Shown one piece after another: positions 1-60,915 of a stretch of DNA of 60,915 bases. Below the pieces are notes generated by a model. It was not told the origin of the DNA and searched no databases. It saw only the letters and a list, made by a program, of their open reading frames with translations. A program made the position numbers and the translations under genes. The stretch covers positions 1 to 60,915 of the forward strand of contig LRSL01000007.1 of NCBI GenBank assembly GCA_001563335.1, written 5' to 3'. Position 1 is the first letter of the stretch; each line of letters starts with the position of its first letter. The stretch comes from Candidatus Thorarchaeota archaeon SMTZ1-45. GTDB lineage: Archaea > Asgardarchaeota > Thorarchaeia > Thorarchaeales > Thorarchaeaceae.

Positions 1-462
1 CAATGTTCCTGATGAGTGCGCGACAATGAAGACTTTAGGAGTGTCAAACTTACTTCGAAGATAGTCAATTAATTCGTTACAATCTTCGACTAGTCTGTCT
101 AGGGTCATTGAATCAACCGGGATGCTGGAACTATATGATTTTCCTGCTCCTCGCTGATCCCAATGGACCACTGTGAAATATTTTATCAGCTCAGCATCCA
201 ATCTTCGGGAACTCGACATGCCTACTGTTGGTTCACCAGGACCGCCGTGTAAGAAAATCAAGACGGGATTATTTTGGTCCTCACCTCTAATGAATATCCA
301 TTGCTTCAAATCTCCGAGTGTAATCTCCTCCAATGAGCTTATTCCATTTGGTGTATCTATTCTTGTTGAATATCTCAAATATTGCCTATACAGGAATAGT
401 CCGATAATTAGAAACAAGAAGAATCCTAGTATTCCAATAATGATTATCAGAACGATATCCAT
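1..462 (-). CDS. alpha/beta hydrolase (proline iminopeptidase-like) with N-terminal membrane anchor; runs off the window edge
   Basis: Manual translation from ATG at 462: MDIVLIIIIGILGFLFLIIGLFLYRQ...QWIFIRGEDQNNPVLIFLHGGPG...VVHWDQRGAGKS; absent from ORF track because truncated. Confidence 0.85.
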   Translation of the reverse strand, partial: MDIVLIIIIGILGFFLFLIIGLFLYRQYLRYSTRIDTPNGISSLEEITLGDLKQWIFIRGEDQNNPVLIFLHGGPGEPTVGMSSSRRLDAELIKYFTVVHWDQRGAGKSYSSSIPVDSMTLDRLVEDCNELIDYLRSKFDTPKVFIVAHSSGTL

Positions 463-468
463 GCCTTT

Positions 469-1443
469 TCATTCCATAGTAACAACAACGTTTCCCAGTT
501 TGCCGCCTTGTTCAACAAATCGATGGACTTCAACAATCTGTTCTAGTGGGAAAGTTCTATCAATGACTGTCCTGATTGTCCCCGCTTCAATAAGTTCTCT
601 GAGCTCAACAAGACTATCAGTCGTATAGTCTGTGTATTTGTCATATACTATCATGTTATTGTTCCTTGCAGTAGATTTGTCTCCTCTAGAAACCGACCCG
701 TTTCCCTGGAGATAGGTCCCGTTCTCATTTAATGATTTCATACAACCTGAAAATTGGGTCACACCTACAACATCAAAGATGACATCATACGTCTCATCTC
801 TCTCTGTAAAGAGCTCTTGTTTGTAATCTATGAGATGATCAGCTCCCAATGATCGCAACATGTCGAATTTTCCCGCACTGTCCACAGCTGTCACTGTGGC
901 ACCCTCAGATTTGGCAAGCTGTAGTGCAATAGTACCTATGCTTCCTCCGGCTCCATTGATCAACACAGTTTGACCTTTCTGAATGTTTGCTTGTTTCATA
1001 TAATGGAGCGCTTCACTTCCACCAATGGGTATAGTGGACGCCTCATCAAAACTCATGTTGGTTGGCTTTATTGTTACTAATCCGTTTTCTGACATACTTT
1101 TGTACTCAGCGTAGGCTCCGAGACCAAGTGCGGTGCAAGCAAACACCTCGTCGCCAGGTTTGAACAAAGTGACATCCTTTCCAACTTCTTCTACAACTCC
1201 AGATAGCTGTTGACCCAATATCTTCTTTCTTGGACCCCTAAAACCAAATCCAAGACGTATAAGGAGTTTGAAAACAATATTATAGTAAGGAAAATTGAAA
1301 CCTCGAAGTTCGCAATCACCCAGTACTACCGTTGTTGCATGATTCTTAATCAGAATCTCGTTGTCCTTAGGTACAGGTTTGGGTACTTCAACCAGCTGAA
1401 GTACTTCTGGGGGTCCATATTTAATACAGACAATCGCTTTCAT
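469..1443 (-). CDS. NAD(P)-dependent MDR-family oxidoreductase (Zn-independent, quinone-reductase-like), paralog 1
   Basis: MKAIVCIKYGPPEVL start, GAGGSIG nucleotide-binding loop, C-terminal GKLGNVVV; start trimmed to ATG 1443 by similarity to the paralogs. Confidence 0.9.
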   Translation of the reverse strand: MKAIVCIKYGPPEVLQLVEVPKPVPKDNEILIKNHATTVVLGDCELRGFNFPYYNIVFKLLIRLGFGFRGPRKKILGQQLSGVVEEVGKDVTLFKPGDEVFACTALGLGAYAEYKSMSENGLVTIKPTNMSFDEASTIPIGGSEALHYMKQANIQKGQTVLINGAGGSIGTIALQLAKSEGATVTAVDSAGKFDMLRSLGADHLIDYKQELFTERDETYDVIFDVVGVTQFSGCMKSLNENGTYLQGNGSVSRGDKSTARNNNMIVYDKYTDYTTDSLVELRELIEAGTIRTVIDRTFPLEQIVEVHRFVEQGGKLGNVVVTME

Positions 1444-1459
1444 GAGTGTCACCCAAGTT

Positions 1460-1834
1460 TCAAACTGCTCCAATCCAATTCCATGCGTACCAGACAATCA
1501 GCACATTGAAAACAAGTCCCACAACTATCAGAAATCTATCGAAATATGAAGGGTATGTTCGCACGCCTGAGAGATTGAACAGGAAAAGGAATATGGATAC
1601 AATGATGTTTATCCAGCCATTTGCAGGATGAGGTAGGATTAGGGACATCGAAACCATGACAATTGGAATTAGCATAATTATTGCAGCAACCATCCACATT
1701 CCTTGAGTTGCCTTATTTCCTTCCATTTCCCCAGCCACAAAGTCGCCTGCAAATATGCGTAGCACATCACCCAAAAGGTAAGTTAGCATCAGAGAAATCC
1801 ATAATCCTGAAAGAATTAGCTGCACATCTTCCAT
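1460..1834 (-). CDS. small integral membrane protein (DUF6326-like)
   Basis: LSGLWISLMLTYLLGDVL N-terminus, 4 hydrophobic segments. Confidence 0.7.
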   Translation of the reverse strand: MEDVQLILSGLWISLMLTYLLGDVLRIFAGDFVAGEMEGNKATQGMWMVAAIIMLIPIVMVSMSLILPHPANGWINIIVSIFLFLFNLSGVRTYPSYFDRFLIVVGLVFNVLIVWYAWNWIGAV

Positions 1835-1837
1835 ATT

Positions 1838-1897
1838 TCAACCACCAAACTTCAAGACCTTTAGAAAGCCAAAATTTGTACATACAATGGCTTTCAT
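1838..1897 (-). pseudogene. N-terminal remnant of an MDR oxidoreductase gene
   Basis: Reads MKAIVCTNFGFLKVLKFGG-stop, clearly similar to MKAIVCIKYGPPEVLQL of the adjacent paralog. Confidence 0.7.
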
Positions 1898-1909
1898 AAG
1901 TTTCAAGCA

Positions 1910-1951
1910 ATCCCCCCAAAAAGAGGGGATGGAGACCAAGTTGTGGTCTCC
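1910..1951. terminator. two tandem GC-rich hairpins downstream of 1963..2328
   Basis: ATCCCC(1910-15)/GGGGAT(1925-30) and GGAGACCA(1931-38)/TGGTCTCC(1944-51). Confidence 0.5.
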
Positions 1952-1962
1952 TGAACGAGCAT

Positions 1963-2328
1963 CTATTGTGGCTCCAAGAGAAGTCCCGGGAGAATGATGA
2001 ATAATCCTGGGAGGCTAAAGCCCATGAGTAGGTTGAGGATACCGACAATGGTGAATCCTGTCCTATGTGCCATCGGATCTTTTCGCCACATGTAGATAAT
2101 GATGAGATAGATGATTTCGAGACCAGCTATGGCAAAAATAATAGCTGGGATAAATAGTGGGTATGCTTGAATGAACGTTAGGACCGTCGGGTCAGTGATG
2201 AAAGATCCTAGGTCGAGGAATTCGACTGCAAGGACAAATCCAACTCCTGCACCTATGGTTGCAATAATAAAGAGGACAATGAAGATTATCGCAAACCACA
2301 ACATTCTTTGTGCTGTTTCAGCTTTCAT
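1963..2328 (-). CDS. hypothetical membrane protein
   Basis: 121 aa, three to four hydrophobic helices. Confidence 0.7.
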   Translation of the reverse strand: MKAETAQRMLWFAIIFIVLFIIATIGAGVGFVLAVEFLDLGSFITDPTVLTFIQAYPLFIPAIIFAIAGLEIIYLIIIYMWRKDPMAHRTGFTIVGILNLLMGFSLPGLFIILPGLLLEPQ

Positions 2329-2514
2329 TCTATTTCTCTCCTTTACTAAGTTACATTAGGTAACCAGCCTACTTCGTTCATAGGCCTCAATCATAAGTGT
2401 TCCTACAAACTTGCTCTGATTCAACATCATATGAATAATGCACCCTGATACGACAAATAAGAGTGGCAAGCACAGTCTTTTGTTGGATTTTGCTAGCTTA
2501 TTCAAGTCATGAAG

Positions 2515-2835
2515 TTAATCTGGAGTTTCGATAACATCAAAGTGAGCTGACACTTTGTCAAATCTCGATAGAAGCTGCCTCGCTTTAGGGGGAACTACAG
2601 CAACTTCATAATCCTCTCCTGCAAAATCCCGTACTGCATCTAACGTGTCAAACCACATTATTGTAACAAACTCTACACTATCGTCTGCATCTCTACGGAG
2701 AAGGTGAATACCATGATAGCCTTGAATTGAACGCTTCGCAATATTAGTGAATATCTCCGTACGTAGTAATTCTTCGTATGCATCCGCGTTCTCGCGATTC
2801 GTCCAACCATGCCATATTCTACTAATCATTCTCAA
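2515..2835 (-). CDS. antibiotic biosynthesis monooxygenase (ABM)-like dimeric alpha/beta barrel protein
   Basis: MISRIWHGWT...EFVTIMWFD...FAGEDYEVAVVPP pattern typical of this family. Confidence 0.75.
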   Translation of the reverse strand: MRMISRIWHGWTNRENADAYEELLRTEIFTNIAKRSIQGYHGIHLLRRDADDSVEFVTIMWFDTLDAVRDFAGEDYEVAVVPPKARQLLSRFDKVSAHFDVIETPD

Positions 2836-2886
2836 TCCTCATGTACCTGATAACATCCAAGTTTACCTGTCGCAATAAAATAAAAC

Positions 2887-3864
2887 CTAATTCATAGTTA
2901 TTACTACCTTTCCTCGAGCATGTCCTTCTTCAAAATAATGGAAAGCTTCAACAATCTCACTCAATGGGTAACTTCTATCTATGACTGGTACTACTTTGCC
3001 AGCTTCAAAGAGTTCCGCAAGGAAATCATAATCTTCCATTAGGTCTTGATCTAGAGGATTGATACCATAGCTCCTACTTCCCATCCTGGAAATCAATGGA
3101 CCTAGAACTAATGCTTGAAAAAGAGCTGACCTACTTCCTCCGACCATGATATACATACCATTGGGATTCAACGCTCGTCTGTAAGAGAGTAATGAACGAC
3201 GTGCCACAGTATCAAGAATCGTGTCGTAGCGCTCCCCTGTTTTTGTGAAGTCTATTTCCTTGTAATCAAGAACGTGATCTGCGCCTATTGATTTCATCAT
3301 TTCAATTTTTATCGCGCTATCGACGCCAGTAACTTCTGCTCCATAGTATTTCGCAATCTGGATTCCAAATGATCCCATTCCGCCCCCAGCTCCATTGATT
3401 AAGACCTTTTGTCCAGGCTGAATCTCTCTTTTTCCTCGTAGACTCTGCAGAGCGATGATACCTGATTCAGGGTAGGTTGATGCTTGTTCGAAAGTCATGC
3501 TAGCTGGTTTCAGCGCCAGCACTTTTTCAGGAGCACATGCATACTCAGCAAATGCACCATAGCCATTTGGGATCAACAGGTCCCCGAGGACCTCTTCACC
3601 TGGCTGAAATTTCGTGACATTACTTCCAACCATTTCGACTGTTCCAGCTATGTCAGTTCCAAGAATCTTGTGTTTTGTCCTAAGAGGACCTCCGAGGCGG
3701 GATGCCCACGAACCTCTCATAGCTTCGAAGTCGGATGCATTTAGAGAAGCTGCTTTGACTTCCACTAGAACCTGATCGGCGGCAGGAGATGGCTTTTCCA
3801 CATCCTTGTATTGAAGGACTTCTGGACCTCCATATTTTGTAATTACTATTGCTTTCATAAGCAT
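2887..3864 (-). CDS. NAD(P)-dependent MDR-family oxidoreductase, paralog 2
   Basis: MKAIVITKYGGPEVL, GAGGGMG, GHARGKVVI. Confidence 0.9.
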   Translation of the reverse strand: MLMKAIVITKYGGPEVLQYKDVEKPSPAADQVLVEVKAASLNASDFEAMRGSWASRLGGPLRTKHKILGTDIAGTVEMVGSNVTKFQPGEEVLGDLLIPNGYGAFAEYACAPEKVLALKPASMTFEQASTYPESGIIALQSLRGKREIQPGQKVLINGAGGGMGSFGIQIAKYYGAEVTGVDSAIKIEMMKSIGADHVLDYKEIDFTKTGERYDTILDTVARRSLLSYRRALNPNGMYIMVGGSRSALFQALVLGPLISRMGSRSYGINPLDQDLMEDYDFLAELFEAGKVVPVIDRSYPLSEIVEAFHYFEEGHARGKVVITMN

Positions 3865-3876
3865 TCTCTCTCGTGT

Positions 3877-4575
3877 TTATAATGGCACTATTGGTACAGG
3901 TGGATGAGGGTACAATAGCCAAAATCCCAAGACTAGTTCGAAAATCCAAATCAGCAGACCCCCCAAGTTCCATAGAGCGTTGAAGTTGGGTCTTACACGT
4001 TTTGCACCGTTACCGAAACCATAGATGACGCTAGCAACAATTCCAAACCATCCAATAATTGTCAACTTTGGGAATGTTTCATAGACAACAAACACGATTG
4101 AGTATGCTAGCGTACCAATGGAGAAAAGGATTTGTGCAAAGGAGAAGGTGGAGTTCTTTGATTTGAGAATGGCAAGAGCTGAATCACTTAAAGCATCCTT
4201 TTCTGCACCACTAGCTCCCGAGTACTGAGTAGCGATATTGAGAAGACCCCAATAGTCCCTCTTTCTGTTAAGCTGGATCAAACCCTCGCCTGAACGAGCA
4301 CAAACCCAAATGATTCCAAGCATTAGATTGTATTGATTGAAAGCGATGAACAGCGATACAGCAAGAGTGATTATGATCACATGCTCTATAACCACTAACA
4401 AGGTGCCTGTTCTGAACTTCTTTGGATCTTCACTAATCTCTTGGAGCTTAGCGTCTGAGTCCAATTCACTGAATATCTCATAACCATACCTAGAAGATGC
4501 AATGACTAAAACTAGAATGATAAGCAAAAATAGAAATCCGGATATTTCCACAAACACGAATTCTTCCTCCTTCAA
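3877..4575 (-). CDS. DUF4386-like multi-pass membrane protein
   Basis: ~6 TM segments, C-terminal GGLLIWIFELVLGFWLL motif. Confidence 0.65.
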   Translation of the reverse strand: MKEEEFVFVEISGFLFLLIILVLVIASSRYGYEIFSELDSDAKLQEISEDPKKFRTGTLLVVIEHVIIITLAVSLFIAFNQYNLMLGIIWVCARSGEGLIQLNRKRDYWGLLNIATQYSGASGAEKDALSDSALAILKSKNSTFSFAQILFSIGTLAYSIVFVVYETFPKLTIIGWFGIVASVIYGFGNGAKRVRPNFNALWNLGGLLIWIFELVLGFWLLYPHPPVPIVPL

Positions 4576-4576
4576 T

Positions 4577-4780
4577 TTACAGATGGCTAAATGTTAGTAT
4601 AGCATTACCCATCTTTCTGCTAGCTTCAACATAAGTATGAGCCTCCACGACATATTCCATAGGATATGAGTGGAGTTGGTCTAATCCTGTTAAATACCCA
4701 CCAAACAGTAAACGGAATAGCTGTGTCACAACTAATGCTAATGATAGTCCTTCTGATTGTCTTATTTCAGTCACATTCAA
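4577..4780 (-). pseudogene. chimeric remnant: fragment of a membrane-protein gene joined to the C-terminal end of an MDR gene
   Basis: Last ~30 aa SYPMEYVVEAHTYVEASRKMGNAILT match the MDR C-terminus (TYPLEEIVEATRYVETGRKKGNVVIT); the first half is an unrelated hydrophobic segment. Confidence 0.65.
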
Positions 4781-5760
4781 GTTTCCACAACCGTAATGAC
4801 CACATTTCCTTTTTTCCGTCCAGTTTCGACATATCTCGTGGCTTCTACGATTTCCTCCAATGGATATGTCCTATCAATGACTGGTTTTAGATGTCCAGCC
4901 TCGATGAGTTCCTTGAAATATATTAGGTCCTCGTGTAGTCCTGTTGCTGTTCCTCCAAGAATTCTCTTGTTGTTTTTCTTTGGAGCAAATTTCGCTTGAA
5001 CACTACGCCTCATCATGTGAACAGCGTCAAGGAAGACTCCTCCATCCTTCAGTGCTTTCATAGAACCAGACAATGATAATTTACCAACTGCGTCAAAAAT
5101 CGCATCATAGGTTTCGCCGCTCTGGGTGAAGTCTTCCATTCTATAATCTATCATTTTGTCAGCACCAAGCTCCTTCACCCATTCATGATTTGAGGCACTA
5201 CAGACAGCAGTGACCTCAGCCCCAAAGTGCTTTGCAAGCTGGACTCCGTATGAACCAACACTGCTTGAAGCACCATAAATCAATACTTTCTGACCAGGTT
5301 GAATGTTTCCTTGTGTTCTAAGGAAGAACAATGCTGTGTCTGCGCCAACTGGAATGACAGCTGCTTCACCAAAGGTCAGATTGGTTGGTTTGTGTGTGAT
5401 TGAACCATCATTACCATCGCTATCTTCAGGAATGCATACATATTCAGCATATGCTCTAAAAGTAAAGCCAGTAGTCCCGAATATTTCATCACCAGGCTGG
5501 AATTTAGTTACTTCATTGCCTACAGCTTCAACCACTCCCGCTAGTTCAATTCCTAAAATGTTGAACTTCTTTGGTGCGAATATACCATTCATCATTCTTG
5601 CCAGAAATGGGTCCGGCTTTCGCATACGCCAGTCAGCGGCAGTCACTGATGTTGCATATATCTTGATCAGAACTTCATTTTCCTTTGGAGTTGGTTTCTC
5701 GATCTTTTTCAATTGAAGGACCTCAGGAGGCCCATATTTTTCAAATACAACAGCTTTCAT
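4777..5760 (-). CDS. NAD(P)-dependent MDR-family oxidoreductase, paralog 3
   Basis: MKAVVFEKYGPPEVL, GASSSVG, GRKKGNVVI. Confidence 0.9.
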   Translation of the reverse strand: MKAVVFEKYGPPEVLQLKKIEKPTPKENEVLIKIYATSVTAADWRMRKPDPFLARMMNGIFAPKKFNILGIELAGVVEAVGNEVTKFQPGDEIFGTTGFTFRAYAEYVCIPEDSDGNDGSITHKPTNLTFGEAAVIPVGADTALFFLRTQGNIQPGQKVLIYGASSSVGSYGVQLAKHFGAEVTAVCSASNHEWVKELGADKMIDYRMEDFTQSGETYDAIFDAVGKLSLSGSMKALKDGGVFLDAVHMMRRSVQAKFAPKKNNKRILGGTATGLHEDLIYFKELIEAGHLKPVIDRTYPLEEIVEATRYVETGRKKGNVVITVVET

Positions 5761-5854
5761 CTTTATTCACCCTTGTTTCTGTGTAGATAGAAAGCTCTTG
5801 CAAATCTTGCATACATCTCATCCGAATCCATCTCAAATATCTCTCTTTTTGTGT

Positions 5855-5869
5855 GTTACATATTGTAAC
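5855..5869. promoter_or_regulatory. spaced palindrome GTTACA-TAT-TGTAAC, candidate transcription factor site
   Basis: ~95 bp upstream of the 5760 start; the core TTACATATTGTAA recurs exactly at 38040-38052. Confidence 0.4.
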
Positions 5870-5958
5870 CAGCTCATTGAGTTTTTGCAGGCTTTTGCAT
5901 AAGTCTTCCGACAAATATCAACTAGGTCTTCCTCCAACTGGCTTCTTGTCGTGTTTAT

Positions 5959-6891
5959 CTAGTCTTGATCCACAATCACAACGACGCATCCTCTCTTACG
6001 CCCAGTTTCCACGTATTTGTGAGCCTCTGGGATCTGCCTAAAGGTGTAGGTCTTGTCTATGACGGATTGTATCTTGCCCTCTTCCATGAGATCTTTCAGG
6101 AAGAACATGTATTCCAAATGGTCCTTGCTTCTACCAACACCACCAGAATGTTTGTTGACATTAAGATGAATACCTGTTTCTTTCAACGACGCCTTCCATT
6201 GCTCAGGGGTGAGCTTGTCTATAGCATCAAAGATGACATCGTATGTTTCTCCACTCTTACTGAAGTCTTCAGTCGTGTAATCAATCACCTTATCAGCTCC
6301 TAGTGATTTCACAAGTTCCAGATTTCTGGTACTGCACACGCCAGTTACTACTGCACCAAGGTGTTTCGCGATTTGGACTGCATACGTTCCGACATTTCCA
6401 GATGCTCCATAAATCAATACTCTCTGTCCAACTTGAATGTCAGCTATCTTGAGTACTTTCGCTGCCGTCAATCCGCCTCCAAGGACTGGGACTGCTTGCT
6501 CAAATGACATGTTTGAAGGTTTGACTGCTATGATATCATCTTCAGGCATGCACTTGTACTGTGCATAACCTCCAAGATCCACCCAGAAGGTTGATGCAAT
6601 GACCTCGTCACCGACTTTGAATTTTGTGACATCTTCACCAACTTCCTCTATCTCACCAGCTATCTCCATTCCTAGGATATCCTTCCTAGGCTTTGTGAAA
6701 CCTAAGAAAAGACGCGCAGCAATCTTCTGCCCAGTAGGAAGGTCGAGACCCCGCATTTTCACATCACCAGTAGACACTGTTGTCATCCTAATCTTGACTA
6801 GGACTTCATTGGTCTTTGGAACTGGTTTCTCAATCTCTTTGATTTGCAAGACTTCCGGTGGTCCATATTTGGTGGTTACCATTGCTTTCAT
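5959..6891 (-). CDS. NAD(P)-dependent MDR-family oxidoreductase, paralog 4
   Basis: MKAMVTTKYGPPEVL, GASGNVG, GRKRGCVVV; start trimmed to ATG 6891. Confidence 0.9.
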   Translation of the reverse strand: MKAMVTTKYGPPEVLQIKEIEKPVPKTNEVLVKIRMTTVSTGDVKMRGLDLPTGQKIAARLFLGFTKPRKDILGMEIAGEIEEVGEDVTKFKVGDEVIASTFWVDLGGYAQYKCMPEDDIIAVKPSNMSFEQAVPVLGGGLTAAKVLKIADIQVGQRVLIYGASGNVGTYAVQIAKHLGAVVTGVCSTRNLELVKSLGADKVIDYTTEDFSKSGETYDVIFDAIDKLTPEQWKASLKETGIHLNVNKHSGGVGRSKDHLEYMFFLKDLMEEGKIQSVIDKTYTFRQIPEAHKYVETGRKRGCVVVIVDQD

Positions 6892-7019
6892 TATCGACAC
6901 AGTCTTGTAACTATGGTCCGTAAGTAATAAATGAAGTGTCAATAATCAGAAACTTTGGATTCATCGTATAGAGAATCATCAGAAAGTAGGAGATATTTCT
7001 TCTAGAAACAGAGTCAGTT

Positions 7020-7511
7020 CTAATGATTTGATAAGAAGCTCTCAATATCCTGAGTGAAATTCAGTGTTCCTCTCTCTATTTGCTTCGTTAAAGCATCTAA
7101 ATCACTGAAGTCTGGGTTGTCAATTAAGATGTGATCCAAAATAGAATCAACACCTTCTGTCGTAATTGCTATGTTGTATTCTTTCCAGCCACATTCACTG
7201 AACAATTTCATGTATTTTGTTTGAACATCCTTGTTACTTGCTGATAACCAAACCTCAAAACGAAATGCTTCATGAAGGAAGACTATCGCGATTTTCAATT
7301 TTCGATGTTTCAATGATTTTTTGAAAAAGGAGAAATATGTCATATCCATATATCCATAATAGACGCTACCAGAAACAGAGTCATCAGGATATTTCTTTTT
7401 GAAATATAATCTCAAAGTGTTGAAATATTCCATCAATCCTCTGTATGCTTCTATGATGGTGCCCTTCTCTAGCTGTTTCTTGTATTCATTCATAGATTCA
7501 TGGAATGACAT
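7020..7511 (-). CDS. conserved hypothetical protein
   Basis: 163 aa soluble ORF with YYGYMDMTYFSF and RFEVWL motifs resembling a widespread uncharacterised family. Confidence 0.7.
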   Translation of the reverse strand: MSFHESMNEYKKQLEKGTIIEAYRGLMEYFNTLRLYFKKKYPDDSVSGSVYYGYMDMTYFSFFKKSLKHRKLKIAIVFLHEAFRFEVWLSASNKDVQTKYMKLFSECGWKEYNIAITTEGVDSILDHILIDNPDFSDLDALTKQIERGTLNFTQDIESFLSNH

Positions 7512-7551
7512 ATTTTATTCCTCGATGAGCTTGAATTGCTTCTTTGATAAA

Positions 7552-8109
7552 CTAGGTTTCTTGTTTCCTCTCATTCACTATCCAATAGATGAAGTATATT
7601 GCAATAGGAATACCGAAGACCACAAAGACCCAGCCAACCGCAGTTAACCATGAGATTACCCAGTCAGTTAATGTCCATGCGTTAAAGGCAAGGTCCCAGC
7701 GACCACTTGTCCATATAATGATCAGCCAAAATACACCGATGAGGAAACCGATAGCATCACCTTCTTCACGCGAACCGCGTTTAGTTTTTCCCAAACGTTC
7801 TTCCTCTGGAAGCTTACTGTACCACTTGAGGTATATCACCACGACTATTACAAGGACCCAACTTCCCACAAAGAGAAGTTCCCAAAAGATCACATGCAAA
7901 ATGAATGTGATAAGATACCCGACAGTGAACTCTCCAAGTGTCGATGGTAAAAGGGCTGTTGCTTGTGCATTTTCAACAAACCAGAGTAATACAAGCACCG
8001 CTGCGCTCACAGCGACTGCAAAGACCGCAACGAACACTATGGTCATTTTCCAATGTCTTTTCAGAAATCTCTTCTGTTGTTCATCAAGTAGCTCATCGTC
8101 AGTACTCAT
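7552..8109 (-). CDS. hypothetical membrane protein
   Basis: 4 hydrophobic helices, Trp-rich. Confidence 0.7.
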   Translation of the reverse strand: MSTDDELLDEQQKRFLKRHWKMTIVFVAVFAVAVSAAVLVLLWFVENAQATALLPSTLGEFTVGYLITFILHVIFWELLFVGSWVLVIVVVIYLKWYSKLPEEERLGKTKRGSREEGDAIGFLIGVFWLIIIWTSGRWDLAFNAWTLTDWVISWLTAVGWVFVVFGIPIAIYFIYWIVNERKQET

Positions 8110-8174
8110 TATATAAACTCCTTCACTAATCTTGAATGAATGGTTGTGTCTTCTTTGTAATTAATCCTCTGTAT

Positions 8175-8636
8175 TTAATACAAGTACTGTACTAGATTCT
8201 GAGCAAACTCTTCTTCGTGTTTGAGGTCTTCAGCATTAGGTCGACCTTTGTTCACTCCCCCAAAGAATCTAGTGAAACTGTTTGTGTTAAAACCTGGGCA
8301 ACCAAATTCATCAATGATTGTGTAACCTTTCGATTGCAGTGTTTCTCGAAGTGTTGTGTGATTTTTCGTGACTTCATAACCAAGAGTACAGGTTGAGAAA
8401 ATGAATGCAAGCTTGCCAGTGACTTCTGGTAGTTTATCAGCAAGATCAAGTACAGTCTTGTGGTGTTTTCCACTATATATCCCTGAACCAAAGCCTACTA
8501 GATTATACTGTTGAAAATCCTCAGGATTTACTTGCTGAGGCGTTCTTATTTGCGCATTAAGAACCTTTGCAAAAACATTTGCGATTTTCTCAGTATTATT
8601 ATGATGGTATGAAAACAGAACTAAAAGAGACTTCAT
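8175..8636 (-). CDS. flavodoxin-family protein
   Basis: FSYHHNNTEKIA FMN loop, GFGSGIY, NKGRPNAEDL; start trimmed to ATG 8636. Confidence 0.85.
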   Translation of the reverse strand: MKSLLVLFSYHHNNTEKIANVFAKVLNAQIRTPQQVNPEDFQQYNLVGFGSGIYSGKHHKTVLDLADKLPEVTGKLAFIFSTCTLGYEVTKNHTTLRETLQSKGYTIIDEFGCPGFNTNSFTRFFGGVNKGRPNAEDLKHEEEFAQNLVQYLY

Positions 8637-8771
8637 TTGTAACACATACTTCTCCATATTCAATATGAGTGATAAAATTAATCCCAATGAAAGTGTTGAA
8701 ACTTGAGTTTGACCAAGTCAATGAAGGTTCTAACCAAAAATAAATCAATAGAACCAACTTTCAATTAAGAT

Positions 8772-9791
8772 ATGGAGTCCTCCTCGCTTCTTACATACCT
8801 GAAAAATCATTTTCCAAATCGAAACTCGTTACAGATGTTTGATTTCAAAGACATAACGAGTGGTTGGGAAACCCAGATATTTTCTTTTAACTTAGAATGG
8901 TTCTCAGACAATGGGAAAGAATCTGATGAACTTATCCTTAGAGTATATGCACCTGGAATCAGTGAAAAAGCAGAACGAGAAGCATTTGTTATGAAGAAAC
9001 TCTCAGAAATAGGCTATCCTGTTCCAAAAATACATCTACTAGAAAAAGACGACTCAATCCTTGGACATCCCTTCATAATTATGAACAGAATAAGCGGTTC
9101 AACATTAGAGGAACTAAATTCCAAGCCTAATGCTGATAGAAAGAAATGGGCAAATCTATTCAGTAGACTATTTGTTGATTTACATAATTTGGACTGGACT
9201 TACCTTGTGTCTAATCCACTCATCATTCCTCAAGATGATCCATACTTCATAATTAACGCAACCCTGGTTGATTATAAAGACACTCTTGACCGGTTCAGGA
9301 AGAGTGAGTTGAACCCAATACTCGAATGGCTCAAAGCTCGGGTTGACAGAGTTCCGTGTCAAAAGGTTTCGATTACCCACGGGGACTTTCATCCAATGAA
9401 CATACTGATTGATGAAGATGAAAACCCGTTTGTGATTGATTGGGGTGCTTCCCGAGTAAGTGACTTTCGAACTGATCTTGCCTGGACCTTGCTGCTTACA
9501 AGAGCTTATTCAACACAGAAAAATCGTGATTCAATTCTCAATGGATATCAAAGTATTACTGGGCATGAAATTGAAGAAATCGATTACTTTGAAGTACTTG
9601 CTATTCTTAGACGTTTGCTTGACGTCTTGATTTCCATGGGTAATGGACCAATTTCAAGAGGATTGCGCAAAGGTGCTGTTCCGCTAATGAAAGAACAGAT
9701 GGGTCATATTGAAGTTGTCTATAATTTACTTCACGAATTGACAGACATTCGAATTCCAAAAGTTGAAGATTGGATTGATAGGTTTACTTAA
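8772..9791 (+). CDS. aminoglycoside phosphotransferase (APH)/choline-kinase-like phosphotransferase
   Basis: HGDFHPMNILI catalytic loop and IDWG metal-binding motif. Confidence 0.9.
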   Translation: MESSSLLTYLKNHFPNRNSLQMFDFKDITSGWETQIFSFNLEWFSDNGKESDELILRVYAPGISEKAEREAFVMKKLSEIGYPVPKIHLLEKDDSILGHPFIIMNRISGSTLEELNSKPNADRKKWANLFSRLFVDLHNLDWTYLVSNPLIIPQDDPYFIINATLVDYKDTLDRFRKSELNPILEWLKARVDRVPCQKVSITHGDFHPMNILIDEDENPFVIDWGASRVSDFRTDLAWTLLLTRAYSTQKNRDSILNGYQSITGHEIEEIDYFEVLAILRRLLDVLISMGNGPISRGLRKGAVPLMKEQMGHIEVVYNLLHELTDIRIPKVEDWIDRFT

Positions 9792-9811
9792 TGTTTTCAC
9801 AAAGCCTTGCA

Positions 9812-10630
9812 TTATTTTGTCTTGGAAAATCCGCCATGATGAAATTCTATTTTACATCTTATCTTTCTCAAGCTGCAATAAGCTTCAATATCCTCCTCAA
9901 TCTCATCCCACATTGAAGGATGCCGCATTATTTGGGTGAAAAATTCCGATAACTCAGGATGCTTTGAAGCCACCAAATCCATGATGCGAGAAACATTGTG
10001 CCTCCTGAAGTTCAGGTTCTCAAATCGAAAATCATCTGTTATTGGTAATGCTGCGTCTATTATTGATTGCCAGTCCGAAATCTTAGGGAATATAGGTGAA
10101 ACAAAAACATACGTAGGAACTCCCTCCTTTGAAATTGTCCTCAATGATTTAAGACGATCAAGCGGTTTAGATGCTCTTGGTTCAATAACTCTGACGAATT
10201 CTTCGTTGAGAGAGTTAATGGATATCCCAACTTGAATATCATCAAATTGCTTAAACAGATCAAGATCTCTGACAACGAGGTCGGATTTCGTCAAAATTTG
10301 AACAGAAGCTTTTGTGCCAATAAGCTTCTCTAAAACACTCCTTGTGTTTTCATATTTTACTTCCAATGGAGTATATGGGTCCGTGACAGAGCTAAAAAGG
10401 AGTGTCTTGCCATTATATTTCTCAGGCCGGATTTTATCCCAATTGCAGTGCTTCACATCAAGGAATTCACCCCAGGAATCCCCAACATGACCAGTGAAAC
10501 GCTTCATGAATTCAGCATAGCAATAAATGCATGCATGCTGACAACCAATGTAGGGATTAATGACGAAATCTATCCCTGGAATGTTACTTTTCGTTATGAT
10601 ACTTTTAGCATTGACTTTACGAACAATCAT
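9812..10630 (-). CDS. radical SAM protein (SplB/photolyase-related family)
   Basis: INPYIGCQHACIYCYA CxxxCxxC motif, SSVTDPY. Confidence 0.9.
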   Translation of the reverse strand: MIVRKVNAKSIITKSNIPGIDFVINPYIGCQHACIYCYAEFMKRFTGHVGDSWGEFLDVKHCNWDKIRPEKYNGKTLLFSSVTDPYTPLEVKYENTRSVLEKLIGTKASVQILTKSDLVVRDLDLFKQFDDIQVGISINSLNEEFVRVIEPRASKPLDRLKSLRTISKEGVPTYVFVSPIFPKISDWQSIIDAALPITDDFRFENLNFRRHNVSRIMDLVASKHPELSEFFTQIMRHPSMWDEIEEDIEAYCSLRKIRCKIEFHHGGFSKTK

Positions 10631-10679
10631 CTACTCTCTTAATGATTGAAAGTTGAAAACTCTGTCTAAATGACGGAAG

Positions 10680-11216
10680 TCAGACAACATAGAGGTAAAT
10701 TGACTCGTCGTCGTTCGTCTTGGTAGGCGTCCATCCATCAAGAATGAAGCGATATGAAACTACCCGGGTGCCAGACCTCAGTTCACTTGCTAGTTTAGCT
10801 CTTATCTTCTTGTTGATCTCATGTCCTTGATATAACGTTACAACCGAGGCGTCTTCGAGACTCACATTAAAGAAGTTGGCTCTTATCACTTTGACTTTTT
10901 GTTCTAGTTTGTAGCGTTTTATCGCTATGCGTGACAACAACATCCGAAGCGGATCTACTTCTATCCCGATAGACTTAGCTCCGAATTCTTTTGCAGCCAT
11001 TACAATAATCCGACCATCACCGGATCCCAGGTCATATAAAATATCCTTTTTATTTACACCCGCAAATTCAAGCATGGCTCTGACTTTGTTTTTTGGTGTT
11101 GGTAGCCAGGGTGCACCGATTAATCCTGACCAAGCAATCCAGACTACAAATACAATAACGCATAATTCAATCGCCAGGATGAGAAGAACTTCTTCTATTG
11201 CCATGCATCCAACCAC
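10680..11216 (-). CDS. class I SAM-dependent methyltransferase with N-terminal TM helix
   Basis: GAPWLPTP, YDLGSGDGRI motif I. Confidence 0.85.
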   Translation of the reverse strand: MVGCMAIEEVLLILAIELCVIVFVVWIAWSGLIGAPWLPTPKNKVRAMLEFAGVNKKDILYDLGSGDGRIIVMAAKEFGAKSIGIEVDPLRMLLSRIAIKRYKLEQKVKVIRANFFNVSLEDASVVTLYQGHEINKKIRAKLASELRSGTRVVSYRFILDGWTPTKTNDDESIYLYVV

Positions 11217-11222
11217 AATTTC

Positions 11223-12443
11223 TTAGATGATTTTTCCTTTGAATATCGTTCTTACAAGTATAATATTCATCGTGAGAGTTATCAATTCAAGCGCACCCAC
11301 GACTACAAAAGCATTCGCCATACCAATCACAGGATTTAGTACTCCAAAAATAACCGGACCAATAGTGATTCCTAGATTTCCAAGAAAATTAAAGAAACCC
11401 ATGCCCATTGCGGAGTCTTCCTGTCTTACTATATCTCCAACAAGGGCCATAGCTGGGGGTGCTGTGATTCCTGAAAAGACGCCTAGGATTGCTAACATAA
11501 AGAGTAACAGATTGAAACCTTGAATACCAACAAACCCGATGATGGACAAGATTACACCAAAACCTAGACTTCCTACAACAAGCTGTCTGAATCTTCCGTA
11601 TAGGTCTGAGAGTTTGCCCATTGGATATTGTAGAATTATGAATGGCAAAGCGAATATTGCAAGTGATAACCCTCTGAGTGATTCATCGAGACCAAGTATC
11701 ACTGCGAGGAAAAATGGTAAAGCTGTGAGTATAAATCCAATATGTAGTCTGTCTAAGAGATTGAAGATGCTTGGAATTACCAGTTCTGGTTTTTTTCTTG
11801 CGAGCATGAAACTCTCCTTCAAGGTAGGCCGAGTTTTTGTCATAGTAGGGTCTGTTAAGCTTGTCAGCGTTATTGCTAAAACTGCTAGATTGAGTGCTGA
11901 AGCAGTATAATATGGAATAAACACACCAAAAGATGCAATGACTCCTCCTATTGCTGGTCCTAGTCCCATTGCTATTGCCAAGAAAGCTCCAAATATCCCC
12001 ATATTTCGTCCACGATTCTGAGGATCTGAGAAGTCAATTGCAAGTGTCATGAATGTCTGCCATGCCATGACTGTGAAAGATCCCTGGAGAAATCTGAATA
12101 ATAGTAAAATAGGATATGAGAGCGTTGTGGTCATTAACCAGTAGAAAACTATTGACCCGGATGAACCAACCAGAATGAAGAAACGACGTTTAGCCCAGCG
12201 GTCTGAAAGCAAACCTGTTATTATACCGACAATAAGATACGACAAATAAAGAGTACTGTCAAAGAGAGAATATTCAAAATCGGATATACCGATGAATCTG
12301 TCTAAAATAAATTCTGGTTGGTTTACATGGAGGATTGCTGCTGCGGTGATAGTAAGAAGTGTTAGGATGCCAAGAAGGACCACTCTATTTGTATTTGATT
12401 CTACAGTATCCTCGTTTTCAACTATCAATGATTGATTATCCAT
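11223..12443 (-). CDS. MFS transporter
   Basis: 12 TM pattern, motif A GLLSDRWAKRR / GKLSDLYGR. Confidence 0.9.
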   Translation of the reverse strand: MDNQSLIVENEDTVESNTNRVVLLGILTLLTITAAAILHVNQPEFILDRFIGISDFEYSLFDSTLYLSYLIVGIITGLLSDRWAKRRFFILVGSSGSIVFYWLMTTTLSYPILLLFRFLQGSFTVMAWQTFMTLAIDFSDPQNRGRNMGIFGAFLAIAMGLGPAIGGVIASFGVFIPYYTASALNLAVLAITLTSLTDPTMTKTRPTLKESFMLARKKPELVIPSIFNLLDRLHIGFILTALPFFLAVILGLDESLRGLSLAIFALPFIILQYPMGKLSDLYGRFRQLVVGSLGFGVILSIIGFVGIQGFNLLLFMLAILGVFSGITAPPAMALVGDIVRQEDSAMGMGFFNFLGNLGITIGPVIFGVLNPVIGMANAFVVVGALELITLTMNIILVRTIFKGKII

Positions 12444-12590
12444 AGTTACAACTCGTTTCTTCCATTTGAATTGAAATCATGCTAAGAATAACATTAATCA
12501 AGATTGTCAAATGGTAAAATCCGCAATGTAGTTTTAGTCACTAAGAGATTATTATCTAGTGAATTTATTTTTGAGAGATTGCACGGATTC

Positions 12591-12616
12591 GGGAGGTTTC
12601 GAGCCTAGGACTTCCC
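12591..12616. terminator. hairpin downstream of mutL
   Basis: GGGAGGTTT / GGACTTCCC imperfect stem adjacent to a pyrimidine run. Confidence 0.35.
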
Positions 12617-12628
12617 CCTTCTCTTTTG

Positions 12629-14425
12629 TTATTTCAATCTATGTCGTTTTTTAAACCTCTGAATGGCATCATGACCCAATCTACCTACTGCTTTGTCAAG
12701 ATTCTCTTTCTTGATTCTAACTATTGATGGGCGGCCATGACAACATGTATACTTAATTCGAGTCCTGGACAGGTCTTCAATTAAATCCCGAATCTCATCA
12801 ATATTCAAAGTTTGCCCCTCCCTATACGCTGAGTGGCAAGCTGTTAATTTTACAAGTTCATCCATGAATGAATCACGAGCATCTGAAATGCCGATGGTTC
12901 CAATACTATCTAGTAATGAAATTAGCTCAATCTCTGATGCGACTTTACCAAAAATCTCTGGGACTGTTGAGATTGAAATTTCGTTCCCACCAAAACTTTC
13001 AATCGAAAATCCAATTTCATTCAATATGTCTGAATGATCAAGAATTCGCTCAACTTCAGTGGGATTTAGACTCAATACAAATGGTTCAAGCATCTCTTGG
13101 ATAGCAACTCTGTCTTCGTTGATTCCCTTTCTCAATTCATCATATAACACCCGTTCATGAGCAGCATGTTGATCTATAACTAAGAGCCCCTCTTCATCCT
13201 CAAGAAGAATGTAGAGTTTATGGATTTGTCCAACGATTCTAAACAGTCCACCGAGCAGATTAACTGGTTTAACAGCATCACTAATCCCCATGAACGGTTC
13301 AAGGATTGTGTGTTCAACAGCTGGCAAGGTTCCAATATGATCGGTTTGAACCAATCTGGATGATATTCCTGGATCCTCTCTACTTAGAATATTCTCGTCA
13401 AGGAATTCCTCCAATGATTGGCTCTCTATTGGTTGTCTTTCTACTCCAAGAGCATCTCTCACAGCCATTGAAACAATTGAGCTGACTTTCTCAATATCAA
13501 TTATTTTGACTTCACGCTTTGTTGGATGGATATTCACATCTACGTCAGTCAGATTCATTGCAATATCAAGTGCGAAAACTGGATATTGCCCCTTCATGAG
13601 CAGTGTTGAATAGGCTGACTCGACAGCTTGACTCAGATGTTCATCAGTAATGGGTCTCTTGAGTACTGCAAAATACTCTCTAGACCTGTTACCCCGTGAA
13701 ACTGGTGGCATTGCAGTAAAACCTTCTATCCAAACACCTGCTTCGGAGTAATAGACCTCCACTAAACCTTTAGCAACATCACTTCCCCAAAGGTATGTTA
13801 TCCTATCAATCGCACTCTGGGTTGGAGGACAATCAATTACAACTTTCTCATCTCTAGTTAATCTGAATCCGACATCTGTCCTAATGACTGCATGCTTCAT
13901 AACAACCTCATGAATTCGTTGACCTTCCACTTTGGGACTCGCCAAGTGCTTTCGTCTTACTGGTACTTTCTTAAACAGTTCAGTTACTTCAATGGTTGTC
14001 CCTATTGGTCGTGAGGAATCAGAAATCTTTGGACTTTCTCCAACTCTTGAGATTATGAGTGTTCCAACATCCTCCTCATTTGTTTGAGTAGTGATTCTAA
14101 CATCCGCAACTGTGGCAATACTTGCAAGAGCCTCGCCTCTGAATCCATAGGTGGATATTGCATTAATGTCCTCTTTTTTAGAAATCTTACTTGTCGAATG
14201 CCTTTGAAGACAGACCTCACAATCGTCTCGAGAAATACCTGTTCCATTGTCTGATACTACAATCTTGTCAATACCTCCCTCTTCGATGGAGATATCTATC
14301 ATATCAGTTCCAGCATCAAGTGAGTTCTCAATGAGTTCCTTAACAATTGAAGATGGGTTCTCAATCACCTCTCCTGCAGATATGAGTGAAACAAGATCCT
14401 CGCTCAGGATTTTGATCTTACCCAC
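12629..14425 (-). CDS. mutL: DNA mismatch repair protein MutL (endonuclease type)
   Basis: AGEVIENP, KELIENSLDAG, GFRGEALASI, DVNIHPTKREV, DQHAAHER, ACH and CCHGRP motifs. Confidence 0.97.
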   Translation of the reverse strand: MGKIKILSEDLVSLISAGEVIENPSSIVKELIENSLDAGTDMIDISIEEGGIDKIVVSDNGTGISRDDCEVCLQRHSTSKISKKEDINAISTYGFRGEALASIATVADVRITTQTNEEDVGTLIISRVGESPKISDSSRPIGTTIEVTELFKKVPVRRKHLASPKVEGQRIHEVVMKHAVIRTDVGFRLTRDEKVVIDCPPTQSAIDRITYLWGSDVAKGLVEVYYSEAGVWIEGFTAMPPVSRGNRSREYFAVLKRPITDEHLSQAVESAYSTLLMKGQYPVFALDIAMNLTDVDVNIHPTKREVKIIDIEKVSSIVSMAVRDALGVERQPIESQSLEEFLDENILSREDPGISSRLVQTDHIGTLPAVEHTILEPFMGISDAVKPVNLLGGLFRIVGQIHKLYILLEDEEGLLVIDQHAAHERVLYDELRKGINEDRVAIQEMLEPFVLSLNPTEVERILDHSDILNEIGFSIESFGGNEISISTVPEIFGKVASEIELISLLDSIGTIGISDARDSFMDELVKLTACHSAYREGQTLNIDEIRDLIEDLSRTRIKYTCCHGRPSIVRIKKENLDKAVGRLGHDAIQRFKKRHRLK

Positions 14426-14434
14426 TGCGACACC

Positions 14435-16015
14435 TCACGAACGTAATACTGAATACTCCACATTTCCCCCTACAACTGTCATTTCAATATCGATATCAAT
14501 AATCTCGTCTGGTGGGACTTCCAGAATATTATGAGAGAGAACCACAAAGTCTGCCCGCTTCCCAACAGTTAGACTCCCCAGGGTATGTTCTTGGAAAACA
14601 GAATATGCGCTCTCTAATGTATAGCACCTAAGTGCTTCCTCAACAGTGAGCTTAACACGCTCGTTATGGTGGGTTGTTGCTGACCAGATTCCATAGAGTG
14701 GACTATAGGGCATACCATCTGAACCAAAGCAGAGTCGAGCACCATTATCTAAAGCTACTCGGAACATATTCATTCCTCTGACCTGCTCTTCATCAAATCT
14801 ATCCTCATAGAGTCCGCCAGGTTGCTGCCATCTGCCCACGAAATTAGGTTGCATTGACAAGATGAGCCCTAAGCCAACAGCTCTTCTGATTTGATACTCA
14901 TTTATCATCTCTGCATGCTCTATCCGATGTCGTTGTTGTCTCAACATGCTCTTATCCGGGAAACTCTCAAATGTGGAGATGACCATCTCAATCGCTTCAT
15001 CCCCTATTGCATGTGTAACCGTCTGAATGTTATTTTGTACTGCTTTCTCTACCACAGCTTCATACTCCTTTTGTGGGGTGAGTAACATGCCTTTGTTGTT
15101 TGAATCCTCCCTATATCCCCTGGACACGTAAGCAGTCTTTGCCCCAATTGATCCGTCCGTGAAAATCTTGACACCCCCAATTTTCACCATTGGACTACCC
15201 ATCCCAGATGTTAAACCAAGACTAATCATATGGTCTATCTGCTCTACTGGAATGTTCACAATCATTCGAGTTGTGAGCTCCTGTCTTGTTTCAATCTCTC
15301 GAATATGTCTAAGAACTCCTGCAGCTGCATTATCAACCGCGGTAGTGATGCCTTTCTCATTAGCAATCTTGTTTCCTATCACAACTCCTTCTCGAAATTC
15401 CTCAGCTGATGGTCTAACTTTCTCCCAAACTTCTTCGATATCTTTCAGAATCCCTGTAGGTCTTCCAAGTCTGTCTTTCTGAACCCCCGGTTGGTTCAAT
15501 GATATTCCAAGCTTCTTGAGTCCTGAATTGTTAACTGAAACAAGGTGCCCGCAGACACGTGTCACCATTATTGGATGATCTTTGCTGATTGGGTCTAAAT
15601 CCTTGGACTGAATGTACCTCTTGTTGGTCCACTCACTCTCATCCCAATTATACCCAAAGATCCATTCACCTTTAGGATACTTGGGAACTGCATCTGTCAA
15701 GAATTGAATTGCTTCTTCTAATGACTCTACCTTATCTAGTTGAACATGTTTTGATTTGACCCCTGCGCTTGTCAAATGAGTATGTGCATCAATAAAACCC
15801 GGAATGACTGTTTTTCCACCAAGATCAATGACTCTCTTTGCAGTAGGTACAAGCTCCAAAACCTCATCCTCATCCCCGACTGCTAAGACTTTGAAACTCT
15901 TGATGGCAAGAGCATTAGCAATCGGTTTTTTGGGATCCATTGTGATGATGTTACCGTTGAAGACAATAAGGTCTGCTTCGAGAATCATGGCATACACATC
16001 CTCATCTTGATTCAC
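14435..16015 (-). CDS. amidohydrolase (YtcJ-like, Amidohydro_3)
   Basis: PGFIDAHTH, DGSIGAKTA, HAIGD, RIEHAE, FGSDG, GKRADFVVL. Confidence 0.9.
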   Translation of the reverse strand: MNQDEDVYAMILEADLIVFNGNIITMDPKKPIANALAIKSFKVLAVGDEDEVLELVPTAKRVIDLGGKTVIPGFIDAHTHLTSAGVKSKHVQLDKVESLEEAIQFLTDAVPKYPKGEWIFGYNWDESEWTNKRYIQSKDLDPISKDHPIMVTRVCGHLVSVNNSGLKKLGISLNQPGVQKDRLGRPTGILKDIEEVWEKVRPSAEEFREGVVIGNKIANEKGITTAVDNAAAGVLRHIREIETRQELTTRMIVNIPVEQIDHMISLGLTSGMGSPMVKIGGVKIFTDGSIGAKTAYVSRGYREDSNNKGMLLTPQKEYEAVVEKAVQNNIQTVTHAIGDEAIEMVISTFESFPDKSMLRQQRHRIEHAEMINEYQIRRAVGLGLILSMQPNFVGRWQQPGGLYEDRFDEEQVRGMNMFRVALDNGARLCFGSDGMPYSPLYGIWSATTHHNERVKLTVEEALRCYTLESAYSVFQEHTLGSLTVGKRADFVVLSHNILEVPPDEIIDIDIEMTVVGGNVEYSVLRS

Positions 16016-16098
16016 AATAGCATATCTTTCTTGTCATAGTGTGTATCGCAATTTGAAATTTTTGTTTATTCTATCCAACATACTCTCATATACATGGA

Positions 16099-16116
16099 TT
16101 AAATATATTATATATT
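16099..16116 (+). promoter_or_regulatory. AT-rich TATA-like element upstream of the structured RNA candidate
   Basis: TTAAATATATTATATATT ending ~27 nt before 16143; may also serve the divergent amidohydrolase gene. Confidence 0.4.
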
Positions 16117-16142
16117 GATAACTAATATTCAATAGCATTGCT

Positions 16143-16263
16143 GGATGCGAGACCGACTACCTCTCCACGACTAACCGAATCCATTGATCAGTTTGAGCTG
16201 TAAGCTGAGATGTTGATTATGCCGGGTGGATCGGTTGTTGCCATAGGACTTGGTGCGGCATCT
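16143..16263 (+). ncRNA. candidate ~120-nt rod-like structured non-coding RNA of unknown class
   Basis: Nested pairings GGATGC/GCATCT, ACCGA/TTGGT, CCT/AGG, CGAC/GTTG, AACCGA/TCGGTT, TCCA/TGGA, TGATCAG/TTGATTA, AGC/GCT; several G-U pairs form only on the + strand. Confidence 0.5.
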
Positions 16264-16285
16264 AAGAAACCCAAAAAGAATATGA

Positions 16286-16309
16286 AGAGGGGCTCTCCGT
16301 CGCCCCTCT
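16286..16309. terminator. GC-rich hairpin between the RNA candidate and the 3' end of tal
   Basis: AGAGGGGC(16286-93)/GCCCCTCT(16302-09) followed by a pyrimidine tract. Confidence 0.5.
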
Positions 16310-16328
16310 CACCCTCCCTCTCTTCAAG

Positions 16329-16976
16329 CTATTTTTTCGGTACTTTTTTCCAATCATTCAAGAATTTCCTGATTCCAATATCTGTGAGCGGATGATTAAC
16401 CATTTTATCAAGTACATCTGGTGGAATAGTTGCTATATCTGCTCCAATTAGTGCTGCTTCGTAAACATGGATTGGATGTCGGATGCTAGCTACAATGATC
16501 TCTGTTTCAAAGCCATAGTATGCATAGATTTGAGCAGTACCCTCGATTACTTCCATACCGACTTGACCAATATCATCTAATCTCCCAATGAAAGGTGATA
16601 CAAACGTTGCACCAGCTTTTGCTGCAAGAATAGCCTGATTTGGGCTAAAGACCAAAGTAACGTTCGTCTGGATACCCTCGTCAGCACATACTTTAACCGC
16701 TTTGAGACCCTCCCATGTCATCGGAATCTTGATGGCTGCATTGTCAATCCAGCTATTGAGTTCACGTGCTTCTTTCAGCATTCCCTCTGCATCCTCGCTC
16801 ACTACCTCGAGACTGATTGGACCTTTGACAAATGAGGCAATCTCATCTATGACTGTCCTGAAATCCCGACCCTCTTTAGCAACAAGTGATGGATTTGTGG
16901 TCACTCCATCGACCATTCCTCTTTCATGTGCCTTTCTAATTGCTTCAACATTGGCTGTATCAATAAAGAACTTCAA
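16329..16976 (-). CDS. tal: transaldolase / fructose-6-phosphate aldolase family
   Basis: [19 protein letters not shown] Schiff-base Lys, [17 protein letters not shown]; probable TTG start at 16976. Confidence 0.93.
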
Positions 16977-17063
16977 TTCTAGTAGTCTCCTGTCTTGAAT
17001 AAATTGAATCGATGATAAAAAAAGGAACAATCTTGCTGGATTTAAAAAGTGGGGTCTGGGACT

Positions 17064-17720
17064 CTATTGCATAGCCTTCTTCAAATCACGAACTCGCTTT
17101 TCAATATCAGGTGCCTTGAAGACTGCAGAACCCGCGATGAAAAAGTCTGCACCTGCTTTGCGGAGGTTTCCAATGTTCTCAAGGGTGACGCCACCATCCA
17201 CTGCAATCCTAACTTCTGGCTTCTGATTATCGAGAAGTGTTCGCAGGTCTGTTATCTTCTGTATGGTTGACGGAATGAATTTCTGACCTCCGAATCCTGG
17301 ACACACGCTCATCAAAAGAACAGAATCGATTAGATTCAACACACCTTCAACTGATGAGATGGGAGTAGCGGGGTTTAGTGTAATTCCAGCTCGTGCACCA
17401 TGGTCTCTTACCATCTGGACTGTGCGATATACATCAAAAGATGCTTCCACATGAGGATAAATGAGTTCCACACCCGCATCAATGAATCTTGGGATATACT
17501 CTCGTGGGTTGGTTATCATTAGATGTGCATCCAGTGGAACATCGGTGATGGCTTTCATCTGCCTAGCCACCCAGGGGCCAAAGGAGATGTTGGGAACAAA
17601 ATGACCATCCATTATGTCCAGATGGAAGTAGTCTGCACCTCCCCTCTCAGCCGCTTTGATGTCCGCCTCTAGATTGGAAAAGTTCGCTGCTAAAATGGAG
17701 GGTGTAAGAAGTGGTTTCAT
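17064..17720 (-). CDS. rpe: ribulose-phosphate 3-epimerase
   Basis: PSILAANF, HLDIMDGHFVPNISFG, DAHLMI, MSVCPGFGGQKF, VDGG. Confidence 0.96.
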   Translation of the reverse strand: MKPLLTPSILAANFSNLEADIKAAERGGADYFHLDIMDGHFVPNISFGPWVARQMKAITDVPLDAHLMITNPREYIPRFIDAGVELIYPHVEASFDVYRTVQMVRDHGARAGITLNPATPISSVEGVLNLIDSVLLMSVCPGFGGQKFIPSTIQKITDLRTLLDNQKPEVRIAVDGGVTLENIGNLRKAGADFFIAGSAVFKAPDIEKRVRDLKKAMQ

Positions 17721-17884
17721 AGCAAGGAATGGTCACACATGCTGGTTTTTAATCTTCGCTCGTGTCATTTGTTTGGTCAAAAACATTCCTTTTAGTAGAG
17801 TGCGTTTTATACTCGTAATTATTGAGAACCATATTTATCATAGTATCACTATCTGATTCGGTTTGGTTTTTGTCTGGAGGATAG

Positions 17885-18949
17885 ATGTTGACGTCTGTTG
17901 TTGCACTTGTGGATCTTAGAAAGAATCGTGACTCTCCAGTAAGAGAAGCTATTGACCTAATTGGTGGGATTGATGACCTCAACAATGAACAACGAGAAGC
18001 AGTGATTAAAGTTGGAGTATTTGGAGTAAACACACCTCATTATTCTACTGTAGGAATTGTTCAAGATATTGTCAATGCATTCAACAAAAGTCCAAAGGTC
18101 TATCTTGCTGAATCTGACAACTATCAAGGCGCGGCACTAGACCGACTTCAGATTTGGAAGGAGTTATTCACAGACCGTGTGCAACCCTATGACCTCTCTC
18201 GAGACCCTGACACATTCAAACTACGGGTTGAGAACCCAATCCGGGATGTTGTTTTGCAACTTTCAAAGATAATCCTCAAACCTCGAGCCTTCATCTGCAC
18301 ACATGTCCTGAGAAGTTATCATAAAGGAAGCATACTAAAGAACCTCTTTGGTTTGCCTCCATCACCAAAAAAAGCTCAGTATCACAAGAATGAGGTCTTC
18401 TATAACCTCCTAACACAACTCTACAAAACAATCGGAGGTATTGACCTTTCTATTCTAGATGGGAGTCGCTTCTGTCATCATATGGATAGCCTACCTACAG
18501 ATCTCATCGCAGTTGGACGAGACCCAGTTGCGGTGGAAACTGTTGGCGCAATTCTTGCAAGTTTGAAACTCTCAAAACATGAAACAATCAAGGCTTTTAC
18601 AGAGAAAGGGTATGGAGTTTCAGATATCGATAAAATTGACATTGTTGGAGAATCTTTTGATGAGATGAAGGAGCGGTGTGAAAAAACTCTTCTCCAGCTA
18701 AAGAAGAGGTTCTCTGAACGACCAAAACCATGGTCTCCAACCGGTGCACTTTCCAAGTTAATTAGTAGTGGCTTCTTTGTTTCTCCAAATCGAAGAACAA
18801 TTGGGGATATCGAAAGTGCATTGATTGAAGAAGACCCGCGTGCTGAAGGTAGGTCACAGATCATATACACTAATCTGCAACGTCGAGTGAAAAAGGGGAT
18901 CTTGATGAGCGAAAAGACTGATGATAGTGTAGTCTTTTGGAAAATATAA
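17885..18949 (+). CDS. DUF362-family protein with C-terminal winged-helix-like extension
   Basis: SILKNLFG, ILDG, GRDPVAVETV, IDIVGE pattern. Confidence 0.7.
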   Translation: MLTSVVALVDLRKNRDSPVREAIDLIGGIDDLNNEQREAVIKVGVFGVNTPHYSTVGIVQDIVNAFNKSPKVYLAESDNYQGAALDRLQIWKELFTDRVQPYDLSRDPDTFKLRVENPIRDVVLQLSKIILKPRAFICTHVLRSYHKGSILKNLFGLPPSPKKAQYHKNEVFYNLLTQLYKTIGGIDLSILDGSRFCHHMDSLPTDLIAVGRDPVAVETVGAILASLKLSKHETIKAFTEKGYGVSDIDKIDIVGESFDEMKERCEKTLLQLKKRFSERPKPWSPTGALSKLISSGFFVSPNRRTIGDIESALIEEDPRAEGRSQIIYTNLQRRVKKGILMSEKTDDSVVFWKI

Positions 18950-19054
18950 TTCTTTGGGATGCTGATCTATTTTTTCATAACCTAATACAGAATCTGCAAT
19001 GTTAGAGAGGATTAATTACAGAGATATTGCAGATATTTATTCCAGATAAACGGA

Positions 19055-19089
19055 GAGAAAGGAGAACTACATTACGCAGTTCCTTTCTC
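19055..19089. terminator. hairpin between the convergent DUF362 and mutS genes
   Basis: GAGAAAGGA(19055-63)/TCCTTTCTC(19081-89). Confidence 0.5.
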
Positions 19090-19167
19090 AGCAATTAAAA
19101 CCCCCGTTGAATAAGTGGTCTTGTAAATTTTGATTTGCTAATTGACAATATAGTGTACTAAATGCGA

Positions 19168-21768
19168 CTAAGACTCACGTCGTTTGATTTTATCCTGGAT
19201 TTCCCTCAACTCATTGAGCGCATCAAGTGGGGTAGTCCTATCAAGATCCATGTGTTTAATCCTCTCAACGATGGGATCGTCAATGACCAGTGCTTCAAGG
19301 CTTGCTTGTTGCGTATCTTCGAAACCCGGTTCAGTTATATCTACTGCTGTGATGTTCTCCTTCTCAAGTCTTACTAGCAACTCCTTTGCACGCTTGACTA
19401 CTGGGTCTGGCACACCTGCAAGAGATGCTACGTGAACACCATAGCTCCTGTCTGTTCCACCATCAACTATCTTGTGAAGGAAGACAATGGTAGCGCCTGT
19501 TTCTTTGGCAAGTGTGTGGACATTCTTGACACCATGATATTGCTTGGCCATGTCAGTGAGCTGGTGAAAGTGAGTGGCAAAGAGTGTACGCGTCTTCATC
19601 TGGACAATGCGCTCAGCTACAGCCCATGCCAGTGCCATTCCATCAAATGTCGATGTCCCTCTCCCAATCTCATCGAGAATGACTAAACTCTTCTCGGTGG
19701 CATTGTTCAGGATGTTAGCAGTTTCCACCATCTCGACCATGAATGTGCTCTGTCTTGCTGTCAAATCGTCAAAGGCTCCAACCCTTGTGAATATTCTATC
19801 CACTAGACCTATCTCTGCGCTCTTGGCTGGTACGAAGGCGCCCATCTGAGCGAGTAAAACTATGATTGCGCACTGACGCATGTAGGTACTCTTTCCAGCC
19901 ATATTAGGTCCCGTGACAATCATCAGAGTTGTTCCACCATCACCTATCTCGATTCCATTTGGAACGAACTCATTGGGTCCAAGCATGACCTCAAGTGCTG
20001 CATGTCTTCCCTCTACGATTTTAATACGAGTTCCTTCAGTCACCTTTGGGCGAGAATACCGTTTTGTGACTGCGACATTCGCCAGCGAGACAAGAACATC
20101 CGCAACTGCAATAGACTCTGAGTCCATACGAAGGGTCGTAGTAGTTTCTCTCACCTCATCTCGTAATTTCTCATAGATTTCGAATTCAACCTTATTGATT
20201 TGTTCCTCGCCTGCAAGAACCGTGGATTCTTTTTCCTTCAACTCAGGGGTGATATACCTCTCCGCATTTGCAAGTGTCTGTTTTCTCTCGTATTCTGGAG
20301 GAACCATATTGAGATTAGCTTTTGTCACTTCAATATAATAGCCAAAGACTTTGTTGAAGCCTACCTTTAGTGTCTTGATCCCAGTTCTTCTTCGCTCTGA
20401 TGCTTGAAGTGATGCAATCCACTTCTTGTCAAACGCGATAGTATCTTTCAACTCATCAAGTTCCCTACTGAACCCTTTGAGTATCATTCCTCCATCACGC
20501 ACCGAAACTGGGGGGTCGTCAACAATAGCATCTCTGAGCGTTTTGTGAAGCTCAGACAAAGGATCGATAGAATCAGCAGAAGTCTTCAAAATCGCACTTT
20601 CACAATCTGCTAGTGATTTCTTAATCCTAGGAAGTTTTGCCAATGCATTTCTCAAGGCTAAAAGATCTCTAGCATTCGCAGAACCAAATACAATTCTGCT
20701 TGTTATTCTCTCAAGGTCTCCAAGGTCTCTCAGACTATCTGAAACTTCCTTTCTATTGAGGGCATCCCGTGCCAACTCTTCAACTGCGTCCTGTCTTGAT
20801 TCAATCTCTGCAATGTTTCTAAGTGGTCTTAACATCCATTGCTTCAACTTGCGCTTTCCCATTGGTGTAACGGTCTTTGATAATACTGAGAGGAGGGTTC
20901 CTCGAGTACTTCCATCTCTTGCGTTCTTTACAAGTTCCAGATTTCGTTGCGTTGTTGCGTCAACAATCATATGTATGTCCACATTGTATGTGCGGATACC
21001 TGATACTGTAACAACACCAGTCTTATGAACCTCGTTCAAATATGCAAGAACCGCACCTGCAGCTCCAAGTGCTACATGTTTCTCACTCAATCCATACCCA
21101 TCAAGCGTTGCAACCCCAAATTGCTCTTTGATGCGTTCTTCCGCAGTTCTTGCTGAATAATCCGTGTCGTTCCTGAAAGTGATTCTAATATCCATTTCTT
21201 CAAGTTTCTTTTTCAGCTTAGATTTTGAAGACGAATCTGGCAAGAGCACCTCTGAAGGTGTGAATTTGCCAATCTCATTCAAAGTGGTTTCACTGTCTAG
21301 ATTCGACTTGAACTCAGTCGCAAGATACTCTCCAGTTGACACATCAACAGCTGAAATCCCAACCATATCTTCATGCTGGACCAAGGCGACGAGGTAGTTA
21401 TTGGTAGTGTCGTCAAGCATAGTACTCTCAAGGACTGTGCCTGGAGTAATCACGCGGACCACATCCCGTTTGACCAAGCCTTTGGCTTGAGACGCCTCCT
21501 CCAGCTGTCTAGCAATCGCTACAGTATGGCCTGCTTGGAGTAGCTTAGCTATGTAACTATCCACTGAGTGATTTGGAACCCCACACATTGGCCACTTGTC
21601 TACACCTTCTCCCCTCGCAGTCAATACTATATCGAGGATTTTACTAGCAATCTTTGCATCCTCGTTGAACATCTCATGAAAGTCACCAAGTTGATACATC
21701 AATATACAATCGGGATATTGTCTCTTCAGCTGAAGGTATTGCCTTTGCATCGGGGTTTGTTTACTCAC
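19168..21768 (-). CDS. mutS: DNA mismatch repair protein MutS (MutS1)
   Basis: TPMQRQY, QLGDFHEMF, RVITPGT, TGPNMAGKSTYMRQ, STFMVEM, ILDEIGRGTST, SYGVHVA. Confidence 0.98.
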   Translation of the reverse strand: MSKQTPMQRQYLQLKRQYPDCILMYQLGDFHEMFNEDAKIASKILDIVLTARGEGVDKWPMCGVPNHSVDSYIAKLLQAGHTVAIARQLEEASQAKGLVKRDVVRVITPGTVLESTMLDDTTNNYLVALVQHEDMVGISAVDVSTGEYLATEFKSNLDSETTLNEIGKFTPSEVLLPDSSSKSKLKKKLEEMDIRITFRNDTDYSARTAEERIKEQFGVATLDGYGLSEKHVALGAAGAVLAYLNEVHKTGVVTVSGIRTYNVDIHMIVDATTQRNLELVKNARDGSTRGTLLSVLSKTVTPMGKRKLKQWMLRPLRNIAEIESRQDAVEELARDALNRKEVSDSLRDLGDLERITSRIVFGSANARDLLALRNALAKLPRIKKSLADCESAILKTSADSIDPLSELHKTLRDAIVDDPPVSVRDGGMILKGFSRELDELKDTIAFDKKWIASLQASERRRTGIKTLKVGFNKVFGYYIEVTKANLNMVPPEYERKQTLANAERYITPELKEKESTVLAGEEQINKVEFEIYEKLRDEVRETTTTLRMDSESIAVADVLVSLANVAVTKRYSRPKVTEGTRIKIVEGRHAALEVMLGPNEFVPNGIEIGDGGTTLMIVTGPNMAGKSTYMRQCAIIVLLAQMGAFVPAKSAEIGLVDRIFTRVGAFDDLTARQSTFMVEMVETANILNNATEKSLVILDEIGRGTSTFDGMALAWAVAERIVQMKTRTLFATHFHQLTDMAKQYHGVKNVHTLAKETGATIVFLHKIVDGGTDRSYGVHVASLAGVPDPVVKRAKELLVRLEKENITAVDITEPGFEDTQQASLEALVIDDPIVERIKHMDLDRTTPLDALNELREIQDKIKRRES

Positions 21769-22004
21769 TCTTACTCCCTGCTTATCATCTGAGCAACTGA
21801 GTCTCTAATAATCGCATCGGCAAAACAGTTTTTGTCATAGTTTCATAAATCGAATAAATAGTGTTTCGAATTAAACAAATATTCTTTCAATTTGCAACTT
21901 CCAATCCATCTTTCTACTATATAAGTTACAATTCATAATCGGATGATATTTCAAGGTTAAAAGTATCTGTTATCTGTCCATTAAGTCCGAAGAACATCAA
22001 TTGG

Positions 22005-22640
22005 GTGCGATATTTGAGAACACGAATACTAGGATTATCTGGAAGTCCAAGGACCAGCAGTAATACAGCGATACTTGTTGAAACAGCACTCGAAGCAGCA
22101 GAGAGAGAGGGTGCCAAGGTTGAATTCATTGATCTCTCAGCTCTAAAGATTTTAGCTTGCGAACACTGTTGTGAGTGTTCTAAAACTGGGAAATGCAAGC
22201 TTGACGATGATTTGAACAAAGTTGCTGACACAATGAAGGCTGCAGATGGAATCATTATGGGGTCACCTGACCACTTTGCCTCTGTTGCCACACCACTGAA
22301 GAACCTCATGGATCGTACAGGTAGATTTCTTCATTTAGAGGGGAAGGTTGCTGCTGGTATTGTTGTTGGTCGACGATCTGGCCTAGACCTCGCTTTATCT
22401 CATCTTCTGTTCTTCCTATTGGTTAAGGAGATGATTGTCCCTGGCGCAATCTATTGGCCAATTGGGTTTGCATTGAATGCTGGTGACATCAGAGGAGATA
22501 CAGAGGCAATGGCGATGGCTACTCAACTTGGAGAACGGGTCACTATTCTGGCAGCAGCAATTATTCGAAACCCTATGCCTTGGGCACATGAACCTCGTCC
22601 TCTTGGTCAAAAGGTTCGTTTTGGTGATGAGTGGAAGTAA
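22005..22640 (+). CDS. iron-sulfur flavoprotein (Isf) / multimeric flavodoxin family
   Basis: GSPRTSSNT FMN loop, CEHCCECSKTGKC 4Fe-4S motif, KNLMDR. Confidence 0.9.
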   Translation: MRYLRTRILGLSGSPRTSSNTAILVETALEAAEREGAKVEFIDLSALKILACEHCCECSKTGKCKLDDDLNKVADTMKAADGIIMGSPDHFASVATPLKNLMDRTGRFLHLEGKVAAGIVVGRRSGLDLALSHLLFFLLVKEMIVPGAIYWPIGFALNAGDIRGDTEAMAMATQLGERVTILAAAIIRNPMPWAHEPRPLGQKVRFGDEWK

Positions 22641-22645
22641 CCCTC

Positions 22646-23035
22646 CTATGGTGGTGTTGTCGTTGCTTCGTATTTGCTCGGACATGAGGTTAGAATCTCA
22701 GTTGCATGTATAAGATATGCAGACTGTAGTGTGCCAATAGCTACAATATCTTGTCCATCTATCAGATTCGGTGTTTCTCCAAGTATCAAAACAGTAATTG
22801 TGTGGTTGTCACCTTCCATTACTAGGGTCACATTATCAATGGTCATTGTAAGAGATCCTGCCAAATATGCACCTTTGACCTGAATAGTCCTACCCATGTA
22901 TGGATTAGGATTTTCAACGACTTCATCCACACTAAGATATGGGTTACCAAATATGTCCAACATAGCAAATGCTACAAATCCAATTGTCGCTACTAAGATG
23001 ACTGCAATAGCTGCCATTTGTGTCTTCTTTTTCAT
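22646..23035 (-). CDS. ccmE: cytochrome c maturation heme chaperone CcmE, CxxxY type
   Basis: N-terminal TM, OB-fold region, C-terminal ATEILTSCPSKYE; ccm operon context. Confidence 0.92.
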   Translation of the reverse strand: MKKKTQMAAIAVILVATIGFVAFAMLDIFGNPYLSVDEVVENPNPYMGRTIQVKGAYLAGSLTMTIDNVTLVMEGDNHTITVLILGETPNLIDGQDIVAIGTLQSAYLIHATEILTSCPSKYEATTTPP

Positions 23036-23037
23036 CC

Positions 23038-23178
23038 CTATTGGTCTCCCTCAATCTGTCCCTCTACAATCTTGAGCTGCTTCTCAATTCCCATCATTCT
23101 CAATAGCAGATATACTAGGAATGCGAATATTCCACCCCAGAAGATAACGGCAACGATAAATAATTCAACTTGCTGCAT
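23038..23178 (-). CDS. ccmD: CcmD-like small membrane protein (46 aa)
   Basis: Manual translation MQQVELFIVAVIFWGGIFAFLVYLLLRMMGIEKQLKIVEGQIEGDQ; single TM plus charged tail, located between ccmC and ccmE; below the ORF-track cutoff. Confidence 0.8.
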   Translation of the reverse strand: MQQVELFIVAVIFWGGIFAFLVYLLLRMMGIEKQLKIVEGQIEGDQ

Positions 23179-23182
23179 TTCT

Positions 23183-23851
23183 CTAACTCCACGACATTCT
23201 AATTCTCATCAACTTCTCTTGCACTGAATCAACTTTGTATGTTAGGTCTATCAGGATTAAGGCTATCATGGTGACTGCAATCATAGAAACTATTAGTGTC
23301 ATTCCATGCTCTATCTCCATCTGTAGACCAGTCGGTTCAATAACAATTGGGTGTAATGTTTCCCAGATTCGAATCGAAAGGTAGCTTAATATCACCATCG
23401 GGAATGCTACTATTCCAAAGATTGATCCGAACTGTGCTCTTGACTCACGGTCACTGACTGATGCTCTGTATGCCAAAATGCACGCATATGCAACCCATAA
23501 AATGAGCGTTGTTGTTTCACGAGGATCCCAGTTCCAGGGAGTTCCCCAAGCTGCATCCGCCCACATCATTCCAGTGAGAAGTGTGATAGTTGTGAATAGA
23601 AGACCTAGCTTCAATGATGCTGCACCGAGGATATCATATTTCAAATCTCCTTTCCACAAGTACATCACTCCACAAATCAATGTGCCTCCAAAGGCTCCAT
23701 AGGCTACAAGTGCTGGGGCAACATGTTGGAAGAAAATTCGAATATATTCCAAAAGTTCTGCCTCAGGTGGGGCGAAAATCCATGTCATATAGACATAAAG
23801 AAAGGAAATCGCTGCTGTGATTCCGAGGAAGATCAGTCGGTTTCTACTCAC
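23183..23851 (-). CDS. ccmC: cytochrome c maturation protein CcmC
   Basis: IFFQHV, WWD domain TGMMWADAAWGTPWNWDPRET, TLHP. Confidence 0.95.
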   Translation of the reverse strand: MSRNRLIFLGITAAISFLYVYMTWIFAPPEAELLEYIRIFFQHVAPALVAYGAFGGTLICGVMYLWKGDLKYDILGAASLKLGLLFTTITLLTGMMWADAAWGTPWNWDPRETTTLILWVAYACILAYRASVSDRESRAQFGSIFGIVAFPMVILSYLSIRIWETLHPIVIEPTGLQMEIEHGMTLIVSMIAVTMIALILIDLTYKVDSVQEKLMRIRMSWS

Positions 23852-23920
23852 TGCTATTCAACTCGAATTGTCGGCGCATTTTACAGTTTGCAATATGAAG
23901 GTTTTGTTAACTACTAAGAT

Positions 23921-24601
23921 TCATGGTGAAAGTGCAAAATGGAAGACTGAGGCTGAAAGTGTCAACATTGCTATCATATGCGCAAGAAGAATTTCAAAAA
24001 TTAACAAGACAGGTATTAGACCCGGACCCAAGACAATGATTTTAGTAATCTCAATCAGAAGCATCAAACCCGAGGTTGCAGTGGGAAAGTATACAAGTGG
24101 AAACACAGTAGCTTTTGATTCTGATGGCATGGTAAGTGCTGAAGCCATGGACCCGACAGCTGCTAAATCTAGAGTTCCAACAAGAAACGTAGTAATTGCA
24201 AGAGGAATGTCATTAAGAAGTGAGAACCCAAATAGAACAGTTACAATCGGGATCAAGAATATCTCAACTACTCCCATTAAAAGAAATCCATAGATTACCT
24301 TTCCCAAATACACTGACCATGCTGGTATTGGTGCTGTAGCTAAACCTCGCAGAGTACCTGTTTCAGATTCAGATAGAAAGATTGGTGCAAATCCAAACAT
24401 TCCTGTAAAGAATATGATCACCCAAAGCAAGGCACTACCAATTTCTTCTGAAACTGAACCTCCAGTGACAACTGCAAAAGAAAATGCGAGCACCGCAATA
24501 AGCGCGAAAAGGAACATCGAGAATATTTCAAACTTCTTACGAAATTGAGAAAGAATATCTTTCTTCGCGATTGCTAATGCTGCACCAAGTCCAGATGTCA
24601 T
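23921..24601 (-). CDS. ccmB: heme exporter permease CcmB
   Basis: 6 TM, ESETGTLRGL...YLGK motif, follows ccmA. Confidence 0.9.
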   Translation of the reverse strand: MTSGLGAALAIAKKDILSQFRKKFEIFSMFLFALIAVLAFSFAVVTGGSVSEEIGSALLWVIIFFTGMFGFAPIFLSESETGTLRGLATAPIPAWSVYLGKVIYGFLLMGVVEIFLIPIVTVLFGFSLLNDIPLAITTFLVGTLDLAAVGSMASALTMPSESKATVFPLVYFPTATSGLMLLIEITKIIVLGPGLIPVLLIFEILLAHMIAMLTLSASVFHFALSP

Positions 24602-24610
24602 TTCCCCACC

Positions 24611-25300
24611 TCAGAGAGTTTGATCAAAATCAGAAATAGGACCTTGACTTATCACAATGCCCTTCCTTAACGTCACGTATTCATCACACAATGCTGCACC
24701 AAGAGCTAGATTGTGTGTAGTTATGATTGTGGTGCGCAAGTTTCTACACCCATTCAGATATTCCCAAAAATCCTCGGTCGTGTCTTTATCCAACCCACTG
24801 AATGGCTCGTCTAAGAGTAATAATTGTGGGTCGTGAATAAGACTTCGAACAATATCGAGCCTCTTCTTTAGTCCTGTCGACAGATTCTTCACAGGTTCTT
24901 CAAGCCATGATTTAATGCCAAACCATTGAGCCAAGTTTTCAACCTGAGATACAAAGAAAGTTGATGATAGACCAAAGAGTTTCGAATAGAACTTGAGATT
25001 CTCAACACCTGTTAGTTCTTCATACAGAAGTGGTTTATCTCCAACCAACCCAATGCGCTTCTTCACTTCTTCTGGCTCTTCCTGTGGGTCAAATCCCATA
25101 ACAGAGATAGATCCACCATGCGGTCGAAGTAGTGTGGAAATAACTCTCATGAGTGTTGTTTTCCCTGCTCCATTAGAGCCAAAAAGTCCATGAATTCCTT
25201 TCTCAGAAAATCCAAGTGTGACCTCTCGTAGAGCGACTCTGTAACCATATCTTCTTGTGAGGTTCTCTGCGATAATGGCCATATTTGACATCTGGATCAT
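24611..25300 (-). CDS. ccmA: heme exporter ABC ATPase CcmA
   Basis: GSNGAGKTT, LSTG signature, LLLDEPF; operon with ccmBCDE. Confidence 0.9.
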   Translation of the reverse strand: MIQMSNMAIIAENLTRRYGYRVALREVTLGFSEKGIHGLFGSNGAGKTTLMRVISTLLRPHGGSISVMGFDPQEEPEEVKKRIGLVGDKPLLYEELTGVENLKFYSKLFGLSSTFFVSQVENLAQWFGIKSWLEEPVKNLSTGLKKRLDIVRSLIHDPQLLLLDEPFSGLDKDTTEDFWEYLNGCRNLRTTIITTHNLALGAALCDEYVTLRKGIVISQGPISDFDQTL

Positions 25301-25371
25301 CCTATGGTTGTCTGAGTCCCATCGATTTTCTTTTTAGTCTGTCTGCTTGTTTCAAGTTGGACTTATTCAAC

Positions 25372-27102
25372 CTAGTGAAAGATTTTTCTTCCGAATCTAA
25401 GGAAAGGAGTTCCAATTGATAGAATCACAGAGATGGGTATAAGATTCACAAATTCCTGCACAACAAATCCTATCAAAACTCCCACAATGAACCAAACTAG
25501 GAAGCTTGTAAGATTATTCACAACTATCCAAGGTACATATGCTGTGAGAACGCTGGGTATTAACCACCATGCAAACATGATGGCTATTGGTACAATAAAT
25601 CCTGCAGCAAGCATAATGAGAATACCAATCCGTGTGCTAAGGTAGAGAGGTCCTGGAAAGACCTTGTGCGAATTAAGATACCCTTTTGAATCCGTCTTTT
25701 GTTTCAGGTTTGCCATCTTGGTATAGTCTTCCTTTCCATAGAATTTGCTTGAATGAGCAACATTCCACATTCCAATAGAGTATGCCCTTCCACCATTCTT
25801 CACGCCTATGTTGATCACATCCAGAGACCGATACCAACCAAATAGGAACGGAATTCTCCTGCGTTCATCATCTAGGAACCATGTCAGGACTGCAACCTCA
25901 TCTTGGTTGTTGACTGCTCCTTCAATTGCCATCCGTTCACCCTTAAAGTGTCGATTACAGTGGTCAATGAAATCATCCATTCTGTTAAGAGGGACATAGA
26001 CTTCTGAAGGAGCAAGACTCGGACCAAGTCGTTTGATTCTCATTGGGTAAAACCGTTCATCCCATTCGTGGTGAGCAATCTCTTCAGACTCTAGGGTTGC
26101 ATGATACATCTTCATTGCATTAATGATTCTCATCGCTTCATCTTCAGTCTGTTCTTCTGAGCCTTCAAATGCGCAAAGGACCAACCACTCATTCTGAGTG
26201 GAAGGCGCATGATCTACCTCCGTCAACATTCCATAGAACTCACTCGTTATGAAATGAAGATAGTATGGCTTAGACAACCGAAGAATTTCCTGCATTGCTC
26301 CAAAGGTCTGTTCCTGATTTGGGAATGAAAATAGAAGTGGTTTAATAGTCCGTAGTGGAATGACTTTCAATACAACTTTAGAAATTATACCTAAAGCCCC
26401 GTTACTGTCTACAAATAGCGAAGTCATATTCCCGTCAGTTTCATTGTAAACATCAGCTGCATACTGTAATTTCTCGTCACCTTTGAAAAATGGTTCTTGT
26501 GTTTCATCTTCAAAAAAGTCAGAAGGTGTATTCTCCGTCCTTATTATTTGTCCATCTGGTAAAACAACCTCAAGATCCACAACTTGTTCTCTTATTCCAC
26601 CATATTTCGTACTACCGATACCTGAACCTCCAGCTGCAACCCATCCCCCGACTGTACTCGATGGAGCTGATGAAGGATATGCAGCTAGTGTGAGGTCTTC
26701 TTCTTCAAGATCTTCGAGAAGTTTTCCCCAGATGATTCCTGCTCCTACTTCTACAGTCATTGCACCTTTGTTGATATGGAAAATCTGGTTAATCCTTGTC
26801 ATCTCAATGACGAGCCCACCCTTTGTGGGGAGAGCTCCACCATATCCAGAGGTTCCATGACCGCGAGGTATAACTGGTATATTTTCTTTCTTACAGAATT
26901 TCAAGAGGTTGGACAAAATCTCTGATGTAGTAGGTTGCGCTATTGCTTCCGCTTGGGTATTCATGACATCATTGACAATTCCTGGTAGTGCCGCAATATC
27001 ATGCGAATATAGATGAGTCATATATCCTTCTGCAGAGAAAAAATCCTCACCTACGATATCTGCCAATTGTTGGAAGTGTTTCTTATCTATCATTTTCGTC
27101 AC
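25372..27102 (-). CDS. FAD-binding oxidoreductase (VAO/GlcD-like) with C-terminal membrane hairpin, paralog A
   Basis: PRGHGTSGYGG, YPSSAPSSTVGG, GALGIISKV, two C-terminal TM helices. Confidence 0.88.
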   Translation of the reverse strand: MTKMIDKKHFQQLADIVGEDFFSAEGYMTHLYSHDIAALPGIVNDVMNTQAEAIAQPTTSEILSNLLKFCKKENIPVIPRGHGTSGYGGALPTKGGLVIEMTRINQIFHINKGAMTVEVGAGIIWGKLLEDLEEEDLTLAAYPSSAPSSTVGGWVAAGGSGIGSTKYGGIREQVVDLEVVLPDGQIIRTENTPSDFFEDETQEPFFKGDEKLQYAADVYNETDGNMTSLFVDSNGALGIISKVVLKVIPLRTIKPLLFSFPNQEQTFGAMQEILRLSKPYYLHFITSEFYGMLTEVDHAPSTQNEWLVLCAFEGSEEQTEDEAMRIINAMKMYHATLESEEIAHHEWDERFYPMRIKRLGPSLAPSEVYVPLNRMDDFIDHCNRHFKGERMAIEGAVNNQDEVAVLTWFLDDERRRIPFLFGWYRSLDVINIGVKNGGRAYSIGMWNVAHSSKFYGKEDYTKMANLKQKTDSKGYLNSHKVFPGPLYLSTRIGILIMLAAGFIVPIAIMFAWWLIPSVLTAYVPWIVVNNLTSFLVWFIVGVLIGFVVQEFVNLIPISVILSIGTPFLRFGRKIFH

Positions 27103-27105
27103 AAC

Positions 27106-28284
27106 CTATAGCCCTAGAGCTTCCACAACAATCTGCGACAAGTCCTTGAATTTCATTTTGGACTCCTTATGTTCTATTCCATCATTCAATGACATTGTAC
27201 ACGATGGACACTCACTCGCTAGAAACTCAGCACCAGTTTTCTCAGCCTCCTCGATACGTCGTCCAGAGATTCGCACCGACATCAGTGGATCAGTTCCTTT
27301 GAGTAGTCCGCCCCCTCCACAGCATCGTGCTTTGTTCCTGTTGTGTTTCAACTCTCGTACTTCTATTCCTGGGATTGCGTTCAATACCTCACGAGCTGGA
27401 TTATAGATGTCCTGATGACGTCCTAGTTCACAAGGATCATGCCATGCAACAACATGAGGATAGTTTTTGGTGAATTTTATCTTTCCTTCATTAAGAAGTC
27501 GTAGAACAAACTCTGAGAACGGAAGAAATTCCAATCCTTCTGTAGATTCCTTGCCAATTAGGTGAGGATATTCATGCGCAAAAGCTCTATGGCAACCAGG
27601 ACAATTGAAGATGACTGTTTTAACTCCGAGTTCTTTTAACTTGATGATGTTATGTCTAGCGAGTTCTTTAGCCTTCTCAAATCCTCCAGCAACGAAGTAT
27701 GGATTTCCACAACATTGTTCTTCTTCACCTAGTATCGTGAAATCAACTCCTGCTGCATTCATGACTTTGATTGTGTTTTCACCCATATGTGCAAGTGTCC
27801 CCTTGAACGAAATATTGCAGCCTGCAAAGTATGCCACCTCTGCTTCTATTCCTAATCGGTCTTCCACAAGATCATCAACCATGTCTGTCCAGAGTGTTCT
27901 ATCTGTCTGATCCATCTCCATGATATTCTGAGTTTCTTTCAGCGCTCCATCGATGTAGTTCACAATCTCTGGCCACTCATCAAGTTCACCAATCTCCTGA
28001 CGAGTGAGCTGCCAGAACCTCAAGAGAGGTATATTTGTCTGGCAAATCTCTTGACACGCTCCGCATAGTGTGCAATTGAAAATTCGAGCCGCAAAATCTG
28101 GTGGTATAGGTTGCTTCTTCTTGATGAGGTCTCTCAATTGATACAATTTGCCTCTGGGTGACTGAGAGTCCCATAGTGTATCAAGGTAAGCTGGACATAC
28201 GAATGTGCAAAAGCCACATCTTGCACATACAGTTGGCTCAATATCGAGCCCTTCAATTCTGAGGGGTTCGTAAGGCTTGGTCAT
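27106..28284 (-). CDS. Fe-S oxidoreductase, 2x[4Fe-4S] + two CCG domains (GlcF/HdrD-like), paralog A
   Basis: CARCGFCTFVCP, CTLCGACQEIC, QCCG..CPGC, HDPC..RCCG..CPSC. Confidence 0.92.
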   Translation of the reverse strand: MTKPYEPLRIEGLDIEPTVCARCGFCTFVCPAYLDTLWDSQSPRGKLYQLRDLIKKKQPIPPDFAARIFNCTLCGACQEICQTNIPLLRFWQLTRQEIGELDEWPEIVNYIDGALKETQNIMEMDQTDRTLWTDMVDDLVEDRLGIEAEVAYFAGCNISFKGTLAHMGENTIKVMNAAGVDFTILGEEEQCCGNPYFVAGGFEKAKELARHNIIKLKELGVKTVIFNCPGCHRAFAHEYPHLIGKESTEGLEFLPFSEFVLRLLNEGKIKFTKNYPHVVAWHDPCELGRHQDIYNPAREVLNAIPGIEVRELKHNRNKARCCGGGGLLKGTDPLMSVRISGRRIEEAEKTGAEFLASECPSCTMSLNDGIEHKESKMKFKDLSQIVVEALGL

Positions 28285-28299
28285 TATTGAATCTCCTCA

Positions 28300-28812
28300 C
28301 TATGGCCACGGTATGCCAATCCAATCAAGAATTGGTTGTAAAATTGATGTACCATATACAGCTATTCCACCTAATGCTCCCATAATCATCATCATTATGC
28401 CGCCAAAGATGACAAGAATTGCATAGGGTGCATATGTTGAAAGTTTAAACCAAACGCGGTCTCCCATTTTAGCTCGGATTATCATCAGATAGAGATAGAT
28501 TTCAACGCAAACAACGGACCATAGGATCTTGAAACGCATAATTGGCATCTGGACCAGAGCATCCACAGGATAATCTGGTTCCATGAAACCTGTCACCATT
28601 CCCGCTATCAATCCTAGAAAACCAATGATGCTTCCGATGTAAATGAAGACATCAAACTGATGGAATAACCTAGCAAGTTTTGTACCCGGAGTATTGATGT
28701 TGTCTCTGAATAAGATCCGAAGCAGAAGATTGACCAAAGCCACTGCTGCGGCTGCTGTTAGAATTCCAGTGTGAAAGTGTACGAAAACTGGATGTATTAC
28801 CATTCTTTTCAC
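28300..28812 (-). CDS. DUF2231-like 4-TM membrane protein (possible heme b binder)
   Basis: IHPVFVHFHTG N-terminal motif, GGIAVYG C-terminal motif. Confidence 0.65.
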   Translation of the reverse strand: MKRMVIHPVFVHFHTGILTAAAAVALVNLLLRILFRDNINTPGTKLARLFHQFDVFIYIGSIIGFLGLIAGMVTGFMEPDYPVDALVQMPIMRFKILWSVVCVEIYLYLMIIRAKMGDRVWFKLSTYAPYAILVIFGGIMMMIMGALGGIAVYGTSILQPILDWIGIPWP

Positions 28813-28820
28813 CTACTCCT

Positions 28821-29396
28821 TTAATCTCTCCTAAGTGCAAAGTATCCAAAGATCAACAGGATTACACCTGTGGCTAGTGGTACCAATACCATCATTGAAC
28901 CCCAAATCCCAATCAAGTCTGCTGGAGGGGGTGGAGTAGTTCCGGATTCTCCTGTGACTGTTACTGTGACATCAAAGGAGCGAGCAAGGTCTCCACCAGC
29001 GGCAGCCCAAATACGAATTGTGTATGTACCATTACTGATTGGTATGAACGTTATATCGACTGAAATTTCTCCATCGTTAGCATTAGTGTCATTAGTTGAA
29101 TCATCCTGAACTAAGGGTTCGGATATTGTGAAGTAATCGTTATCTGCCCATCCACCCTTAACTGCAATATATTCTGCACCATTTCCAGCATCAACCTGAA
29201 GTACAAATGGAACCCCGGTTTCTGCATCAACAGTAGAATTTGTTGTTAGGGTCAGTGTGGTCAATGTATCATGACATCCACTGTTACCACATTCACCTGT
29301 ATTGTCAGGAAATGCTACGACCGAACTTGCTGCAGCAATAACTAGAGTAAGGAAGCTCATGACCACTAATAGCTTCATGATATGGTTACGTTTCAT
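28821..29396 (-). CDS. secreted, C-terminally anchored protein with one CX4CH motif (putative monoheme cytochrome c)
   Basis: Signal peptide, ECGNSGCH, beta-rich domain, TTPPPP linker, TM helix + RR. Confidence 0.7.
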   Translation of the reverse strand: MKRNHIMKLLVVMSFLTLVIAAASSVVAFPDNTGECGNSGCHDTLTTLTLTTNSTVDAETGVPFVLQVDAGNGAEYIAVKGGWADNDYFTISEPLVQDDSTNDTNANDGEISVDITFIPISNGTYTIRIWAAAGGDLARSFDVTVTVTGESGTTPPPPADLIGIWGSMMVLVPLATGVILLIFGYFALRRD

Positions 29397-29409
29397 AGCT
29401 TTATCACCA

Positions 29410-29427
29410 ATTTTAGTTACATGTTAC
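29410..29427. promoter_or_regulatory. GTTACA half-site pair immediately upstream of the CX4CH gene
   Basis: ATTTTAGTTACA(TGTTAC); the same 12-mer occurs at 37918-37929. Confidence 0.35.
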
Positions 29428-29595
29428 ATCTAAATTACGATTGAACACCTTAGTCAAGTTTCGTTTCGGAACAAAAGTCTCGTATATATACACATTGGTT
29501 AACCACTTTTTTCTACGATACGATTCTTATTCTTGTAGGTTTCACACCAAAGTATGTAACACATGCAATGATTAGCTAATCTTTTACTTCTATCT

Positions 29596-31317
29596 TTACC
29601 TTCCCAAAATCTTACTTAAGACTCTAAGTATAGGGATACCAATTGAGAGAGCTTGATTCAAAGTCATTAGCCTAATGACTAGAATTCCAGCAATTCCACC
29701 AAGTAAAGATATTACTAGTGAAATTGGAATCGGAATCAACACAAGTATGTTTGAATTCAGTAATTGAATCAACCAACTCCACCCAAACAAACGAGGTCCT
29801 ATCCATGATGCTGACAATACGATTGAAAAACCAACAAGAAATCCAATAGTCATGGATTCACGTCCTGCTGTGACTCGACCTCCAAAGACCTTCATTGGAT
29901 TCATTAAGTTCTCTGGATCAAACCTCTTCTTCATAATCTTGAGTTTCTGAAAGCTCTGGCTACCATAGTACTTCTCTCCATGTCTACTATTCCAAAGACC
30001 AACTGCATATGGAAGTCCACCAAAACGTTCAGCTAGAGCTGCGATTCGGAATGATCTTTGCCAACCAACTGTGAATGATAGACTCTTTCTCTCGTCATCA
30101 AGAATCCAGACCATGAATGAAGTATTGCCATCATTGCTTAATGTTCCTTCAATAGCAACTTTAGATTTTCGAAGTTCTGCCTTTGTTTCCTCAAGGATAT
30201 CTGGAAGCATTTTCAGTGGTGCTAACATTTCAGCTGGCACAAGACTTGGTCCATGACGTTTAATTCTCAAAGGATACAATCTTTCGTTCCAGTAGAACCA
30301 GGCTCGGTTATCATCCAATCGTATTCCATTCGCTTCAGTTGTATAAGCTTGGATTATCTCAACATTATCTTCATTCTGATATATAGTATCTAAAAGGGCT
30401 CCAGTAAGAACATACTTTCCACTCTCCAATTCGATTCCATCTAGTGCTCTCAACTTTGATGTGTAATTGTCAGCTAGAAATCTCAGAAAATATGGTTGTA
30501 CATCTGAGATTATTCTAGTAGCCGCGTTCACCAAGTCTCTCATGCTGTCAAATGTGCATGCAAATGGTACAAGCTGAAGGTTAGGAATTGTCTTGAGAGT
30601 GACCTTAGTAATTATTCCAAGGGTTCCATATGTGCCTGTGATAAGTTTGGTTTCCTGTTCTGGAGTTCCAAATCCTGCATCTGAGAGTTCTTGACAAAGC
30701 CACTCGTTGCCTTTTTCCACTTTTTCCTGAATATAATCACTATTTGGATCTAAGAGTACTTTTCCTAGTCGTACAATTTTCCCATTGGGAAGAATCGCTT
30801 CAATTCCAAGTACTTGTTTCAATATATCTCCATGTCGAGTTGATCCTATACCAAGCCCGCCACTTGCAATAAATCCCCCAACAGTAGCTGCAGTAGCACT
30901 TGAAGGATATACTGGTAGTGTGAATCCAAGGCGTTCGAGAAAAGACAATAAATCTCTCCAAGTGATTCCGGTTTCTACCGTGACCGCCTGTTCGAACTCA
31001 TTGAAGTATAGAATAGCGGACATTTTGGACAGACTTACACATATGCCTCCTCTAGTTGGAATTGAACCTCCCCATCCTGATGTTCCATTTCCTCTAGGTA
31101 CTAGAGGTATCTTGTTATCGCGTGCATACCACACTAAATTTTGGAGTGAGAGAACATCAACAGGTTGAGTCACCACATCAAATTTCGGGCTTACAATCTG
31201 ATATGCAATATCGGGTAGGCTTGTAACGTCTTTTGAATAAATCATACAGGTTTCGTGAGTTGTTGACACATTGTCTGCTCCAACAATGTCCCCTATACGC
31301 ATCTCGTCAACCTTCAC
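29596..31317 (-). CDS. FAD-binding oxidoreductase (VAO/GlcD-like) with C-terminal membrane hairpin, paralog B
   Basis: PRGNGTSGWGG, YPSSATAATVGG, GTLGIITKV, NLMNPMKVF, two TM helices. Confidence 0.88.
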   Translation of the reverse strand: MKVDEMRIGDIVGADNVSTTHETCMIYSKDVTSLPDIAYQIVSPKFDVVTQPVDVLSLQNLVWYARDNKIPLVPRGNGTSGWGGSIPTRGGICVSLSKMSAILYFNEFEQAVTVETGITWRDLLSFLERLGFTLPVYPSSATAATVGGFIASGGLGIGSTRHGDILKQVLGIEAILPNGKIVRLGKVLLDPNSDYIQEKVEKGNEWLCQELSDAGFGTPEQETKLITGTYGTLGIITKVTLKTIPNLQLVPFACTFDSMRDLVNAATRIISDVQPYFLRFLADNYTSKLRALDGIELESGKYVLTGALLDTIYQNEDNVEIIQAYTTEANGIRLDDNRAWFYWNERLYPLRIKRHGPSLVPAEMLAPLKMLPDILEETKAELRKSKVAIEGTLSNDGNTSFMVWILDDERKSLSFTVGWQRSFRIAALAERFGGLPYAVGLWNSRHGEKYYGSQSFQKLKIMKKRFDPENLMNPMKVFGGRVTAGRESMTIGFLVGFSIVLSASWIGPRLFGWSWLIQLLNSNILVLIPIPISLVISLLGGIAGILVIRLMTLNQALSIGIPILRVLSKILGR

Positions 31318-32507
31318 TGGCCATTAACACCTCTAGAATCCTTCGGTAATAGAGAATTAGCTACAATCTGTGTGATATCTTGCACTTTCATATCATAACC
31401 TGTGGTGAACTTTGCTAAATCAAATGCAAGAATGCACCTAGGACACTCTGTTATAATTCGTGAGGCTGGAGTCACAGTTGCATCTCGTAAACGCATCTCT
31501 GCAATTCTTGATGAGAGAACGGGATCAACAACATTAAGCAGACCATGTGCTCCACAACATCGAGTATTCTGTCTAGATGGAGTCATTTCAACTTTGTATA
31601 TCCCTGGTATGTCCTCGATGATTTCTCTCGGCTCTTCAGTTGCTTTTAGTACTCGTGCAGCTATGCATGGATCATGATAGGTCACAGTCACCATAGGTTG
31701 TTCTTCGAATTTGAGTCGGCCCTCTCTGATAAGACGGTTGATGAACTGAGAGGTAGTTAACAGTTCCAAGCCGTTCTCTTCCTGAAGATACATGCTATAT
31801 TCTGACCAAGTATGGATACAAGAAGGACAACTAAAGACGACTGTTTCTACTCCAAGATTGCGAATAACCTCAAGGTTCTTTTCAGCCATCTCGTTAATAC
31901 CCTCAAAATTGCCCGCCCAACCCAAAGGTGCCCCACAGCAGGTTTCCTTGTCTGCAAGTAGTGTATAGTCTACATCTGCATGTTCCATTATTTTTACCAT
32001 TGATCTAGCAACATCATGAAGTTGTGACTTTAGAGAAACATTACAACCTAGAAAGTAGGCAACTTTTGCTTGTTTGAGGACTCGATTCTTTACAGATTCC
32101 TCAATATCTTCCATCCATAGAAGCCTATCAGCAGAACCCATCCACATTATATCGCCTTTGGATTTTACAGAGTCAAGTACAAACTTTGCAGGCTCTGGTA
32201 GAAGTCCACGATCTCTTACTTCAGCACGGGTAAACTCCCAAAATCGATCAAGACTAATTCCAGTTGTACAGACAGATGTACAATGCTCACAAAGATTACA
32301 AAGGAAAATTTTGTTTGCGAAATCTTCTCCAAAAACTCCTTCGCCTTCGATGATTGATTTTACAATGTGCAATTTTCCTCTAGGGCCATAAGACTCCCAT
32401 TTCAGGTCTCGAAATACTGGACAGACAAGTGTACAATTACCACATGAGGCACAGACATATGGTTCATCTTCCTGCCCATACCTTTGTAGGAAGTCCATCT
32501 TGGTCAT
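31314..32507 (-). CDS. Fe-S/CCG oxidoreductase (GlcF/HdrD-like), paralog B
   Basis: CASCGNCTLVCP, CNLCEHCTSVC, TCCG..CPSC, HDPC..RCCG..CPRC. Confidence 0.92.
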   Translation of the reverse strand: MTKMDFLQRYGQEDEPYVCASCGNCTLVCPVFRDLKWESYGPRGKLHIVKSIIEGEGVFGEDFANKIFLCNLCEHCTSVCTTGISLDRFWEFTRAEVRDRGLLPEPAKFVLDSVKSKGDIMWMGSADRLLWMEDIEESVKNRVLKQAKVAYFLGCNVSLKSQLHDVARSMVKIMEHADVDYTLLADKETCCGAPLGWAGNFEGINEMAEKNLEVIRNLGVETVVFSCPSCIHTWSEYSMYLQEENGLELLTTSQFINRLIREGRLKFEEQPMVTVTYHDPCIAARVLKATEEPREIIEDIPGIYKVEMTPSRQNTRCCGAHGLLNVVDPVLSSRIAEMRLRDATVTPASRIITECPRCILAFDLAKFTTGYDMKVQDITQIVANSLLPKDSRGVNGQ

Positions 32508-32561
32508 CTATAGTTCACCATAGATTGATGACTGTTCTAAACTATAAGAACTGGAGTAAAT

Positions 32562-32597
32562 AGTTATGCTAGGGGCACTTTCGCCATTTGCATAACT
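32562..32597. terminator. inverted repeat between 32613..33956 and 31314..32507
   Basis: AGTTATGC(32562-69)/GCATAACT(32590-97) with inner GGC/GCC. Confidence 0.4.
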
Positions 32598-32612
32598 CTT
32601 TTGAAATCAGAC

Positions 32613-33956
32613 TTACTTTAAGTCTTCAATCATCTCTCCGGCACAAGCAATACCTGATCTTGATGCAGCTTCCATCGAAGCATAGTACATGTCACAGTTT
32701 GCATATTCACCTGCAACATAGAGGCCCTCAATACCTGTGCGGTTAGTTGTAAGACGATCATCCATGATTCCAGGAGCTTGCTTAAGAAGCGATTTCCAGA
32801 TCTTCCAGCTCTTTTTCCATGTGACCTTATCTTTTACTCCAGGAATGAGAATCTCAAGCTCATCTAAGATTGCTGCTGTTGCCTCTTCATCACTCATCTT
32901 GAGAAGCTCTTTATCTATACCTGTAACCGTCAAAAGAGACTCTCCAATTGGTGCTAAAACACCGGAAACCCTCTTTGCTTCAGCTACAATATTGATTTTC
33001 CTACCTGGTACGAACGCTCCAACATTGAAATCTAGGACTCGTGATTTCAGTCCAAAATACGCTACAGTACTTGGAGTATATTCAAACTTCTTTGCTTTTT
33101 CACTGAACTCCTTTGGTAGTTCGCTCATCTTGATAAAGTTTGGCAAGAGATCGATTGGAGTTGATAACACGACTGCATCAGTCTTCATGTGCTTACTCTC
33201 GCCGTCTTGCTCATAATCAACACCAACAACTTTCCCATCTTCAATTATCACTTGATTCACTGCACAGTTTACCTGTGGTTCAACGCCAAAGTTTCTAGCT
33301 TGCAACATAAGTGTATATGCAACACTGCCAAGACCTCCTCTCTCTGGGTACATAGCACTAAATCCGTCTTCATAGGCAAACCGTAGGTGTTCAGAGTAAA
33401 GATACTGTCCAGCAGACACTTCATCTGGCTGCATGAATGTTACAGTCTTAATCAGGGGTTCATAGAACTCATTCTGAATGGTTTCAGGAATCTTCTTGTC
33501 TTCAGCATATTCTGAGAAGGTCATCTCATCGAGTTCTTTGAACTCCTCTTTTGACCTCTTGATGTTCTCTTGAACAAGAAGTCCCAGCTTTGCTCTATCG
33601 CCTGCAGGTAATAAACCGAACTTAGCTAGTTCGACAGCTGATTTACGAATGATGTGTCTTTCACCATCCTTCAACCAGACAGCTCCTTCCCCAACAGTGG
33701 TCATCTTTACTCCACTTCTCTCCAAAATCGGAATTAGCGATTTGAAACCACCAACGAAGAAGTGCAAACCTTGATCAAAGACATATCCAGATTCAGTATA
33801 TGACCTTGCTCGGCCTCCAACAGTCTTCTCTTTCTCAAGGATTGTACATCGCGCCTTGAGACCCTTCAATTCAAGTGCACAGCTGAATCCTGCGATTCCA
33901 CCACCAACGATGACAACACGGGTGCCTCTTTCTTTACTCATAGGTAACATCTCCAT
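32613..33956 (-). CDS. FAD-dependent oxidoreductase, phytoene desaturase/HpnE/amine oxidase superfamily
   Basis: GGGIAG..LEKE..GGRARS, FDQGLH, GLYVAGEY...ASMEAASRSG. Confidence 0.85.
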   Translation of the reverse strand: MEMLPMSKERGTRVVIVGGGIAGFSCALELKGLKARCTILEKEKTVGGRARSYTESGYVFDQGLHFFVGGFKSLIPILERSGVKMTTVGEGAVWLKDGERHIIRKSAVELAKFGLLPAGDRAKLGLLVQENIKRSKEEFKELDEMTFSEYAEDKKIPETIQNEFYEPLIKTVTFMQPDEVSAGQYLYSEHLRFAYEDGFSAMYPERGGLGSVAYTLMLQARNFGVEPQVNCAVNQVIIEDGKVVGVDYEQDGESKHMKTDAVVLSTPIDLLPNFIKMSELPKEFSEKAKKFEYTPSTVAYFGLKSRVLDFNVGAFVPGRKINIVAEAKRVSGVLAPIGESLLTVTGIDKELLKMSDEEATAAILDELEILIPGVKDKVTWKKSWKIWKSLLKQAPGIMDDRLTTNRTGIEGLYVAGEYANCDMYYASMEAASRSGIACAGEMIEDLK

Positions 33957-33976
33957 TTTCTTCTTGTTAATTCTTC

Positions 33977-35101
33977 CTACTCCTCCACCTGAGAGGATCG
34001 AGCCTTGTCAAGAATGAGCTCGTCTAGCTGAATTACCTCTAGATTTGTTTCCCTTGCGTTGTAACTCAGATTCTTGTAGCACGACACACAAGTCGTGATG
34101 ATTCCATCTACATCTAATTCCTCTGCTTCAGCAACTCGCCGTCTTCCAACAGACTCAGAAAGGTCTGGATCTAACACTGTGAGGAACCCACCACAGCAGT
34201 TTGAATTTGCACGATTATTCTTCATCTCTACAAATTCAAGACCAGGGATCGCTTTGATTATCTCTCGTGGAGGTTCATAAATTCCAAGTGCTCTTCCTAG
34301 ATGGCAACTATCGTGGAATGTGTATCTGCCTTCAAGCCCTTCGAAAGTAAGTACTCCATTTTTCACCATATCCGCCAACACCTCTACTGTGTGGTGTATC
34401 TTGATATCAAAATCAGGAATGACGTGAGGATAATGTTCTGCAAGAGTACCATAACATCCTCCGCAACCAGTGACGATGTGTTCTACGCCAGCCTTCTTAA
34501 ACATCTCATAGTTCTTACGAACTACTTCTGAAAATCCCTTGTCATCACCCGCCCAATAGTTGAATAGACCACAACACACTTCACTCGGAATATAACCAGC
34601 ATTGATTTTTAATTTATGAAGCATATCAACAACAGTTTCTGGTTGGTCTGGATACCAAAATGAACCCATGCATCCAGAGAAGATGGCTGTATTTGATTCA
34701 GGAGGTAGTTCTAGATCTTCAGCCCAAATAGTTCTGTCATCAGATTCATAACCTATGAATGGCGTACCCTCTTTCTCAATCCAATCAAGGACTTTCTTAA
34801 GTGGTTCTGACATCTCTGCTCCAGTTTTCAGAAGTTGGCTCTTCGCGTCATGCCAAATATCTGTGACAGGTACTCCTGCAGGACAGATAGCTTCGCAACG
34901 TCGACAGTCTGCGCAATAGAGTCTCTGTAGAAGTTCTACCGGTGGATTTCGCATCTTTGTCGCATATGCTCGCAGTGCTCGTAATTTACCTCCAGGGCTA
35001 TCAAGCTCAGATTTGAGCTCGATATACATTGGACAAGTGTCTCTGCAGTAATTGCATGAGCCACAGCTTCTTAGTATCTCTGCTAAATTATCGATATTCA
35101 T
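33977..35101 (-). CDS. Fe-S/CCG oxidoreductase (GlcF/HdrD-like), paralog C
   Basis: CGSCNYCRDTCP, CADCRRCEAICP, VCCG..CGGC, HDSC..NCCG..CVSC. Confidence 0.92.
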   Translation of the reverse strand: MNIDNLAEILRSCGSCNYCRDTCPMYIELKSELDSPGGKLRALRAYATKMRNPPVELLQRLYCADCRRCEAICPAGVPVTDIWHDAKSQLLKTGAEMSEPLKKVLDWIEKEGTPFIGYESDDRTIWAEDLELPPESNTAIFSGCMGSFWYPDQPETVVDMLHKLKINAGYIPSEVCCGLFNYWAGDDKGFSEVVRKNYEMFKKAGVEHIVTGCGGCYGTLAEHYPHVIPDFDIKIHHTVEVLADMVKNGVLTFEGLEGRYTFHDSCHLGRALGIYEPPREIIKAIPGLEFVEMKNNRANSNCCGGFLTVLDPDLSESVGRRRVAEAEELDVDGIITTCVSCYKNLSYNARETNLEVIQLDELILDKARSSQVEE

Positions 35102-35110
35102 TGTAACACC

Positions 35111-36568
35111 TTACCTACCAACATATCGTGAAAGCCGCCGGAACGCGGTGGCTAATGCAAAAAGTACATCTATTCTCCTGAATGAAGTCAAACAACTAGT
35201 GACCCTGTCTGGATTCATTATTCCATCAGGATCCCACTTCTGTTTTGCTTCCTGCATCTTGATTAATCGATCTGGATATGCACGTGACATGTATATGGAA
35301 TTCTGAAGTCCAATTGTATACGGTGCACCTCCAGCTTTGATAGCTTTCTTCATCATCTTGTGTAAGATTCCTTTACTTGAAATGAACTTGAGATACTGAG
35401 CTGCGTCTATCATCGCCATTAGCTCAAGTCGCATTTCTTCAGATGTTCCAAGCATCCCAAACCACAGTGCAGGAATCTTGTGCGATTTTCGGTATGATTC
35501 ATATGCTGAGAGCATTTCGAACACTTTACTGGTTGGTACCCATAATTCCTGAAACATCAGAGTTTCTGTGTGTTCCTTTGGATTGAATTCTGCATCATAT
35601 CTTAGATTCCATTCTTTTTCGGAGAATTCATCCCCCAGATAGACTCCTCCATTGTTTCCCGTAATAGATCTTAACTCATCCCTTGGGATTTCCTGTGAAG
35701 AATCTATATAGCTAGCTGTAAGCACAAACCTTCCATTTTCAAGAGGATTGCTGTACCTCTGTAGCTCTTTATCTGCAATCTTTAGATAGATTGGTTTCTT
35801 CTCAAGTCGTGCGATTTCAGTCACAGAAGCGCATAGACCTTCTAATGAACGGAATCCATAGCTGAATGATTTGTAACCACTTACAGTCTCATGCACTTGG
35901 AGCTTTATCTCAAAAATCACGCCAAGAATACCATATGAATGTAAAAAGAAATCAATGTCATTTCCCTCAATAACATGGATTTCTCCATTTCCACCTATTA
36001 TTGACAATGATAGAATATGGTTTCCAAGTGATCCGTAGAAGGGAGTTCCAATACCTCCTCTGCCACCACAAGCTATCCAGCCACCAATCACTGCAGATTT
36101 TGCACTTGATGGATAGATGCCTAAAGAAAGACCTTCCTTTCCAAGAGTTTCTTCAAGTCGCTCAAATGTCACTCCTGGTTCTATTCTGACAAACATTTTT
36201 TCCTTGTTGATTTCGAGAATCCTGTTCATGGGTTTGATATCGAGAGATATCCCTCCACGACTAGGACAAGAGGAACTCATGCAGCTGGATGCGCCACCTC
36301 GAGGCACAACAGGGATACTGTGTTCTCGAGCGATTTTTAGTATCCTTTCAATCTCATCTATATTTTCAACTCGAACCACATAATCAGCAAGATACTTCAT
36401 TTTCCATCTATAATGGTATTGGGGTAATACTGCAGGGTCTCCACTATAGACAACGCGTTCAAGCTCAGAATCAGATACTCTCTCTGGACCGACAACTTCT
36501 GCGAGTTTGTCGATTATTGCTACTTTCTTATCGATTGAATCAGGATTAATTACTTCTGTTTCTGTCAT
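35111..36568 (-). CDS. FAD-binding oxidoreductase (VAO/GlcD-like), paralog C (divergent, no TM hairpin)
   Basis: PRGGASS, YPSSAKSAVIGG, WDPDGIMNP; ATG 36568 preceded by GAGGTGA. Confidence 0.88.
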   Translation of the reverse strand: MTETEVINPDSIDKKVAIIDKLAEVVGPERVSDSELERVVYSGDPAVLPQYHYRWKMKYLADYVVRVENIDEIERILKIAREHSIPVVPRGGASSCMSSSCPSRGGISLDIKPMNRILEINKEKMFVRIEPGVTFERLEETLGKEGLSLGIYPSSAKSAVIGGWIACGGRGGIGTPFYGSLGNHILSLSIIGGNGEIHVIEGNDIDFFLHSYGILGVIFEIKLQVHETVSGYKSFSYGFRSLEGLCASVTEIARLEKKPIYLKIADKELQRYSNPLENGRFVLTASYIDSSQEIPRDELRSITGNNGGVYLGDEFSEKEWNLRYDAEFNPKEHTETLMFQELWVPTSKVFEMLSAYESYRKSHKIPALWFGMLGTSEEMRLELMAMIDAAQYLKFISSKGILHKMMKKAIKAGGAPYTIGLQNSIYMSRAYPDRLIKMQEAKQKWDPDGIMNPDRVTSCLTSFRRIDVLFALATAFRRLSRYVGR

Positions 36569-36578
36569 CTTGATCACC

Positions 36579-37790
36579 TCACGGAACAAAGACTTCCCCT
36601 AGATAGATGCCCATGATTCCAAGTATTGTCCAAAGTACGACTGCTGGAAGTCCAAGATTACATGTCTTCCATCCACCAAGATGAGTTAAGAAGGCAAGAG
36701 AACCAAGAATCATGCTCACGATTCCAAGCCAGACATGCCAAGCATGCATGAACAACAGCATGTTACTTATGTCAATCAAGAATGCAGGATTCATGACACT
36801 CCAGGTACCTGCAGGCTCCATGAAAAGGCTAAGTACGTTTATCGTTGTCAGAATATACGCAAAGCTGAGCATTATACCATGAATTCTTGTGAAACGTTCT
36901 TCATCATAATATTCGAGAGCTGTCCCAACATACGCCAAAACAAGCGCAGGGCCTCCAAGTAACCAACCATAATGAAACTGTGGTAGTTCTATAGGTTCAA
37001 CAGGAATTTGACCGACGACATAAGATAAAGTCACACTTACACTCTCAGTCCCTGAGGTGTCCATAGCGACTATTCGCCAGAGCACTTCCTGACTATTCTG
37101 AAATCCAGGAATTGCCCCGGTATAAACGCCTGCTTCTGCTGTTTCAGTCATACTGACATTATTCCAGGTGGCACCACTATCAGTACTATATTGGAGTCGC
37201 ACATATGTAATCGTATCTGCTGAAGTAACAGAAACTGTAACTGTGAAAGCTTCGTTCGCTTGTGGGACCTGTGGTGTTGTTGTGGGAGCCCCAATTGATG
37301 GGCCAGGACCTGCTTGGACAACATTGACAGTTATTGATGTGCTAGTCGAATAAGGAGTATGTTGAGCCGCAAAGATGGTCAATGTATATGTATCAGCAAA
37401 TGAGGGAGCTGTTATGTTGTAGAATGTATGGATGGCGTTATCAGCTGCATTAAGATCTAATGCATCATTATCAGACACCAATCCTGGATCATCTGCATTT
37501 AACGGTATTTGAATCATGAATTCATCATTGTCTGCTACTTGACTAGGAATTCTTAGTACGAAAACATCTTGTTCAGCACGACCAGTGGCAGTCACCTCAA
37601 CTTGGAATGTTTCTCCTGGAGCAACGTCGATTGATGTGATTGCACTTATTGACAAATTTGTTGAATCATCGTGACATACTGAAGAACAATTACTCTCAGC
37701 GTCCCTATTAGCATAAACATTGCTGGCTGCTAGCATAACAATAATTGCCGCAGCAAAAATGACAAGTCCGATTCTGACGCGTCGTTTCAT
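36579..37790 (-). CDS. secreted CX3CH domain + Ig-like domain + C-terminal His-containing TM bundle (cytochrome b561-like)
   Basis: Signal peptide, NCSSVCH, beta-rich repeats, C-terminal TMs with RIHGIML, MHAWHVWLG, THLG. Confidence 0.7.
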   Translation of the reverse strand: MKRRVRIGLVIFAAAIIVMLAASNVYANRDAESNCSSVCHDDSTNLSISAITSIDVAPGETFQVEVTATGRAEQDVFVLRIPSQVADNDEFMIQIPLNADDPGLVSDNDALDLNAADNAIHTFYNITAPSFADTYTLTIFAAQHTPYSTSTSITVNVVQAGPGPSIGAPTTTPQVPQANEAFTVTVSVTSADTITYVRLQYSTDSGATWNNVSMTETAEAGVYTGAIPGFQNSQEVLWRIVAMDTSGTESVSVTLSYVVGQIPVEPIELPQFHYGWLLGGPALVLAYVGTALEYYDEERFTRIHGIMLSFAYILTTINVLSLFMEPAGTWSVMNPAFLIDISNMLLFMHAWHVWLGIVSMILGSLAFLTHLGGWKTCNLGLPAVVLWTILGIMGIYLGEVFVP

Positions 37791-37914
37791 ATAATATTCT
37801 CCGAATCATATATCGTCGGGATTATCGCAGATATATCTCCTGGATAATTGAAGTCGCCTGTAAACGACCCTGCTTAAAATGTTACGGAATGGAATAATAT
37901 GTATAGCTAAGCAT

Positions 37915-38075
37915 TTTATTTTAGTTACAAATATCAACTTATTTTAGAAGTTTCAAAAGTATTTGTAACCCCATTTACAATGTTTCCCTACAGATATTAT
38001 ACAACTAGCTACAATTATCAATCATCTGTAACCAATATATTACATATTGTAAGAAGAAGCTAACAATTATAGCTA
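37915..38075. promoter_or_regulatory. divergent promoter region with multiple (G/C/T)TACA-based repeats and the palindrome TTACATATTGTAA
   Basis: GTTACAAATAT, CTACAGATAT, GCTACAATTAT, reverse GTTACAAATA and GTTACAGATG, TTACATATTGTAA (38040-52), GCTAACAATTAT. Confidence 0.5.
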
Positions 38076-38106
38076 TCAAAGGGAACATATTTTTATTGGA
38101 TTTATT

Positions 38107-39507
38107 GTGGAAATTACAAACCATAATCTATGGACAATGGTGAAAAAACCTATGGTGTACTACACTGAAGAGACCCCAGGGGTCAATAAGCGGTTGGTAG
38201 CAGGTTATTACCTGTTCCTCTGCTTAATCGGTTTCGCCATTCTCCTAGGACCGACCGGATCCGGAATTCCAATCACCTTGGTTGGAAATGAGATCCGCGA
38301 TGAGCATTATGTCGCAACTCCAAACCTTGGAACTGATCCGAGCGATTGTGTTGGTTGTCATGATAACGAATACAATAATTGGAGCACAACTGCTCATGCA
38401 ACTCACATGTATACCAATGGTACTCATGTGAGGATTGGTGCCTATGCATGGTTTGCAGCGGCTTTCTTCAACAGTTCATGCTCTGAGTGTCACACAAGTG
38501 GATGGGATAACTCCACTGGAACCCCAACATACGATGCACTTGGAGTCAACTGTTTTGCATGTCACACAGGCGACCCAGTTGTGGATTATTCTGGCGATGC
38601 ATGTGCACCATGTCACCTACCAAGTGGCGAGGAGCACCCACACCAGATGACCGCATGGGAGAACTCTGCTCACGCCAATTCTCTAACGGATCTGAGGTCA
38701 AGTGATCATGCTGCATCGTATTGTATGCACTGCATGTCCACTGAAGGTTTTATTGACCAACAAGCTGGTGGTCATGCTACTTTCGAACCAACTGATGACG
38801 TTAACGCTGTTAGCTGCCCTGCTTGTCATGCAGTTCACGCAAACTGGTCTTCAACTGAAGGTCAGCTACGTGCAAACAGTCCAACCGACCTTTGTGGGCT
38901 TTGCCACGTCGGTGAACGTCATACAACCTACCAGACTTGGACCGGTGGTCCACATGCTCTGGCTGGCGTCGACTGTATTGACTGCCATGGCTATGATGTA
39001 GCACCTGGTGACAATGAATTCCTCAACCACACTTTCCTTGTCAATCTAGACAAGGCTTGCGGTCAGAGTGAAGAATGTCACAAAGGACTAGAAGATTGGG
39101 CAATCGATCAACTCGAAACCTATCAGGCTTCATATGAAGACCTGACAGCTGAGATTGAAGCTGAGGTTGCAGCATTCAAGCCTATCGTATTGGCATACAA
39201 TGACACAGCTGATGCTGACCACGACTTAGTTGATGAAGTCTTGGCTTATGTTGATGCAGCTGCTGATTTGGTGTCCTATTACGATAATGATGGATCATCT
39301 GGATTCCATCATCCTCACCAGATATTTGGTGAGCTGAATGCAGCTTTTGCTGATCTTCTAGATGCTAAGGCGCATTTCTACGAGATGACTGGTGCTGGAA
39401 CTACTCCACCTCCAGTTCAAGCAGATACGCTTATCATCGTGGCTGGAGCTGCAGGTGGAATCGTTGTTGGCCTACTCCTAGGAGTTTTGGTTGGCAGACG
39501 TCGTTAG
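38107..39507 (+). CDS. surface-anchored multiheme cytochrome c (7 CxxCH + CxxCM + CX5CH), with NrfA/HAO-like helical C-terminal domain
   Basis: CVGCH, CSECH, CFACH, CAPCH, CMHCM, CPACH, CGLCH, CIDCH, CGQSEECH; DGSSGFHHP; TTPPP-TM-RRR tail; true start may be downstream (e.g. 38152). Confidence 0.92.
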   Translation: MEITNHNLWTMVKKPMVYYTEETPGVNKRLVAGYYLFLCLIGFAILLGPTGSGIPITLVGNEIRDEHYVATPNLGTDPSDCVGCHDNEYNNWSTTAHATHMYTNGTHVRIGAYAWFAAAFFNSSCSECHTSGWDNSTGTPTYDALGVNCFACHTGDPVVDYSGDACAPCHLPSGEEHPHQMTAWENSAHANSLTDLRSSDHAASYCMHCMSTEGFIDQQAGGHATFEPTDDVNAVSCPACHAVHANWSSTEGQLRANSPTDLCGLCHVGERHTTYQTWTGGPHALAGVDCIDCHGYDVAPGDNEFLNHTFLVNLDKACGQSEECHKGLEDWAIDQLETYQASYEDLTAEIEAEVAAFKPIVLAYNDTADADHDLVDEVLAYVDAAADLVSYYDNDGSSGFHHPHQIFGELNAAFADLLDAKAHFYEMTGAGTTPPPVQADTLIIVAGAAGGIVVGLLLGVLVGRRR

Positions 39508-39533
39508 ACGCTGCAAGAAACATAAAATCGTAC

Positions 39534-39577
39534 GGGTGTTACCAGATGCTTATGCATCTGGGAGCCCCATTTTTCTT
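39534..39577 (+). terminator. hairpin + U-rich tail after the multiheme cytochrome
   Basis: CCAGATGC-TTAT-GCATCTGG (39542-61) followed by ATTTTTCTT. Confidence 0.65.
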
Positions 39578-39664
39578 CAGCTACTAGAAGTCCAATAATG
39601 TCCACATCTTGATTCTTATATTGTGTCCGAAAAGTGACACGCAATCCAAAAGGAACGAAAACCT

Positions 39665-41836
39665 ATGAGATCAAAAACCATCTGTTTCGCATTTGTCCTG
39701 CTCGTGGTGTTGAATGCAATCCCATTTGATGGGAACATCACATATAGCTATGAGTATGAACTAGAAGCAGTAAGGCCAATCGATATTTCAACTCCCTCGC
39801 AGACTGAAGAGTTCAATATTTCTTCATACAAGGATTTTGCTGATGTAGCAGCAGACCTGCTTGTATCACACCTCATGAATCTGACTGATGGAACTGTATT
39901 TCATGCCAGTGATGCGAATTGGGAAATCTATCAGCTTTTATCCAGCTTGGCGAACTATTACTGGGCAATCTCGGCCTTAGCTAAACAGTATGAAAGCACA
40001 GGCAATATTACTTACTCTATTGCGATGAGTCGTGCCGCTTTGAGGATGGTAGAGCTCTTTCTTGACCCAGTATATCCTGGATTCTATGTCAATTCATATG
40101 CAGAACCAGAACTAGCAACCACAAAGCGGGCTGGTGTACAGGCTTATGCGTACTGGGCACTAGATCTCGCTGAAGGTGTAAATGCATCTCTTGATTTCTC
40201 AGCAGAAAAACAGAGTGCAATAAGATGTCTTACAGATATTTTGTACGACGATTTGTATGGAGGATTCTATTTTTACACTATGAGAAATGGCTCTCTCAAC
40301 ATTCCTGGTTATTTCTTTGAGATTTACCCAAATAGTGGAAAAAGATTGGACCATCTTGTTCTTGGAGCCAATGCGCTTTTTGATGCATGGGTTGAAACAA
40401 GCAACGCTACTTTACTTGATATAGCAAATCATGCACTGAACTTTCTGTACCATAAGATGCCATACTATTTCTCAATGGATCTTAGTGGTCTCAGACTTGC
40501 AGTCCTTCGTAATGGTTCAGCTGTGACTGTTGAGGAGGGACTACGTTCAGGAAATGCTGTTGTGACAGATCTAAATGCAATGGCGATAAGAGCACTTCTG
40601 AAGGGGTATGAAGTCACAGGGAATGTAACATATCTAAATTTCGTTGAGAATTTATTTGCTGCATTATTGGAGTATAACTGGGATAAGGAAGCTGGTGGAT
40701 GGTTTGCTGAAACTCTCGATGGAATTCCTTATGATCCATTAGATGATGAGGATGTGAAATATTACAAGTACTCTGAAATTCAGTTTCAAATGACTTTGGC
40801 TCTAGAGGACTATTATGAACTCACACTTACGCAATTTCCACTTAGGATGGTTATAGATACTTTCGAGCTTGTATTGACGAAGCTTTGGGATTTTATTGAT
40901 GAAGGCTTTGTAAGAAATGGCAACCAAGAATGGGCAGTGCTTGATGATAGTTGGGAGATTCATTATACTGCAGTGCAAAGCCAAGCTGTACTTGCACTAG
41001 AAATTGTGTGGGCTTATGGACTACCATATGTCAGTAATGTAAGGATTCAGCCAATCAGTCCCCGACCGCATGATCTCATAAACTTTATAGCTACAGCGCA
41101 TGATGCTGATGGTATTAGCATGGTGTATGTAAATTACACCCTTAGTATTAATGGAACAGAAACTACTGGAATACTTTTATTGCCAGAACATCCGCTTGCT
41201 GGAGGAGTATACAATAATACTTTGAATGAACTGCCAGACCAGACAAGATGTAATTTCTTTGTTGTAGCTAATGATACAACAGGTCGGGAGTTTATTGCTG
41301 GTTCCTATTTCTTTATTGTGCGAGCGGATATCTATGCTCCAGTTGTTACTCTTCGCGCAATCTATCCGACAGATGAGGTACGAATTGGTGATGAAGTTAT
41401 CATTGACTTTGAAGTCTACGAGTTTCCACAACATAGTTTTGTCTGGAATTGTGAACTGTGGTGGAGGGTGAACTCAGGAGCATTCACTATTTCGAATATG
41501 ACGTTCATGGGTGTTGATGGCGAACTCTTAGTCTTTCGTCGAAGTCTGGGACAATTCAATGCTGGAGATCAACTTGAGTTCGAAGGACGAATTGAGGATG
41601 AGGCGGGTAATATAGGTGTGAGTGCTCGACACAGACTCACAATTCTCGGACCACGTCAAGCAATAACGCCACTCGCTACTTGGCAAATTCTAGCCGCGAT
41701 AGGTCTGATTGCTGCTCCGGGTGTTGGATATGTGTGGGCAAAGGGTCGAAAAAGAGAGTATAGTGATGCACAGAGAGAGGGGAAGAAAGCTGCTAAACAT
41801 AGAGCAAGACGCCGAGGATCAAGGAGGAGAAGGTAG
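39665..41836 (+). CDS. secreted (alpha/alpha)6-barrel protein (AGE-epimerase/GH76-like) with Ig-like domains and C-terminal TM + basic tail
   Basis: Signal peptide, repeated helical motifs (YESTGNITY, LYDDLYGGFY, YEVTGNVTYL, WDKEAGGWF), many NxS/T sequons. Confidence 0.7.
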   Translation: MRSKTICFAFVLLVVLNAIPFDGNITYSYEYELEAVRPIDISTPSQTEEFNISSYKDFADVAADLLVSHLMNLTDGTVFHASDANWEIYQLLSSLANYYWAISALAKQYESTGNITYSIAMSRAALRMVELFLDPVYPGFYVNSYAEPELATTKRAGVQAYAYWALDLAEGVNASLDFSAEKQSAIRCLTDILYDDLYGGFYFYTMRNGSLNIPGYFFEIYPNSGKRLDHLVLGANALFDAWVETSNATLLDIANHALNFLYHKMPYYFSMDLSGLRLAVLRNGSAVTVEEGLRSGNAVVTDLNAMAIRALLKGYEVTGNVTYLNFVENLFAALLEYNWDKEAGGWFAETLDGIPYDPLDDEDVKYYKYSEIQFQMTLALEDYYELTLTQFPLRMVIDTFELVLTKLWDFIDEGFVRNGNQEWAVLDDSWEIHYTAVQSQAVLALEIVWAYGLPYVSNVRIQPISPRPHDLINFIATAHDADGISMVYVNYTLSINGTETTGILLLPEHPLAGGVYNNTLNELPDQTRCNFFVVANDTTGREFIAGSYFFIVRADIYAPVVTLRAIYPTDEVRIGDEVIIDFEVYEFPQHSFVWNCELWWRVNSGAFTISNMTFMGVDGELLVFRRSLGQFNAGDQLEFEGRIEDEAGNIGVSARHRLTILGPRQAITPLATWQILAAIGLIAAPGVGYVWAKGRKREYSDAQREGKKAAKHRARRRGSRRRR

Positions 41837-41856
41837 CCAATTCGGGAGAGATTGTC

Positions 41857-43929
41857 ATGGATATAGGTACAATATTACTAATCGCTGCAGTAGCAGTGGG
41901 AATTTTAGACGCAGTTGTTCTATTACTTGGTCCGAGGATTGAAAACTATGAGAGCTATTCATTCATTGCTTCAGCTATTAGTTTTCTCGCTGGTGTCGGA
42001 GCTGTGGTATGGCTCGGTGTACTGATTTTCACGAATCAATTTCAGTACGATTACGTTGCGCAGGTTACTGATATCGATGCCAATATATTATTGAAGATTT
42101 CAGGACTCTGGGCTGGTCAGTCTGGCTCACTTGTCTTCTGGACATTCTTGTCTCTCACATTGTACTTTGGTTTTCGTACATTAGTCCGTGGATATGAGGA
42201 TGACAAACTTGTGTATCGTGCAGCAATTATTATGGTTGCAGAGTCTGTTTTCATTGCAGTCAATGCTCTAGTGGCTAGACCATTTCGATTAATTGAGGGA
42301 TCAATCCCAACTGATGGTTTAGGTCTAAATCCTCTTCTATCAACAATATGGAATGTGATTCATCCTCCAATCATCTTTATTGCATATGCACTCATTCTCG
42401 TTCCTTTCTCAGTTAAGTTAGCAGGATATACTCTGTCTAGCGAAGAACGTAATGAAGACCCAATCCCAGTGGTTCGTGCATATGTTAGATTTTCAACAAT
42501 ATTAGCTTGGATAATGCTATCTTGTGGCATTGCTATTGGTGGATACTGGGCTTACATTGTTCTAGGTTGGGGTGGGTATTGGGCATGGGACCCTGTCGAA
42601 ACAACATCGCTGATTCCATGGTTACTACTAACTGCTTACTATCATGCTAGACCTGTACTCAATAAGAATGACGTACTACGTGACTCATTCCTTGTGATGG
42701 CTTACATAACCGTTCTATTTGCGACATGGACTACTAGAAGTGGAGTACTTTCATCAGTGCACGGTTTTGGAATGACTGTAGTTAGCTGGACTATGTTAGC
42801 TACACTTCTAGTGAACTTCATAGTTGGTGTCACCCTTGCACTTTATTCAGGATTCAAAGACATGGAAGATGAGGATCATTCAGAAGGACCAAGTTTCTTT
42901 GATACTTCAAATGCAAGATTGTTCTCCATAAAGGTAGCATTAATTGGACTTGTCTTGCTAGCTGCAACATCTACAATTGGTGTCGTGCTTCCTGCAACCT
43001 ACAATAGTGGAGTAGCTATCTTTGATCCCGCAAACCTTTCTGATAATATGATTAGCATTGATATTGAATTCTTCAGGATGGGCTTCTATGCAGCCTGCGT
43101 CTTCTTCATAGTTTCAGCTTTCTATTGCATGAGGACAAACATCCTTTCTCATCGCAGAAGAGGGTTTATTGTAATTGCAGTATTTGGAGTTGGTGCAGTC
43201 ATTGCGGTAATCTCAGTCTTTGGGGGATTGGGTCCATTACCAACAAACTACTGGCCTGCTAACTTACTGATATTACCAGCAGTTGCAGCAATTGGATTTC
43301 TTGTATCTGCATTCATACGTCAAATGGCTGGAAAAGATGAGCTAGGTAGTGCACGTCAAGTTGGCCGCTTGATGCTTCACTTAGGGCTCATTATTTTACT
43401 TCTAGGTGTTTTCATGAGTGAGAATGTTATATACGAAACTAATGCTGGATATAGGGCAAACGACATGCAGGAAATTGCTCCTAATATTCTCATACAAGTA
43501 ACTGATATTGATCTAAAGTACTTCAATCACGATAGAGACTTCAATATGATTGTGACCATAACTGTCATCGAGAATACTACTCAAGGTGCCATTATTGTAG
43601 GAATAGGTAACGCTGTAATCACAGGACATCCCGATTGGAATATGGTCAGTCATACTGTATATTTGGACTCTACAGCCTTTAGAGATGTTTTCATTGCAGT
43701 AACGGGATTTACCACATTTCCAGTAGAACAAGTCACAATTCATACCAAGCTATTACCATTAGTGTCCTTTGTTTGGATAGGGGCATTTCTGATGGTGGCT
43801 GCAATGCTACCTATGTTTGGAATGGAAACTCAGAGTCTTCTCAAATCTCTAAAAGGTAAGAATGCGCATCTCTATGAAGATATTGAAGAGGAGCTTGAGG
43901 AGGTCATTTCTGAGGCTGCAGGAAATTAG
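41857..43929 (+). CDS. ccmF: cytochrome c heme lyase CcmF
   Basis: WAGQSGSLVFW, GLNPLL, IHPP, WAYIVLGWGGYWAWDPVET, TRSGVLSSVHGF. Confidence 0.96.
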   Translation: MDIGTILLIAAVAVGILDAVVLLLGPRIENYESYSFIASAISFLAGVGAVVWLGVLIFTNQFQYDYVAQVTDIDANILLKISGLWAGQSGSLVFWTFLSLTLYFGFRTLVRGYEDDKLVYRAAIIMVAESVFIAVNALVARPFRLIEGSIPTDGLGLNPLLSTIWNVIHPPIIFIAYALILVPFSVKLAGYTLSSEERNEDPIPVVRAYVRFSTILAWIMLSCGIAIGGYWAYIVLGWGGYWAWDPVETTSLIPWLLLTAYYHARPVLNKNDVLRDSFLVMAYITVLFATWTTRSGVLSSVHGFGMTVVSWTMLATLLVNFIVGVTLALYSGFKDMEDEDHSEGPSFFDTSNARLFSIKVALIGLVLLAATSTIGVVLPATYNSGVAIFDPANLSDNMISIDIEFFRMGFYAACVFFIVSAFYCMRTNILSHRRRGFIVIAVFGVGAVIAVISVFGGLGPLPTNYWPANLLILPAVAAIGFLVSAFIRQMAGKDELGSARQVGRLMLHLGLIILLLGVFMSENVIYETNAGYRANDMQEIAPNILIQVTDIDLKYFNHDRDFNMIVTITVIENTTQGAIIVGIGNAVITGHPDWNMVSHTVYLDSTAFRDVFIAVTGFTTFPVEQVTIHTKLLPLVSFVWIGAFLMVAAMLPMFGMETQSLLKSLKGKNAHLYEDIEEELEEVISEAAGN

Positions 43930-44021
43930 GGGAAGCATTAGTGGTCGAAGTAACACTTCGACTGTTTTTCTTTTTATTTTTCAAGAAGGGTTTATACTTA
44001 AGACCTGTTCACTCATCTAGG

Positions 44022-45233
44022 ATGGTTTCGGATGGTTTTAGCTTGACAGAATCTTATGATGTTGCAGTCGTTGGTGCGGGTCCTGCTGGGTCTACTGTAT
44101 CTAAGATCTTAGCTGAACAAGGGTTCAATACAATTGTGATAGATAGGAAATCAAGAATTGGAGTACCTGTACAATGCGGTGAATTAATTCCCACACCCAC
44201 TGAAGCACACAGACTATTTCCAAAATCCAAAATAATGCCTCAGGCAATCCATGTTCATTCTAAATTTATCACAAACAAAACTCGAGCAATCCGTCTTATC
44301 TCTCCAAATGGTAGTGTGTTTGAATTTCCATTTGAAGCCAACATTGTTGATAGAGCGAGATTTGACCAACACCTAGCTTCTCTTGCAGAAAATGAAGGTG
44401 CTAGGTTTCTACTAGGGTCTATTGTAAAAAGGCGATCATCCACTAATGAATTGACATTCACAAATGATGGGTCTGAAAACTCAATAAAAGCTAAATTTGT
44501 CGTAGGAGCTGATGGTGCTCACTCTATCGTAGCCAAATCCCTTGGAGTCAATTATATTCATAATGTTGCGAATCTTAGTCAATCTTTACAGTATGTCATG
44601 TCCGGTGTGGATGTTGATCCAACAGTTGTAGAGATGCATTTTGGAAGTGAGATTGCGCCAGGGGGATATGCATGGGTCATTCCAAAGGGCGATAGAGTAG
44701 CAAATATTGGGTTTGGCATGAGGCGAAGCATCGCAAAAGATAACGTTCCCCTTCGTACATATTTGGATCGCTTTGTTTTCAAGACTATTGCGTCCTCTCT
44801 GAAGAATTTCAAGATTGTAAGCAGAGTTGGTGCGATCATTCCTGTTGGTGGACCGCTTAAAAAAACCTGGTCAAAAGATGTGCTGCTAATTGGAGATGCT
44901 GCTGGTCATGTAATGGCGTCGAATGGTGGCGGTATTCCCACCGCACTCTGTGGTGGGGTGATTGCAGGCTATGCCATTTCAAAACATTTGAACATGGACT
45001 ATCCACTTTCTGAATATGAAAACAAATGGAGGTTGGAATTTGGAAGTGAACTTGACACAGCTGTCAGAGTTCTTAAAATAGCTGATTCTGTTATGCCCTC
45101 TGACACGAATACAGACATATGTATGCGACTGGCTGGAGTAAAATTTCTCGAGCCATTGATACGATGTCAATTACCTCTTCCTGTTGATCTGGCTTCAAAA
45201 ACATTGGTGAAAATTCTGAATCGTTTCCTCTGA
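44022..45233 (+). CDS. geranylgeranyl/prenyl reductase family flavoprotein
   Basis: VVGAGPAGS, PVQCGE, DRARFD, GADG, APGGYAWVIPK, GDAAG...GGGI; start trimmed to ATG 44022. Confidence 0.9.
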   Translation: MVSDGFSLTESYDVAVVGAGPAGSTVSKILAEQGFNTIVIDRKSRIGVPVQCGELIPTPTEAHRLFPKSKIMPQAIHVHSKFITNKTRAIRLISPNGSVFEFPFEANIVDRARFDQHLASLAENEGARFLLGSIVKRRSSTNELTFTNDGSENSIKAKFVVGADGAHSIVAKSLGVNYIHNVANLSQSLQYVMSGVDVDPTVVEMHFGSEIAPGGYAWVIPKGDRVANIGFGMRRSIAKDNVPLRTYLDRFVFKTIASSLKNFKIVSRVGAIIPVGGPLKKTWSKDVLLIGDAAGHVMASNGGGIPTALCGGVIAGYAISKHLNMDYPLSEYENKWRLEFGSELDTAVRVLKIADSVMPSDTNTDICMRLAGVKFLEPLIRCQLPLPVDLASKTLVKILNRFL

Positions 45234-46289
45234 CTAATAGAGTCTTTTCATAGCAAAATCCGCAAGCAGAATAAGAAGTTCCTGATTAACAAAGTCAAAT
45301 CCACGTATAGCTTCTTTGGCTGCAATCATATATTTCCTAGCAACATCTGTAGAGTATTCCACGGACCTATATTCATTAATCCTCTCTAATGCGTATTCTG
45401 CATCCCCCTCATTGAGCTTCTGTACGAATTCTTCCTTCTGGGTCTTAGAACAATTTTCAAGCGCATGAGCAAGCACAAAATTACTGTGGCTTCCTCGCAA
45501 ATCAGATTGTACTGTCTTGCCTGTTCCGTTTTGCGTGGCAACAATATCAAGGATATCATCACGAATTTGAAATGAAAAACCAAGCAGTTCTGCATACTTG
45601 ATCAAAGCCTCCAACTCAATATCCTTGGCATTGCCAAGCATGGCTCCCACTTTGGCTGCTGATGTCATGAATGAAACTGTTTTCATTTTTATGATTTCCA
45701 AAGCCAATTCGGTCGTGTACGATTGTATTTTATTCTGACTCATTAGCAGGTCTGAAGCTTCCCCTTCACACATCCTTATACCTCCAGCTGCAACATAAGT
45801 TAGCAATTCAGGGGTAGACCTCTCTCCGATCAGTTTGATAGCTAGCGCTACAAGTAAATCTCCTGCAATGATTGCCATCTTTCTTCCATATTTTTTATGA
45901 GTTGTTTCAACACCACGACGCATAGTGTCTTCATCAACTACATCGTCATGAATTAAGCTGGCTGTCTGAACAAACTCAGTAGCAACTGCAAAGGGTAATG
46001 CATCTACTGCTTTTCCGCCAACCGCTTCACAACAAAGAACTAGTAAGAGTGATCTGAGCCTTTTCCCACCAGCAAGAATAAGATGTCGAGTTGTTTCATA
46101 GAGTAATGCAGGTTCTCCATCTTCATCTAGAAGGCAGCGTTTAATCTCTTCATTAATGAGATTGATTCGAGTCCGTATCTTTTCATTTTCAAGCAGACCT
46201 GTTGTGTCCATCAGTTTCGATTTTTCTTCGTCTGAGTATGAATCTGGACCGGTATGAACAAAGGGTCTCTCTGACATTAGATGATACAC
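45234..46289 (-). CDS. trans-polyprenyl diphosphate synthase, predicted long-chain
   Basis: GGKRLR, TASLIHDDVVD (FARM), RRG, KT, FQIRDDILD (SARM). Confidence 0.92.
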   Translation of the reverse strand: MYHLMSERPFVHTGPDSYSDEEKSKLMDTTGLLENEKIRTRINLINEEIKRCLLDEDGEPALLYETTRHLILAGGKRLRSLLLVLCCEAVGGKAVDALPFAVATEFVQTASLIHDDVVDEDTMRRGVETTHKKYGRKMAIIAGDLLVALAIKLIGERSTPELLTYVAAGGIRMCEGEASDLLMSQNKIQSYTTELALEIIKMKTVSFMTSAAKVGAMLGNAKDIELEALIKYAELLGFSFQIRDDILDIVATQNGTGKTVQSDLRGSHSNFVLAHALENCSKTQKEEFVQKLNEGDAEYALERINEYRSVEYSTDVARKYMIAAKEAIRGFDFVNQELLILLADFAMKRLY

Positions 46290-46401
46290 CTAGGCATTCT
46301 GTTTCAAATCGTAAGCACCTTAAAGCAGTTGCCTTTCTCTTCGAAAACTTCTCTGGAATGGTAATCCTTTTCTTCATGAGAAATTGACATGAGCAAGTCT
46401 G

Positions 46402-47466
46402 GTGAAGACCATGAATTCTAGCGATGAAGCATCTCTTGAAAAGCCATCTAGGTTAAGAATCTGGCTTGCTGAGATGAGGGTTCCGTTTCTAACCGCAGCA
46501 ATAGTTCCAGTTATTCTTGGAACGTGCGTAGCTTGGGCTTCCACAGGGATATTTCTTCTTGATGTATTTCTTCTGACACTAATCGCTGGTATTTCCATTC
46601 ACATTGGATCTAACATTGCCAATGATTACTATGACCATCTTAGCGGTACTGATGATATCAATGTTGAATTTGTCCGACCTTTCACTGGGGGAAGTCGAAT
46701 GATTCAACGTGGTTGGATGTCTCCACGTGAAGTTTTCACAGAGGCAATGATTTTCTTTATTCTTGGTGGCGGCATAGGACTCTATCTAGCTTACACAAGG
46801 GGTATCGAAGTCCTAATCCTTGGAGTCATTGGAGTTGGTTCAGGTTTCTTCTATACTGCTCCTCCATTTCGCTTTGTGAGTCGAGGTTATGGAGAAGTAT
46901 TCATAGGGTTGAACTTCGGTGTTCTAATGACACTTGGAGCATATTTTGTTCAAACCCAAGTCTTAGCATGGGAGGCTGTTTTTCCATCAATCCCTGTCGC
47001 CATTTTGATCACAGCTGTTTTGTACATCAATGAATTTCCTGATCATGATGCTGATCGCGATGTTGGGAAGAGAACCATTGTTGTTCGGCTAGGTCGCCAA
47101 CGCGCTGCAAAGGGATATGTAATACTCATGGCATCCGTATACCTTTCAATACTAATCCCTATTGCAATCTCTCTCACTAATTGGTACAATATCCTTGGGT
47201 TAGCAACAATTCCTGCTGCAATTATGGGATCACAATATGCATTAAGACATTATGATCACTCACTTCAATTAATTCCTGCATATGCATCTACTGTGTTCAA
47301 CCATCTTTTCACAGGGCTCTTCCTTGCTCTCTCGTATTTACTGATAGGGTTTGAAAGCTCGCCACTCTACATTTTAGTTTCGGGCTTTGTATGTTTATGT
47401 GTATCCTTGTTGTTCTACATAATGACTAAGAGAAAAGCAAGAGCTGCTGGAGTCCTTTCAGAATAG
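46402..47466 (+). CDS. menA: 1,4-dihydroxy-2-naphthoate polyprenyltransferase (MenA/UBIAD1 family)
   Basis: NIANDYYDHLSGTD, FTGGSR, YTAPP, GYGE, NEFPDHDADRDVGKRTIVVRLG. Confidence 0.92.
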   Translation: MKTMNSSDEASLEKPSRLRIWLAEMRVPFLTAAIVPVILGTCVAWASTGIFLLDVFLLTLIAGISIHIGSNIANDYYDHLSGTDDINVEFVRPFTGGSRMIQRGWMSPREVFTEAMIFFILGGGIGLYLAYTRGIEVLILGVIGVGSGFFYTAPPFRFVSRGYGEVFIGLNFGVLMTLGAYFVQTQVLAWEAVFPSIPVAILITAVLYINEFPDHDADRDVGKRTIVVRLGRQRAAKGYVILMASVYLSILIPIAISLTNWYNILGLATIPAAIMGSQYALRHYDHSLQLIPAYASTVFNHLFTGLFLALSYLLIGFESSPLYILVSGFVCLCVSLLFYIMTKRKARAAGVLSE

Positions 47467-47467
47467 T

Positions 47468-47953
47468 TTATTTTTTTGGATTCTTCCATTTGAAAAATTC
47501 AGTCCCTCTCCAGTAGGAAATGGATTTAGGAGTGACTCGGATGGCAATTCTTGAACCAAGTGGATATCCTGTTCCCAAGAAATCAATGTACTTTTCCATG
47601 TACTTCAACATGAGTTCCTCAGGAGCAAGTTCCATTTCGATTAGGAATGCTTTGCCCTGAATCATAACTCCTGAATTTCCAGCAGGCGAAACAGGGTCTC
47701 GCTGATCAATTGTCACACTGACATTCCTATTTCTTCTGATGTTCAAGACCTTCTTACTCCCTTTTGATGTCACCAAGTATATAGTCTTCGTACTCTTATC
47801 CCAAAGGTAAAACATTGCTGTGACATGAGGCTCACAACCTGGTTCTGCTGTGCCCAAGTATGCGAAGAATCCTTCTCGCAAAAGTTTGAGAGCTGCATCG
47901 GGAATGGTTGATGACTTTTTGGTGTGGCTTTTTTGGGGTAATGTCAGAGTCAT
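47468..47953 (-). CDS. pyridoxamine 5'-phosphate oxidase-like split beta-barrel (flavin/F420/heme-binding) protein
   Basis: AYLGT..PHVT, SKKVLNIRRNRNVSVTID, GVMIQGKA, VTPKSISYW; start trimmed to ATG 47953. Confidence 0.85.
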   Translation of the reverse strand: MTLTLPQKSHTKKSSTIPDAALKLLREGFFAYLGTAEPGCEPHVTAMFYLWDKSTKTIYLVTSKGSKKVLNIRRNRNVSVTIDQRDPVSPAGNSGVMIQGKAFLIEMELAPEELMLKYMEKYIDFLGTGYPLGSRIAIRVTPKSISYWRGTEFFKWKNPKK

Positions 47954-47957
47954 GATA

Positions 47958-49220
47958 TCACGCTCGTAGAGCTGTGGGACGCGCTTCACGCCAATATGTA
48001 ATCCTCTCAGGTTCTAGGCGCACAATAAGTCTAGAAAGGAATGGCTTGTTCCGCCATGCTGGTGGTAGTTCACGTGCCTGTTCAACATAGTATTTCATGT
48101 ACTGGGGATATTTCCTTCCAAACAGGTTTCTGACCCTGAGAAGCCATAATCCATACAGGAACATCTTGAATATCCCGAGTAAATTAATCTCTCCAAGAAT
48201 CATTCCCTTACCTCGCAAGAGTACAGCTCGATTCTTCATTGGATTCTTACTATCACGCATGTCTACCAATACAGCTATCTTGGAGTTCATCTTAATAATG
48301 CGATATTTCGCTGAAGCAACTGAAATAGCAAAATATAGGTACTTGCCATCATACACAAAAATTACTGGAGTTACATGTGGTTGGCTATTAGAGCATGCTG
48401 AAACATATGCAAACCGCTCATAATGTAGAATACTCTCAACATCAGGCGGAAACCAAGGAACTGTTTCCATAGACATGAGACTTAGTGTCGACAATCCTAT
48501 AATTCCGACAAGAAAAATCACAAGTCCCAACAATAGAACTGAGGAGCTTAAAGCAAGAGGCAGTAAAAGCACTGCTGATATACCCCAATAAAGGTTAATC
48601 ATATCAAGATACTTTAGAGTCCTCACTTCTGAGTACGCTGTATACGCCAGCCCCATTCTTTTTCTGGCTGCTGAACTTAAGGATATGGACCTCCAAGCTG
48701 TTAAGAGAGCTGTGACGAGGGAAAGTCCCATTCGATAGCTAACATCCCAGGCAAGAACTAGAATCAATATTGTGAGCAATGGGTTTCCAAATCCAGTTCC
48801 AAGGAAATAAAGTAGATAGTCAGAGTCATAAATCAGGTATGCGACAACAGCTCCAAAACATGCTAAGCCTCCTACTAGTTCGTATCTTCGTTTCAATAGT
48901 AGACGTGCCTTATAATCATGGAGCACTTCTCGCTCTAACTTGTTTGTGGGATCTCTAAGTCTTCTCAGCCAAGGTATCACATATAGACAACCTGCTGACC
49001 AGACAACTGTGTAGAGAATGGCAAGAGATCCAAAAATCGCAGCTTCAGCTGCCATCTGGAAATATATGAAAGCAAGAACACCAACAGTTTCAACTAGAAG
49101 CAACTGAGCCACAACAGCATATGTAGAGGGTAGCCATTTGAATGGAGGAATGTGGTCTACAATCTCTTCATAGATCCACTTGCGTTGAAACCTATCTTCG
49201 AATGTCGACCCAGCATTCAT
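47958..49220 (-). CDS. multi-pass membrane domain fused to a C-terminal PPOX-like split beta-barrel
   Basis: ~6 TM N-terminus; C-terminus PHVTPV..LYF..SAKYRIIKMNSKIAVLVD..AVLLRGK..LEPERITYW. Confidence 0.8.
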   Translation of the reverse strand: MNAGSTFEDRFQRKWIYEEIVDHIPPFKWLPSTYAVVAQLLLVETVGVLAFIYFQMAAEAAIFGSLAILYTVVWSAGCLYVIPWLRRLRDPTNKLEREVLHDYKARLLLKRRYELVGGLACFGAVVAYLIYDSDYLLYFLGTGFGNPLLTILILVLAWDVSYRMGLSLVTALLTAWRSISLSSAARKRMGLAYTAYSEVRTLKYLDMINLYWGISAVLLLPLALSSSVLLLGLVIFLVGIIGLSTLSLMSMETVPWFPPDVESILHYERFAYVSACSNSQPHVTPVIFVYDGKYLYFAISVASAKYRIIKMNSKIAVLVDMRDSKNPMKNRAVLLRGKGMILGEINLLGIFKMFLYGLWLLRVRNLFGRKYPQYMKYYVEQARELPPAWRNKPFLSRLIVRLEPERITYWREARPTALRA

Positions 49221-49269
49221 TACTACTAAGAACTACCTATCTCTTATTTGCCTGTCGAAGTGGTCTCTC

Positions 49270-50496
49270 CTAACTATAGATCTCGTCAAGACCATCCCAT
49301 GCAAGACCAAGTGCTTGTGCAACTAATACTGCAAGATCTTTCACTGGTTTGCTTGAGCCTGCTTGAGGTAGTTGATCCGCCATGAAGTCAACGCATGAGG
49401 GACAACCAGATGCCACCACATCTGCATTTGTTGCTTCGATGTCTTCTACTTTGAGTCTGTTTATTTGAATTGCAAAATCTGCATCAATAGCTCTTAGCAC
49501 ACCACCAGATCCACAACAATAGCAGTTATTCTTGTTATGTGGCAACTCTTCAAAAACAACCCCGGGAAGATATTCGAGTACCTTTCTAGGTTCCTCAAAG
49601 AATCCTGAATTACGCCCAGCATCGCAGCCATCATGATATGTTACAGTAATATCAAGGGGCGTATTGAGACCAGTTAATTTCCCACTGTCAAGCAGGTCTG
49701 CGAGATATTGATACCCATAAACTATCTCAAAACCATGGTCGATATCAAGGAACTCATGATACTCATGAGCCCACATCTTATAACAACCAGGACAGTTGGT
49801 AACAATTTGTTCCACTCCTAACTCTTTGTATTTCTGGATGTTGTGCTCAGCAAGCACTCTTGCACCTTCAAAGTCTCCAGTCATTATCAGTGGTGCACCA
49901 CAACAGTACTCCTCTTCACCAAGCACTGTGTATTCTTCTCCAACCTTGTCCATTATTAATGTGGAGGCAATAGTAGCTTGAATGGATATTCCTCTGAATG
50001 ATGATGCACAACCAAAGAAGAATGCTGTTTTTGCTGGTGCCCCCTGCTTGTCCAGTAACTCGTCCTCGTTTGGAGTCCAGTATGACCATCCCTCAATTCT
50101 ATCCATTTGAGCTTGGCCTTGAATGTTGAAATTCTTCAAGACAGTATCTTTAGCCATTTGCAGTTCTTCTGGCCACATATTGCGTTTTTTAAACTCAGAG
50201 CGCATCACCTGATAGATCTTCACAAACGGAATATCAACCTGACAGATCTCTTCACAGCCACCGCAGAGAGTACAACCAAAGATAGCATCTCTAAGACCTT
50301 CGAGCCCCTCTGAAGGTCTAATTCGACCTTGCATCAGAGCACGTGTCAATAGCATTTTACCTTTTCCGGAGTAGCTATCTCGACGTTTTACTTTGTATGT
50401 AGGACATGCGCCATGTCCAACTTGACAAAAACTGCATTGAGCGCAAGTATAAGCATAGTCTTGGAGGTCATAATCATTCAGTGTTGGAAATTCCAT
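49270..50496 (-). CDS. Fe-S/CCG oxidoreductase (GlcF/HdrD-like), paralog D; divergent from the FAD-NuoB fusion
   Basis: CAQCSFCQVGHGACP, CTLCGGCEEIC, YCCG..CPGC, HDGC..YCCG..CPSC. Confidence 0.92.
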   Translation of the reverse strand: MEFPTLNDYDLQDYAYTCAQCSFCQVGHGACPTYKVKRRDSYSGKGKMLLTRALMQGRIRPSEGLEGLRDAIFGCTLCGGCEEICQVDIPFVKIYQVMRSEFKKRNMWPEELQMAKDTVLKNFNIQGQAQMDRIEGWSYWTPNEDELLDKQGAPAKTAFFFGCASSFRGISIQATIASTLIMDKVGEEYTVLGEEEYCCGAPLIMTGDFEGARVLAEHNIQKYKELGVEQIVTNCPGCYKMWAHEYHEFLDIDHGFEIVYGYQYLADLLDSGKLTGLNTPLDITVTYHDGCDAGRNSGFFEEPRKVLEYLPGVVFEELPHNKNNCYCCGSGGVLRAIDADFAIQINRLKVEDIEATNADVVASGCPSCVDFMADQLPQAGSSKPVKDLAVLVAQALGLAWDGLDEIYS

Positions 50497-50639
50497 TCTT
50501 GCAAATCTCCGCTTGTGACTGACTCATCAGGTGCGTTGCAACACACCTTAAAATCTTTCCAGTTTGACATAGAGCAACTAATTGAAACTGCTGTCATCAT
50601 TTTGCTCCACAAACTGTATTTGAAAAGTCGGCACGCTAG

Positions 50640-50658
50640 GTTTTTATCTTACAACTTT
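50640..50658 (+). promoter_or_regulatory. putative promoter GTTTTTATC-N5-ACTTT
   Basis: ~50-70 bp upstream of 50709; identical pattern at 53678-53696. Confidence 0.4.
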
Positions 50659-50708
50659 CCAAGCCACAAACTGTAAGCGGCTCTGTTCATGAGCTGGAGA
50701 GTGGACTC

Positions 50709-52649
50709 ATGGTCCTGAAACCAACACCAAAAGAGAAACTCAAGGAGATTTTTGGAGACCGGCTGATTACACAGAAGCATGAACTGATTTTGTTCGGACA
50801 AGATGTTGGTTCTCTTCCAAAACAAGTTGGATGGCTCATGAATACAAAACCAGATGCCATTGTACAACCTCAAACTCCTGAAGAGATTCAAGCACTCTAT
50901 GGAGTTGCACAAGAATTCAAGGTATCACTAGTTCCTCGGGCTGCAGGGACCTCAGGATATGGAGGAGCAATCCCCCGGAAAGGTGGGGTTGTGGTTGACA
51001 TGAGACGCATGGATAAAATACTCGAGGTTGACAGAGAAAATCTTACAGTCACTGTTGAGCCTGGCATATCTTGGGCCAACCTACAGTTTGCATTGAACAG
51101 AGAGGGATTAGACACACGATGCTATCCATCATCTGGCCTCTCAGCAACTATTGGAGGATGGGTGGCTCAAGGAGGCGACGGCATAGGGTCTCTTAAGTAT
51201 GGTAACATTAACAAGAATGTCATCAAACTTGAAGTTGTACTTCCAAATGGAAAAATCGTTAATACAAAAGACCTCGATTTATTCTGCGATACAGAGGGAA
51301 TTCTTGGAATTATCACAAAAGTCACCTTAAAAATTAAACCGCTTACTCCTATGAAGGTGATAGTTTCAAGCTTTGAAGAAAACTACCAGATGGTTCTGGC
51401 AATTGAGAAGATACTCGAAGATGGACCACTTCCATTCACTATCAAGTTTGAAGAGTCAAAATACACAGACCTCAAGAAAGCAATCTGGGAGGGCGATAAA
51501 CCATTCCCGATTCCAGCACATCATGGGTCGTTGATGGTTGTCTATGAGGGTGATGAGGAAGAGATAGCAGAGGGCATTCGAGTAGTCGAAGAAGTCACTG
51601 AGATGTACAGGGGAGTTGTCTATGGTGATGATGTTGCAGAACATGAATGGCACGACCGGTATTATCCTATGAAGATCAAGAAGAGAGGTCCAACACTCGT
51701 AGTTGGTCAGGCGTTCGCTCCACTTGAGAATCTTGCTGCAATACTTGATGACTTCCAATTTGAGCAAGCATCAGCAAAGGCTGGAATAGATGGTTATGTC
51801 AACTCCAAGAATGCGGTCACAATGATGGGCTACTTCCTCGAAGATGAGAGAAGGATGTTCTATATGTTCTCTTGGGCTCAGAGCTTCGTCATTTTCAAGA
51901 TAGCTCAAAGACATGGAGGACATGTACATTCTACAGGTATCTGGTTTGCCAATTACGCTTCACAGTACTTTGGAAAACAAAGACTTGCCCGGATAAGATC
52001 AGCAAAACTACAATGGGACAAGAATGAGATCTCTAATCCTGGAAAGGTTTTTGCCTATTGGTTACCTTTCATTCTCAAAATTGGTAAGTACTTCCTATGG
52101 ATATTCTATGACTTATTCAGAAATGGGTTTGGTCGCATTGCACCAATTCTCTTGAAATGGTTGCAGAATGTACCACCGCTGAAATGGGTGCTAAGATGGG
52201 GTCGAGCCCATAGTCCATGGCCAATGCAGTATGGTATTGGATGTTGCATGGTTGACGGTGCTGCAGGAATTGCTCCCCGTTGGGACTTTGAGAGATTCGG
52301 AATGCTACCGCTTTTTGGTCCAAGGCAGACCGACGTTCTGTGGATTTCAGGCTCACTTACAAAGAAGATGGCTCCACGACGTAGGCGTATCTATGAGCAG
52401 ATGCCAGAGCCCAAGTACGTTATCGCCTTTGGTCAATGCGTTGCTTCTGGAGGGTTGTTTTGGGAAGGATATAGTCTTGCTACGCCACCTGATAAGATAG
52501 TTCCTGTGGATGTCTATCTTCCAGGCTGTCCTCCAAAGCCAGCAGACTTTATTCGAGCACATATCATTCTTCAAAACAAGATTCGAGCAGGAACAACTCA
52601 CTGGCAACGAAAATACGAGAACCAAGATGCAATGGGGATGATGCAATAA
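50709..52649 (+). CDS. fusion: FAD-binding oxidoreductase (VAO/GlcD-like) + NADH-quinone oxidoreductase subunit B (NuoB) domain
   Basis: N-part PRAAGTSGYGG, YPSSGLSATIGG, EGILGIITKV, NPGKVF; C-part WGRAHSPW..GIGCC..DFERFG..PRQTD..KKMAP..YEQMPEPKYVIAFGQC..PVDVYLPGCPPKP; one uninterrupted frame. Confidence 0.93.
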   Translation: MVLKPTPKEKLKEIFGDRLITQKHELILFGQDVGSLPKQVGWLMNTKPDAIVQPQTPEEIQALYGVAQEFKVSLVPRAAGTSGYGGAIPRKGGVVVDMRRMDKILEVDRENLTVTVEPGISWANLQFALNREGLDTRCYPSSGLSATIGGWVAQGGDGIGSLKYGNINKNVIKLEVVLPNGKIVNTKDLDLFCDTEGILGIITKVTLKIKPLTPMKVIVSSFEENYQMVLAIEKILEDGPLPFTIKFEESKYTDLKKAIWEGDKPFPIPAHHGSLMVVYEGDEEEIAEGIRVVEEVTEMYRGVVYGDDVAEHEWHDRYYPMKIKKRGPTLVVGQAFAPLENLAAILDDFQFEQASAKAGIDGYVNSKNAVTMMGYFLEDERRMFYMFSWAQSFVIFKIAQRHGGHVHSTGIWFANYASQYFGKQRLARIRSAKLQWDKNEISNPGKVFAYWLPFILKIGKYFLWIFYDLFRNGFGRIAPILLKWLQNVPPLKWVLRWGRAHSPWPMQYGIGCCMVDGAAGIAPRWDFERFGMLPLFGPRQTDVLWISGSLTKKMAPRRRRIYEQMPEPKYVIAFGQCVASGGLFWEGYSLATPPDKIVPVDVYLPGCPPKPADFIRAHIILQNKIRAGTTHWQRKYENQDAMGMMQ

Positions 52650-53218
52650 TGTACATTCGACAAGACAGTGATCCATATTGCATGCTCTTTCTTGGTTTAA
52701 TCATCCTCACAGCATTCATCTTCAACTTCGTTTATCTTGGATTCTTGATACCGTCAGCCTCTTTTGTGATTGCAGGTTCCTTTACACTAATTGGTGGTAT
52801 GTCCATCGTCTTGGTCTTCTTCTTGATTGGGTACTTCCGACCAGAGAAAGGTAAAGGTAAGAATCTGATGATGGCTCTCTCAATAACTGTAGGTTTCTTC
52901 TTTGTGGTCTTTGTTGATCAGTTTGCACTTGCTGTCCCATCAGCAGGAGATACTATATACCTCTCATTTTGGGGTTTAGGAGGCGCAATTCTCACAGCAG
53001 CCGGTTTCGCAATGATGCATAACCAAGAAGAGAGTTATTCCCCAGGCATTATGGACACAGGTGCTCTACACTACGGTCCAGAACCTGAGCCTGAACCAGA
53101 GCCAGAAGAAGAAATCAGTGTTGAGCCTGAGGCAGAGTCGGTGGCACCCACAGATACAGCGACGACTGAAGAAACTAATACAAACACTGAACCAGTTTCT
53201 GATGCTGAAAAAGAGTAA
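52649..53218 (+). CDS. hypothetical 4-TM membrane protein with acidic Pro/Glu-rich tail
   Basis: TAATG overlap with the fusion gene; PEPEPEPEPEEE tail. Confidence 0.75.
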   Translation: MYIRQDSDPYCMLFLGLIILTAFIFNFVYLGFLIPSASFVIAGSFTLIGGMSIVLVFFLIGYFRPEKGKGKNLMMALSITVGFFFVVFVDQFALAVPSAGDTIYLSFWGLGGAILTAAGFAMMHNQEESYSPGIMDTGALHYGPEPEPEPEPEEEISVEPEAESVAPTDTATTEETNTNTEPVSDAEKE

Positions 53219-53227
53219 GATTATCTC

Positions 53228-53593
53228 TTACTCATGAAGCCAACTGAATGCAGCAAACGCAATTAGAAGTCCTATTGCCATCAATGCGAACAAAATTATT
53301 CCAGTTATGAGATCAAGCATTGTGAAGAGGAGATAAACATGAATACCTCCAAGAATTCCTGTGAGCATTGTAAGACCAACTCTACTGGAACGTGTTTTGG
53401 CTGAAACGAATCCAAACGCTGATGCTGCGAAGAGAATCCCGCCTAGTACAAGAATCATATTGAAGATTATACTTACTGCACTCGTTTGTGTATTCATGAG
53501 TATCCAGAAGTAAGTTCCCAATAGAGCCATACCTATCAAAAGCGCTAGATAATAGAAGAATGTGCCTTCTTCGCCATGAGCCAAATGAATCAC
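53228..53593 (-). CDS. hypothetical 4-TM membrane protein
   Basis: 121 aa, hydrophobic, own TATA-like element near 53641. Confidence 0.65.
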   Translation of the reverse strand: MIHLAHGEEGTFFYYLALLIGMALLGTYFWILMNTQTSAVSIIFNMILVLGGILFAASAFGFVSAKTRSSRVGLTMLTGILGGIHVYLLFTMLDLITGIILFALMAIGLLIAFAAFSWLHE

Positions 53594-53677
53594 CTGTAAT
53601 CATAGAATTGTTGTATTGAGTTCTTGTTCGCTTCCTCGCGATATATAACTGCTTTGTGTCGTCAAAAAACCCGAAGT

Positions 53678-53709
53678 GTTTTTATCACGGTACTTTTCCT
53701 ACCGCGGTA
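53678..53709 (+). promoter_or_regulatory. putative promoter of the nuo-like operon with a palindrome at the predicted start site
   Basis: GTTTTTATC-N5-ACTTT (53678-96); perfect palindrome TACCGCGGTA (53700-09). Confidence 0.45.
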
Positions 53710-53721
53710 AGTTTCAACATA

Positions 53722-53912
53722 CATGGTTCAACTAAAGCCTATGATGTGGAATGTTAAGAAAGGCAACATTTCACATATTACAGGTTGCAGTTTGGTCATG
53801 GCAAGTGTTAGCATGGAAGGACCTTGATATCAATGAGAACGGAAACTCACGACATGACTCATTTTGTAGGTATCTTCAATAACCGCCGTGTTCCGTTCCG
53901 CGTTAACATTGT
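53722..53912 (+). ncRNA. candidate structured 5' leader of the nuo-like operon (two long hairpins)
   Basis: ATGTGGAATGTT/AACATTTCACAT; GTGTTAGCATGG/CCGCGTTAACAT; GAACGGAA/TTCCGTTC; G-U pairs favour the + strand. Confidence 0.45.
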
Positions 53913-53951
53913 GGACTCTATAGAAGTAAAATCAGAGGATGGTATTCTAGC

Positions 53952-54419
53952 ATGATGCAGAGTGAAAGATTGTTTGCGCAATTCATCCCCGTCTTAATAT
54001 GGGCAATATTAGCCATTGTTCTTGTTGTTGTAATGCTGCTAGCATCGTGGGTATTGCGTCCCCACGTGCTACAAAACTCTGAGAAGACTTCTACGTATGA
54101 ATGTGGTGAAGAACCAGTTGGTCCTGCAAGAATCTCCTATCCATACAACTACTTCATCTATACCGTGCTTTTTGTCGTTGTGGATGTTATGGGCGCTTTT
54201 CTCTGGCTTCTTTCATCCTCTAACATACTTTGGGTTGATGCTACTAAGTATACAGTCGTTTGGCAGGTGGCTGTCTTTATCCTAATAATCGTTGGTGGAA
54301 TCGCCTTTGTCATGAAGATGCTTCCGCAAGCAGCCTTGGATGGGAAAGAAACACTTGAGGTGTATCGAAAGGCGAAGGCTCAGAGGGAACAAGAACAGCA
54401 TGTTGCAGGAGGTCACTAA
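53952..54419 (+). CDS. nuoA: complex I-like subunit A
   Basis: EKTSTYECGEEP loop, YFIYTVLFVVVDV, 3 TM. Confidence 0.92.
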   Translation: MMQSERLFAQFIPVLIWAILAIVLVVVMLLASWVLRPHVLQNSEKTSTYECGEEPVGPARISYPYNYFIYTVLFVVVDVMGAFLWLLSSSNILWVDATKYTVVWQVAVFILIIVGGIAFVMKMLPQAALDGKETLEVYRKAKAQREQEQHVAGGH

Positions 54420-54421
54420 TC

Positions 54422-55072
54422 ATGCAAGAAAGTACTGCATTAGATCTGTTAGAACCTGGAGAATTCCTATTAATTGCAGGCATTATATTGATTCTTGCAT
54501 ATCTCGCACTTGAGCACAAAGAGATTGTCTATGCTGCATTCTTCTTTGGATTCATGGCATCATTTGTCGCGGGGATTTTTCTTCTGCTTGAAGCACCTTT
54601 TATCGCTGGAATGCAGATTGCAGTGTATACAGGAGGTATAAGCGCACTCATTATCTTTGCAGTTCTACTACTACCAAGAGCTCAAGATTCATCTCTAGAA
54701 GAGTTCTCATCACCACGAAAGCGCCAAATTGGGCTCATTATGGCCACCCTAGTCATAATACTCTCTGGTGTCCTTGCTTTTATCTTTCCATGGGCAGAGT
54801 CCTTTGATGATACTTTCATTGCTATATCAAATGACCTCAATGAACTTGCTCTATGGTTATGGGCTGACAATGGTATCTATGTTCAGATTATTGCCCTGAT
54901 TATGATTACCTCGCTCGTAGGTGCCATTGCGCTTCTGAAGATGGACAAAGCGGAACAACTCGTTTCTATTCGTGGCGAATTTGGAATTGAAGCTGAGCCA
55001 GAACTCCAGGAGCTAGATGTATTAGAGGATGAAGAACCTGACACAGAAGAACATGAGGAGGTTGATGACTAA
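54422..55072 (+). CDS. nuoJ: complex I-like subunit J
   Basis: LLEAPFIAGMQIAVYTGGISALIIF, LVGAIALL. Confidence 0.92.
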   Translation: MQESTALDLLEPGEFLLIAGIILILAYLALEHKEIVYAAFFFGFMASFVAGIFLLLEAPFIAGMQIAVYTGGISALIIFAVLLLPRAQDSSLEEFSSPRKRQIGLIMATLVIILSGVLAFIFPWAESFDDTFIAISNDLNELALWLWADNGIYVQIIALIMITSLVGAIALLKMDKAEQLVSIRGEFGIEAEPELQELDVLEDEEPDTEEHEEVDD

Positions 55073-55383
55073 TGGTCCCGCTCTCATGGTATCTTATTCT
55101 TGCATTCATGCTAATTGGATTGGGTGGCTACGGTATGATGGTCAAGAGGAATCTCATTAGAATCCTCATTGGAGCTGAAATCATGGGTAATGGTGTCAAT
55201 ATTGCACTTGTAGCCATGTCACTCTATAGTCCAGTATTTACATTCACAGGTCAAGGGCTGATTATCTTGATTATCTCTGTTGCCGCTGCACATACAGCTT
55301 TAGCTTTGGTTTTGATGTTGATGTACAACCGACGCTATGATACAGTTGACCTTGGACAACCAATCGTAATGGAGGAACCATAA
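55072..55383 (+). CDS. nuoK: complex I-like subunit K
   Basis: GGYGMMVKRNLIRILIGAEIMGNG, GQGL..SVAAA. Confidence 0.92.
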   Translation: MVPLSWYLILAFMLIGLGGYGMMVKRNLIRILIGAEIMGNGVNIALVAMSLYSPVFTFTGQGLIILIISVAAAHTALALVLMLMYNRRYDTVDLGQPIVMEEP

Positions 55384-55384
55384 G

Positions 55385-55912
55385 ATGTCAGACTCGTCTA
55401 CTATTAATGCTTCTACCTTTGGAAGACTCGTCATCAACAAAATTCCTGAGGTATCATCGAAGCCTCTTGATGGTAACAAGATTGAGCTTGTAGTACCTGC
55501 AAGTAGGATTCGTGACGTGGTCACCATTATTGATGAGGAAATCAATGATGCCCTCCCTGAGTCTGTCTTTGGCGTTGATCTTGAGAATGACAATTACGAG
55601 CTTATCTACATCTTCTGGTCTCACAACAACCGCTTGCTTGTTCAACTACGAGTATCCTTGCAAGGGGAGAATCCAGAGATTGAGAGCACTTGTGACATCT
55701 TTCCTGGTCTTGAATGGCATGAACGAGAGGTCAGAGAGATGTTCGGTGTAAATATCACGAATCATCCTGACCCACGGCTCCTTCTATTGCCTGACGAGTT
55801 GGAGGGTGTTTATCCTCTTCGCAAAAGGTTCCAGACAGATCAGAGCAGACTTGAGGAAACAGGAATATCGACTCCAAAACCAAGGGCAACATCGGGAGGT
55901 GAAGACAAGTGA
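55385..55912 (+). CDS. nuoC: complex I-like subunit C
   Basis: WHEREVREMFGV...HPDPRLLLLP...YPLRK. Confidence 0.93.
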   Translation: MSDSSTINASTFGRLVINKIPEVSSKPLDGNKIELVVPASRIRDVVTIIDEEINDALPESVFGVDLENDNYELIYIFWSHNNRLLVQLRVSLQGENPEIESTCDIFPGLEWHEREVREMFGVNITNHPDPRLLLLPDELEGVYPLRKRFQTDQSRLEETGISTPKPRATSGGEDK

Positions 55913-57045
55913 GTCCCGACATTCTTGAGGAAGCAATGGAAGTCTGGTTTGGTCCTCAACATGTGTCTGCACATGGTTGGGCAACAAAGTTGACACTCGT
56001 GGGTGACTATGTAGTTGAATGTGATCCCAATGCGGGCTACTTCCACCGCTCTGCTGAGAAGGTCCTTGAGTTCAAGAATTTTAGGCAAGGCTCACTGGTG
56101 TTGGAACGAATGTGCATGCTCGAGGCATTCTTGGCTGAATACCCGTATATTGCTGCAGTTGAGAAGATTTCTGAGGTTGAAGTTCCTGAGCGTGCGAAAG
56201 TCATGAGAACCATCATGATGGAGCTTTCACGTCTTCACAGTATCCAATTCTGGTGGGGCCAGTTCAATGCTGAGCTTGGTTTCTTCACAATGGCTCTATG
56301 GCCATGGGTGGACCGAGAGTATACACTTGACGCTTTTGAAGAATTAACAGGTTCACGACACACAGTTTCATACTCAACACCTGGTGGCGTGAAGTATGAT
56401 TTCTCTGACAAATTTATGAAACAACTAAACCGTGCAGTAGAGCGTTTTGAGGATAGACTACCCAAATTTAGAGACATGCAAATGGGAAGCCCAACCTTTA
56501 GGGCAAGAACTGAAAATATTGGTCTATATGATGTAAAACAGGGTCTCAAGTGGGGTCTGAGTGGTCCACCAATCAAGGCATGCGGAGTTCCCATGGACTT
56601 ACGAAAGGATGACCCAGATTCGAATCTAGCTTATGACATGGTTGACTGGGAGGTTCCTATCACAGAGAACCCTGAGCATCCAAGCCAGAGTGATGCGCTC
56701 GATCGTATGGAACAACGATTCAAGGAAGCTGAGGTTGCTGTTGAGATCATTAAGCAGTTGATTCCTCAAATACCAGAGGGTGACATTATAGACCCTAAGG
56801 CTCGGGCAAAGACTAACAGACTCCCTGAAGGAGAGGCTTATGGTCGAGTAGAAGGGACGCGTGGTATAACATCACTGTGGCTTAAGACACAAGATAAAGC
56901 ACAGACAGCATACCGCGCAAAGATTCGAGGTCCATGTATTGCTTCCTATTATGCGTTGAAGGACTTAGTGCCTGGTTCGAAATTTGCAGACTTCATTGTG
57001 ATATTTGGAAGCTTGGACCCATATCCAGGGTGGTGGGATCGCTGA
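55909..57045 (+). CDS. nuoD: complex I-like subunit D (lacks the NiFe CxxC pairs)
   Basis: FGPQHVSAHG, GYFHRSAEK, VPERA, ELSRLHS, GLSGP, EGTRG, GSLDPYPGWWDR. Confidence 0.92.
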   Translation: MSPDILEEAMEVWFGPQHVSAHGWATKLTLVGDYVVECDPNAGYFHRSAEKVLEFKNFRQGSLVLERMCMLEAFLAEYPYIAAVEKISEVEVPERAKVMRTIMMELSRLHSIQFWWGQFNAELGFFTMALWPWVDREYTLDAFEELTGSRHTVSYSTPGGVKYDFSDKFMKQLNRAVERFEDRLPKFRDMQMGSPTFRARTENIGLYDVKQGLKWGLSGPPIKACGVPMDLRKDDPDSNLAYDMVDWEVPITENPEHPSQSDALDRMEQRFKEAEVAVEIIKQLIPQIPEGDIIDPKARAKTNRLPEGEAYGRVEGTRGITSLWLKTQDKAQTAYRAKIRGPCIASYYALKDLVPGSKFADFIVIFGSLDPYPGWWDR

Positions 57046-57056
57046 TGGGAGGTGTC

Positions 57057-58196
57057 ATGTTGCAGTTCGATTTCTTTGCTTGGCTTGCTGGCATTCCACA
57101 ATGGCTTGAAGGTGTGTTCTACTGGATTTGGGGAATAATCAAGGGTGTCCTTCTCTGGATTTGGGCTTTCATTCAGCATTTGTGGATTACCATTTTTGAT
57201 CCAATTAATTTCATGTTCCTCTTCCGCGCAGTCTTGTTTCCAGGTCTTATTTTCGTGGTTATGGCTCTAATATGGGCTGTTTGGTTCACTAGGAAATTGT
57301 GGGGTCGCATCCAAGACAGACGCGGTCCTGTCCACCTGGGCAAGTATGGAGGTCTCCAACTATTTGCAGATGCTATCAAGCTAATTGCAAAAGAGAGCAT
57401 CATCCCAGATAATGCAAAACGTTGGATGTTCAGGTTTCTCCCTGGACTCCTTCTAGTTATTGTACTCTTACCATTCTGCTTTATTCCATGGGACTTCGAT
57501 TATTGGTATATCGCAGATCTTTCGGTAAGCCTTGTATTAGTCTTTGCTTTCCTGACTGCTGTACCCGTCATCGCACTTCTTGCTGGTTGGGTCAGTGGTT
57601 CGAAGTACTCTCTCATTGGTGGCTTTAGAGCTGCCAACAATCAGTTTGCAGCCGAGATTCCAATGATCATCTCGACGATTGGTCCAGCCTTACTCGCAGG
57701 GTCTCTCAGCCTGATGGGGATTGCTCAAGCTCAGCAATCAGTCTGGTTTGCAGCTTTACTACCAATCAACCTGGCTACTTTCTTGGTTGCTGCAATCGCA
57801 TCCGTAGGAATCTTTCCCTTCGATGCACCTGTTGCAGATTCTGAGATTATCTTTGGATGGAGGACAGAGTTCACTGGTATCTATTTCACACTCACATATT
57901 TCGCTGAGTTTGCAGAACAGATGCTATATTCAGCATTGATTGTTGCTCTGTTCTTAGGCGGACCAGTTGGTCTTCCATTCCTACCAGGTGCAGTGAACTT
58001 CATTATCAAGTTCATTATCACATTCTTCTTCTTTGTGTTGGTTAGTTCTTCATTCCAGCGACTCAGACAAGACCAGATAGTCCACTACTGCTGGAAGTAT
58101 TTGTTACCACTTGCGCTCTTGAACGTCATAATCGCAATGCTTGCGATAGTCTATCTTCCAGGACTGGCTGCATTGCTACCCATGGGAGGTGGATAA
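57057..58196 (+). CDS. nuoH: complex I-like subunit H
   Basis: RKLWGRIQDRRGP, GLQLFADAIKLIAKE, SKYSLIGGFRA, PFD, RLRQDQ; ATG 57057 follows GGAGGTG. Confidence 0.94.
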   Translation: MLQFDFFAWLAGIPQWLEGVFYWIWGIIKGVLLWIWAFIQHLWITIFDPINFMFLFRAVLFPGLIFVVMALIWAVWFTRKLWGRIQDRRGPVHLGKYGGLQLFADAIKLIAKESIIPDNAKRWMFRFLPGLLLVIVLLPFCFIPWDFDYWYIADLSVSLVLVFAFLTAVPVIALLAGWVSGSKYSLIGGFRAANNQFAAEIPMIISTIGPALLAGSLSLMGIAQAQQSVWFAALLPINLATFLVAAIASVGIFPFDAPVADSEIIFGWRTEFTGIYFTLTYFAEFAEQMLYSALIVALFLGGPVGLPFLPGAVNFIIKFIITFFFFVLVSSSFQRLRQDQIVHYCWKYLLPLALLNVIIAMLAIVYLPGLAALLPMGGG

Positions 58197-58199
58197 ACT

Positions 58200-58631
58200 A
58201 TGGGATTCTTCAGTGTATTAGGTGATTGCTTCCAGATTCTGAAACATACATTCAGACAAGTCTTCAAGAGACCGTTCACATACTTCTTCCCATTTGAGGA
58301 TAGAATCTACCCTGAGCGAACAAGAGGTAGGCACATCCATGTTCGCAAGAACTGCACAGCGTGTGCACAATGTGTACGCGCATGTCCTGTCGTAGCAATC
58401 AGGATGGACAAAGAAGACAAGATGTACGAGAAGGATTGTGCCTTATACTTCGACTACACAAGATGCATCTTCTGTGGGCTTTGCACTCAGGCTTGCAGGT
58501 TCGAGGCACTGTTTCACACTCCAGTCGTTGATTTGAGTGAAGGAGACCGTGAGGATCTCATCTATGGACCTGACAAGATTGAAACACTTGACAGAGACCC
58601 TCTAGAGTGGCGTGGAAGGAGGTTCCGGTGA
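58200..58631 (+). CDS. nuoI: complex I-like subunit I (2x[4Fe-4S])
   Basis: RTRGRH, CTACAQCVRACP, CIFCGLCTQAC. Confidence 0.93.
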   Translation: MGFFSVLGDCFQILKHTFRQVFKRPFTYFFPFEDRIYPERTRGRHIHVRKNCTACAQCVRACPVVAIRMDKEDKMYEKDCALYFDYTRCIFCGLCTQACRFEALFHTPVVDLSEGDREDLIYGPDKIETLDRDPLEWRGRRFR

Positions 58632-60188
58632 ATGCAAATCACAGAACTTCCCTTTGCAGCTCTCTCTTTGGCAGTGCTCTTCTTCGGAGGACTCCTTATC
58701 TATGTCTTCAAGGGCAGTCTGGATAAAACAGCTGGAAGAGTCGCGGTTGGATTCTCAGGAATCGCTTCCCTCTTGATGGTGTATCCTTTCTATCAGGTGG
58801 TAACAGGAGCTCTACCGGAGTATACGGAGTTTGCCACTTGGTCCGGACTTCTGGAGCAGTTCGGTCTCAGGCTTGATGGCATTGCTTTTCCAATCACATT
58901 TGCAGTGGTCGTGCTTGGATTTCTCTCAGTCGTCTATGCTGTTGGTTATACAGAGCATAGCGAGAATAGGGCTACCTTCTTTGCCAACCAGCTCTTCTTC
59001 CTGATGGGCATGCAGTGGGTGACCTTGGCAACTAATTTGATCGAATTCTTCATTGCGTGGGAATTGATGCTAGTACCAGCATACTTCCTTATTCTGTTCT
59101 GGGGGTTGCCTGAAACTCGAAAACGGACTGCTTTGAAGTTCTGGCTTTATACGCAATCTGGTGCTGTCTGTATCCTGGTTGGTTTTGGCATTCTCTACTC
59201 ATTGACAGGTTTCTTTGACTTGGCATCATTGCAGGGAGCTGTTGACTTGCTTGATCTCCACGAAGTGCTCCCAGGATTGGGAATAGACATTGGCGCTATT
59301 CTGAGGGTTGTATTCATCCTTCTCGGAGCAGGATTCTTGGTTAAGATGGCGGTCTTTCCCATCCACTGGTGGCTCCCACCTGTTCATGCTGAGGCACCCA
59401 CACCAATCTCAGTACTTCTTTCAGGTGCCATGATTGAGACTGGTGCTTATGCCTTGATGCGGTTTGGTAGCATTACACTCTGGGATGCAGCATACGCGCT
59501 GTCATTCTTTGTTGCTGCATTAGGAGTCATAACCATGTTCTATGGTGGATTCATGGCTCTAGCCCAGATTGACATCAAGAGACTCTTAGCATACTCGTCG
59601 GTTTCACAGATGGGCTATGTTCTTTTTGCCCTTGGTACATACTCACCCATGGGCTTCGAAGGAGGTATGTTCCATCTCATCAACCATGCCTTCTCCAAAG
59701 GATTGTTGTTCATGACCGCAGGTGCAGTCATACATCAGACTGGTCTTCGTGACATAACGAAGATGGGCGGTCTCTCAAACAAGATGCCAATCACTGCATT
59801 TGCTGCTGCAATTGGCATGATGAGCATTGCTGGCAGTCCTCCTCTCTCTGGCTTTGCAAGTGAGTGGATGATGTTCCTTGGTGGATTCCAGAGGGCTGTT
59901 TGGCCTGGCTCTAATCTAGCTTTCCTCATTCTAACAATATTTGCAGTTTCAAGTTCAATTCTCAGTGCAGGATATATGCTGCGTTTCTTCTGGAAGGTCT
60001 TTCTCGGCTCTCACCCTGATGAGCTCGAAGACGTGAAAGAGAGTTCCAATTCTATGACAATCCCTATGATCATACTTGGAATCCTCATAGTGATCTTTGG
60101 AATATTCCCAGGACTGGCACTGGATGTCATTGTCCCGGCGATAACGAACCTAGTACCGTGGGACCAGCTCGGTCTAATTCTCCCATGA
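58632..60188 (+). CDS. nuoM: complex I-like antiporter subunit M
   Basis: FFIAWELMLVP, VKMAVFPIHWWLPPVHAEAPTP, DIKRLLAYSSVSQMG, NHAFSKG. Confidence 0.9.
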   Translation: MQITELPFAALSLAVLFFGGLLIYVFKGSLDKTAGRVAVGFSGIASLLMVYPFYQVVTGALPEYTEFATWSGLLEQFGLRLDGIAFPITFAVVVLGFLSVVYAVGYTEHSENRATFFANQLFFLMGMQWVTLATNLIEFFIAWELMLVPAYFLILFWGLPETRKRTALKFWLYTQSGAVCILVGFGILYSLTGFFDLASLQGAVDLLDLHEVLPGLGIDIGAILRVVFILLGAGFLVKMAVFPIHWWLPPVHAEAPTPISVLLSGAMIETGAYALMRFGSITLWDAAYALSFFVAALGVITMFYGGFMALAQIDIKRLLAYSSVSQMGYVLFALGTYSPMGFEGGMFHLINHAFSKGLLFMTAGAVIHQTGLRDITKMGGLSNKMPITAFAAAIGMMSIAGSPPLSGFASEWMMFLGGFQRAVWPGSNLAFLILTIFAVSSSILSAGYMLRFFWKVFLGSHPDELEDVKESSNSMTIPMIILGILIVIFGIFPGLALDVIVPAITNLVPWDQLGLILP

Positions 60189-60198
60189 GGTGACACAG

Positions 60199-60915
60199 AT
60201 GCTATTCGGACTACCCTATTATCTAATCCTCGTCATTCCCTTGGGCGGCGCATTATTAATTCCACTAGTTGGAAGGTTTAGTGAAAAAGCAAGAGACTGG
60301 ACACCAGCATTCTTCATGGGTATTGCAATGATCCTATGTTGGTCACTTCTTCCTGATATCGGAACGACCGAGAACACCAGCTGGATGTGGATCGCTCAGC
60401 TTGGTCTTGAGTTCAGCGTCCTGCTTGATCCACTTTCCGTCATCATGGCTATTCTTGCTAGCACACTCTGTTTCCTCATCTATGTCTATAGCACAGAGTA
60501 CATGGCTCATGATGAAGACCGTATGCGCTTCCACTTCCTAATGCTCACCTTCGGAGGTGGAATGCTCACACTTGTTCTGAGCAACAACCTGCTGATTGGG
60601 TTTATCGGATGGGAGATAATGGGCTTCTGTTCCTACGGTCTCATCGGTTTCTGGAACGATAAGAGGAATCCACCTGAAAAAGATCCAACTGGCTATGAGC
60701 AGACCAATCCCTTACTCCAGTGGGAGACCGAGGGCAACTACAACAGCTACTGCGGCACAAAGGCATTCATCGTCACAAGAATTGGTGATGCCTTCATGCT
60801 GGGTGGTATCCTGTTGTTGTTCGTGTTCACTCAGACATTCATGTTCTCTGAGATGGCTGACCCAGCAGCCTCTAACCATTGGTGGGAAAATATGTCTAAT
60901 GTAGGCTTGCTGATT
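60199..60915 (+). CDS. nuoL: complex I-like antiporter subunit L; runs off the window edge
   Basis: Manual translation from ATG 60199 (after GAGGTGA): LDPLS..YSTEYMAHD..FIGWEIMGFCSYGLIGFW..KAFIVTRIGD. Confidence 0.92.
   Translation, partial: MLFGLPYYLILVIPLGGALLIPLVGRFSEKARDWTPAFFMGIAMILCWSLLPDIGTTENTSWMWIAQLGLEFSVLLDPLSVIMAILASTLCFLIYVYSTEYMAHDEDRMRFHFLMLTFGGGMLTLVLSNNLLIGFIGWEIMGFCSYGLIGFWNDKRNPPEKDPTGYEQTNPLLQWETEGNYNSYCGTKAFIVTRIGDAFMLGGILLLFVFTQTFMFSEMADPAASNHWWENMSNVGLLI

Follow-up and report, generated by a model that had tools for sequence, protein, structure and literature searches.

An electron-transport gene cluster in a Thorarchaeota archaeon carries a flavoprotein-NuoB fusion and may encode a menaquinone-linked respiratory chain

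The window, that is, the whole stretch of DNA analysed, comprises 60,915 nt of Candidatus Thorarchaeota archaeon SMTZ1-45 (GCA_001563335.1, LRSL01000007.1). An earlier note had proposed a respiratory supercluster at positions 22005-60915, and we checked the gene content of this region with Pfam, NCBIfam and motif scans. The electron-transport gene cluster is confirmed, with nearly every item borne out. Its features are as follows (evidence in brackets).

22005-22640, +, FMN-reductase-like flavoprotein (PF03358, E 3e-32)
22646-23035, -, ccmE (Pfam CcmE)
23038-23178, -, ccmD candidate, a 46-aa single-helix ORF in the place expected for ccmD
23183-23851, -, ccmC (Pfam Cytochrom_C_asm)
23921-24601, -, ccmB (Pfam CcmB)
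24611-25300, -, ccmA-like ABC ATPase (Pfam ABC_tran)
25372-27102, -, pair 1 GlcD-like FAD dehydrogenase with four C-terminal membrane helices (Pfam, motifs, NCBIfam)
27106-28284, -, pair 1 HdrD/GlcF-like protein, 2x[4Fe-4S] and 2xCCG (Pfam, motifs, NCBIfam)
28300-28812, -, DUF2231 four-helix membrane protein (PF09990, E 3e-5, just under cut-off)
28821-29396, -, surface-anchored protein with a single haem motif, CX4CH (motif and helix scans)
29596-31317, -, pair 2 GlcD-like FAD dehydrogenase with three membrane helices (Pfam, motifs, NCBIfam)
31314-32507, -, pair 2 CCG protein (Pfam, motifs, NCBIfam)
32613-33956, -, amine-oxidase/HpnE/phytoene-desaturase-like flavoprotein (PF01593, E 7e-37; HpnE 119 bits, under cut-off)
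33977-35101, -, pair 3 CCG protein (Pfam, NCBIfam)
35111-36589, -, pair 3 soluble GlcD-like FAD dehydrogenase (Pfam, NCBIfam)
36579-37790, -, extracytoplasmic Ig-like domains with CX3CH, fused to a four-helix membrane domain (motif and helix scans)
38107-39507, +, OcwA-like multihaem cytochrome c with C-terminal membrane anchor (7 CXXCH; 6I5B)
39665-41836, +, surface-anchored 723-aa protein, (alpha/alpha)6 AGE-like barrel, Ig-like domains and C-terminal helix
41857-43929, +, CcmF/NrfE-type haem lyase (PF01578, PF16327)
43941-45233, +, prenyl reductase of the geranylgeranyl-reductase family (TIGR02032, GG-red-SF, 240 against a cut-off of 159)
45234-46289, -, polyprenyl synthase
46402-47466, +, MenA (TIGR00751, 131 bits against a cut-off of 102)
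47468-47989, -, PNPOx-like protein (Pfam)
47958-49220, -, six-helix DUF7530::PNPOx-like membrane protein (Pfam)
49270-50496, -, HdrD-like CCG protein 4 (CCG4), divergent from the fusion gene (Pfam, NCBIfam)
50709-52649, +, GlcD-like FAD dehydrogenase::NuoB fusion, the sole nuoB of the window (PF01565, PF02913, PF01058)
52649-53218, +, small four-helix membrane protein, its start overlapping the fusion stop (motif/helix scans)
53228-53593, -, small four-helix membrane protein (motif/helix scans)
53952-54419, +, nuoA (Pfam, NCBIfam, as for all nuo genes below)
54422-55072, +, nuoJ
55072-55383, +, nuoK
55385-55912, +, nuoC
55909-57045, +, nuoD
56934 or, more likely, 57045 to 58196, +, nuoH (alternative starts)
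58200-58631, +, nuoI
58632-60188, +, nuoM
60190-60915, +, nuoL, cut by the window end

The four FAD/CCG pairs proposed earlier are all present as FAD_binding_4 and 2xCCG proteins (25372-28284, 29596-32507, 33977-36589, and 49270-50496 with 50709-52649); the membrane tail of the pair 1 dehydrogenase contains no His. Of the maturation set ccmABCDE plus ccmF, we recovered ccmE, ccmC, ccmB, the ABC ATPase and ccmF, with a candidate for ccmD, but the ORF at 22005-22640 was rejected as a ccm gene, being FMN-reductase-like (PF03358). The same order, a forward FMN reductase gene followed by a reverse ccmE, is found in five relatives. All NCBIfam ccm matches lie under their equivalog cut-offs, those of ccmF (TIGR03145, TIGR00353) included, and the terminal CxxxY motif of CcmE reads C-P/S-S-K-Y in 6 of 6 rows. 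Almost no unrelated genes had been seen in between; seven genes are of uncertain role: the FMN reductase, the amine-oxidase-like gene, the 723-aa gene, two PNPOx-like genes and two genes for small membrane proteins. The DUF7530::PNPOx-like gene occurs in 15 of the loci listed, the PNPOx-like gene in 14 of them.

Three surface cytochromes had been suggested; only one protein (38107-39507) is multihaem, and two more (28821-29396 and 36579-37790) have just one C(X3-4)CH each. The multihaem protein, whose true start is probably near 38152, has 7 CXXCH where composition predicts about 0.002, and its nine haem positions are completed by one CXXCM and one CX5CH. All nine align with those of OcwA (6I5B), its best PDB match (profile E 1.3e-22), which also came top in Foldseek with a weak model as query. 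Every one of the 71 family members has a C-terminal helix. The CXXCM lies at the site of the catalytic haem of NrfA, with Cys at both positions in 71/71 members and Met in 69/71; we know of no precedent for CXXCM as a haem motif, and this haem position may therefore be empty. According to the part of the source available, OcwA is a terminal reductase on the Thermincola cell surface (PMC6703420).

The protein at 28821-29396 has a signal peptide, an Ig-like domain, a Thr/Pro linker and a C-terminal helix, and C(X2-4)CH is kept in 10 of 10 rows of its family. The protein at 36579-37790 matches no Pfam family; its Atlas cluster has 66 members, most commonly labelled Thorarchaeota, with a C..CH spacing of 2, 3 or 4 in the family. 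Five His of its C-terminal four-helix domain are kept in 5/5 rows, and we regard it as a candidate menaquinol:cytochrome c link. Likewise, the DUF2231 protein keeps an HPVFVHFHTG motif in 4/4 full rows and is a candidate quinol/haem-b module. These two are the b-haem candidates of the earlier note, and b-haem is plausible for them. The 723-aa protein contains no haem motif and resembles GlcNAc 2-epimerase clusters (TM 0.75-0.85 by target, Atlas structural search). Its gene lies directly upstream of ccmF in eight loci, always in that order, and the cytochrome gene joins these two as a recurring trio among relatives.

At the other end of the region, nuoA, J, K, C, D, H, I, M and L are all found as announced (53952-60915), without NuoEFG. 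They had been listed apart from the fourth FAD protein, and it had been overlooked that nuoB is joined to that protein; Pfam and NCBIfam detect no free nuoB in the window. The NuoB part scores 173 with NF005012 (cut-off 116) and matches NdhK, PSST and Nqo6 at E 1e-39 to 1e-42. Its four N2 Cys are kept throughout an alignment of 38 rows, made up of the window's protein and 37 relatives that share 72-94% identity with it. In a search of 1.84 billion representatives, the fusion is confined, among the best 150 matches, to one 50%-identity family, whose named members are nearly all Thorarchaeota; in the exhaustive search with the fusion, a single representative among the best 150 spans the two halves, and none of 15 further proteins checked has both domains. 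The closest relative of the flavin domain that is not Thor-like (40% identity, among the matches listed) is fused to NrfD, a membrane subunit interacting with quinone. Where D-lactate dehydrogenase has the motifs GHVGDGN and GEHGIG, the fusion has other residues, and the flavin domains of the cluster lack GDGN/GEHG-type motifs. The two AlphaFold2 models were of low quality (pLDDT 61 and 58). The two small four-helix proteins (52649-53593) are conserved together with the fusion, and a family search gave no match for either.

Complex prediction of CCG4 with the flavin domain of the fusion scored 0.89 in 3/3 runs (best of three controls, 0.00), a mark attained by 116/157 solved complexes and 2/215 mismatched pairs. 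Contacts agreed by at least 97% between runs, with a partner pLDDT of at least 90, and place the two-cluster ferredoxin domain of CCG4 (residues 13-88) against the FAD-binding domain. The models support binding of CCG4 to the flavin domain of the fusion. A sequence search found no solved GlcD/CCG complex; among homologues, GlcD and CCG are commonly and naturally joined in a single chain.

The quinone genes menA, prenyl synthase and prenyl reductase were correctly recognised (43941-47466, menA and the reductase above cut-offs); in the synthase, positions -5/-4 relative to the first DDxxD are Ala and Ser. The cluster is not 'self-contained', as Pfam and NCBIfam detect no naphthoquinone-ring, haem-synthesis or terminal-acceptor-specific genes in the window. 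Nor is it conserved as a whole across relatives, where it is modular, with three arrangements. Of the 22 informative relatives, Thor-type loci that extend at least 5.8 kb downstream, 15 have the core (prenyl reductase, prenyl synthase, menA, CCG, fusion, nuo), scored as menA within 10 kb of CCG4 and the fusion. The 22-kb cytochrome/dehydrogenase block (22005-43929) sits here between mutS and the core; in 13 relatives it is absent between mutS and prenyl reductase, the gap being 25-3163 bp, and among the 19 loci that extend at least 9.7 kb upstream, mutS adjoins prenyl reductase without ccm genes in 11. In 4/22 loci menA lies beside dehydrogenase pairs, with no CCG4/fusion within 10 kb downstream, two of the four having ccm genes. 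In bacterial loci, menA lies within the nuo operon in two cases and directly downstream of one in a third.

The relatives of the fusion, the cytochrome and menA all point to the host guessed earlier, Thorarchaeia within Asgard: Candidatus Thorarchaeota accounts for 14 of 15 fusion rows with an organism name, all 26 named cytochrome rows are labelled Thor-, Prometh- or Odinarchaeota, and in a quick tree the window's menA falls within a 15-row Thorarchaeota set (SH-aLRT 100). A literature search found no prior description of the cluster, which suggests a respiration seldom attributed to Thorarchaeia. The earlier remark on prevailing models agrees with 10.1101/385732, which, in the part available, treats Thorarchaeia as without an electron transport chain.

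The question arises as to how these genes might work together. We lean, somewhat more than evenly, towards a Thorarchaeia-specific, modular chain for anaerobic respiration that is linked to menaquinone and has a new input module. The core (43941-60915) would make the prenyl tail and join it to naphthoquinone by means of polyprenyl synthase, MenA and prenyl reductase, and would encode a Nuo-type membrane complex (A, J, K, C, D, H, I, M, L). The GlcD-like flavoprotein, joined to NuoB, the bearer of cluster N2, could form with the HdrD-like CCG4 an electron-input module in place of NuoEFG or FpoF. Electrons from a putative organic substrate (2-hydroxyacid-type) would pass to the FAD of the fusion and through the [4Fe-4S] clusters of CCG4 to the NuoI/NuoB chain, with ferredoxin at NuoI as an alternative second donor; the complex would reduce menaquinone and translocate ions. 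Midpoint potentials are about -190 mV for lactate/pyruvate and about -74 mV for menaquinone, a small gap, and the hydroxyacid-to-menaquinone step would therefore be too weak for full complex I stoichiometry. The accessory block (22005-43929) would add three GlcD-like/CCG dehydrogenases (two anchored in the membrane, one soluble), membrane proteins whose His-rich helices make them candidates for quinol oxidation, single-haem proteins anchored at the surface, the OcwA-like nine-position cytochrome and a System I maturing them, through which menaquinol electrons may reach the outer side of the membrane and an extracellular or soluble acceptor. The quinone, cytochrome c and dehydrogenase parts of the whole chain proposed earlier are present, while flow direction and extracellular transfer are what we infer.

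Alternatively, the Nuo-type complex may reduce a disulfide or sulfane sulfur, pumping ions without menaquinone: ferredoxin or a flavin substrate would be oxidised, with reduction at the CCG4 clusters or at an altered NuoD/NuoB site. The Fpo-like/HdrD idea, which concerns quinone-free methanogens, and MBS would be the models. NuoD is not canonical because Met replaces the quinone-ligating Tyr87 of Nqo4 in 9/9 Thor rows (Tyr in 3/3 bacterial rows), and Cys replaces Asp86 in the same nine; therefore quinone reduction by the pump would be deduced from context, not from the active site. Tyr is absent from the five next-closest NuoD clusters and present in five more distant ones, and the best solved match of NuoD is chain L of 6U8Y, presumably the sulfane-sulfur-reducing MBS complex (an assignment of NuoD as a hydrogenase was rejected). 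In HdrB it is the CCG domains that reduce disulfides, and matches of CCG4 include HdrB chains (E 1e-14) and TfrB (157 bits, NCBIfam). However, the quinone genes adjoin the complex in 15 of the 22 informative loci and lie divergent from an unfused nuo operon in each of two further Asgard loci, the equivalent of Nqo4 His38 is retained, subunits A, J, K and H are Nuo-type and not Mrp-type, and the NuoB part is nearer to complex I/NDH-1 (136-148 bits) than to MBS/MBH (99-100 bits). We consider this alternative rather unlikely. The cytochrome, in turn, could reduce a soluble substrate (nitrite, hydroxylamine or a sulfur oxyanion) for detoxification or ammonification and be no extracellular outlet. 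Its residues 271-430 match Pfam Cytochrom_C552, NrfA chains rank next after OcwA in sequence and fold searches, the NCBI pipeline gives the name 'ammonia-forming cytochrome c nitrite reductase' to many relatives, and OcwA itself, as far as the available part of the source goes, reduces nitrite and hydroxylamine slowly (PMC6703420). We nevertheless rejected the automatic annotation as NrfA: the motif scan finds no CXXCK in this OcwA-like protein, and CXXCM stands at the catalytic-haem position. Moreover, Pfam and NCBIfam detect no nrfH/nrfBCD-type partner in the window, and the genomic partners are surface-anchored single-haem proteins, the 28821-29396 family reaching a 1483-codon ORF; such a role seems improbable.

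A chain running inward, from a partner or mineral through the surface cytochromes to the menaquinone pool, with an ion gradient driving the Nuo-type complex towards reduction of ferredoxin or an oxoacid for the Wood-Ljungdahl pathway, is very unlikely in our view. All named components are reversible in principle, the small potential gap suits a reversible enzyme, and CODH/ACS is ascribed to Thorarchaeia in the part of 10.1101/385732 available; however, a donor-specific gene is absent, sequence is silent on direction, and a separate source of the ion gradient would be required. Finally, the modules may be independent, gathered by rearrangement in some genomes and working separately, as the three arrangements and the 13 loci without the 22-kb block between mutS and prenyl reductase would allow; the 15-row menA set likewise mixes loci with (L003, L009) and without (L002, L005) the cytochrome module. 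We give this little credence: in each of the arrangements the same modules re-associate around menA, their functions are all membrane redox functions needing a shared quinone, and the fusion physically ties a dehydrogenase to the pump.

The region 22005-60915, which an earlier note had described as a self-contained respiratory cluster in a probable Thorarchaeia/Asgard host, is a real feature, and the host was inferred correctly. Pfam was run on 38 ORFs from position 19168 onward and on 22 upstream ORFs (60 in total) and NCBIfam on 36 window ORFs, and haem motifs and hydrophobic helices were scanned too. These scans bear out the gene list of the note with some corrections: for example, 22005-22640 encodes an FMN-reductase-like flavoprotein, and the 723-aa surface protein (39665-41836), having no haem motif, is not a cytochrome.

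Genes of the cluster and of its left flank
19168-21768, minus strand: mutS, bacterial-type mismatch repair (Pfam)
22005-22640, plus strand: FMN-reductase-like flavoprotein (Pfam)
22646-25300, minus strand: ccmE, a 46-aa one-helix ORF in the place of ccmD, ccmC, ccmB, ABC ATPase
25372-28284: GlcD-like FAD protein with four C-terminal helices, and its CCG partner
28300-28812: DUF2231 membrane protein
28821-29396: 191-aa surface-anchored protein with CX4CH
29596-32507: second membrane-anchored GlcD-like/CCG pair
32613-33956: amine-oxidase/HpnE-like flavoprotein
33977-36589: third CCG/GlcD-like pair
36579-37790: 403-aa protein (c403) with CX3CH and four C-terminal helices
38107-39507: cytochrome with seven CXXCH
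39665-41836: 723-aa surface protein
41857-43929: ccmF
43941-47466: geranylgeranyl-reductase-family gene, polyprenyl synthase, menA
47468-49220: two PNPOx-like genes, one fused to a six-helix DUF7530 domain
49270-50496: fourth CCG protein (CCG4), divergent from the fusion
50709-52649: fusion, 646 aa, FAD_binding_4 + FAD-oxidase_C + NuoB
52649-53593: two small membrane proteins
53952-60915: nuoA, J, K, C, D, H, I, M, L

Several lines of evidence agree on the host. Among the matches listed, 14 of the 15 fusion relatives that carry an organism name are Candidatus Thorarchaeota and one is Hodarchaeota, and the 26 named rows of the cytochrome family divide into Thorarchaeota (21), Promethearchaeota (4) and Odinarchaeota (1). 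The best menA loci, in a scan with one genome per species, are Thorarchaeota MAGs (up to 86% identity), and a quick tree places the window MenA inside a set of 15 rows (SH-aLRT 100) that are labelled Thorarchaeota or Promethearchaeota, or are unlabelled. Both phylum names belong to the kingdom Promethearchaeati, that is, Asgard.

What is new here is a relative of complex I with a fused flavin input module. The NuoB part of the fusion, approximately residues 490-630, scores 173 bits against an NCBIfam cut-off of 116 and matches NdhK, PSST and Nqo6 with E 1e-39 to 1e-42; the match to the MBS/MBH small subunits is weaker (99-100 bits). The N2 ligands C512, C513, C577 and C607 (tandem Cys, third Cys and the Cys of C-P-P) are invariant in 38 of 38 rows and align with the CC, C and CPP motifs of NdhK, which identifies this part as NuoB. 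At least 46 relatives carry both the FAD and the NuoB Pfam domains, 45 of them with 615-667 aa at 72-94% identity and one as a 539-aa partial sequence. An exhaustive HMMER search of 1.84 billion representatives returned, among the best 150 matches, a single protein (77% identical) covering both parts of the fusion, the others each covering one part only. A Pfam check of twelve two-stretch matches and three others found none that combines flavin and NuoB domains; those checked include an unfused Thorarchaeota copy (56% identity) and, separately, a tandem NuoB. Outside the Thor-like set, the nearest relative of the flavin domain (40% identical; P0361, 867 aa) joins a GlcD-like flavin domain to an NrfD/PsrC-type membrane domain, NrfD being a quinone-interacting membrane subunit, and represents another wiring of the same flavoprotein subfamily to the quinone pool. 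This subfamily has thus more than once been joined to membrane modules on the quinone side. A hydrophobic helical stretch at about 444-501 separates the flavin and NuoB parts and aligns with the start of the membrane tails in two paralogues. The AlphaFold2 model of the fusion (pLDDT 58, below 50 in the NuoB part) is too weak for geometry and served only for the secondary structure of its confident stretches.

The flavin part finds its best solved matches in LctD of the lactate dehydrogenase/Etf complex (7QH2; E 2.5e-26) and in mitochondrial D-lactate dehydrogenase (8JDB). Fusion residues aligned to the GHVGDGN and GEHGIG motifs of D-lactate dehydrogenase differ, and motifs of the GDGN and GEHG type, which we take to be the substrate/metal-site motifs of GlcD and D-lactate dehydrogenase, are absent from all four window paralogues. 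Scores against the GlcD equivalog TIGR00387 (122-144 bits versus a cut-off of 568) reach about a quarter of what that assignment demands. Because the motifs differ and these scores fall far below the cut-off, we call the paralogues only 'GlcD-like'. With GlcDEF, YdiJ-type enzymes and LctD they share the FAD_binding_4 + FAD-oxidase_C fold and the pairing with a protein of two [4Fe-4S] and two CCG sites: all four CCG proteins contain Fer4_8 and two CCG stretches by Pfam, as in the HdrD/GlcF type. They differ from these enzymes in scoring far under the cut-off of every NCBIfam equivalog, in lacking the D-lactate dehydrogenase motifs, and in that three of the four window copies carry C-terminal membrane helices or NuoB.

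CCG4, the HdrD-like neighbour, accompanies the fusion in 15 of the 22 Thor-type loci that reach at least 5.8 kb downstream of menA. When residues 1-450 of the fusion (38-row alignment) were predicted in complex with CCG4 (25-row alignment), each of three runs scored 0.89, while the best of three controls scored 0.00; this mark is reached by 116 of 157 solved complexes and by 2 of 215 mismatched pairs. Contacts agreed by at least 97% between runs, with partner pLDDT of at least 90, and the modelled contact places CCG4 residues 13-88, which hold the eight ferredoxin-type Cys, against the FAD-binding domain. The prediction supports binding of CCG4 to the flavin domain of the fusion, and a paralogue could score equally. 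A sequence search found no solved GlcD/CCG complex (the best solved match of CCG4 is the single chain 9OJN_A, followed by HdrB), so that memory of such a complex is not an obvious explanation of the score.

On the side of the pump, the membrane arm subunits A, H, J, K, M and L were found; the window ends inside L, and no locus extends past M. No NuoE, F or G domain was detected by Pfam or NCBIfam in the 60 window ORFs scanned, which leaves the window without an NADH module. NuoD aligns over its full length with chain L of 6U8Y (E 1.5e-57) and Nqo4 of T. thermophilus (E 7e-50). Counted along the printed alignment, His38 of Nqo4 is kept and Asp86-Tyr87 is replaced by Cys-Met. The quinone Tyr is Met in all nine Thor rows (the window and eight loci, ER[ML]CM), and the ligand expected of complex I is thus absent; the motif reads ERVCL in two other Asgard loci, and three bacterial loci have D/N-Y, with the Tyr kept in all three. 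Thor NuoD forms a tight group of at least 61 rows, those of full length being 72-90% identical; the Tyr is missing as well from five unnamed clusters at 45-49% and present in five at 34-38%. As a group 4 hydrogenase, NuoD retains only the first Cys (ERMCM), and its C-terminus (DPYPGWWDR) has no Cys pair. The missing C-terminal Cys and the Cys-Met replacement together indicate that the NiFe site is gone and that the canonical quinone Tyr is missing as well.

Like MBS and MBH (6U8Y, 6CFW), the window enzyme has a NuoD homologue whose best solved match is 6U8Y_L and keeps the first Cys of the former NiFe motif; unlike them it has no C-terminal NiFe Cys pair, its membrane arm is Nuo-type and its NuoB part is nearer to complex I. 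It also resembles the eleven-subunit archaeal Nuo/Fpo-like complexes devoid of NuoEFG or FpoF, sharing the lack of an NADH module, the HdrD-like neighbour and the menaquinone gene context. The idea of an Fpo-like complex working with HdrD exists for Methanomassiliicoccales. For Sifarchaeia and Jordarchaeia, a Nuo without EFG coupled to menaquinone is proposed in PMC9723677. Unlike all those complexes, the one described here has NuoB covalently fused to an FAD dehydrogenase, the gene order A-J-K-C-D-H-I-M-L, Cys-Met for Asp-Tyr in NuoD, and two extra small membrane proteins conserved alongside. As to gene boundaries, the nuoH ORF at its longest shares 112 bases with nuoD (56934-57045); to judge by relatives and the Pfam match, the gene probably starts at 57045 or 57057.

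We retain menaquinone as the most likely acceptor of the pump because of gene context, the recurrence of menA beside nuo, and not because of the active site. The recurrence outside Thorarchaeia is the main reason: in two other Asgard loci (L033 and L066) an unfused nuoABCDHIJK operon is divergent from reductase, synthase and menA, and in bacteria menA lies inside the nuo operon, between nuoH and nuoI (L035, L037), or directly downstream of the nuo genes (L059). MenA itself scores 131.0 with TIGR00751 (cut-off 102.15), which confirms its identity. The neighbouring synthase has Ala and Ser at -5/-4 of the first DDxxD. Small residues there go with a longer prenyl product, which suggests a product longer than C20, fit for a quinone tail. 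Chloroflexota MenA proteins (L028, L030, L032) are 56-57% identical to that of the window, as close as many Thorarchaeia; 35 Asgard MenA rows stay together despite this similarity (quick tree, SH-aLRT 99).

Synteny was analysed in the menA-anchored scan of one genome per species, which gave 79 loci (34 labelled Thorarchaeota or Promethearchaeota, a few unlabelled archaeal bins, and for the rest other archaea and bacteria); locus ORFs were assigned to window proteins by best blastp match. Three arrangements were distinguished.

Arrangements of the menA loci
Type A (window-like): c403, cytochrome, 723-aa, ccmF, reductase, synthase, menA, PNPOx, DUF7530, CCG4, fusion, two small proteins, nuoA onward. 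L003, L009, L010, L057; partial in L004, L006, L008, L016
Type B: mutS adjoining reductase, then the same core up to nuoM. L002, L005, L012, L013, L021, L024, L025, L026, L031, L041; L019 and L045 mixed
Type C: 723-aa, ccmF, FMN reductase, ccmEDCBA, reductase, synthase, menA, dehydrogenase pairs, DUF2231, 191-aa family; no fusion within 10 kb. L014, L015, L017, L018, L029, L055, L069

Upstream, where 19 loci extend at least 9.7 kb from menA, ccm genes are present in 8 and mutS stands beside the reductase in 11. Downstream, among the 22 loci with at least 5.8 kb, CCG4 and the fusion are found in 15 and type C in 4; the remaining 3 show CCG4 only, before ending or being filled by giant ORFs of the 191-aa family. 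The gap between the mutS and reductase ORFs is 25-3163 bp in 13 loci versus 22,172 bp in the window, and in these 13 relatives the quinone/nuo core always has mutS as its left neighbour. The 15-row menA set mixes type A (L003, L009) with type B (L002, L005), and L002, whose menA is the most similar (86%), lacks the block. Such gaps, and the mixing of loci with and without the block within the menA set, reveal a conserved core (43941-60915) and a 22-kb accessory block (22005-43929) whose presence or position varies between close relatives. The expectation that the cluster would be syntenic among relatives thus holds for the core, recurring in 15 of 22 loci, and fails for the 22-kb block, absent between mutS and reductase in 13. 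We do not call the block a mobile element, since it has no tRNA, flanking repeat or composition shift: no tRNA gene was found in the window, a search for direct repeats on either side of the block gave nothing convincing, just short families of two copies, and its GC content is even (0.40-0.45).

The second new element, carried by the block, is an OcwA-like cytochrome with variant haem motifs. Its 466 residues contain seven CXXCH, where the Cys and His content of the proteins in the cluster would predict about 0.002, and none of the other window ORFs of at least 60 codons has more than one. A profile of 71 family members matches 6I5B (OcwA) with E 1.3e-22, nine motif positions falling in order. 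Foldseek also ranks 6I5B, 'Outer Cell Wall Cytochrome OcwA', at the top (E 5e-8, TM 0.41, about 19% identity), a result cited for its agreement with the sequence searches, given that the AlphaFold2 model is weak (pLDDT 61); we used only the secondary structure of its confident stretches, among which are three helices across residues 329-428.

Motif positions in 71 members of the cytochrome family
Positions 1-4 and 6-8: CXXCH in 68-71 of 71
Position 5 (place of the CXXCK haem of NrfA): C-M-H-C-M; both Cys in 71 of 71, His in 71 of 71, final Met in 69 of 71
Position 9: C(X2-11)CH in 71 of 71; spacing 5 in 43 rows

Every one of the 71 members ends in a hydrophobic C-terminal helix. An assignment to NrfA fails: CXXCK was not found, and the NCBIfam NrfA models give 28 bits versus cut-offs of 595-692. 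OcwA of Thermincola potens (6I5B), as described in PMC6703420, has nine haems, with c554-like haems 1-4 fused to NrfA-like haems 5-9 and a three-helix bundle; it is given there as a cell-surface terminal reductase with slow nitrite and hydroxylamine activity. The window protein appears to follow the same plan, its c554-like part preceding an NrfA-like part and a predicted three-helix bundle, and differs from OcwA in CXXCM instead of CXXCH at position 5, in C(X2-11)CH at position 9 and in a C-terminal anchor in an archaeal membrane. If occupied by haem, the CXXCM position would constitute a new haem c ligation. As with nuoH, the longest ORF of the cytochrome probably begins too early, the family consensus beginning at its residue 16.

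Two proteins encoded in the same block, c403 and the 191-aa protein, are related: each combines Ig-like domains with a signal peptide and one C(X2-4)CH, and they lie beside the cytochrome. The four C-terminal helices of c403 hold five His conserved in 5 of 5 rows and form a candidate dihaem-b quinol-oxidising domain. The 191-aa family keeps C..CH in 10 of 10 rows and in relatives becomes ORFs of 766-1483 codons, with Thr/Pro-rich stalks and C-terminal anchors. Giant ORFs of this family occur between CCG4 and the fusion in L009 (14268-18716), L016 (7835-12088), L045 (13857-17900) and L006 (8201-12800); in every one of them a signal peptide and one C(X2-4)CH go with a long Ig-like region, a stalk rich in Thr and an anchor at the C-terminus. 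Both single-haem-motif genes of the window have upstream of them a repeat of 27 bases (74% identical, common ATTTTAGTTACA), at 29410-29436 and 37918-37944, which may be a shared regulatory site or chance. The 723-aa protein combines an (alpha/alpha)6 AGE-like barrel with Ig-like domains and always precedes ccmF; it could act in maturation or at the surface. Even with Pfam relaxed to E up to 1, no usable family emerged for the membrane domain or N-terminal part of c403, the 191-aa and 723-aa proteins, the two small membrane proteins or the CcmD candidate, and an Atlas feature search returned nothing for the 723-aa protein and only its own lineage's cluster for c403.

Maturation of the c-type haem proteins would fall to a System I ccm set, identified by Pfam matches for ccmA, B, C, E and F and the motif C[PS]SKY in 6 of 6 CcmE rows. 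CxxxY in CcmE, with Cys in place of His, is presumably the marker of a variant System I, which occurs in archaea and some bacteria. The window shares with this variant the ccmA, B, C, E, F set, the lack of ccmG/H in the window and C-P-S-K-Y in CcmE; unlike examples elsewhere, its ccmF lies 16.6 kb from ccmABCE, always after the gene of the surface (alpha/alpha)6-barrel protein. The FMN-reductase-like gene (22005-22640) stands head-to-head with ccmE here and in five relatives, and its product may help to reduce haem or iron while cytochromes mature, or may be a quinone reductase.

How could these parts work together? The flavin domain would oxidise an organic substrate and pass electrons to the clusters of CCG4; from there, or from ferredoxin at NuoI, they would enter the NuoI/NuoB chain, and the complex would reduce menaquinone and move ions. 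The membrane-anchored dehydrogenase pairs would also feed the menaquinone pool, His-rich membrane proteins would oxidise menaquinol, and c-type haems would carry the electrons outside. Judged by midpoint potentials, the step from a hydroxyacid to menaquinone is too small for the full stoichiometry of complex I; a low-potential co-donor, a lower pumping ratio or reversibility would be ways round it. Of all this, the analysis shows the parts, the fusion, the conserved motifs and the synteny, with a flavin/CCG4 contact that the model supports. The earlier interpretation as a respiratory chain is supported in part, and assignments to canonical complex I, NrfA, GlcD and NiFe hydrogenase do not hold. 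Putting all this together, we advance a tentative proposal that may well prove wrong: the new complex I relative, with its flavin dehydrogenase on NuoB and its HdrD-like cap, would couple organic-acid oxidation directly to ion pumping and menaquinone reduction, and in some species the movable 22-kb block would extend the chain to the surface via the OcwA-like CXXCM cytochrome and the long single-haem proteins, for extracellular or partner electron exchange.

A respiratory chain is unexpected in Thorarchaeia. Models of Asgard archaea other than Heimdallarchaeia treat them as fermenters, acetogens or syntrophs that depend on hydrogen. Electron transport components are called 'missing or incomplete' in Loki- and Thorarchaeia in 10.1101/385732, and in 10.1101/2024.07.04.601786 the complex I-like enzymes of Heimdallarchaeia are modelled as hydrogen-evolving and those of Thorarchaeia are not treated. 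The genes as such are already known, public pipelines labelling parts of them 'NuoB' or 'nitrite reductase c552'; their architecture and meaning are not. In a search of openly available full texts, neither the fusion nor c-type cytochromes of Thorarchaeia were found described, and no paper paired 'Thorarchaeota' with 'NuoB'. The picture would change for one of the most widespread Asgard classes if it does have a conserved pump linked to quinone and fed by a new input module, and likewise if some of its species bear surface cytochromes. Both bear on partnership models of eukaryote origin, including those with electron or hydrogen exchange with a partner, and in the GlcD::NuoB fusion nature has run its own experiment on the exchange of input modules between complex I-type enzymes.

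Upstream of the respiratory cluster, another array of redox genes lies on the minus strand of the window at 469-6942: four paralogues of the zinc-type alcohol dehydrogenase/quinone-oxidoreductase-like kind (469-1497, 2887-3864, 4777-5760 and 5959-6942), interleaved with small membrane proteins of the DUF6326 (1460-1834) and DUF4386 (3877-4575) families. The gene at 7020-7511 gives a strong full-length match to DUF7000 (E 3e-57) and adjoins a flavodoxin-like gene (8175-8687). A mutL gene at 12629-14425 is, like mutS, of the bacterial mismatch repair type in an Asgard genome. Finally, a 178-aa methyltransferase (10680-11216, minus strand) shows a weak match to DOT1, a eukaryotic histone methyltransferase family (PF08123, E 9e-9).

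Follow-up and report, generated by a model that had tools for sequence, protein, structure and literature searches.

Organization of the locus

The DNA analyzed in this work (the window) comprises 60,915 nucleotides of Candidatus Thorarchaeota archaeon SMTZ1-45 (assembly GCA_001563335.1, contig LRSL01000007.1, positions 1-60,915), whose genome, termed here G000, is 87.7% complete. The gene under study occupies positions 50709..52649 of the forward strand and encodes, in a single frame closed by a TAA stop at 52647-52649, a protein of 646 aa in which a flavoprotein is followed by a NuoB domain. Its public annotation is plain 'NuoB'. The divergent gene on the reverse strand (49270..50496) encodes an HdrD/GlpC/GlcF-like protein of 408 aa, referred to below as the CCG protein, with a two-[4Fe-4S] ferredoxin domain (Pfam Fer4_8) and two CCG domains. 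Downstream, the forward-strand gene orf189 (52649..53218), whose ATG overlaps the stop of the fusion gene by one base, encodes a small membrane protein whose tail is acidic. It directly follows the fusion gene in 43 of 49 fusion loci, is absent despite sufficient room in two, and had no room on the contig in four; its sequence is poorly conserved, with no NCBIfam family and no Pfam match above cut-off (DUF1516, E 0.0063, 17.1 bits against 30.5). It is followed on the reverse strand by orf121 (53228..53593), for a small membrane protein that has some four hydrophobic segments and no Pfam or NCBIfam match.

A nuo operon on the forward strand occupies the remainder of the window: nuoA (53952-54419; Pfam Oxidored_q4), nuoJ (54422-55072; Oxidored_q3), nuoK (55072-55383; Oxidored_q2), nuoC (55385-55912; also assigned by Pfam), nuoD (55909-57045), nuoH (a listed open reading frame from 56934, which starts inside nuoD and has its NADHdh domain from its residue 105), nuoI (58200-58631; two CxxCxxCxxxC motifs) and, at 58632..60915, a NuoM-like, antiporter-like gene (518 aa) and, interrupted where the contig ends, the first part of a NuoL-like gene (Pfam, NCBIfam). 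On the other side of the fusion, genes for prenyl-carrier synthesis were found by Pfam and NCBIfam: a geranylgeranyl reductase family gene (43941-45230, forward), a polyprenyl synthase gene (45234-46289, reverse) and a MenA-like prenyltransferase gene (46402-47466, forward; TIGR00751 menA, 131 bits with a cut-off of 102). This block (43941..47466) is syntenic in many fusion loci, and the window also contains Ccm genes and a gene for a seven-haem cytochrome c. The closed genome of a relative, G010, keeps FAD+CCG pairs, MenA, polyprenyl synthase and CcmABC near the fusion. A scan for sigma-70 promoters and terminators, whose sigma-70 models are unsuited to archaea, gave sites no more numerous than in shuffled sequences.

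Domain composition of the fusion protein

An earlier note, made from the sequence alone, had described one frame joining an FAD domain to a NuoB domain, and the Pfam search agrees with it: a single chain carries FAD_binding_4 (residues 48-186, 2e-39), FAD-oxidase_C (216-447, 2.6e-9) and Oxidored_q6 (524-617, 3.7e-22), each match exceeding its cut-off. The NPGKVF motif (residues 443-448, nt 52035-52052) and the tandem CC (residues 512-513, nt 52242-52247) lie where the note had placed them. What it had called an aromatic linker, on the other hand, is not a linker: residues 448-500 consist of the amphipathic helix of the flavoprotein followed by the N-terminal helix of the NuoB clade, and they are among the best-conserved stretches of the protein (43 sequences). 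In the AF2 model of the whole fusion, pLDDT is mostly 80-96 for the FAD part, about 48-66 for the tail and 30-60 for the NuoB part; because the latter two are poorly modelled, interdomain geometry and cofactor distances are not readable from it.

The N-terminal part (50850..52049, forward) has the VAO/LDHD fold, with FAD_binding_4 and a FAD-oxidase_C cap, according to Pfam, AF2 and Foldseek. The best structural match of its model is mouse LDHD (E 4e-30, target-normalised TM 0.84), and LctD (7qh2_C) matches at 1.7e-29. The scores fall short of the equivalog level for GlcD (TIGR00387, 144 bits against 568; NF008408, 103 against 897) and for YdiJ (82 bits against 1350). The His/His/Glu of LDHD and D2HGDH, which we take to be a metal site, is replaced by Tyr, Val and Val in the HMMER alignment to mouse LDHD; this loss, read from a low-confidence alignment of the cap, is common to the whole flavoprotein subfamily, whose free members with CCG partners show it too. 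Conservation is high in the FAD-binding motifs and in the cap.

All members of the subfamily possess a hydrophobic C-terminal tail after NPGK and adjoin CCG proteins, with three further FAD+CCG pairs in the window. In the fusion, residues 452-472 (52062..52124, forward) form an amphipathic helix with a hydrophobic moment of 0.53, modelled by AF2 at low confidence and probably the flavoprotein's own membrane-surface tail. A form of the protein without NuoB (499 aa, 55% identical) occurs in genus g14, away from any nuo operon, in a co-directional MenA-CCG-FAD cluster. We considered it as an ancestral split form and dropped this idea: free NuoB relatives of 185-186 aa in genomes G089 and G397 align from fusion residues 481 and 484, respectively, and the g14 protein reaches residue 494 and thus includes NuoB-derived sequence, so that by-eye comparison, made without a tree, makes a truncated descendant of the fusion the more likely origin.

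The C-terminal part (residues ~474-646; 52128..52646, forward) comprises the clade N-terminal helix, the CC pair at 52242-52247, the GQC and PGC motifs and a conserved C-terminal helix. Residues 493-630 match nuoB_fam TIGR01957 of NCBIfam (163.5 bits, cut-off 142.7), and this part also matches NF005012 (172.7 bits, cut-off 116) and Pfam Oxidored_q6 (78.9 bits, cut-off 27). In a search against PDB sequences, the complex I-type proteins NdhK (2.9e-43), PSST (~5e-41) and Nqo6 (1e-39) score above the group-4-type small subunits MbsJ (1e-28) and MbhJ (2e-28). The CC, GQC and PGC cysteines align with the cluster N2 ligands of NdhK and are invariant in 43 sequences, so the four ligands that the note had recognized are indeed present. 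Cluster N2 is held by four cysteines, the first two adjacent, whereas in hydrogenase small subunits these are two residues apart (PMC7684303, in excerpt). On these sequence criteria the NuoB part is confirmed as being of the true complex I type; it is not free-standing, its chain being 646 aa long where ~150-250 aa would be expected.

Distribution and reality of the fusion

The survey of related genomes suggested by the note revealed the same fusion in 60 of the 87 genomes of the class (12 of 17 genera), near-full-length in 51 and in pieces in nine. A single full-length hit is found at 42 of 53 independent loci, one of them on a closed chromosome, and the fusion forms one full-length cluster among 1.84 billion protein representatives. 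At the seam, where the note had advised a check for a stop or misassembly, contigs of three sequencing runs (X1, X2 and X4) cross with 0, 0 and 2 differences and without indels or joints; the four runs compared all consist of contigs, so that their depth is meaningless. The suspicion that assembly or gene calling wrongly joined two genes is thus contradicted by single full-length loci, near-full-length genes and bridging contigs alike; nothing in its favour was found, the one split gene (G024, two overlapping frames at residues 430-435) being broken away from the seam, and its probability is negligible. The fusion is real and conserved.

Frames of ~617-671 aa with a NuoB domain also occur in other Asgard families; the three inspected string together NuoI, NuoB and NuoD in that order and contain no flavoprotein. 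The openly available literature text that was searched yielded no mention of a flavoprotein-NuoB fusion, and it goes unmentioned in the accessible portions of 10.1101/2024.07.04.601786, PMC13399641, PMC11291895, PMC11237513, PMC9723677, PMC6737245 and PMC8165549.

The nuo operon and the rest of the genome

The absence of nuoB from the neighbouring operon, as described in the note, is borne out by the Pfam assignments of the downstream genes: nuoA, J, K, C, D, H and I and two antiporter-like genes were found, and no nuoB. Of the 49 fusion loci, 36 have nuoA at a distance of up to 2.5 kb and four at 3.2-7.9 kb; nuo genes are absent within ~10 kb in two (L037 and L050), and seven loci leave no room for nuoA. 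The operon of G010 contains four antiporter-like genes, for proteins of 518, 756, 514 and 505 aa. The fusion is the only NuoB-type domain in G000, as it is the single NuoB match in G010; the other Oxidored_q6 genes of G000 encode two [NiFe]-hydrogenase small subunits on different contigs. The genome-wide search that the note had proposed for a stand-alone nuoB or nuoEFG accordingly returned neither. No NuoF-type gene was found in G000 and no FrhB-family (FpoF) gene in the window, consistent with the note's description of the window as free of both input modules. Two FrhB/FpoF-family genes occur on other contigs, and F420H2 is a possible donor to the pump.

NuoI keeps all eight cysteines of both its clusters, and the usual ferredoxin entry is therefore intact. 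NuoD, the only NuoD-type protein in G000, is devoid of the [NiFe] CxxC pairs, retains the equivalent of Nqo4 H38, and has Met at the position of Nqo4 Y87 and a single relic cysteine at residue 69; in 36 sequences H22 and C69 are invariant and M70 is present in 35. The meaning of these sites was taken from PMC7684303 (in excerpt). With Met in place of the Tyr87 that ligates quinone in Nqo4, in all but one of the 36 sequences, the NuoD cavity differs from a canonical quinone site. The FpoD model scores 243.9 bits at the locus, below its cut-off of 600, and one NuoD cysteine (C69) and a CC-type NuoB set the assembly apart from group 4 [NiFe] hydrogenases and MBS. Among Asgard large subunits, the loss of the [NiFe] cysteines is graded, with four, two, one or none remaining.

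Neither Rnf nor another group-4 complex was found in G000, which makes the assembly the sole candidate for a ferredoxin-oxidizing pump in this genome. An HdrE/NarI-type cytochrome b was not found there and no quinol oxidase was identified; MvhG, MvhD and HdrA genes are present. Of the quinone head-group pathway in this 87.7% complete genome, MqnA/D were not found, and MenB stayed below cut-off.

The CCG protein as a candidate partner of the flavoprotein

A full CCG motif follows the pattern Cx(31-39)CCx(35-36)CxxC. Both motifs of the CCG protein are complete (C163/C198/C199/C235/C238 and C291/C327/C328/C365/C368), and their ten cysteines are invariant among 31 sequences. The best named model is TfrB (157 bits against 385), and LdhH, GlpC, GlcF (63 bits against 333), HdrB and DsrK also remain below their cut-offs. 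In the 49 fusion loci, the CCG gene is located within 2.5 kb upstream in 29 and at 2.7-7.4 kb in nine; it is absent with sufficient room in one, L013, where the nearest 10 kb are free of CCG genes, and ten loci have no room. Prediction of the complex of flavoprotein and CCG protein gave an ipSAE of 0.87 (runs 0.88, 0.87 and 0.86), the best of three controls giving 0.00; 58 of 80 solved complexes and 2 of 110 mismatched pairs attain the ipSAE mark used, a calibration that is rough here, where our own alignments were used. The runs share at least 95% of contacts, the partner has a pLDDT of 90, and the modelled interface brings residues 13-88 of the CCG protein against the FAD face. Many natural single-chain proteins combining FAD, Fe-S and CCG domains exist. 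Taken together, synteny, these single-chain proteins and the complex prediction make it credible that the CCG protein is the flavoprotein's partner, as the note had supposed.

Proposed role and alternatives

The reading that we prefer, and to which we would give an even chance, is that of a ferredoxin-driven pump with a dehydrogenase docked permanently at its foot, the two using one lipid carrier. The pump would be a complex I-type ion pump without NuoEFG and driven by ferredoxin, composed of NuoA, C, D, H, I, J and K with, as in G010, four antiporter-like subunits, and its essential NuoB, the carrier of cluster N2, is encoded as the last domain of a flavoprotein with the LDHD fold. This flavoprotein would bind the CCG protein via the latter's two-cluster ferredoxin domain, giving an electron chain from FAD through two [4Fe-4S] clusters to the CCG clusters. 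The amphipathic helix runs directly into the N-terminal helix of NuoB, an arrangement that would keep the FAD/CCG enzyme lying on the membrane beside the base of the peripheral arm, close to the entrance of the carrier cavity; in evolutionary terms, a membrane-surface dehydrogenase may have swapped its own hydrophobic anchor for NuoB. There it would pass electrons from an organic substrate to a prenylated quinone-like carrier, the same carrier that the pump would reduce with ferredoxin and that would be reoxidized elsewhere. The hydrophobic tails and the MenA-like, prenyl and cytochrome c genes appear to point to such a membrane lipid carrier. Points against this reading are the quinone head-group genes not found in the incomplete genome, the Met in the NuoD cavity, the LDHD triad missing from the flavoprotein, which puts even its catalysis in doubt, the lack of an identified HdrE/NarI-type cytochrome b or quinol oxidase, the two FrhB/FpoF-family genes, the loci with no CCG gene (L013) or no nuo genes (L037, L050) nearby, and an interdomain geometry too poorly modelled to speak against a direct path to N2. 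The analysis establishes the fusion with its conservation and its standing as sole NuoB, the synteny, the intact ligands of N2, NuoI and the CCG protein, and a modelled FAD-CCG interface; from these we infer the ferredoxin donor, the carrier, the membrane position, the direction of electron flow and a flavoprotein that does not drive the pump.

The note had proposed instead that the flavoprotein is an electron input hard-wired to the pump: FAD/CCG would replace NuoEFG, and substrate electrons would pass from FAD through Fe-S clusters to N2 and on to the carrier, driving pumping. The covalent link to the N2-bearing subunit, the lack of NuoEFG, the strong conservation of the seam segment and the occurrence, in lineages lacking the fusion, of FAD+CCG clusters close to other loci of complex I-like or hydrogenase type (L059, L067) all suit this reading. 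It is opposed by NuoI, which retains both clusters, so that the normal entry persists, and by the position of the NuoB N-terminus, which in the T. thermophilus structures is found at the membrane interface, a long way below the tip of the arm. The subfamily, moreover, functions with CCG partners and membrane tails in the absence of NuoB. Energetically, the transfer of electrons from ferredoxin to menaquinone yields ~72 kJ per 2 e-, and from lactate to menaquinone ~22 kJ; electrons at the potential of the hydroxyacids typical of this fold would fall far short of the energy that a pump with four antiporter-like subunits needs, which makes the flavoprotein less likely as its input, while the four antiporter-like genes themselves would fit a large driving force. 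The intact NuoI entry, the NuoB-less subfamily and the energy shortfall thus leave the note's proposal unsupported in the form given, and we regard it as an unlikely minority reading.

Electrons could also flow the other way, entering from ferredoxin at NuoI and leaving, via a bound carrier or directly, to CCG/FAD and a heterodisulfide-like compound or 2-oxoacid. The two complete HdrB/HdrD-type motifs of the CCG protein, the presence of MvhG/MvhD/HdrA genes without an HdrE-type cytochrome b, the standing of the assembly as sole candidate ferredoxin-oxidizing pump and the non-canonical NuoD site are in line with such an output, which would amount to a hard-wired ferredoxin:heterodisulfide oxidoreductase; an interaction of an Fpo-like complex with HdrD has been assumed elsewhere (PMC7374477, in excerpt). 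This flavoprotein fold, however, normally oxidizes its substrates, and a lipid carrier pool that has outlets of its own is suggested by the neighbouring MenA, prenyl and cytochrome c genes. We also know of no disulfide carrier of Thorarchaeota, and on balance an output of this kind seems distinctly improbable. That the flavoprotein part has lost its enzymatic function and serves NuoB as a scaffold, anchor or assembly domain, as the lost LDHD His/His/Glu and the weakly scoring cap might indicate, is very improbable given the same substitutions in free subfamily enzymes paired with CCG proteins, the highly conserved FAD-binding motifs and cap, and the Fe-S partner kept alongside with intact ligands.

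Beyond the preferred docked dehydrogenase, a bolder variant, doubtful though worth stating, is that FAD/CCG is electronically continuous with N2, directly or via a single captive prenylated cofactor in the non-canonical NuoD cavity, forming a self-contained, pool-independent pump between ferredoxin and a soluble organic or disulfide couple. If true, it would be the first complex I relative with a built-in redox enzyme serving the 'quinone end', and physical proof of the Fpo-like:HdrD-type coupling that has long been assumed, among the archaea most closely related to eukaryotes.

Comparison with known systems

To our knowledge, the input heads that complex I relatives exchange (NuoEFG, FpoF, ferredoxin adaptors) are in every case separate subunits sitting on top of the arm. 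What seems new here is an outside enzyme welded to the N2 subunit, presumably at the foot of the arm, across a widespread Asgard class. As the sole candidate ferredoxin-oxidizing pump in G000, the assembly probably determines how much energy these abundant sediment archaea gain, and it bears on the models of Asgard redox metabolism used in scenarios of eukaryogenesis. The fusion would act as a natural cross-link, indicating which enzyme stands beside the carrier site of the pump, and the flavoprotein offers a handle, by tagging and co-purification, for testing electron exchange between CCG/HdrD-type proteins and a complex I-type core.

In the '2M' type of complex I, the operon contains four Proton_antipo_M genes and a lengthened NuoL. 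The pump described here may be of this type: G010 has four antiporter-like genes including a long NuoL-like one of 756 aa; the contig of the window ends inside the second. Chadwick et al. 2018 reportedly described the '2M' complex I as having an extra NuoM.

Methanomassiliicoccales possess a 'headless' 11-subunit Fpo-like complex without FpoF, thought to use ferredoxin together with HdrD and without HdrE, the Fpo-like:HdrD interaction being assumed (PMC7374477, in excerpt). The thorarchaeal system is similar in having no NuoEFG/FpoF at the locus and no HdrE-type gene or Rnf in the genome. There, however, HdrD is free and encoded elsewhere, whereas here a flavoprotein is covalently attached to NuoB and its HdrD-like partner is modelled; further differences are the added flavin, the non-methanogenic host and the adjacent MenA-like and cytochrome c genes. 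With GlcDF, YdiJ and Dld-HdrD, the FAD/CCG pair shares the same modules, FAD_binding_4 and FAD-oxidase_C with Fer4_8 and two CCG domains, and Dld genes adjoin HdrD in the related Sifarchaeia and Jordarchaeia (PMC9723677, in the text available). It differs from them in reaching no equivalog level and in missing the LDHD-type metal triad, and none of them is joined to a complex I subunit.

By sequence, the nearest relatives of the NuoB part are NuoB/NdhK/PSST of complex I and photosynthetic NDH-1, with the tandem CC and two further N2 cysteines, but here the N-terminus continues from a flavoprotein of 470 residues, and NuoD, unlike that of canonical complex I, has no counterpart of Tyr87 and retains a single relic [NiFe] cysteine. 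Among solved structures, NuoD is matched best by MbsL of Pyrococcus furiosus MBS (6u8y_L, 1.5e-57), with which it shares the absence of the Nqo4 Y87 equivalent and a retained C85-equivalent cysteine. As opposed to MBS and MBH, the assembly has four N2 ligands with CC, where MbsJ has a three-Cys proximal cluster (PMC7684303, in excerpt), keeps H38, has lost MbsL C385 and carries a Nuo-type membrane arm. According to the same excerpt, four relic [NiFe] cysteines remain in the large subunit of MBH and two in that of MBS, and the graded loss seen in Asgard archaea adds intermediates to the series from MBH through MBS to complex I (PMC7684303). Finally, fusions of peripheral-arm subunits such as NuoBC, NuoBCD and NuoAB are common, a B-C fusion being recorded in 47 archaeal assemblies in the accessible part of PMC11237513; all of these unite subunits of one complex, whereas here NuoB is joined to an outside enzyme.

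Results

The gene joining a flavoprotein to NuoB (50709-52649, forward strand) is a single uninterrupted frame encoding 646 aa. Its one chain carries the Pfam domains FAD_binding_4 (residues 48-186), FAD-oxidase_C (216-447) and Oxidored_q6 (524-617), all above curated cut-offs, and the NCBIfam NuoB subfamily models cover residues 493-630 with scores above theirs. Among solved structures, the C-terminal part is nearest to NdhK (2.9e-43), mitochondrial PSST (about 5e-41) and Nqo6 (1e-39); MbsJ, MbhJ and HycG are much weaker matches (1e-28 to 6e-24). Its tandem CC (nt 52242-52247), GQC and PGC motifs align with the cluster ligands of NdhK. According to the accessible part of PMC7684303, the cysteines are adjacent in complex I and two residues apart in hydrogenases, in agreement with the tandem-CC rule for NuoB applied in an earlier note on this DNA. 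The operon 3' of the fusion contains nuoA, J, K, C, D, H, I and antiporter-like genes, without nuoB; the domain scans and ligand alignment reproduced that note's coordinates and features for fusion and operon. Two small membrane proteins are encoded after the fusion, the ATG of orf189 sharing one base with its stop codon, and NuoI keeps two CxxCxxCxxxC motifs. The contig ends inside the second antiporter-like gene. In a closed Thorarchaeota relative (G010), the operon's last genes are four antiporter-like ones (518, 756, 514 and 505 aa); directly past the last, on the opposite strand, lies a Ras-family small GTPase gene (L062, 4273-4881).

The fused domain, which the earlier note took to supply the NuoB missing from the adjacent operon, is the sole complex I-type NuoB both in SMTZ1-45 (87.7% complete) and in closed G010, whose only NuoB-type match is the fused one. 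The other Oxidored_q6 genes of the SMTZ1-45 genome encode only the small subunits of two cytoplasmic [NiFe] hydrogenases; this 87.7% complete genome has a single NuoD-type gene, and neither NuoF nor Rnf was found in it. Some fusion-bearing genomes have a second small-subunit gene, ~44% identical. Contigs from three public runs, one of which may be the source sample, bridge the junction of the flavoprotein and NuoB parts with 0, 0 and 2 differences and no indel. FAD and NuoB Pfam domains are both present in 46 of the best 120 protein clusters (identity 72-94%), and one full-length match was found in 42 of 53 related loci, the closed chromosome included. Among the 87 genomes surveyed across the class, from 17 genera, a near-full-length fusion frame was detected in 51 genomes, SMTZ1-45 among them, and the fusion in pieces in nine more, either cut at contig ends or read in two overlapping frames (G024); overall, the same fusion occurs in 60 genomes and 12 genera. 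The G024 frames (C5:93253-95186) meet at residues 430-435, away from the domain seam, and the split reflects either a frameshift error or a pseudogene. In G058, a one-contig genome (77% complete) from a fusion-bearing genus, neither the fusion nor any NuoB match was found.

When long proteins were searched with the NuoB part, the FAD-NuoB architecture was confined to Thorarchaeota-type clusters, the remaining matches being NuoBC, NuoBCD, NuoAB, intein-bearing MbhJ and plant mis-joins. A full-sensitivity HMMER search of 1.84 billion representatives returned a single cluster of full length, together with two fragments from that family and the unfused form, with no further protein matching both halves among the best 150. 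Across 400 genomes of the phylum, all matches of at least 79% identity belong to the window's own family (frames of at least 600 aa or contig ends), and the best matches outside it are free NuoB genes of 185-186 aa (66% identity in G397, 59% in G089). In each of the five genomes examined from non-fusion genera, there is a single NuoH-type gene and the small subunit is free, both belonging to a distantly related complex (25-41% identity); the fusion and this nuo operon therefore occur together. The large subunits aligned from two of those complexes (L059 and L061) have all four [NiFe] cysteines, which identifies the two complexes as hydrogenases. In other Asgard families, NuoI, NuoB and NuoD stand head to tail in open frames of ~670 aa (L063, G394:C6; L064, G092:C45; L065, G169:C31); this may be a triple fusion of peripheral-arm subunits.

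Residues 448-500 belong to the most strongly conserved stretches of the fusion, and the helices predicted there by AF2 at low confidence (452-472, 474-486 and 491-500) are amphipathic. Throughout the flavoprotein subfamily, the NPGK motif is followed by a tail that is hydrophobic or amphipathic and that, in the 527-577-aa paralogs, resembles a transmembrane segment. Alignment to the fusion starts at residue 484 for the free NuoB of G397 and at 481 for that of G089, and their N-terminal helix corresponds, by eye, to residues about 477-500. We therefore place the seam near residue 473, where the flavoprotein with its first tail helix would give way to a complete NuoB of this clade. In one genus of the class (g14), a protein of 498-499 aa, 55% identical to the fusion, ends at residue 494 and is encoded in a co-directional MenA-CCG-FAD cluster without nuo genes; because NuoB-derived residues are present, we take it to be a probable truncated descendant of the fusion.

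In both sequence and fold, the flavoprotein most resembles D-lactate dehydrogenases, namely LctD of the Ldh-Etf complex and mouse LDHD (TM 0.84 to the latter). The LDHD metal-site positions are not kept in the fusion or elsewhere in its flavoprotein subfamily, so that 'D-lactate dehydrogenase' describes its fold only. The divergent gene (49270-50496, reverse strand) encodes a protein with a two-cluster ferredoxin domain and two complete CCG motifs; its ligand cysteines are all invariant among 31 sequences, and it falls below equivalog level for every named family (top TfrB, 157 bits vs 385). At 49 loci with a fusion match, this gene lies at most 2.5 kb upstream in 29 and 2.7-7.4 kb off in nine; it is absent despite room in one, and ten offer no room. 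The predicted complex of fusion residues 1-494 with the Fe-S/CCG protein scored 0.87 (runs 0.88, 0.87 and 0.86), against 0.00 for the best of three controls; 58 of 80 solved complexes reach the mark, as do 2 of 110 mismatched pairs, counts that are rough because our own alignments were used. The runs share at least 95% of contacts (pLDDT 90 for the Fe-S/CCG protein) and set its ferredoxin domain (residues 13-88) against the FAD-binding face, a model that supports binding. In many natural proteins both parts stand on one chain. The complex-prediction pass may partly reflect likeness to these proteins, which provide independent 'Rosetta stone' support for the putative pairing. Synteny, complex prediction and single-chain proteins thus back the partner suggested in the earlier note. 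In two lineages without the fusion, only a few kb separate an FAD + CCG cluster from the genes of a hydrogenase-type complex (L059, G075:C7) or from nuoA-nuoB/J/K genes (L067, G089:C175); these two cases hint at a functional link that predates the fusion.

NuoD has no CxxC pairs; among solved proteins it matches MbsL of the sulfane reductase MBS best (1.5e-57), followed by Nqo4 (7e-50). Among 36 sequences, the equivalent of Nqo4 H38 is invariant, Met occupies the Y87 position in 35, and an invariant Cys, corresponding to MbsL C85, replaces the preceding Asp. Aligned large subunits of complex I-like and group-4 complexes from sampled Asgard genomes (L059, L061, L063, L065 and L068-L075) can be arranged in a series by their relic [NiFe] cysteines, of which they have four, two, one or none; the fusion lineage has one, and G397, its closest outside relative, has none. 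With a free NuoB and no relic Cys, G397 yet has Met at the Y87 position, so the odd NuoD site is a clade trait and not a consequence of fusion.

The window is a respiratory island. On the reverse strand are three more pairs of LDHD-fold flavoprotein (576, 573 and 492 aa) and Fe-S/CCG genes (392, 397 and 374 aa) at 25375-36589, an amine-oxidase-type flavoprotein gene (32616-33956) and CcmA/B/C-like maturation genes (23186-25300). The forward strand carries a CcmF-like gene (41857-43926) and a gene for a membrane-anchored cytochrome c of 466 aa (38107-39504), with seven CxxCH motifs, hydrophobic segments at both ends and weak matches to Cytochrom_C552 and C554; with the CcmA/B/C-like genes, these make up a c-type cytochrome system in a Thorarchaeote. 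Genes for a geranylgeranyl reductase, a polyprenyl synthase, a MenA-like prenyltransferase (131 bits on the MenA model, cut-off 102) and two PNPOx-family proteins, one fused to a membrane DUF7530 domain, occupy 43941-49220 and may form a biosynthetic cluster for a prenylated redox carrier. The prenyl genes come first, then the PNPOx-family genes, the Fe-S/CCG gene, the fusion and the nuo operon. Of the usual naphthoquinone head-group routes, no MqnA/D and no true MenB were found in the 87.7% complete SMTZ1-45 genome. In G010, from another genus, FAD/CCG pairs, a MenA-like gene, polyprenyl synthase and CcmABC are again no more than about 25 kb from the fusion; the amine-oxidase-type flavoprotein and the three pairs are kept, with a fourth pair. 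The cytochrome c, CcmF-like and geranylgeranyl reductase genes were not found in the 35 kb examined around its fusion. At the other end of the window, 472-6942 (reverse strand) holds a run of four paralogous genes for zinc-type alcohol dehydrogenases, broken by one for a DUF4386 membrane protein.

Discussion

The flavoprotein is covalently joined to NuoB, the ligands of N2 (the NuoB cluster), the NuoI clusters and the CCG clusters are intact, and the fusion is tightly linked genomically to pump and prenyl-carrier genes; structure prediction adds a modelled interface between FAD and ferredoxin domains. The reading we prefer, and to which we give an even chance, is that of a ferredoxin-driven pump with an FAD/CCG dehydrogenase anchored through NuoB. 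Ferredoxin would enter at NuoI and drive the pump, an entry proposed for other headless complexes in the available text of PMC9723677 and PMC7374477. The FAD/CCG enzyme would be a membrane-surface dehydrogenase of a family that normally self-anchors by its own tail; here NuoB would anchor it at the foot of the arm, and pump and dehydrogenase would both reduce one common prenylated carrier. In T. thermophilus structures, the NuoB N-terminus lies at the membrane interface. The potentials are about -450 mV for ferredoxin, -190 mV for lactate/pyruvate and -74 mV for menaquinone. By arithmetic on such textbook values, an electron pair passing from ferredoxin to the carrier releases about 72 kJ, which suffices for four to five ions and fits four antiporter-like subunits.

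The earlier note had read the flavoprotein as a hard-wired input. The covalent link is real; the driving role is doubted mainly because a hydroxyacid would yield about 22 kJ, too little for such a pump. Direct wiring of the FAD/CCG unit to N2, against which this yield counts, is an unlikely reading, and that the unit is an output module like that proposed for Methanomassiliicoccales seems to us slightly less likely still; the non-canonical NuoD site and the head-group pathway not found in SMTZ1-45 (87.7% complete) leave both of them some probability. A flavoprotein part serving as a non-catalytic scaffold would be a real surprise. An artefactual fusion, set against the bridged seam, has a negligible chance.

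Public annotation names the fusion NuoB; four of the best 120 clusters are named otherwise ('hypothetical protein' twice, 'NADH-quinone oxidoreductase subunit B', 'NAD(P)H-quinone oxidoreductase subunit K'). In the openly accessible literature searched, no mention of a flavoprotein joined to NuoB was found; a supplement may hold an earlier remark. As far as the accessible text of each source goes, Dld genes adjoin HdrD and complex I is NuoEFG-less in related Asgard classes (PMC9723677), coupling of Fpo-like complex and HdrD has been published as an assumption (PMC7374477), and fusions between complex I subunits are already catalogued (PMC11237513). With MBS, the fusion lineage shares a NuoD closest to MbsL and the Cys at the C85 position. 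The known joins (NuoBC, NuoBCD, NuoAB) are between complex I subunits, whereas here NuoB is joined to a flavoprotein instead.
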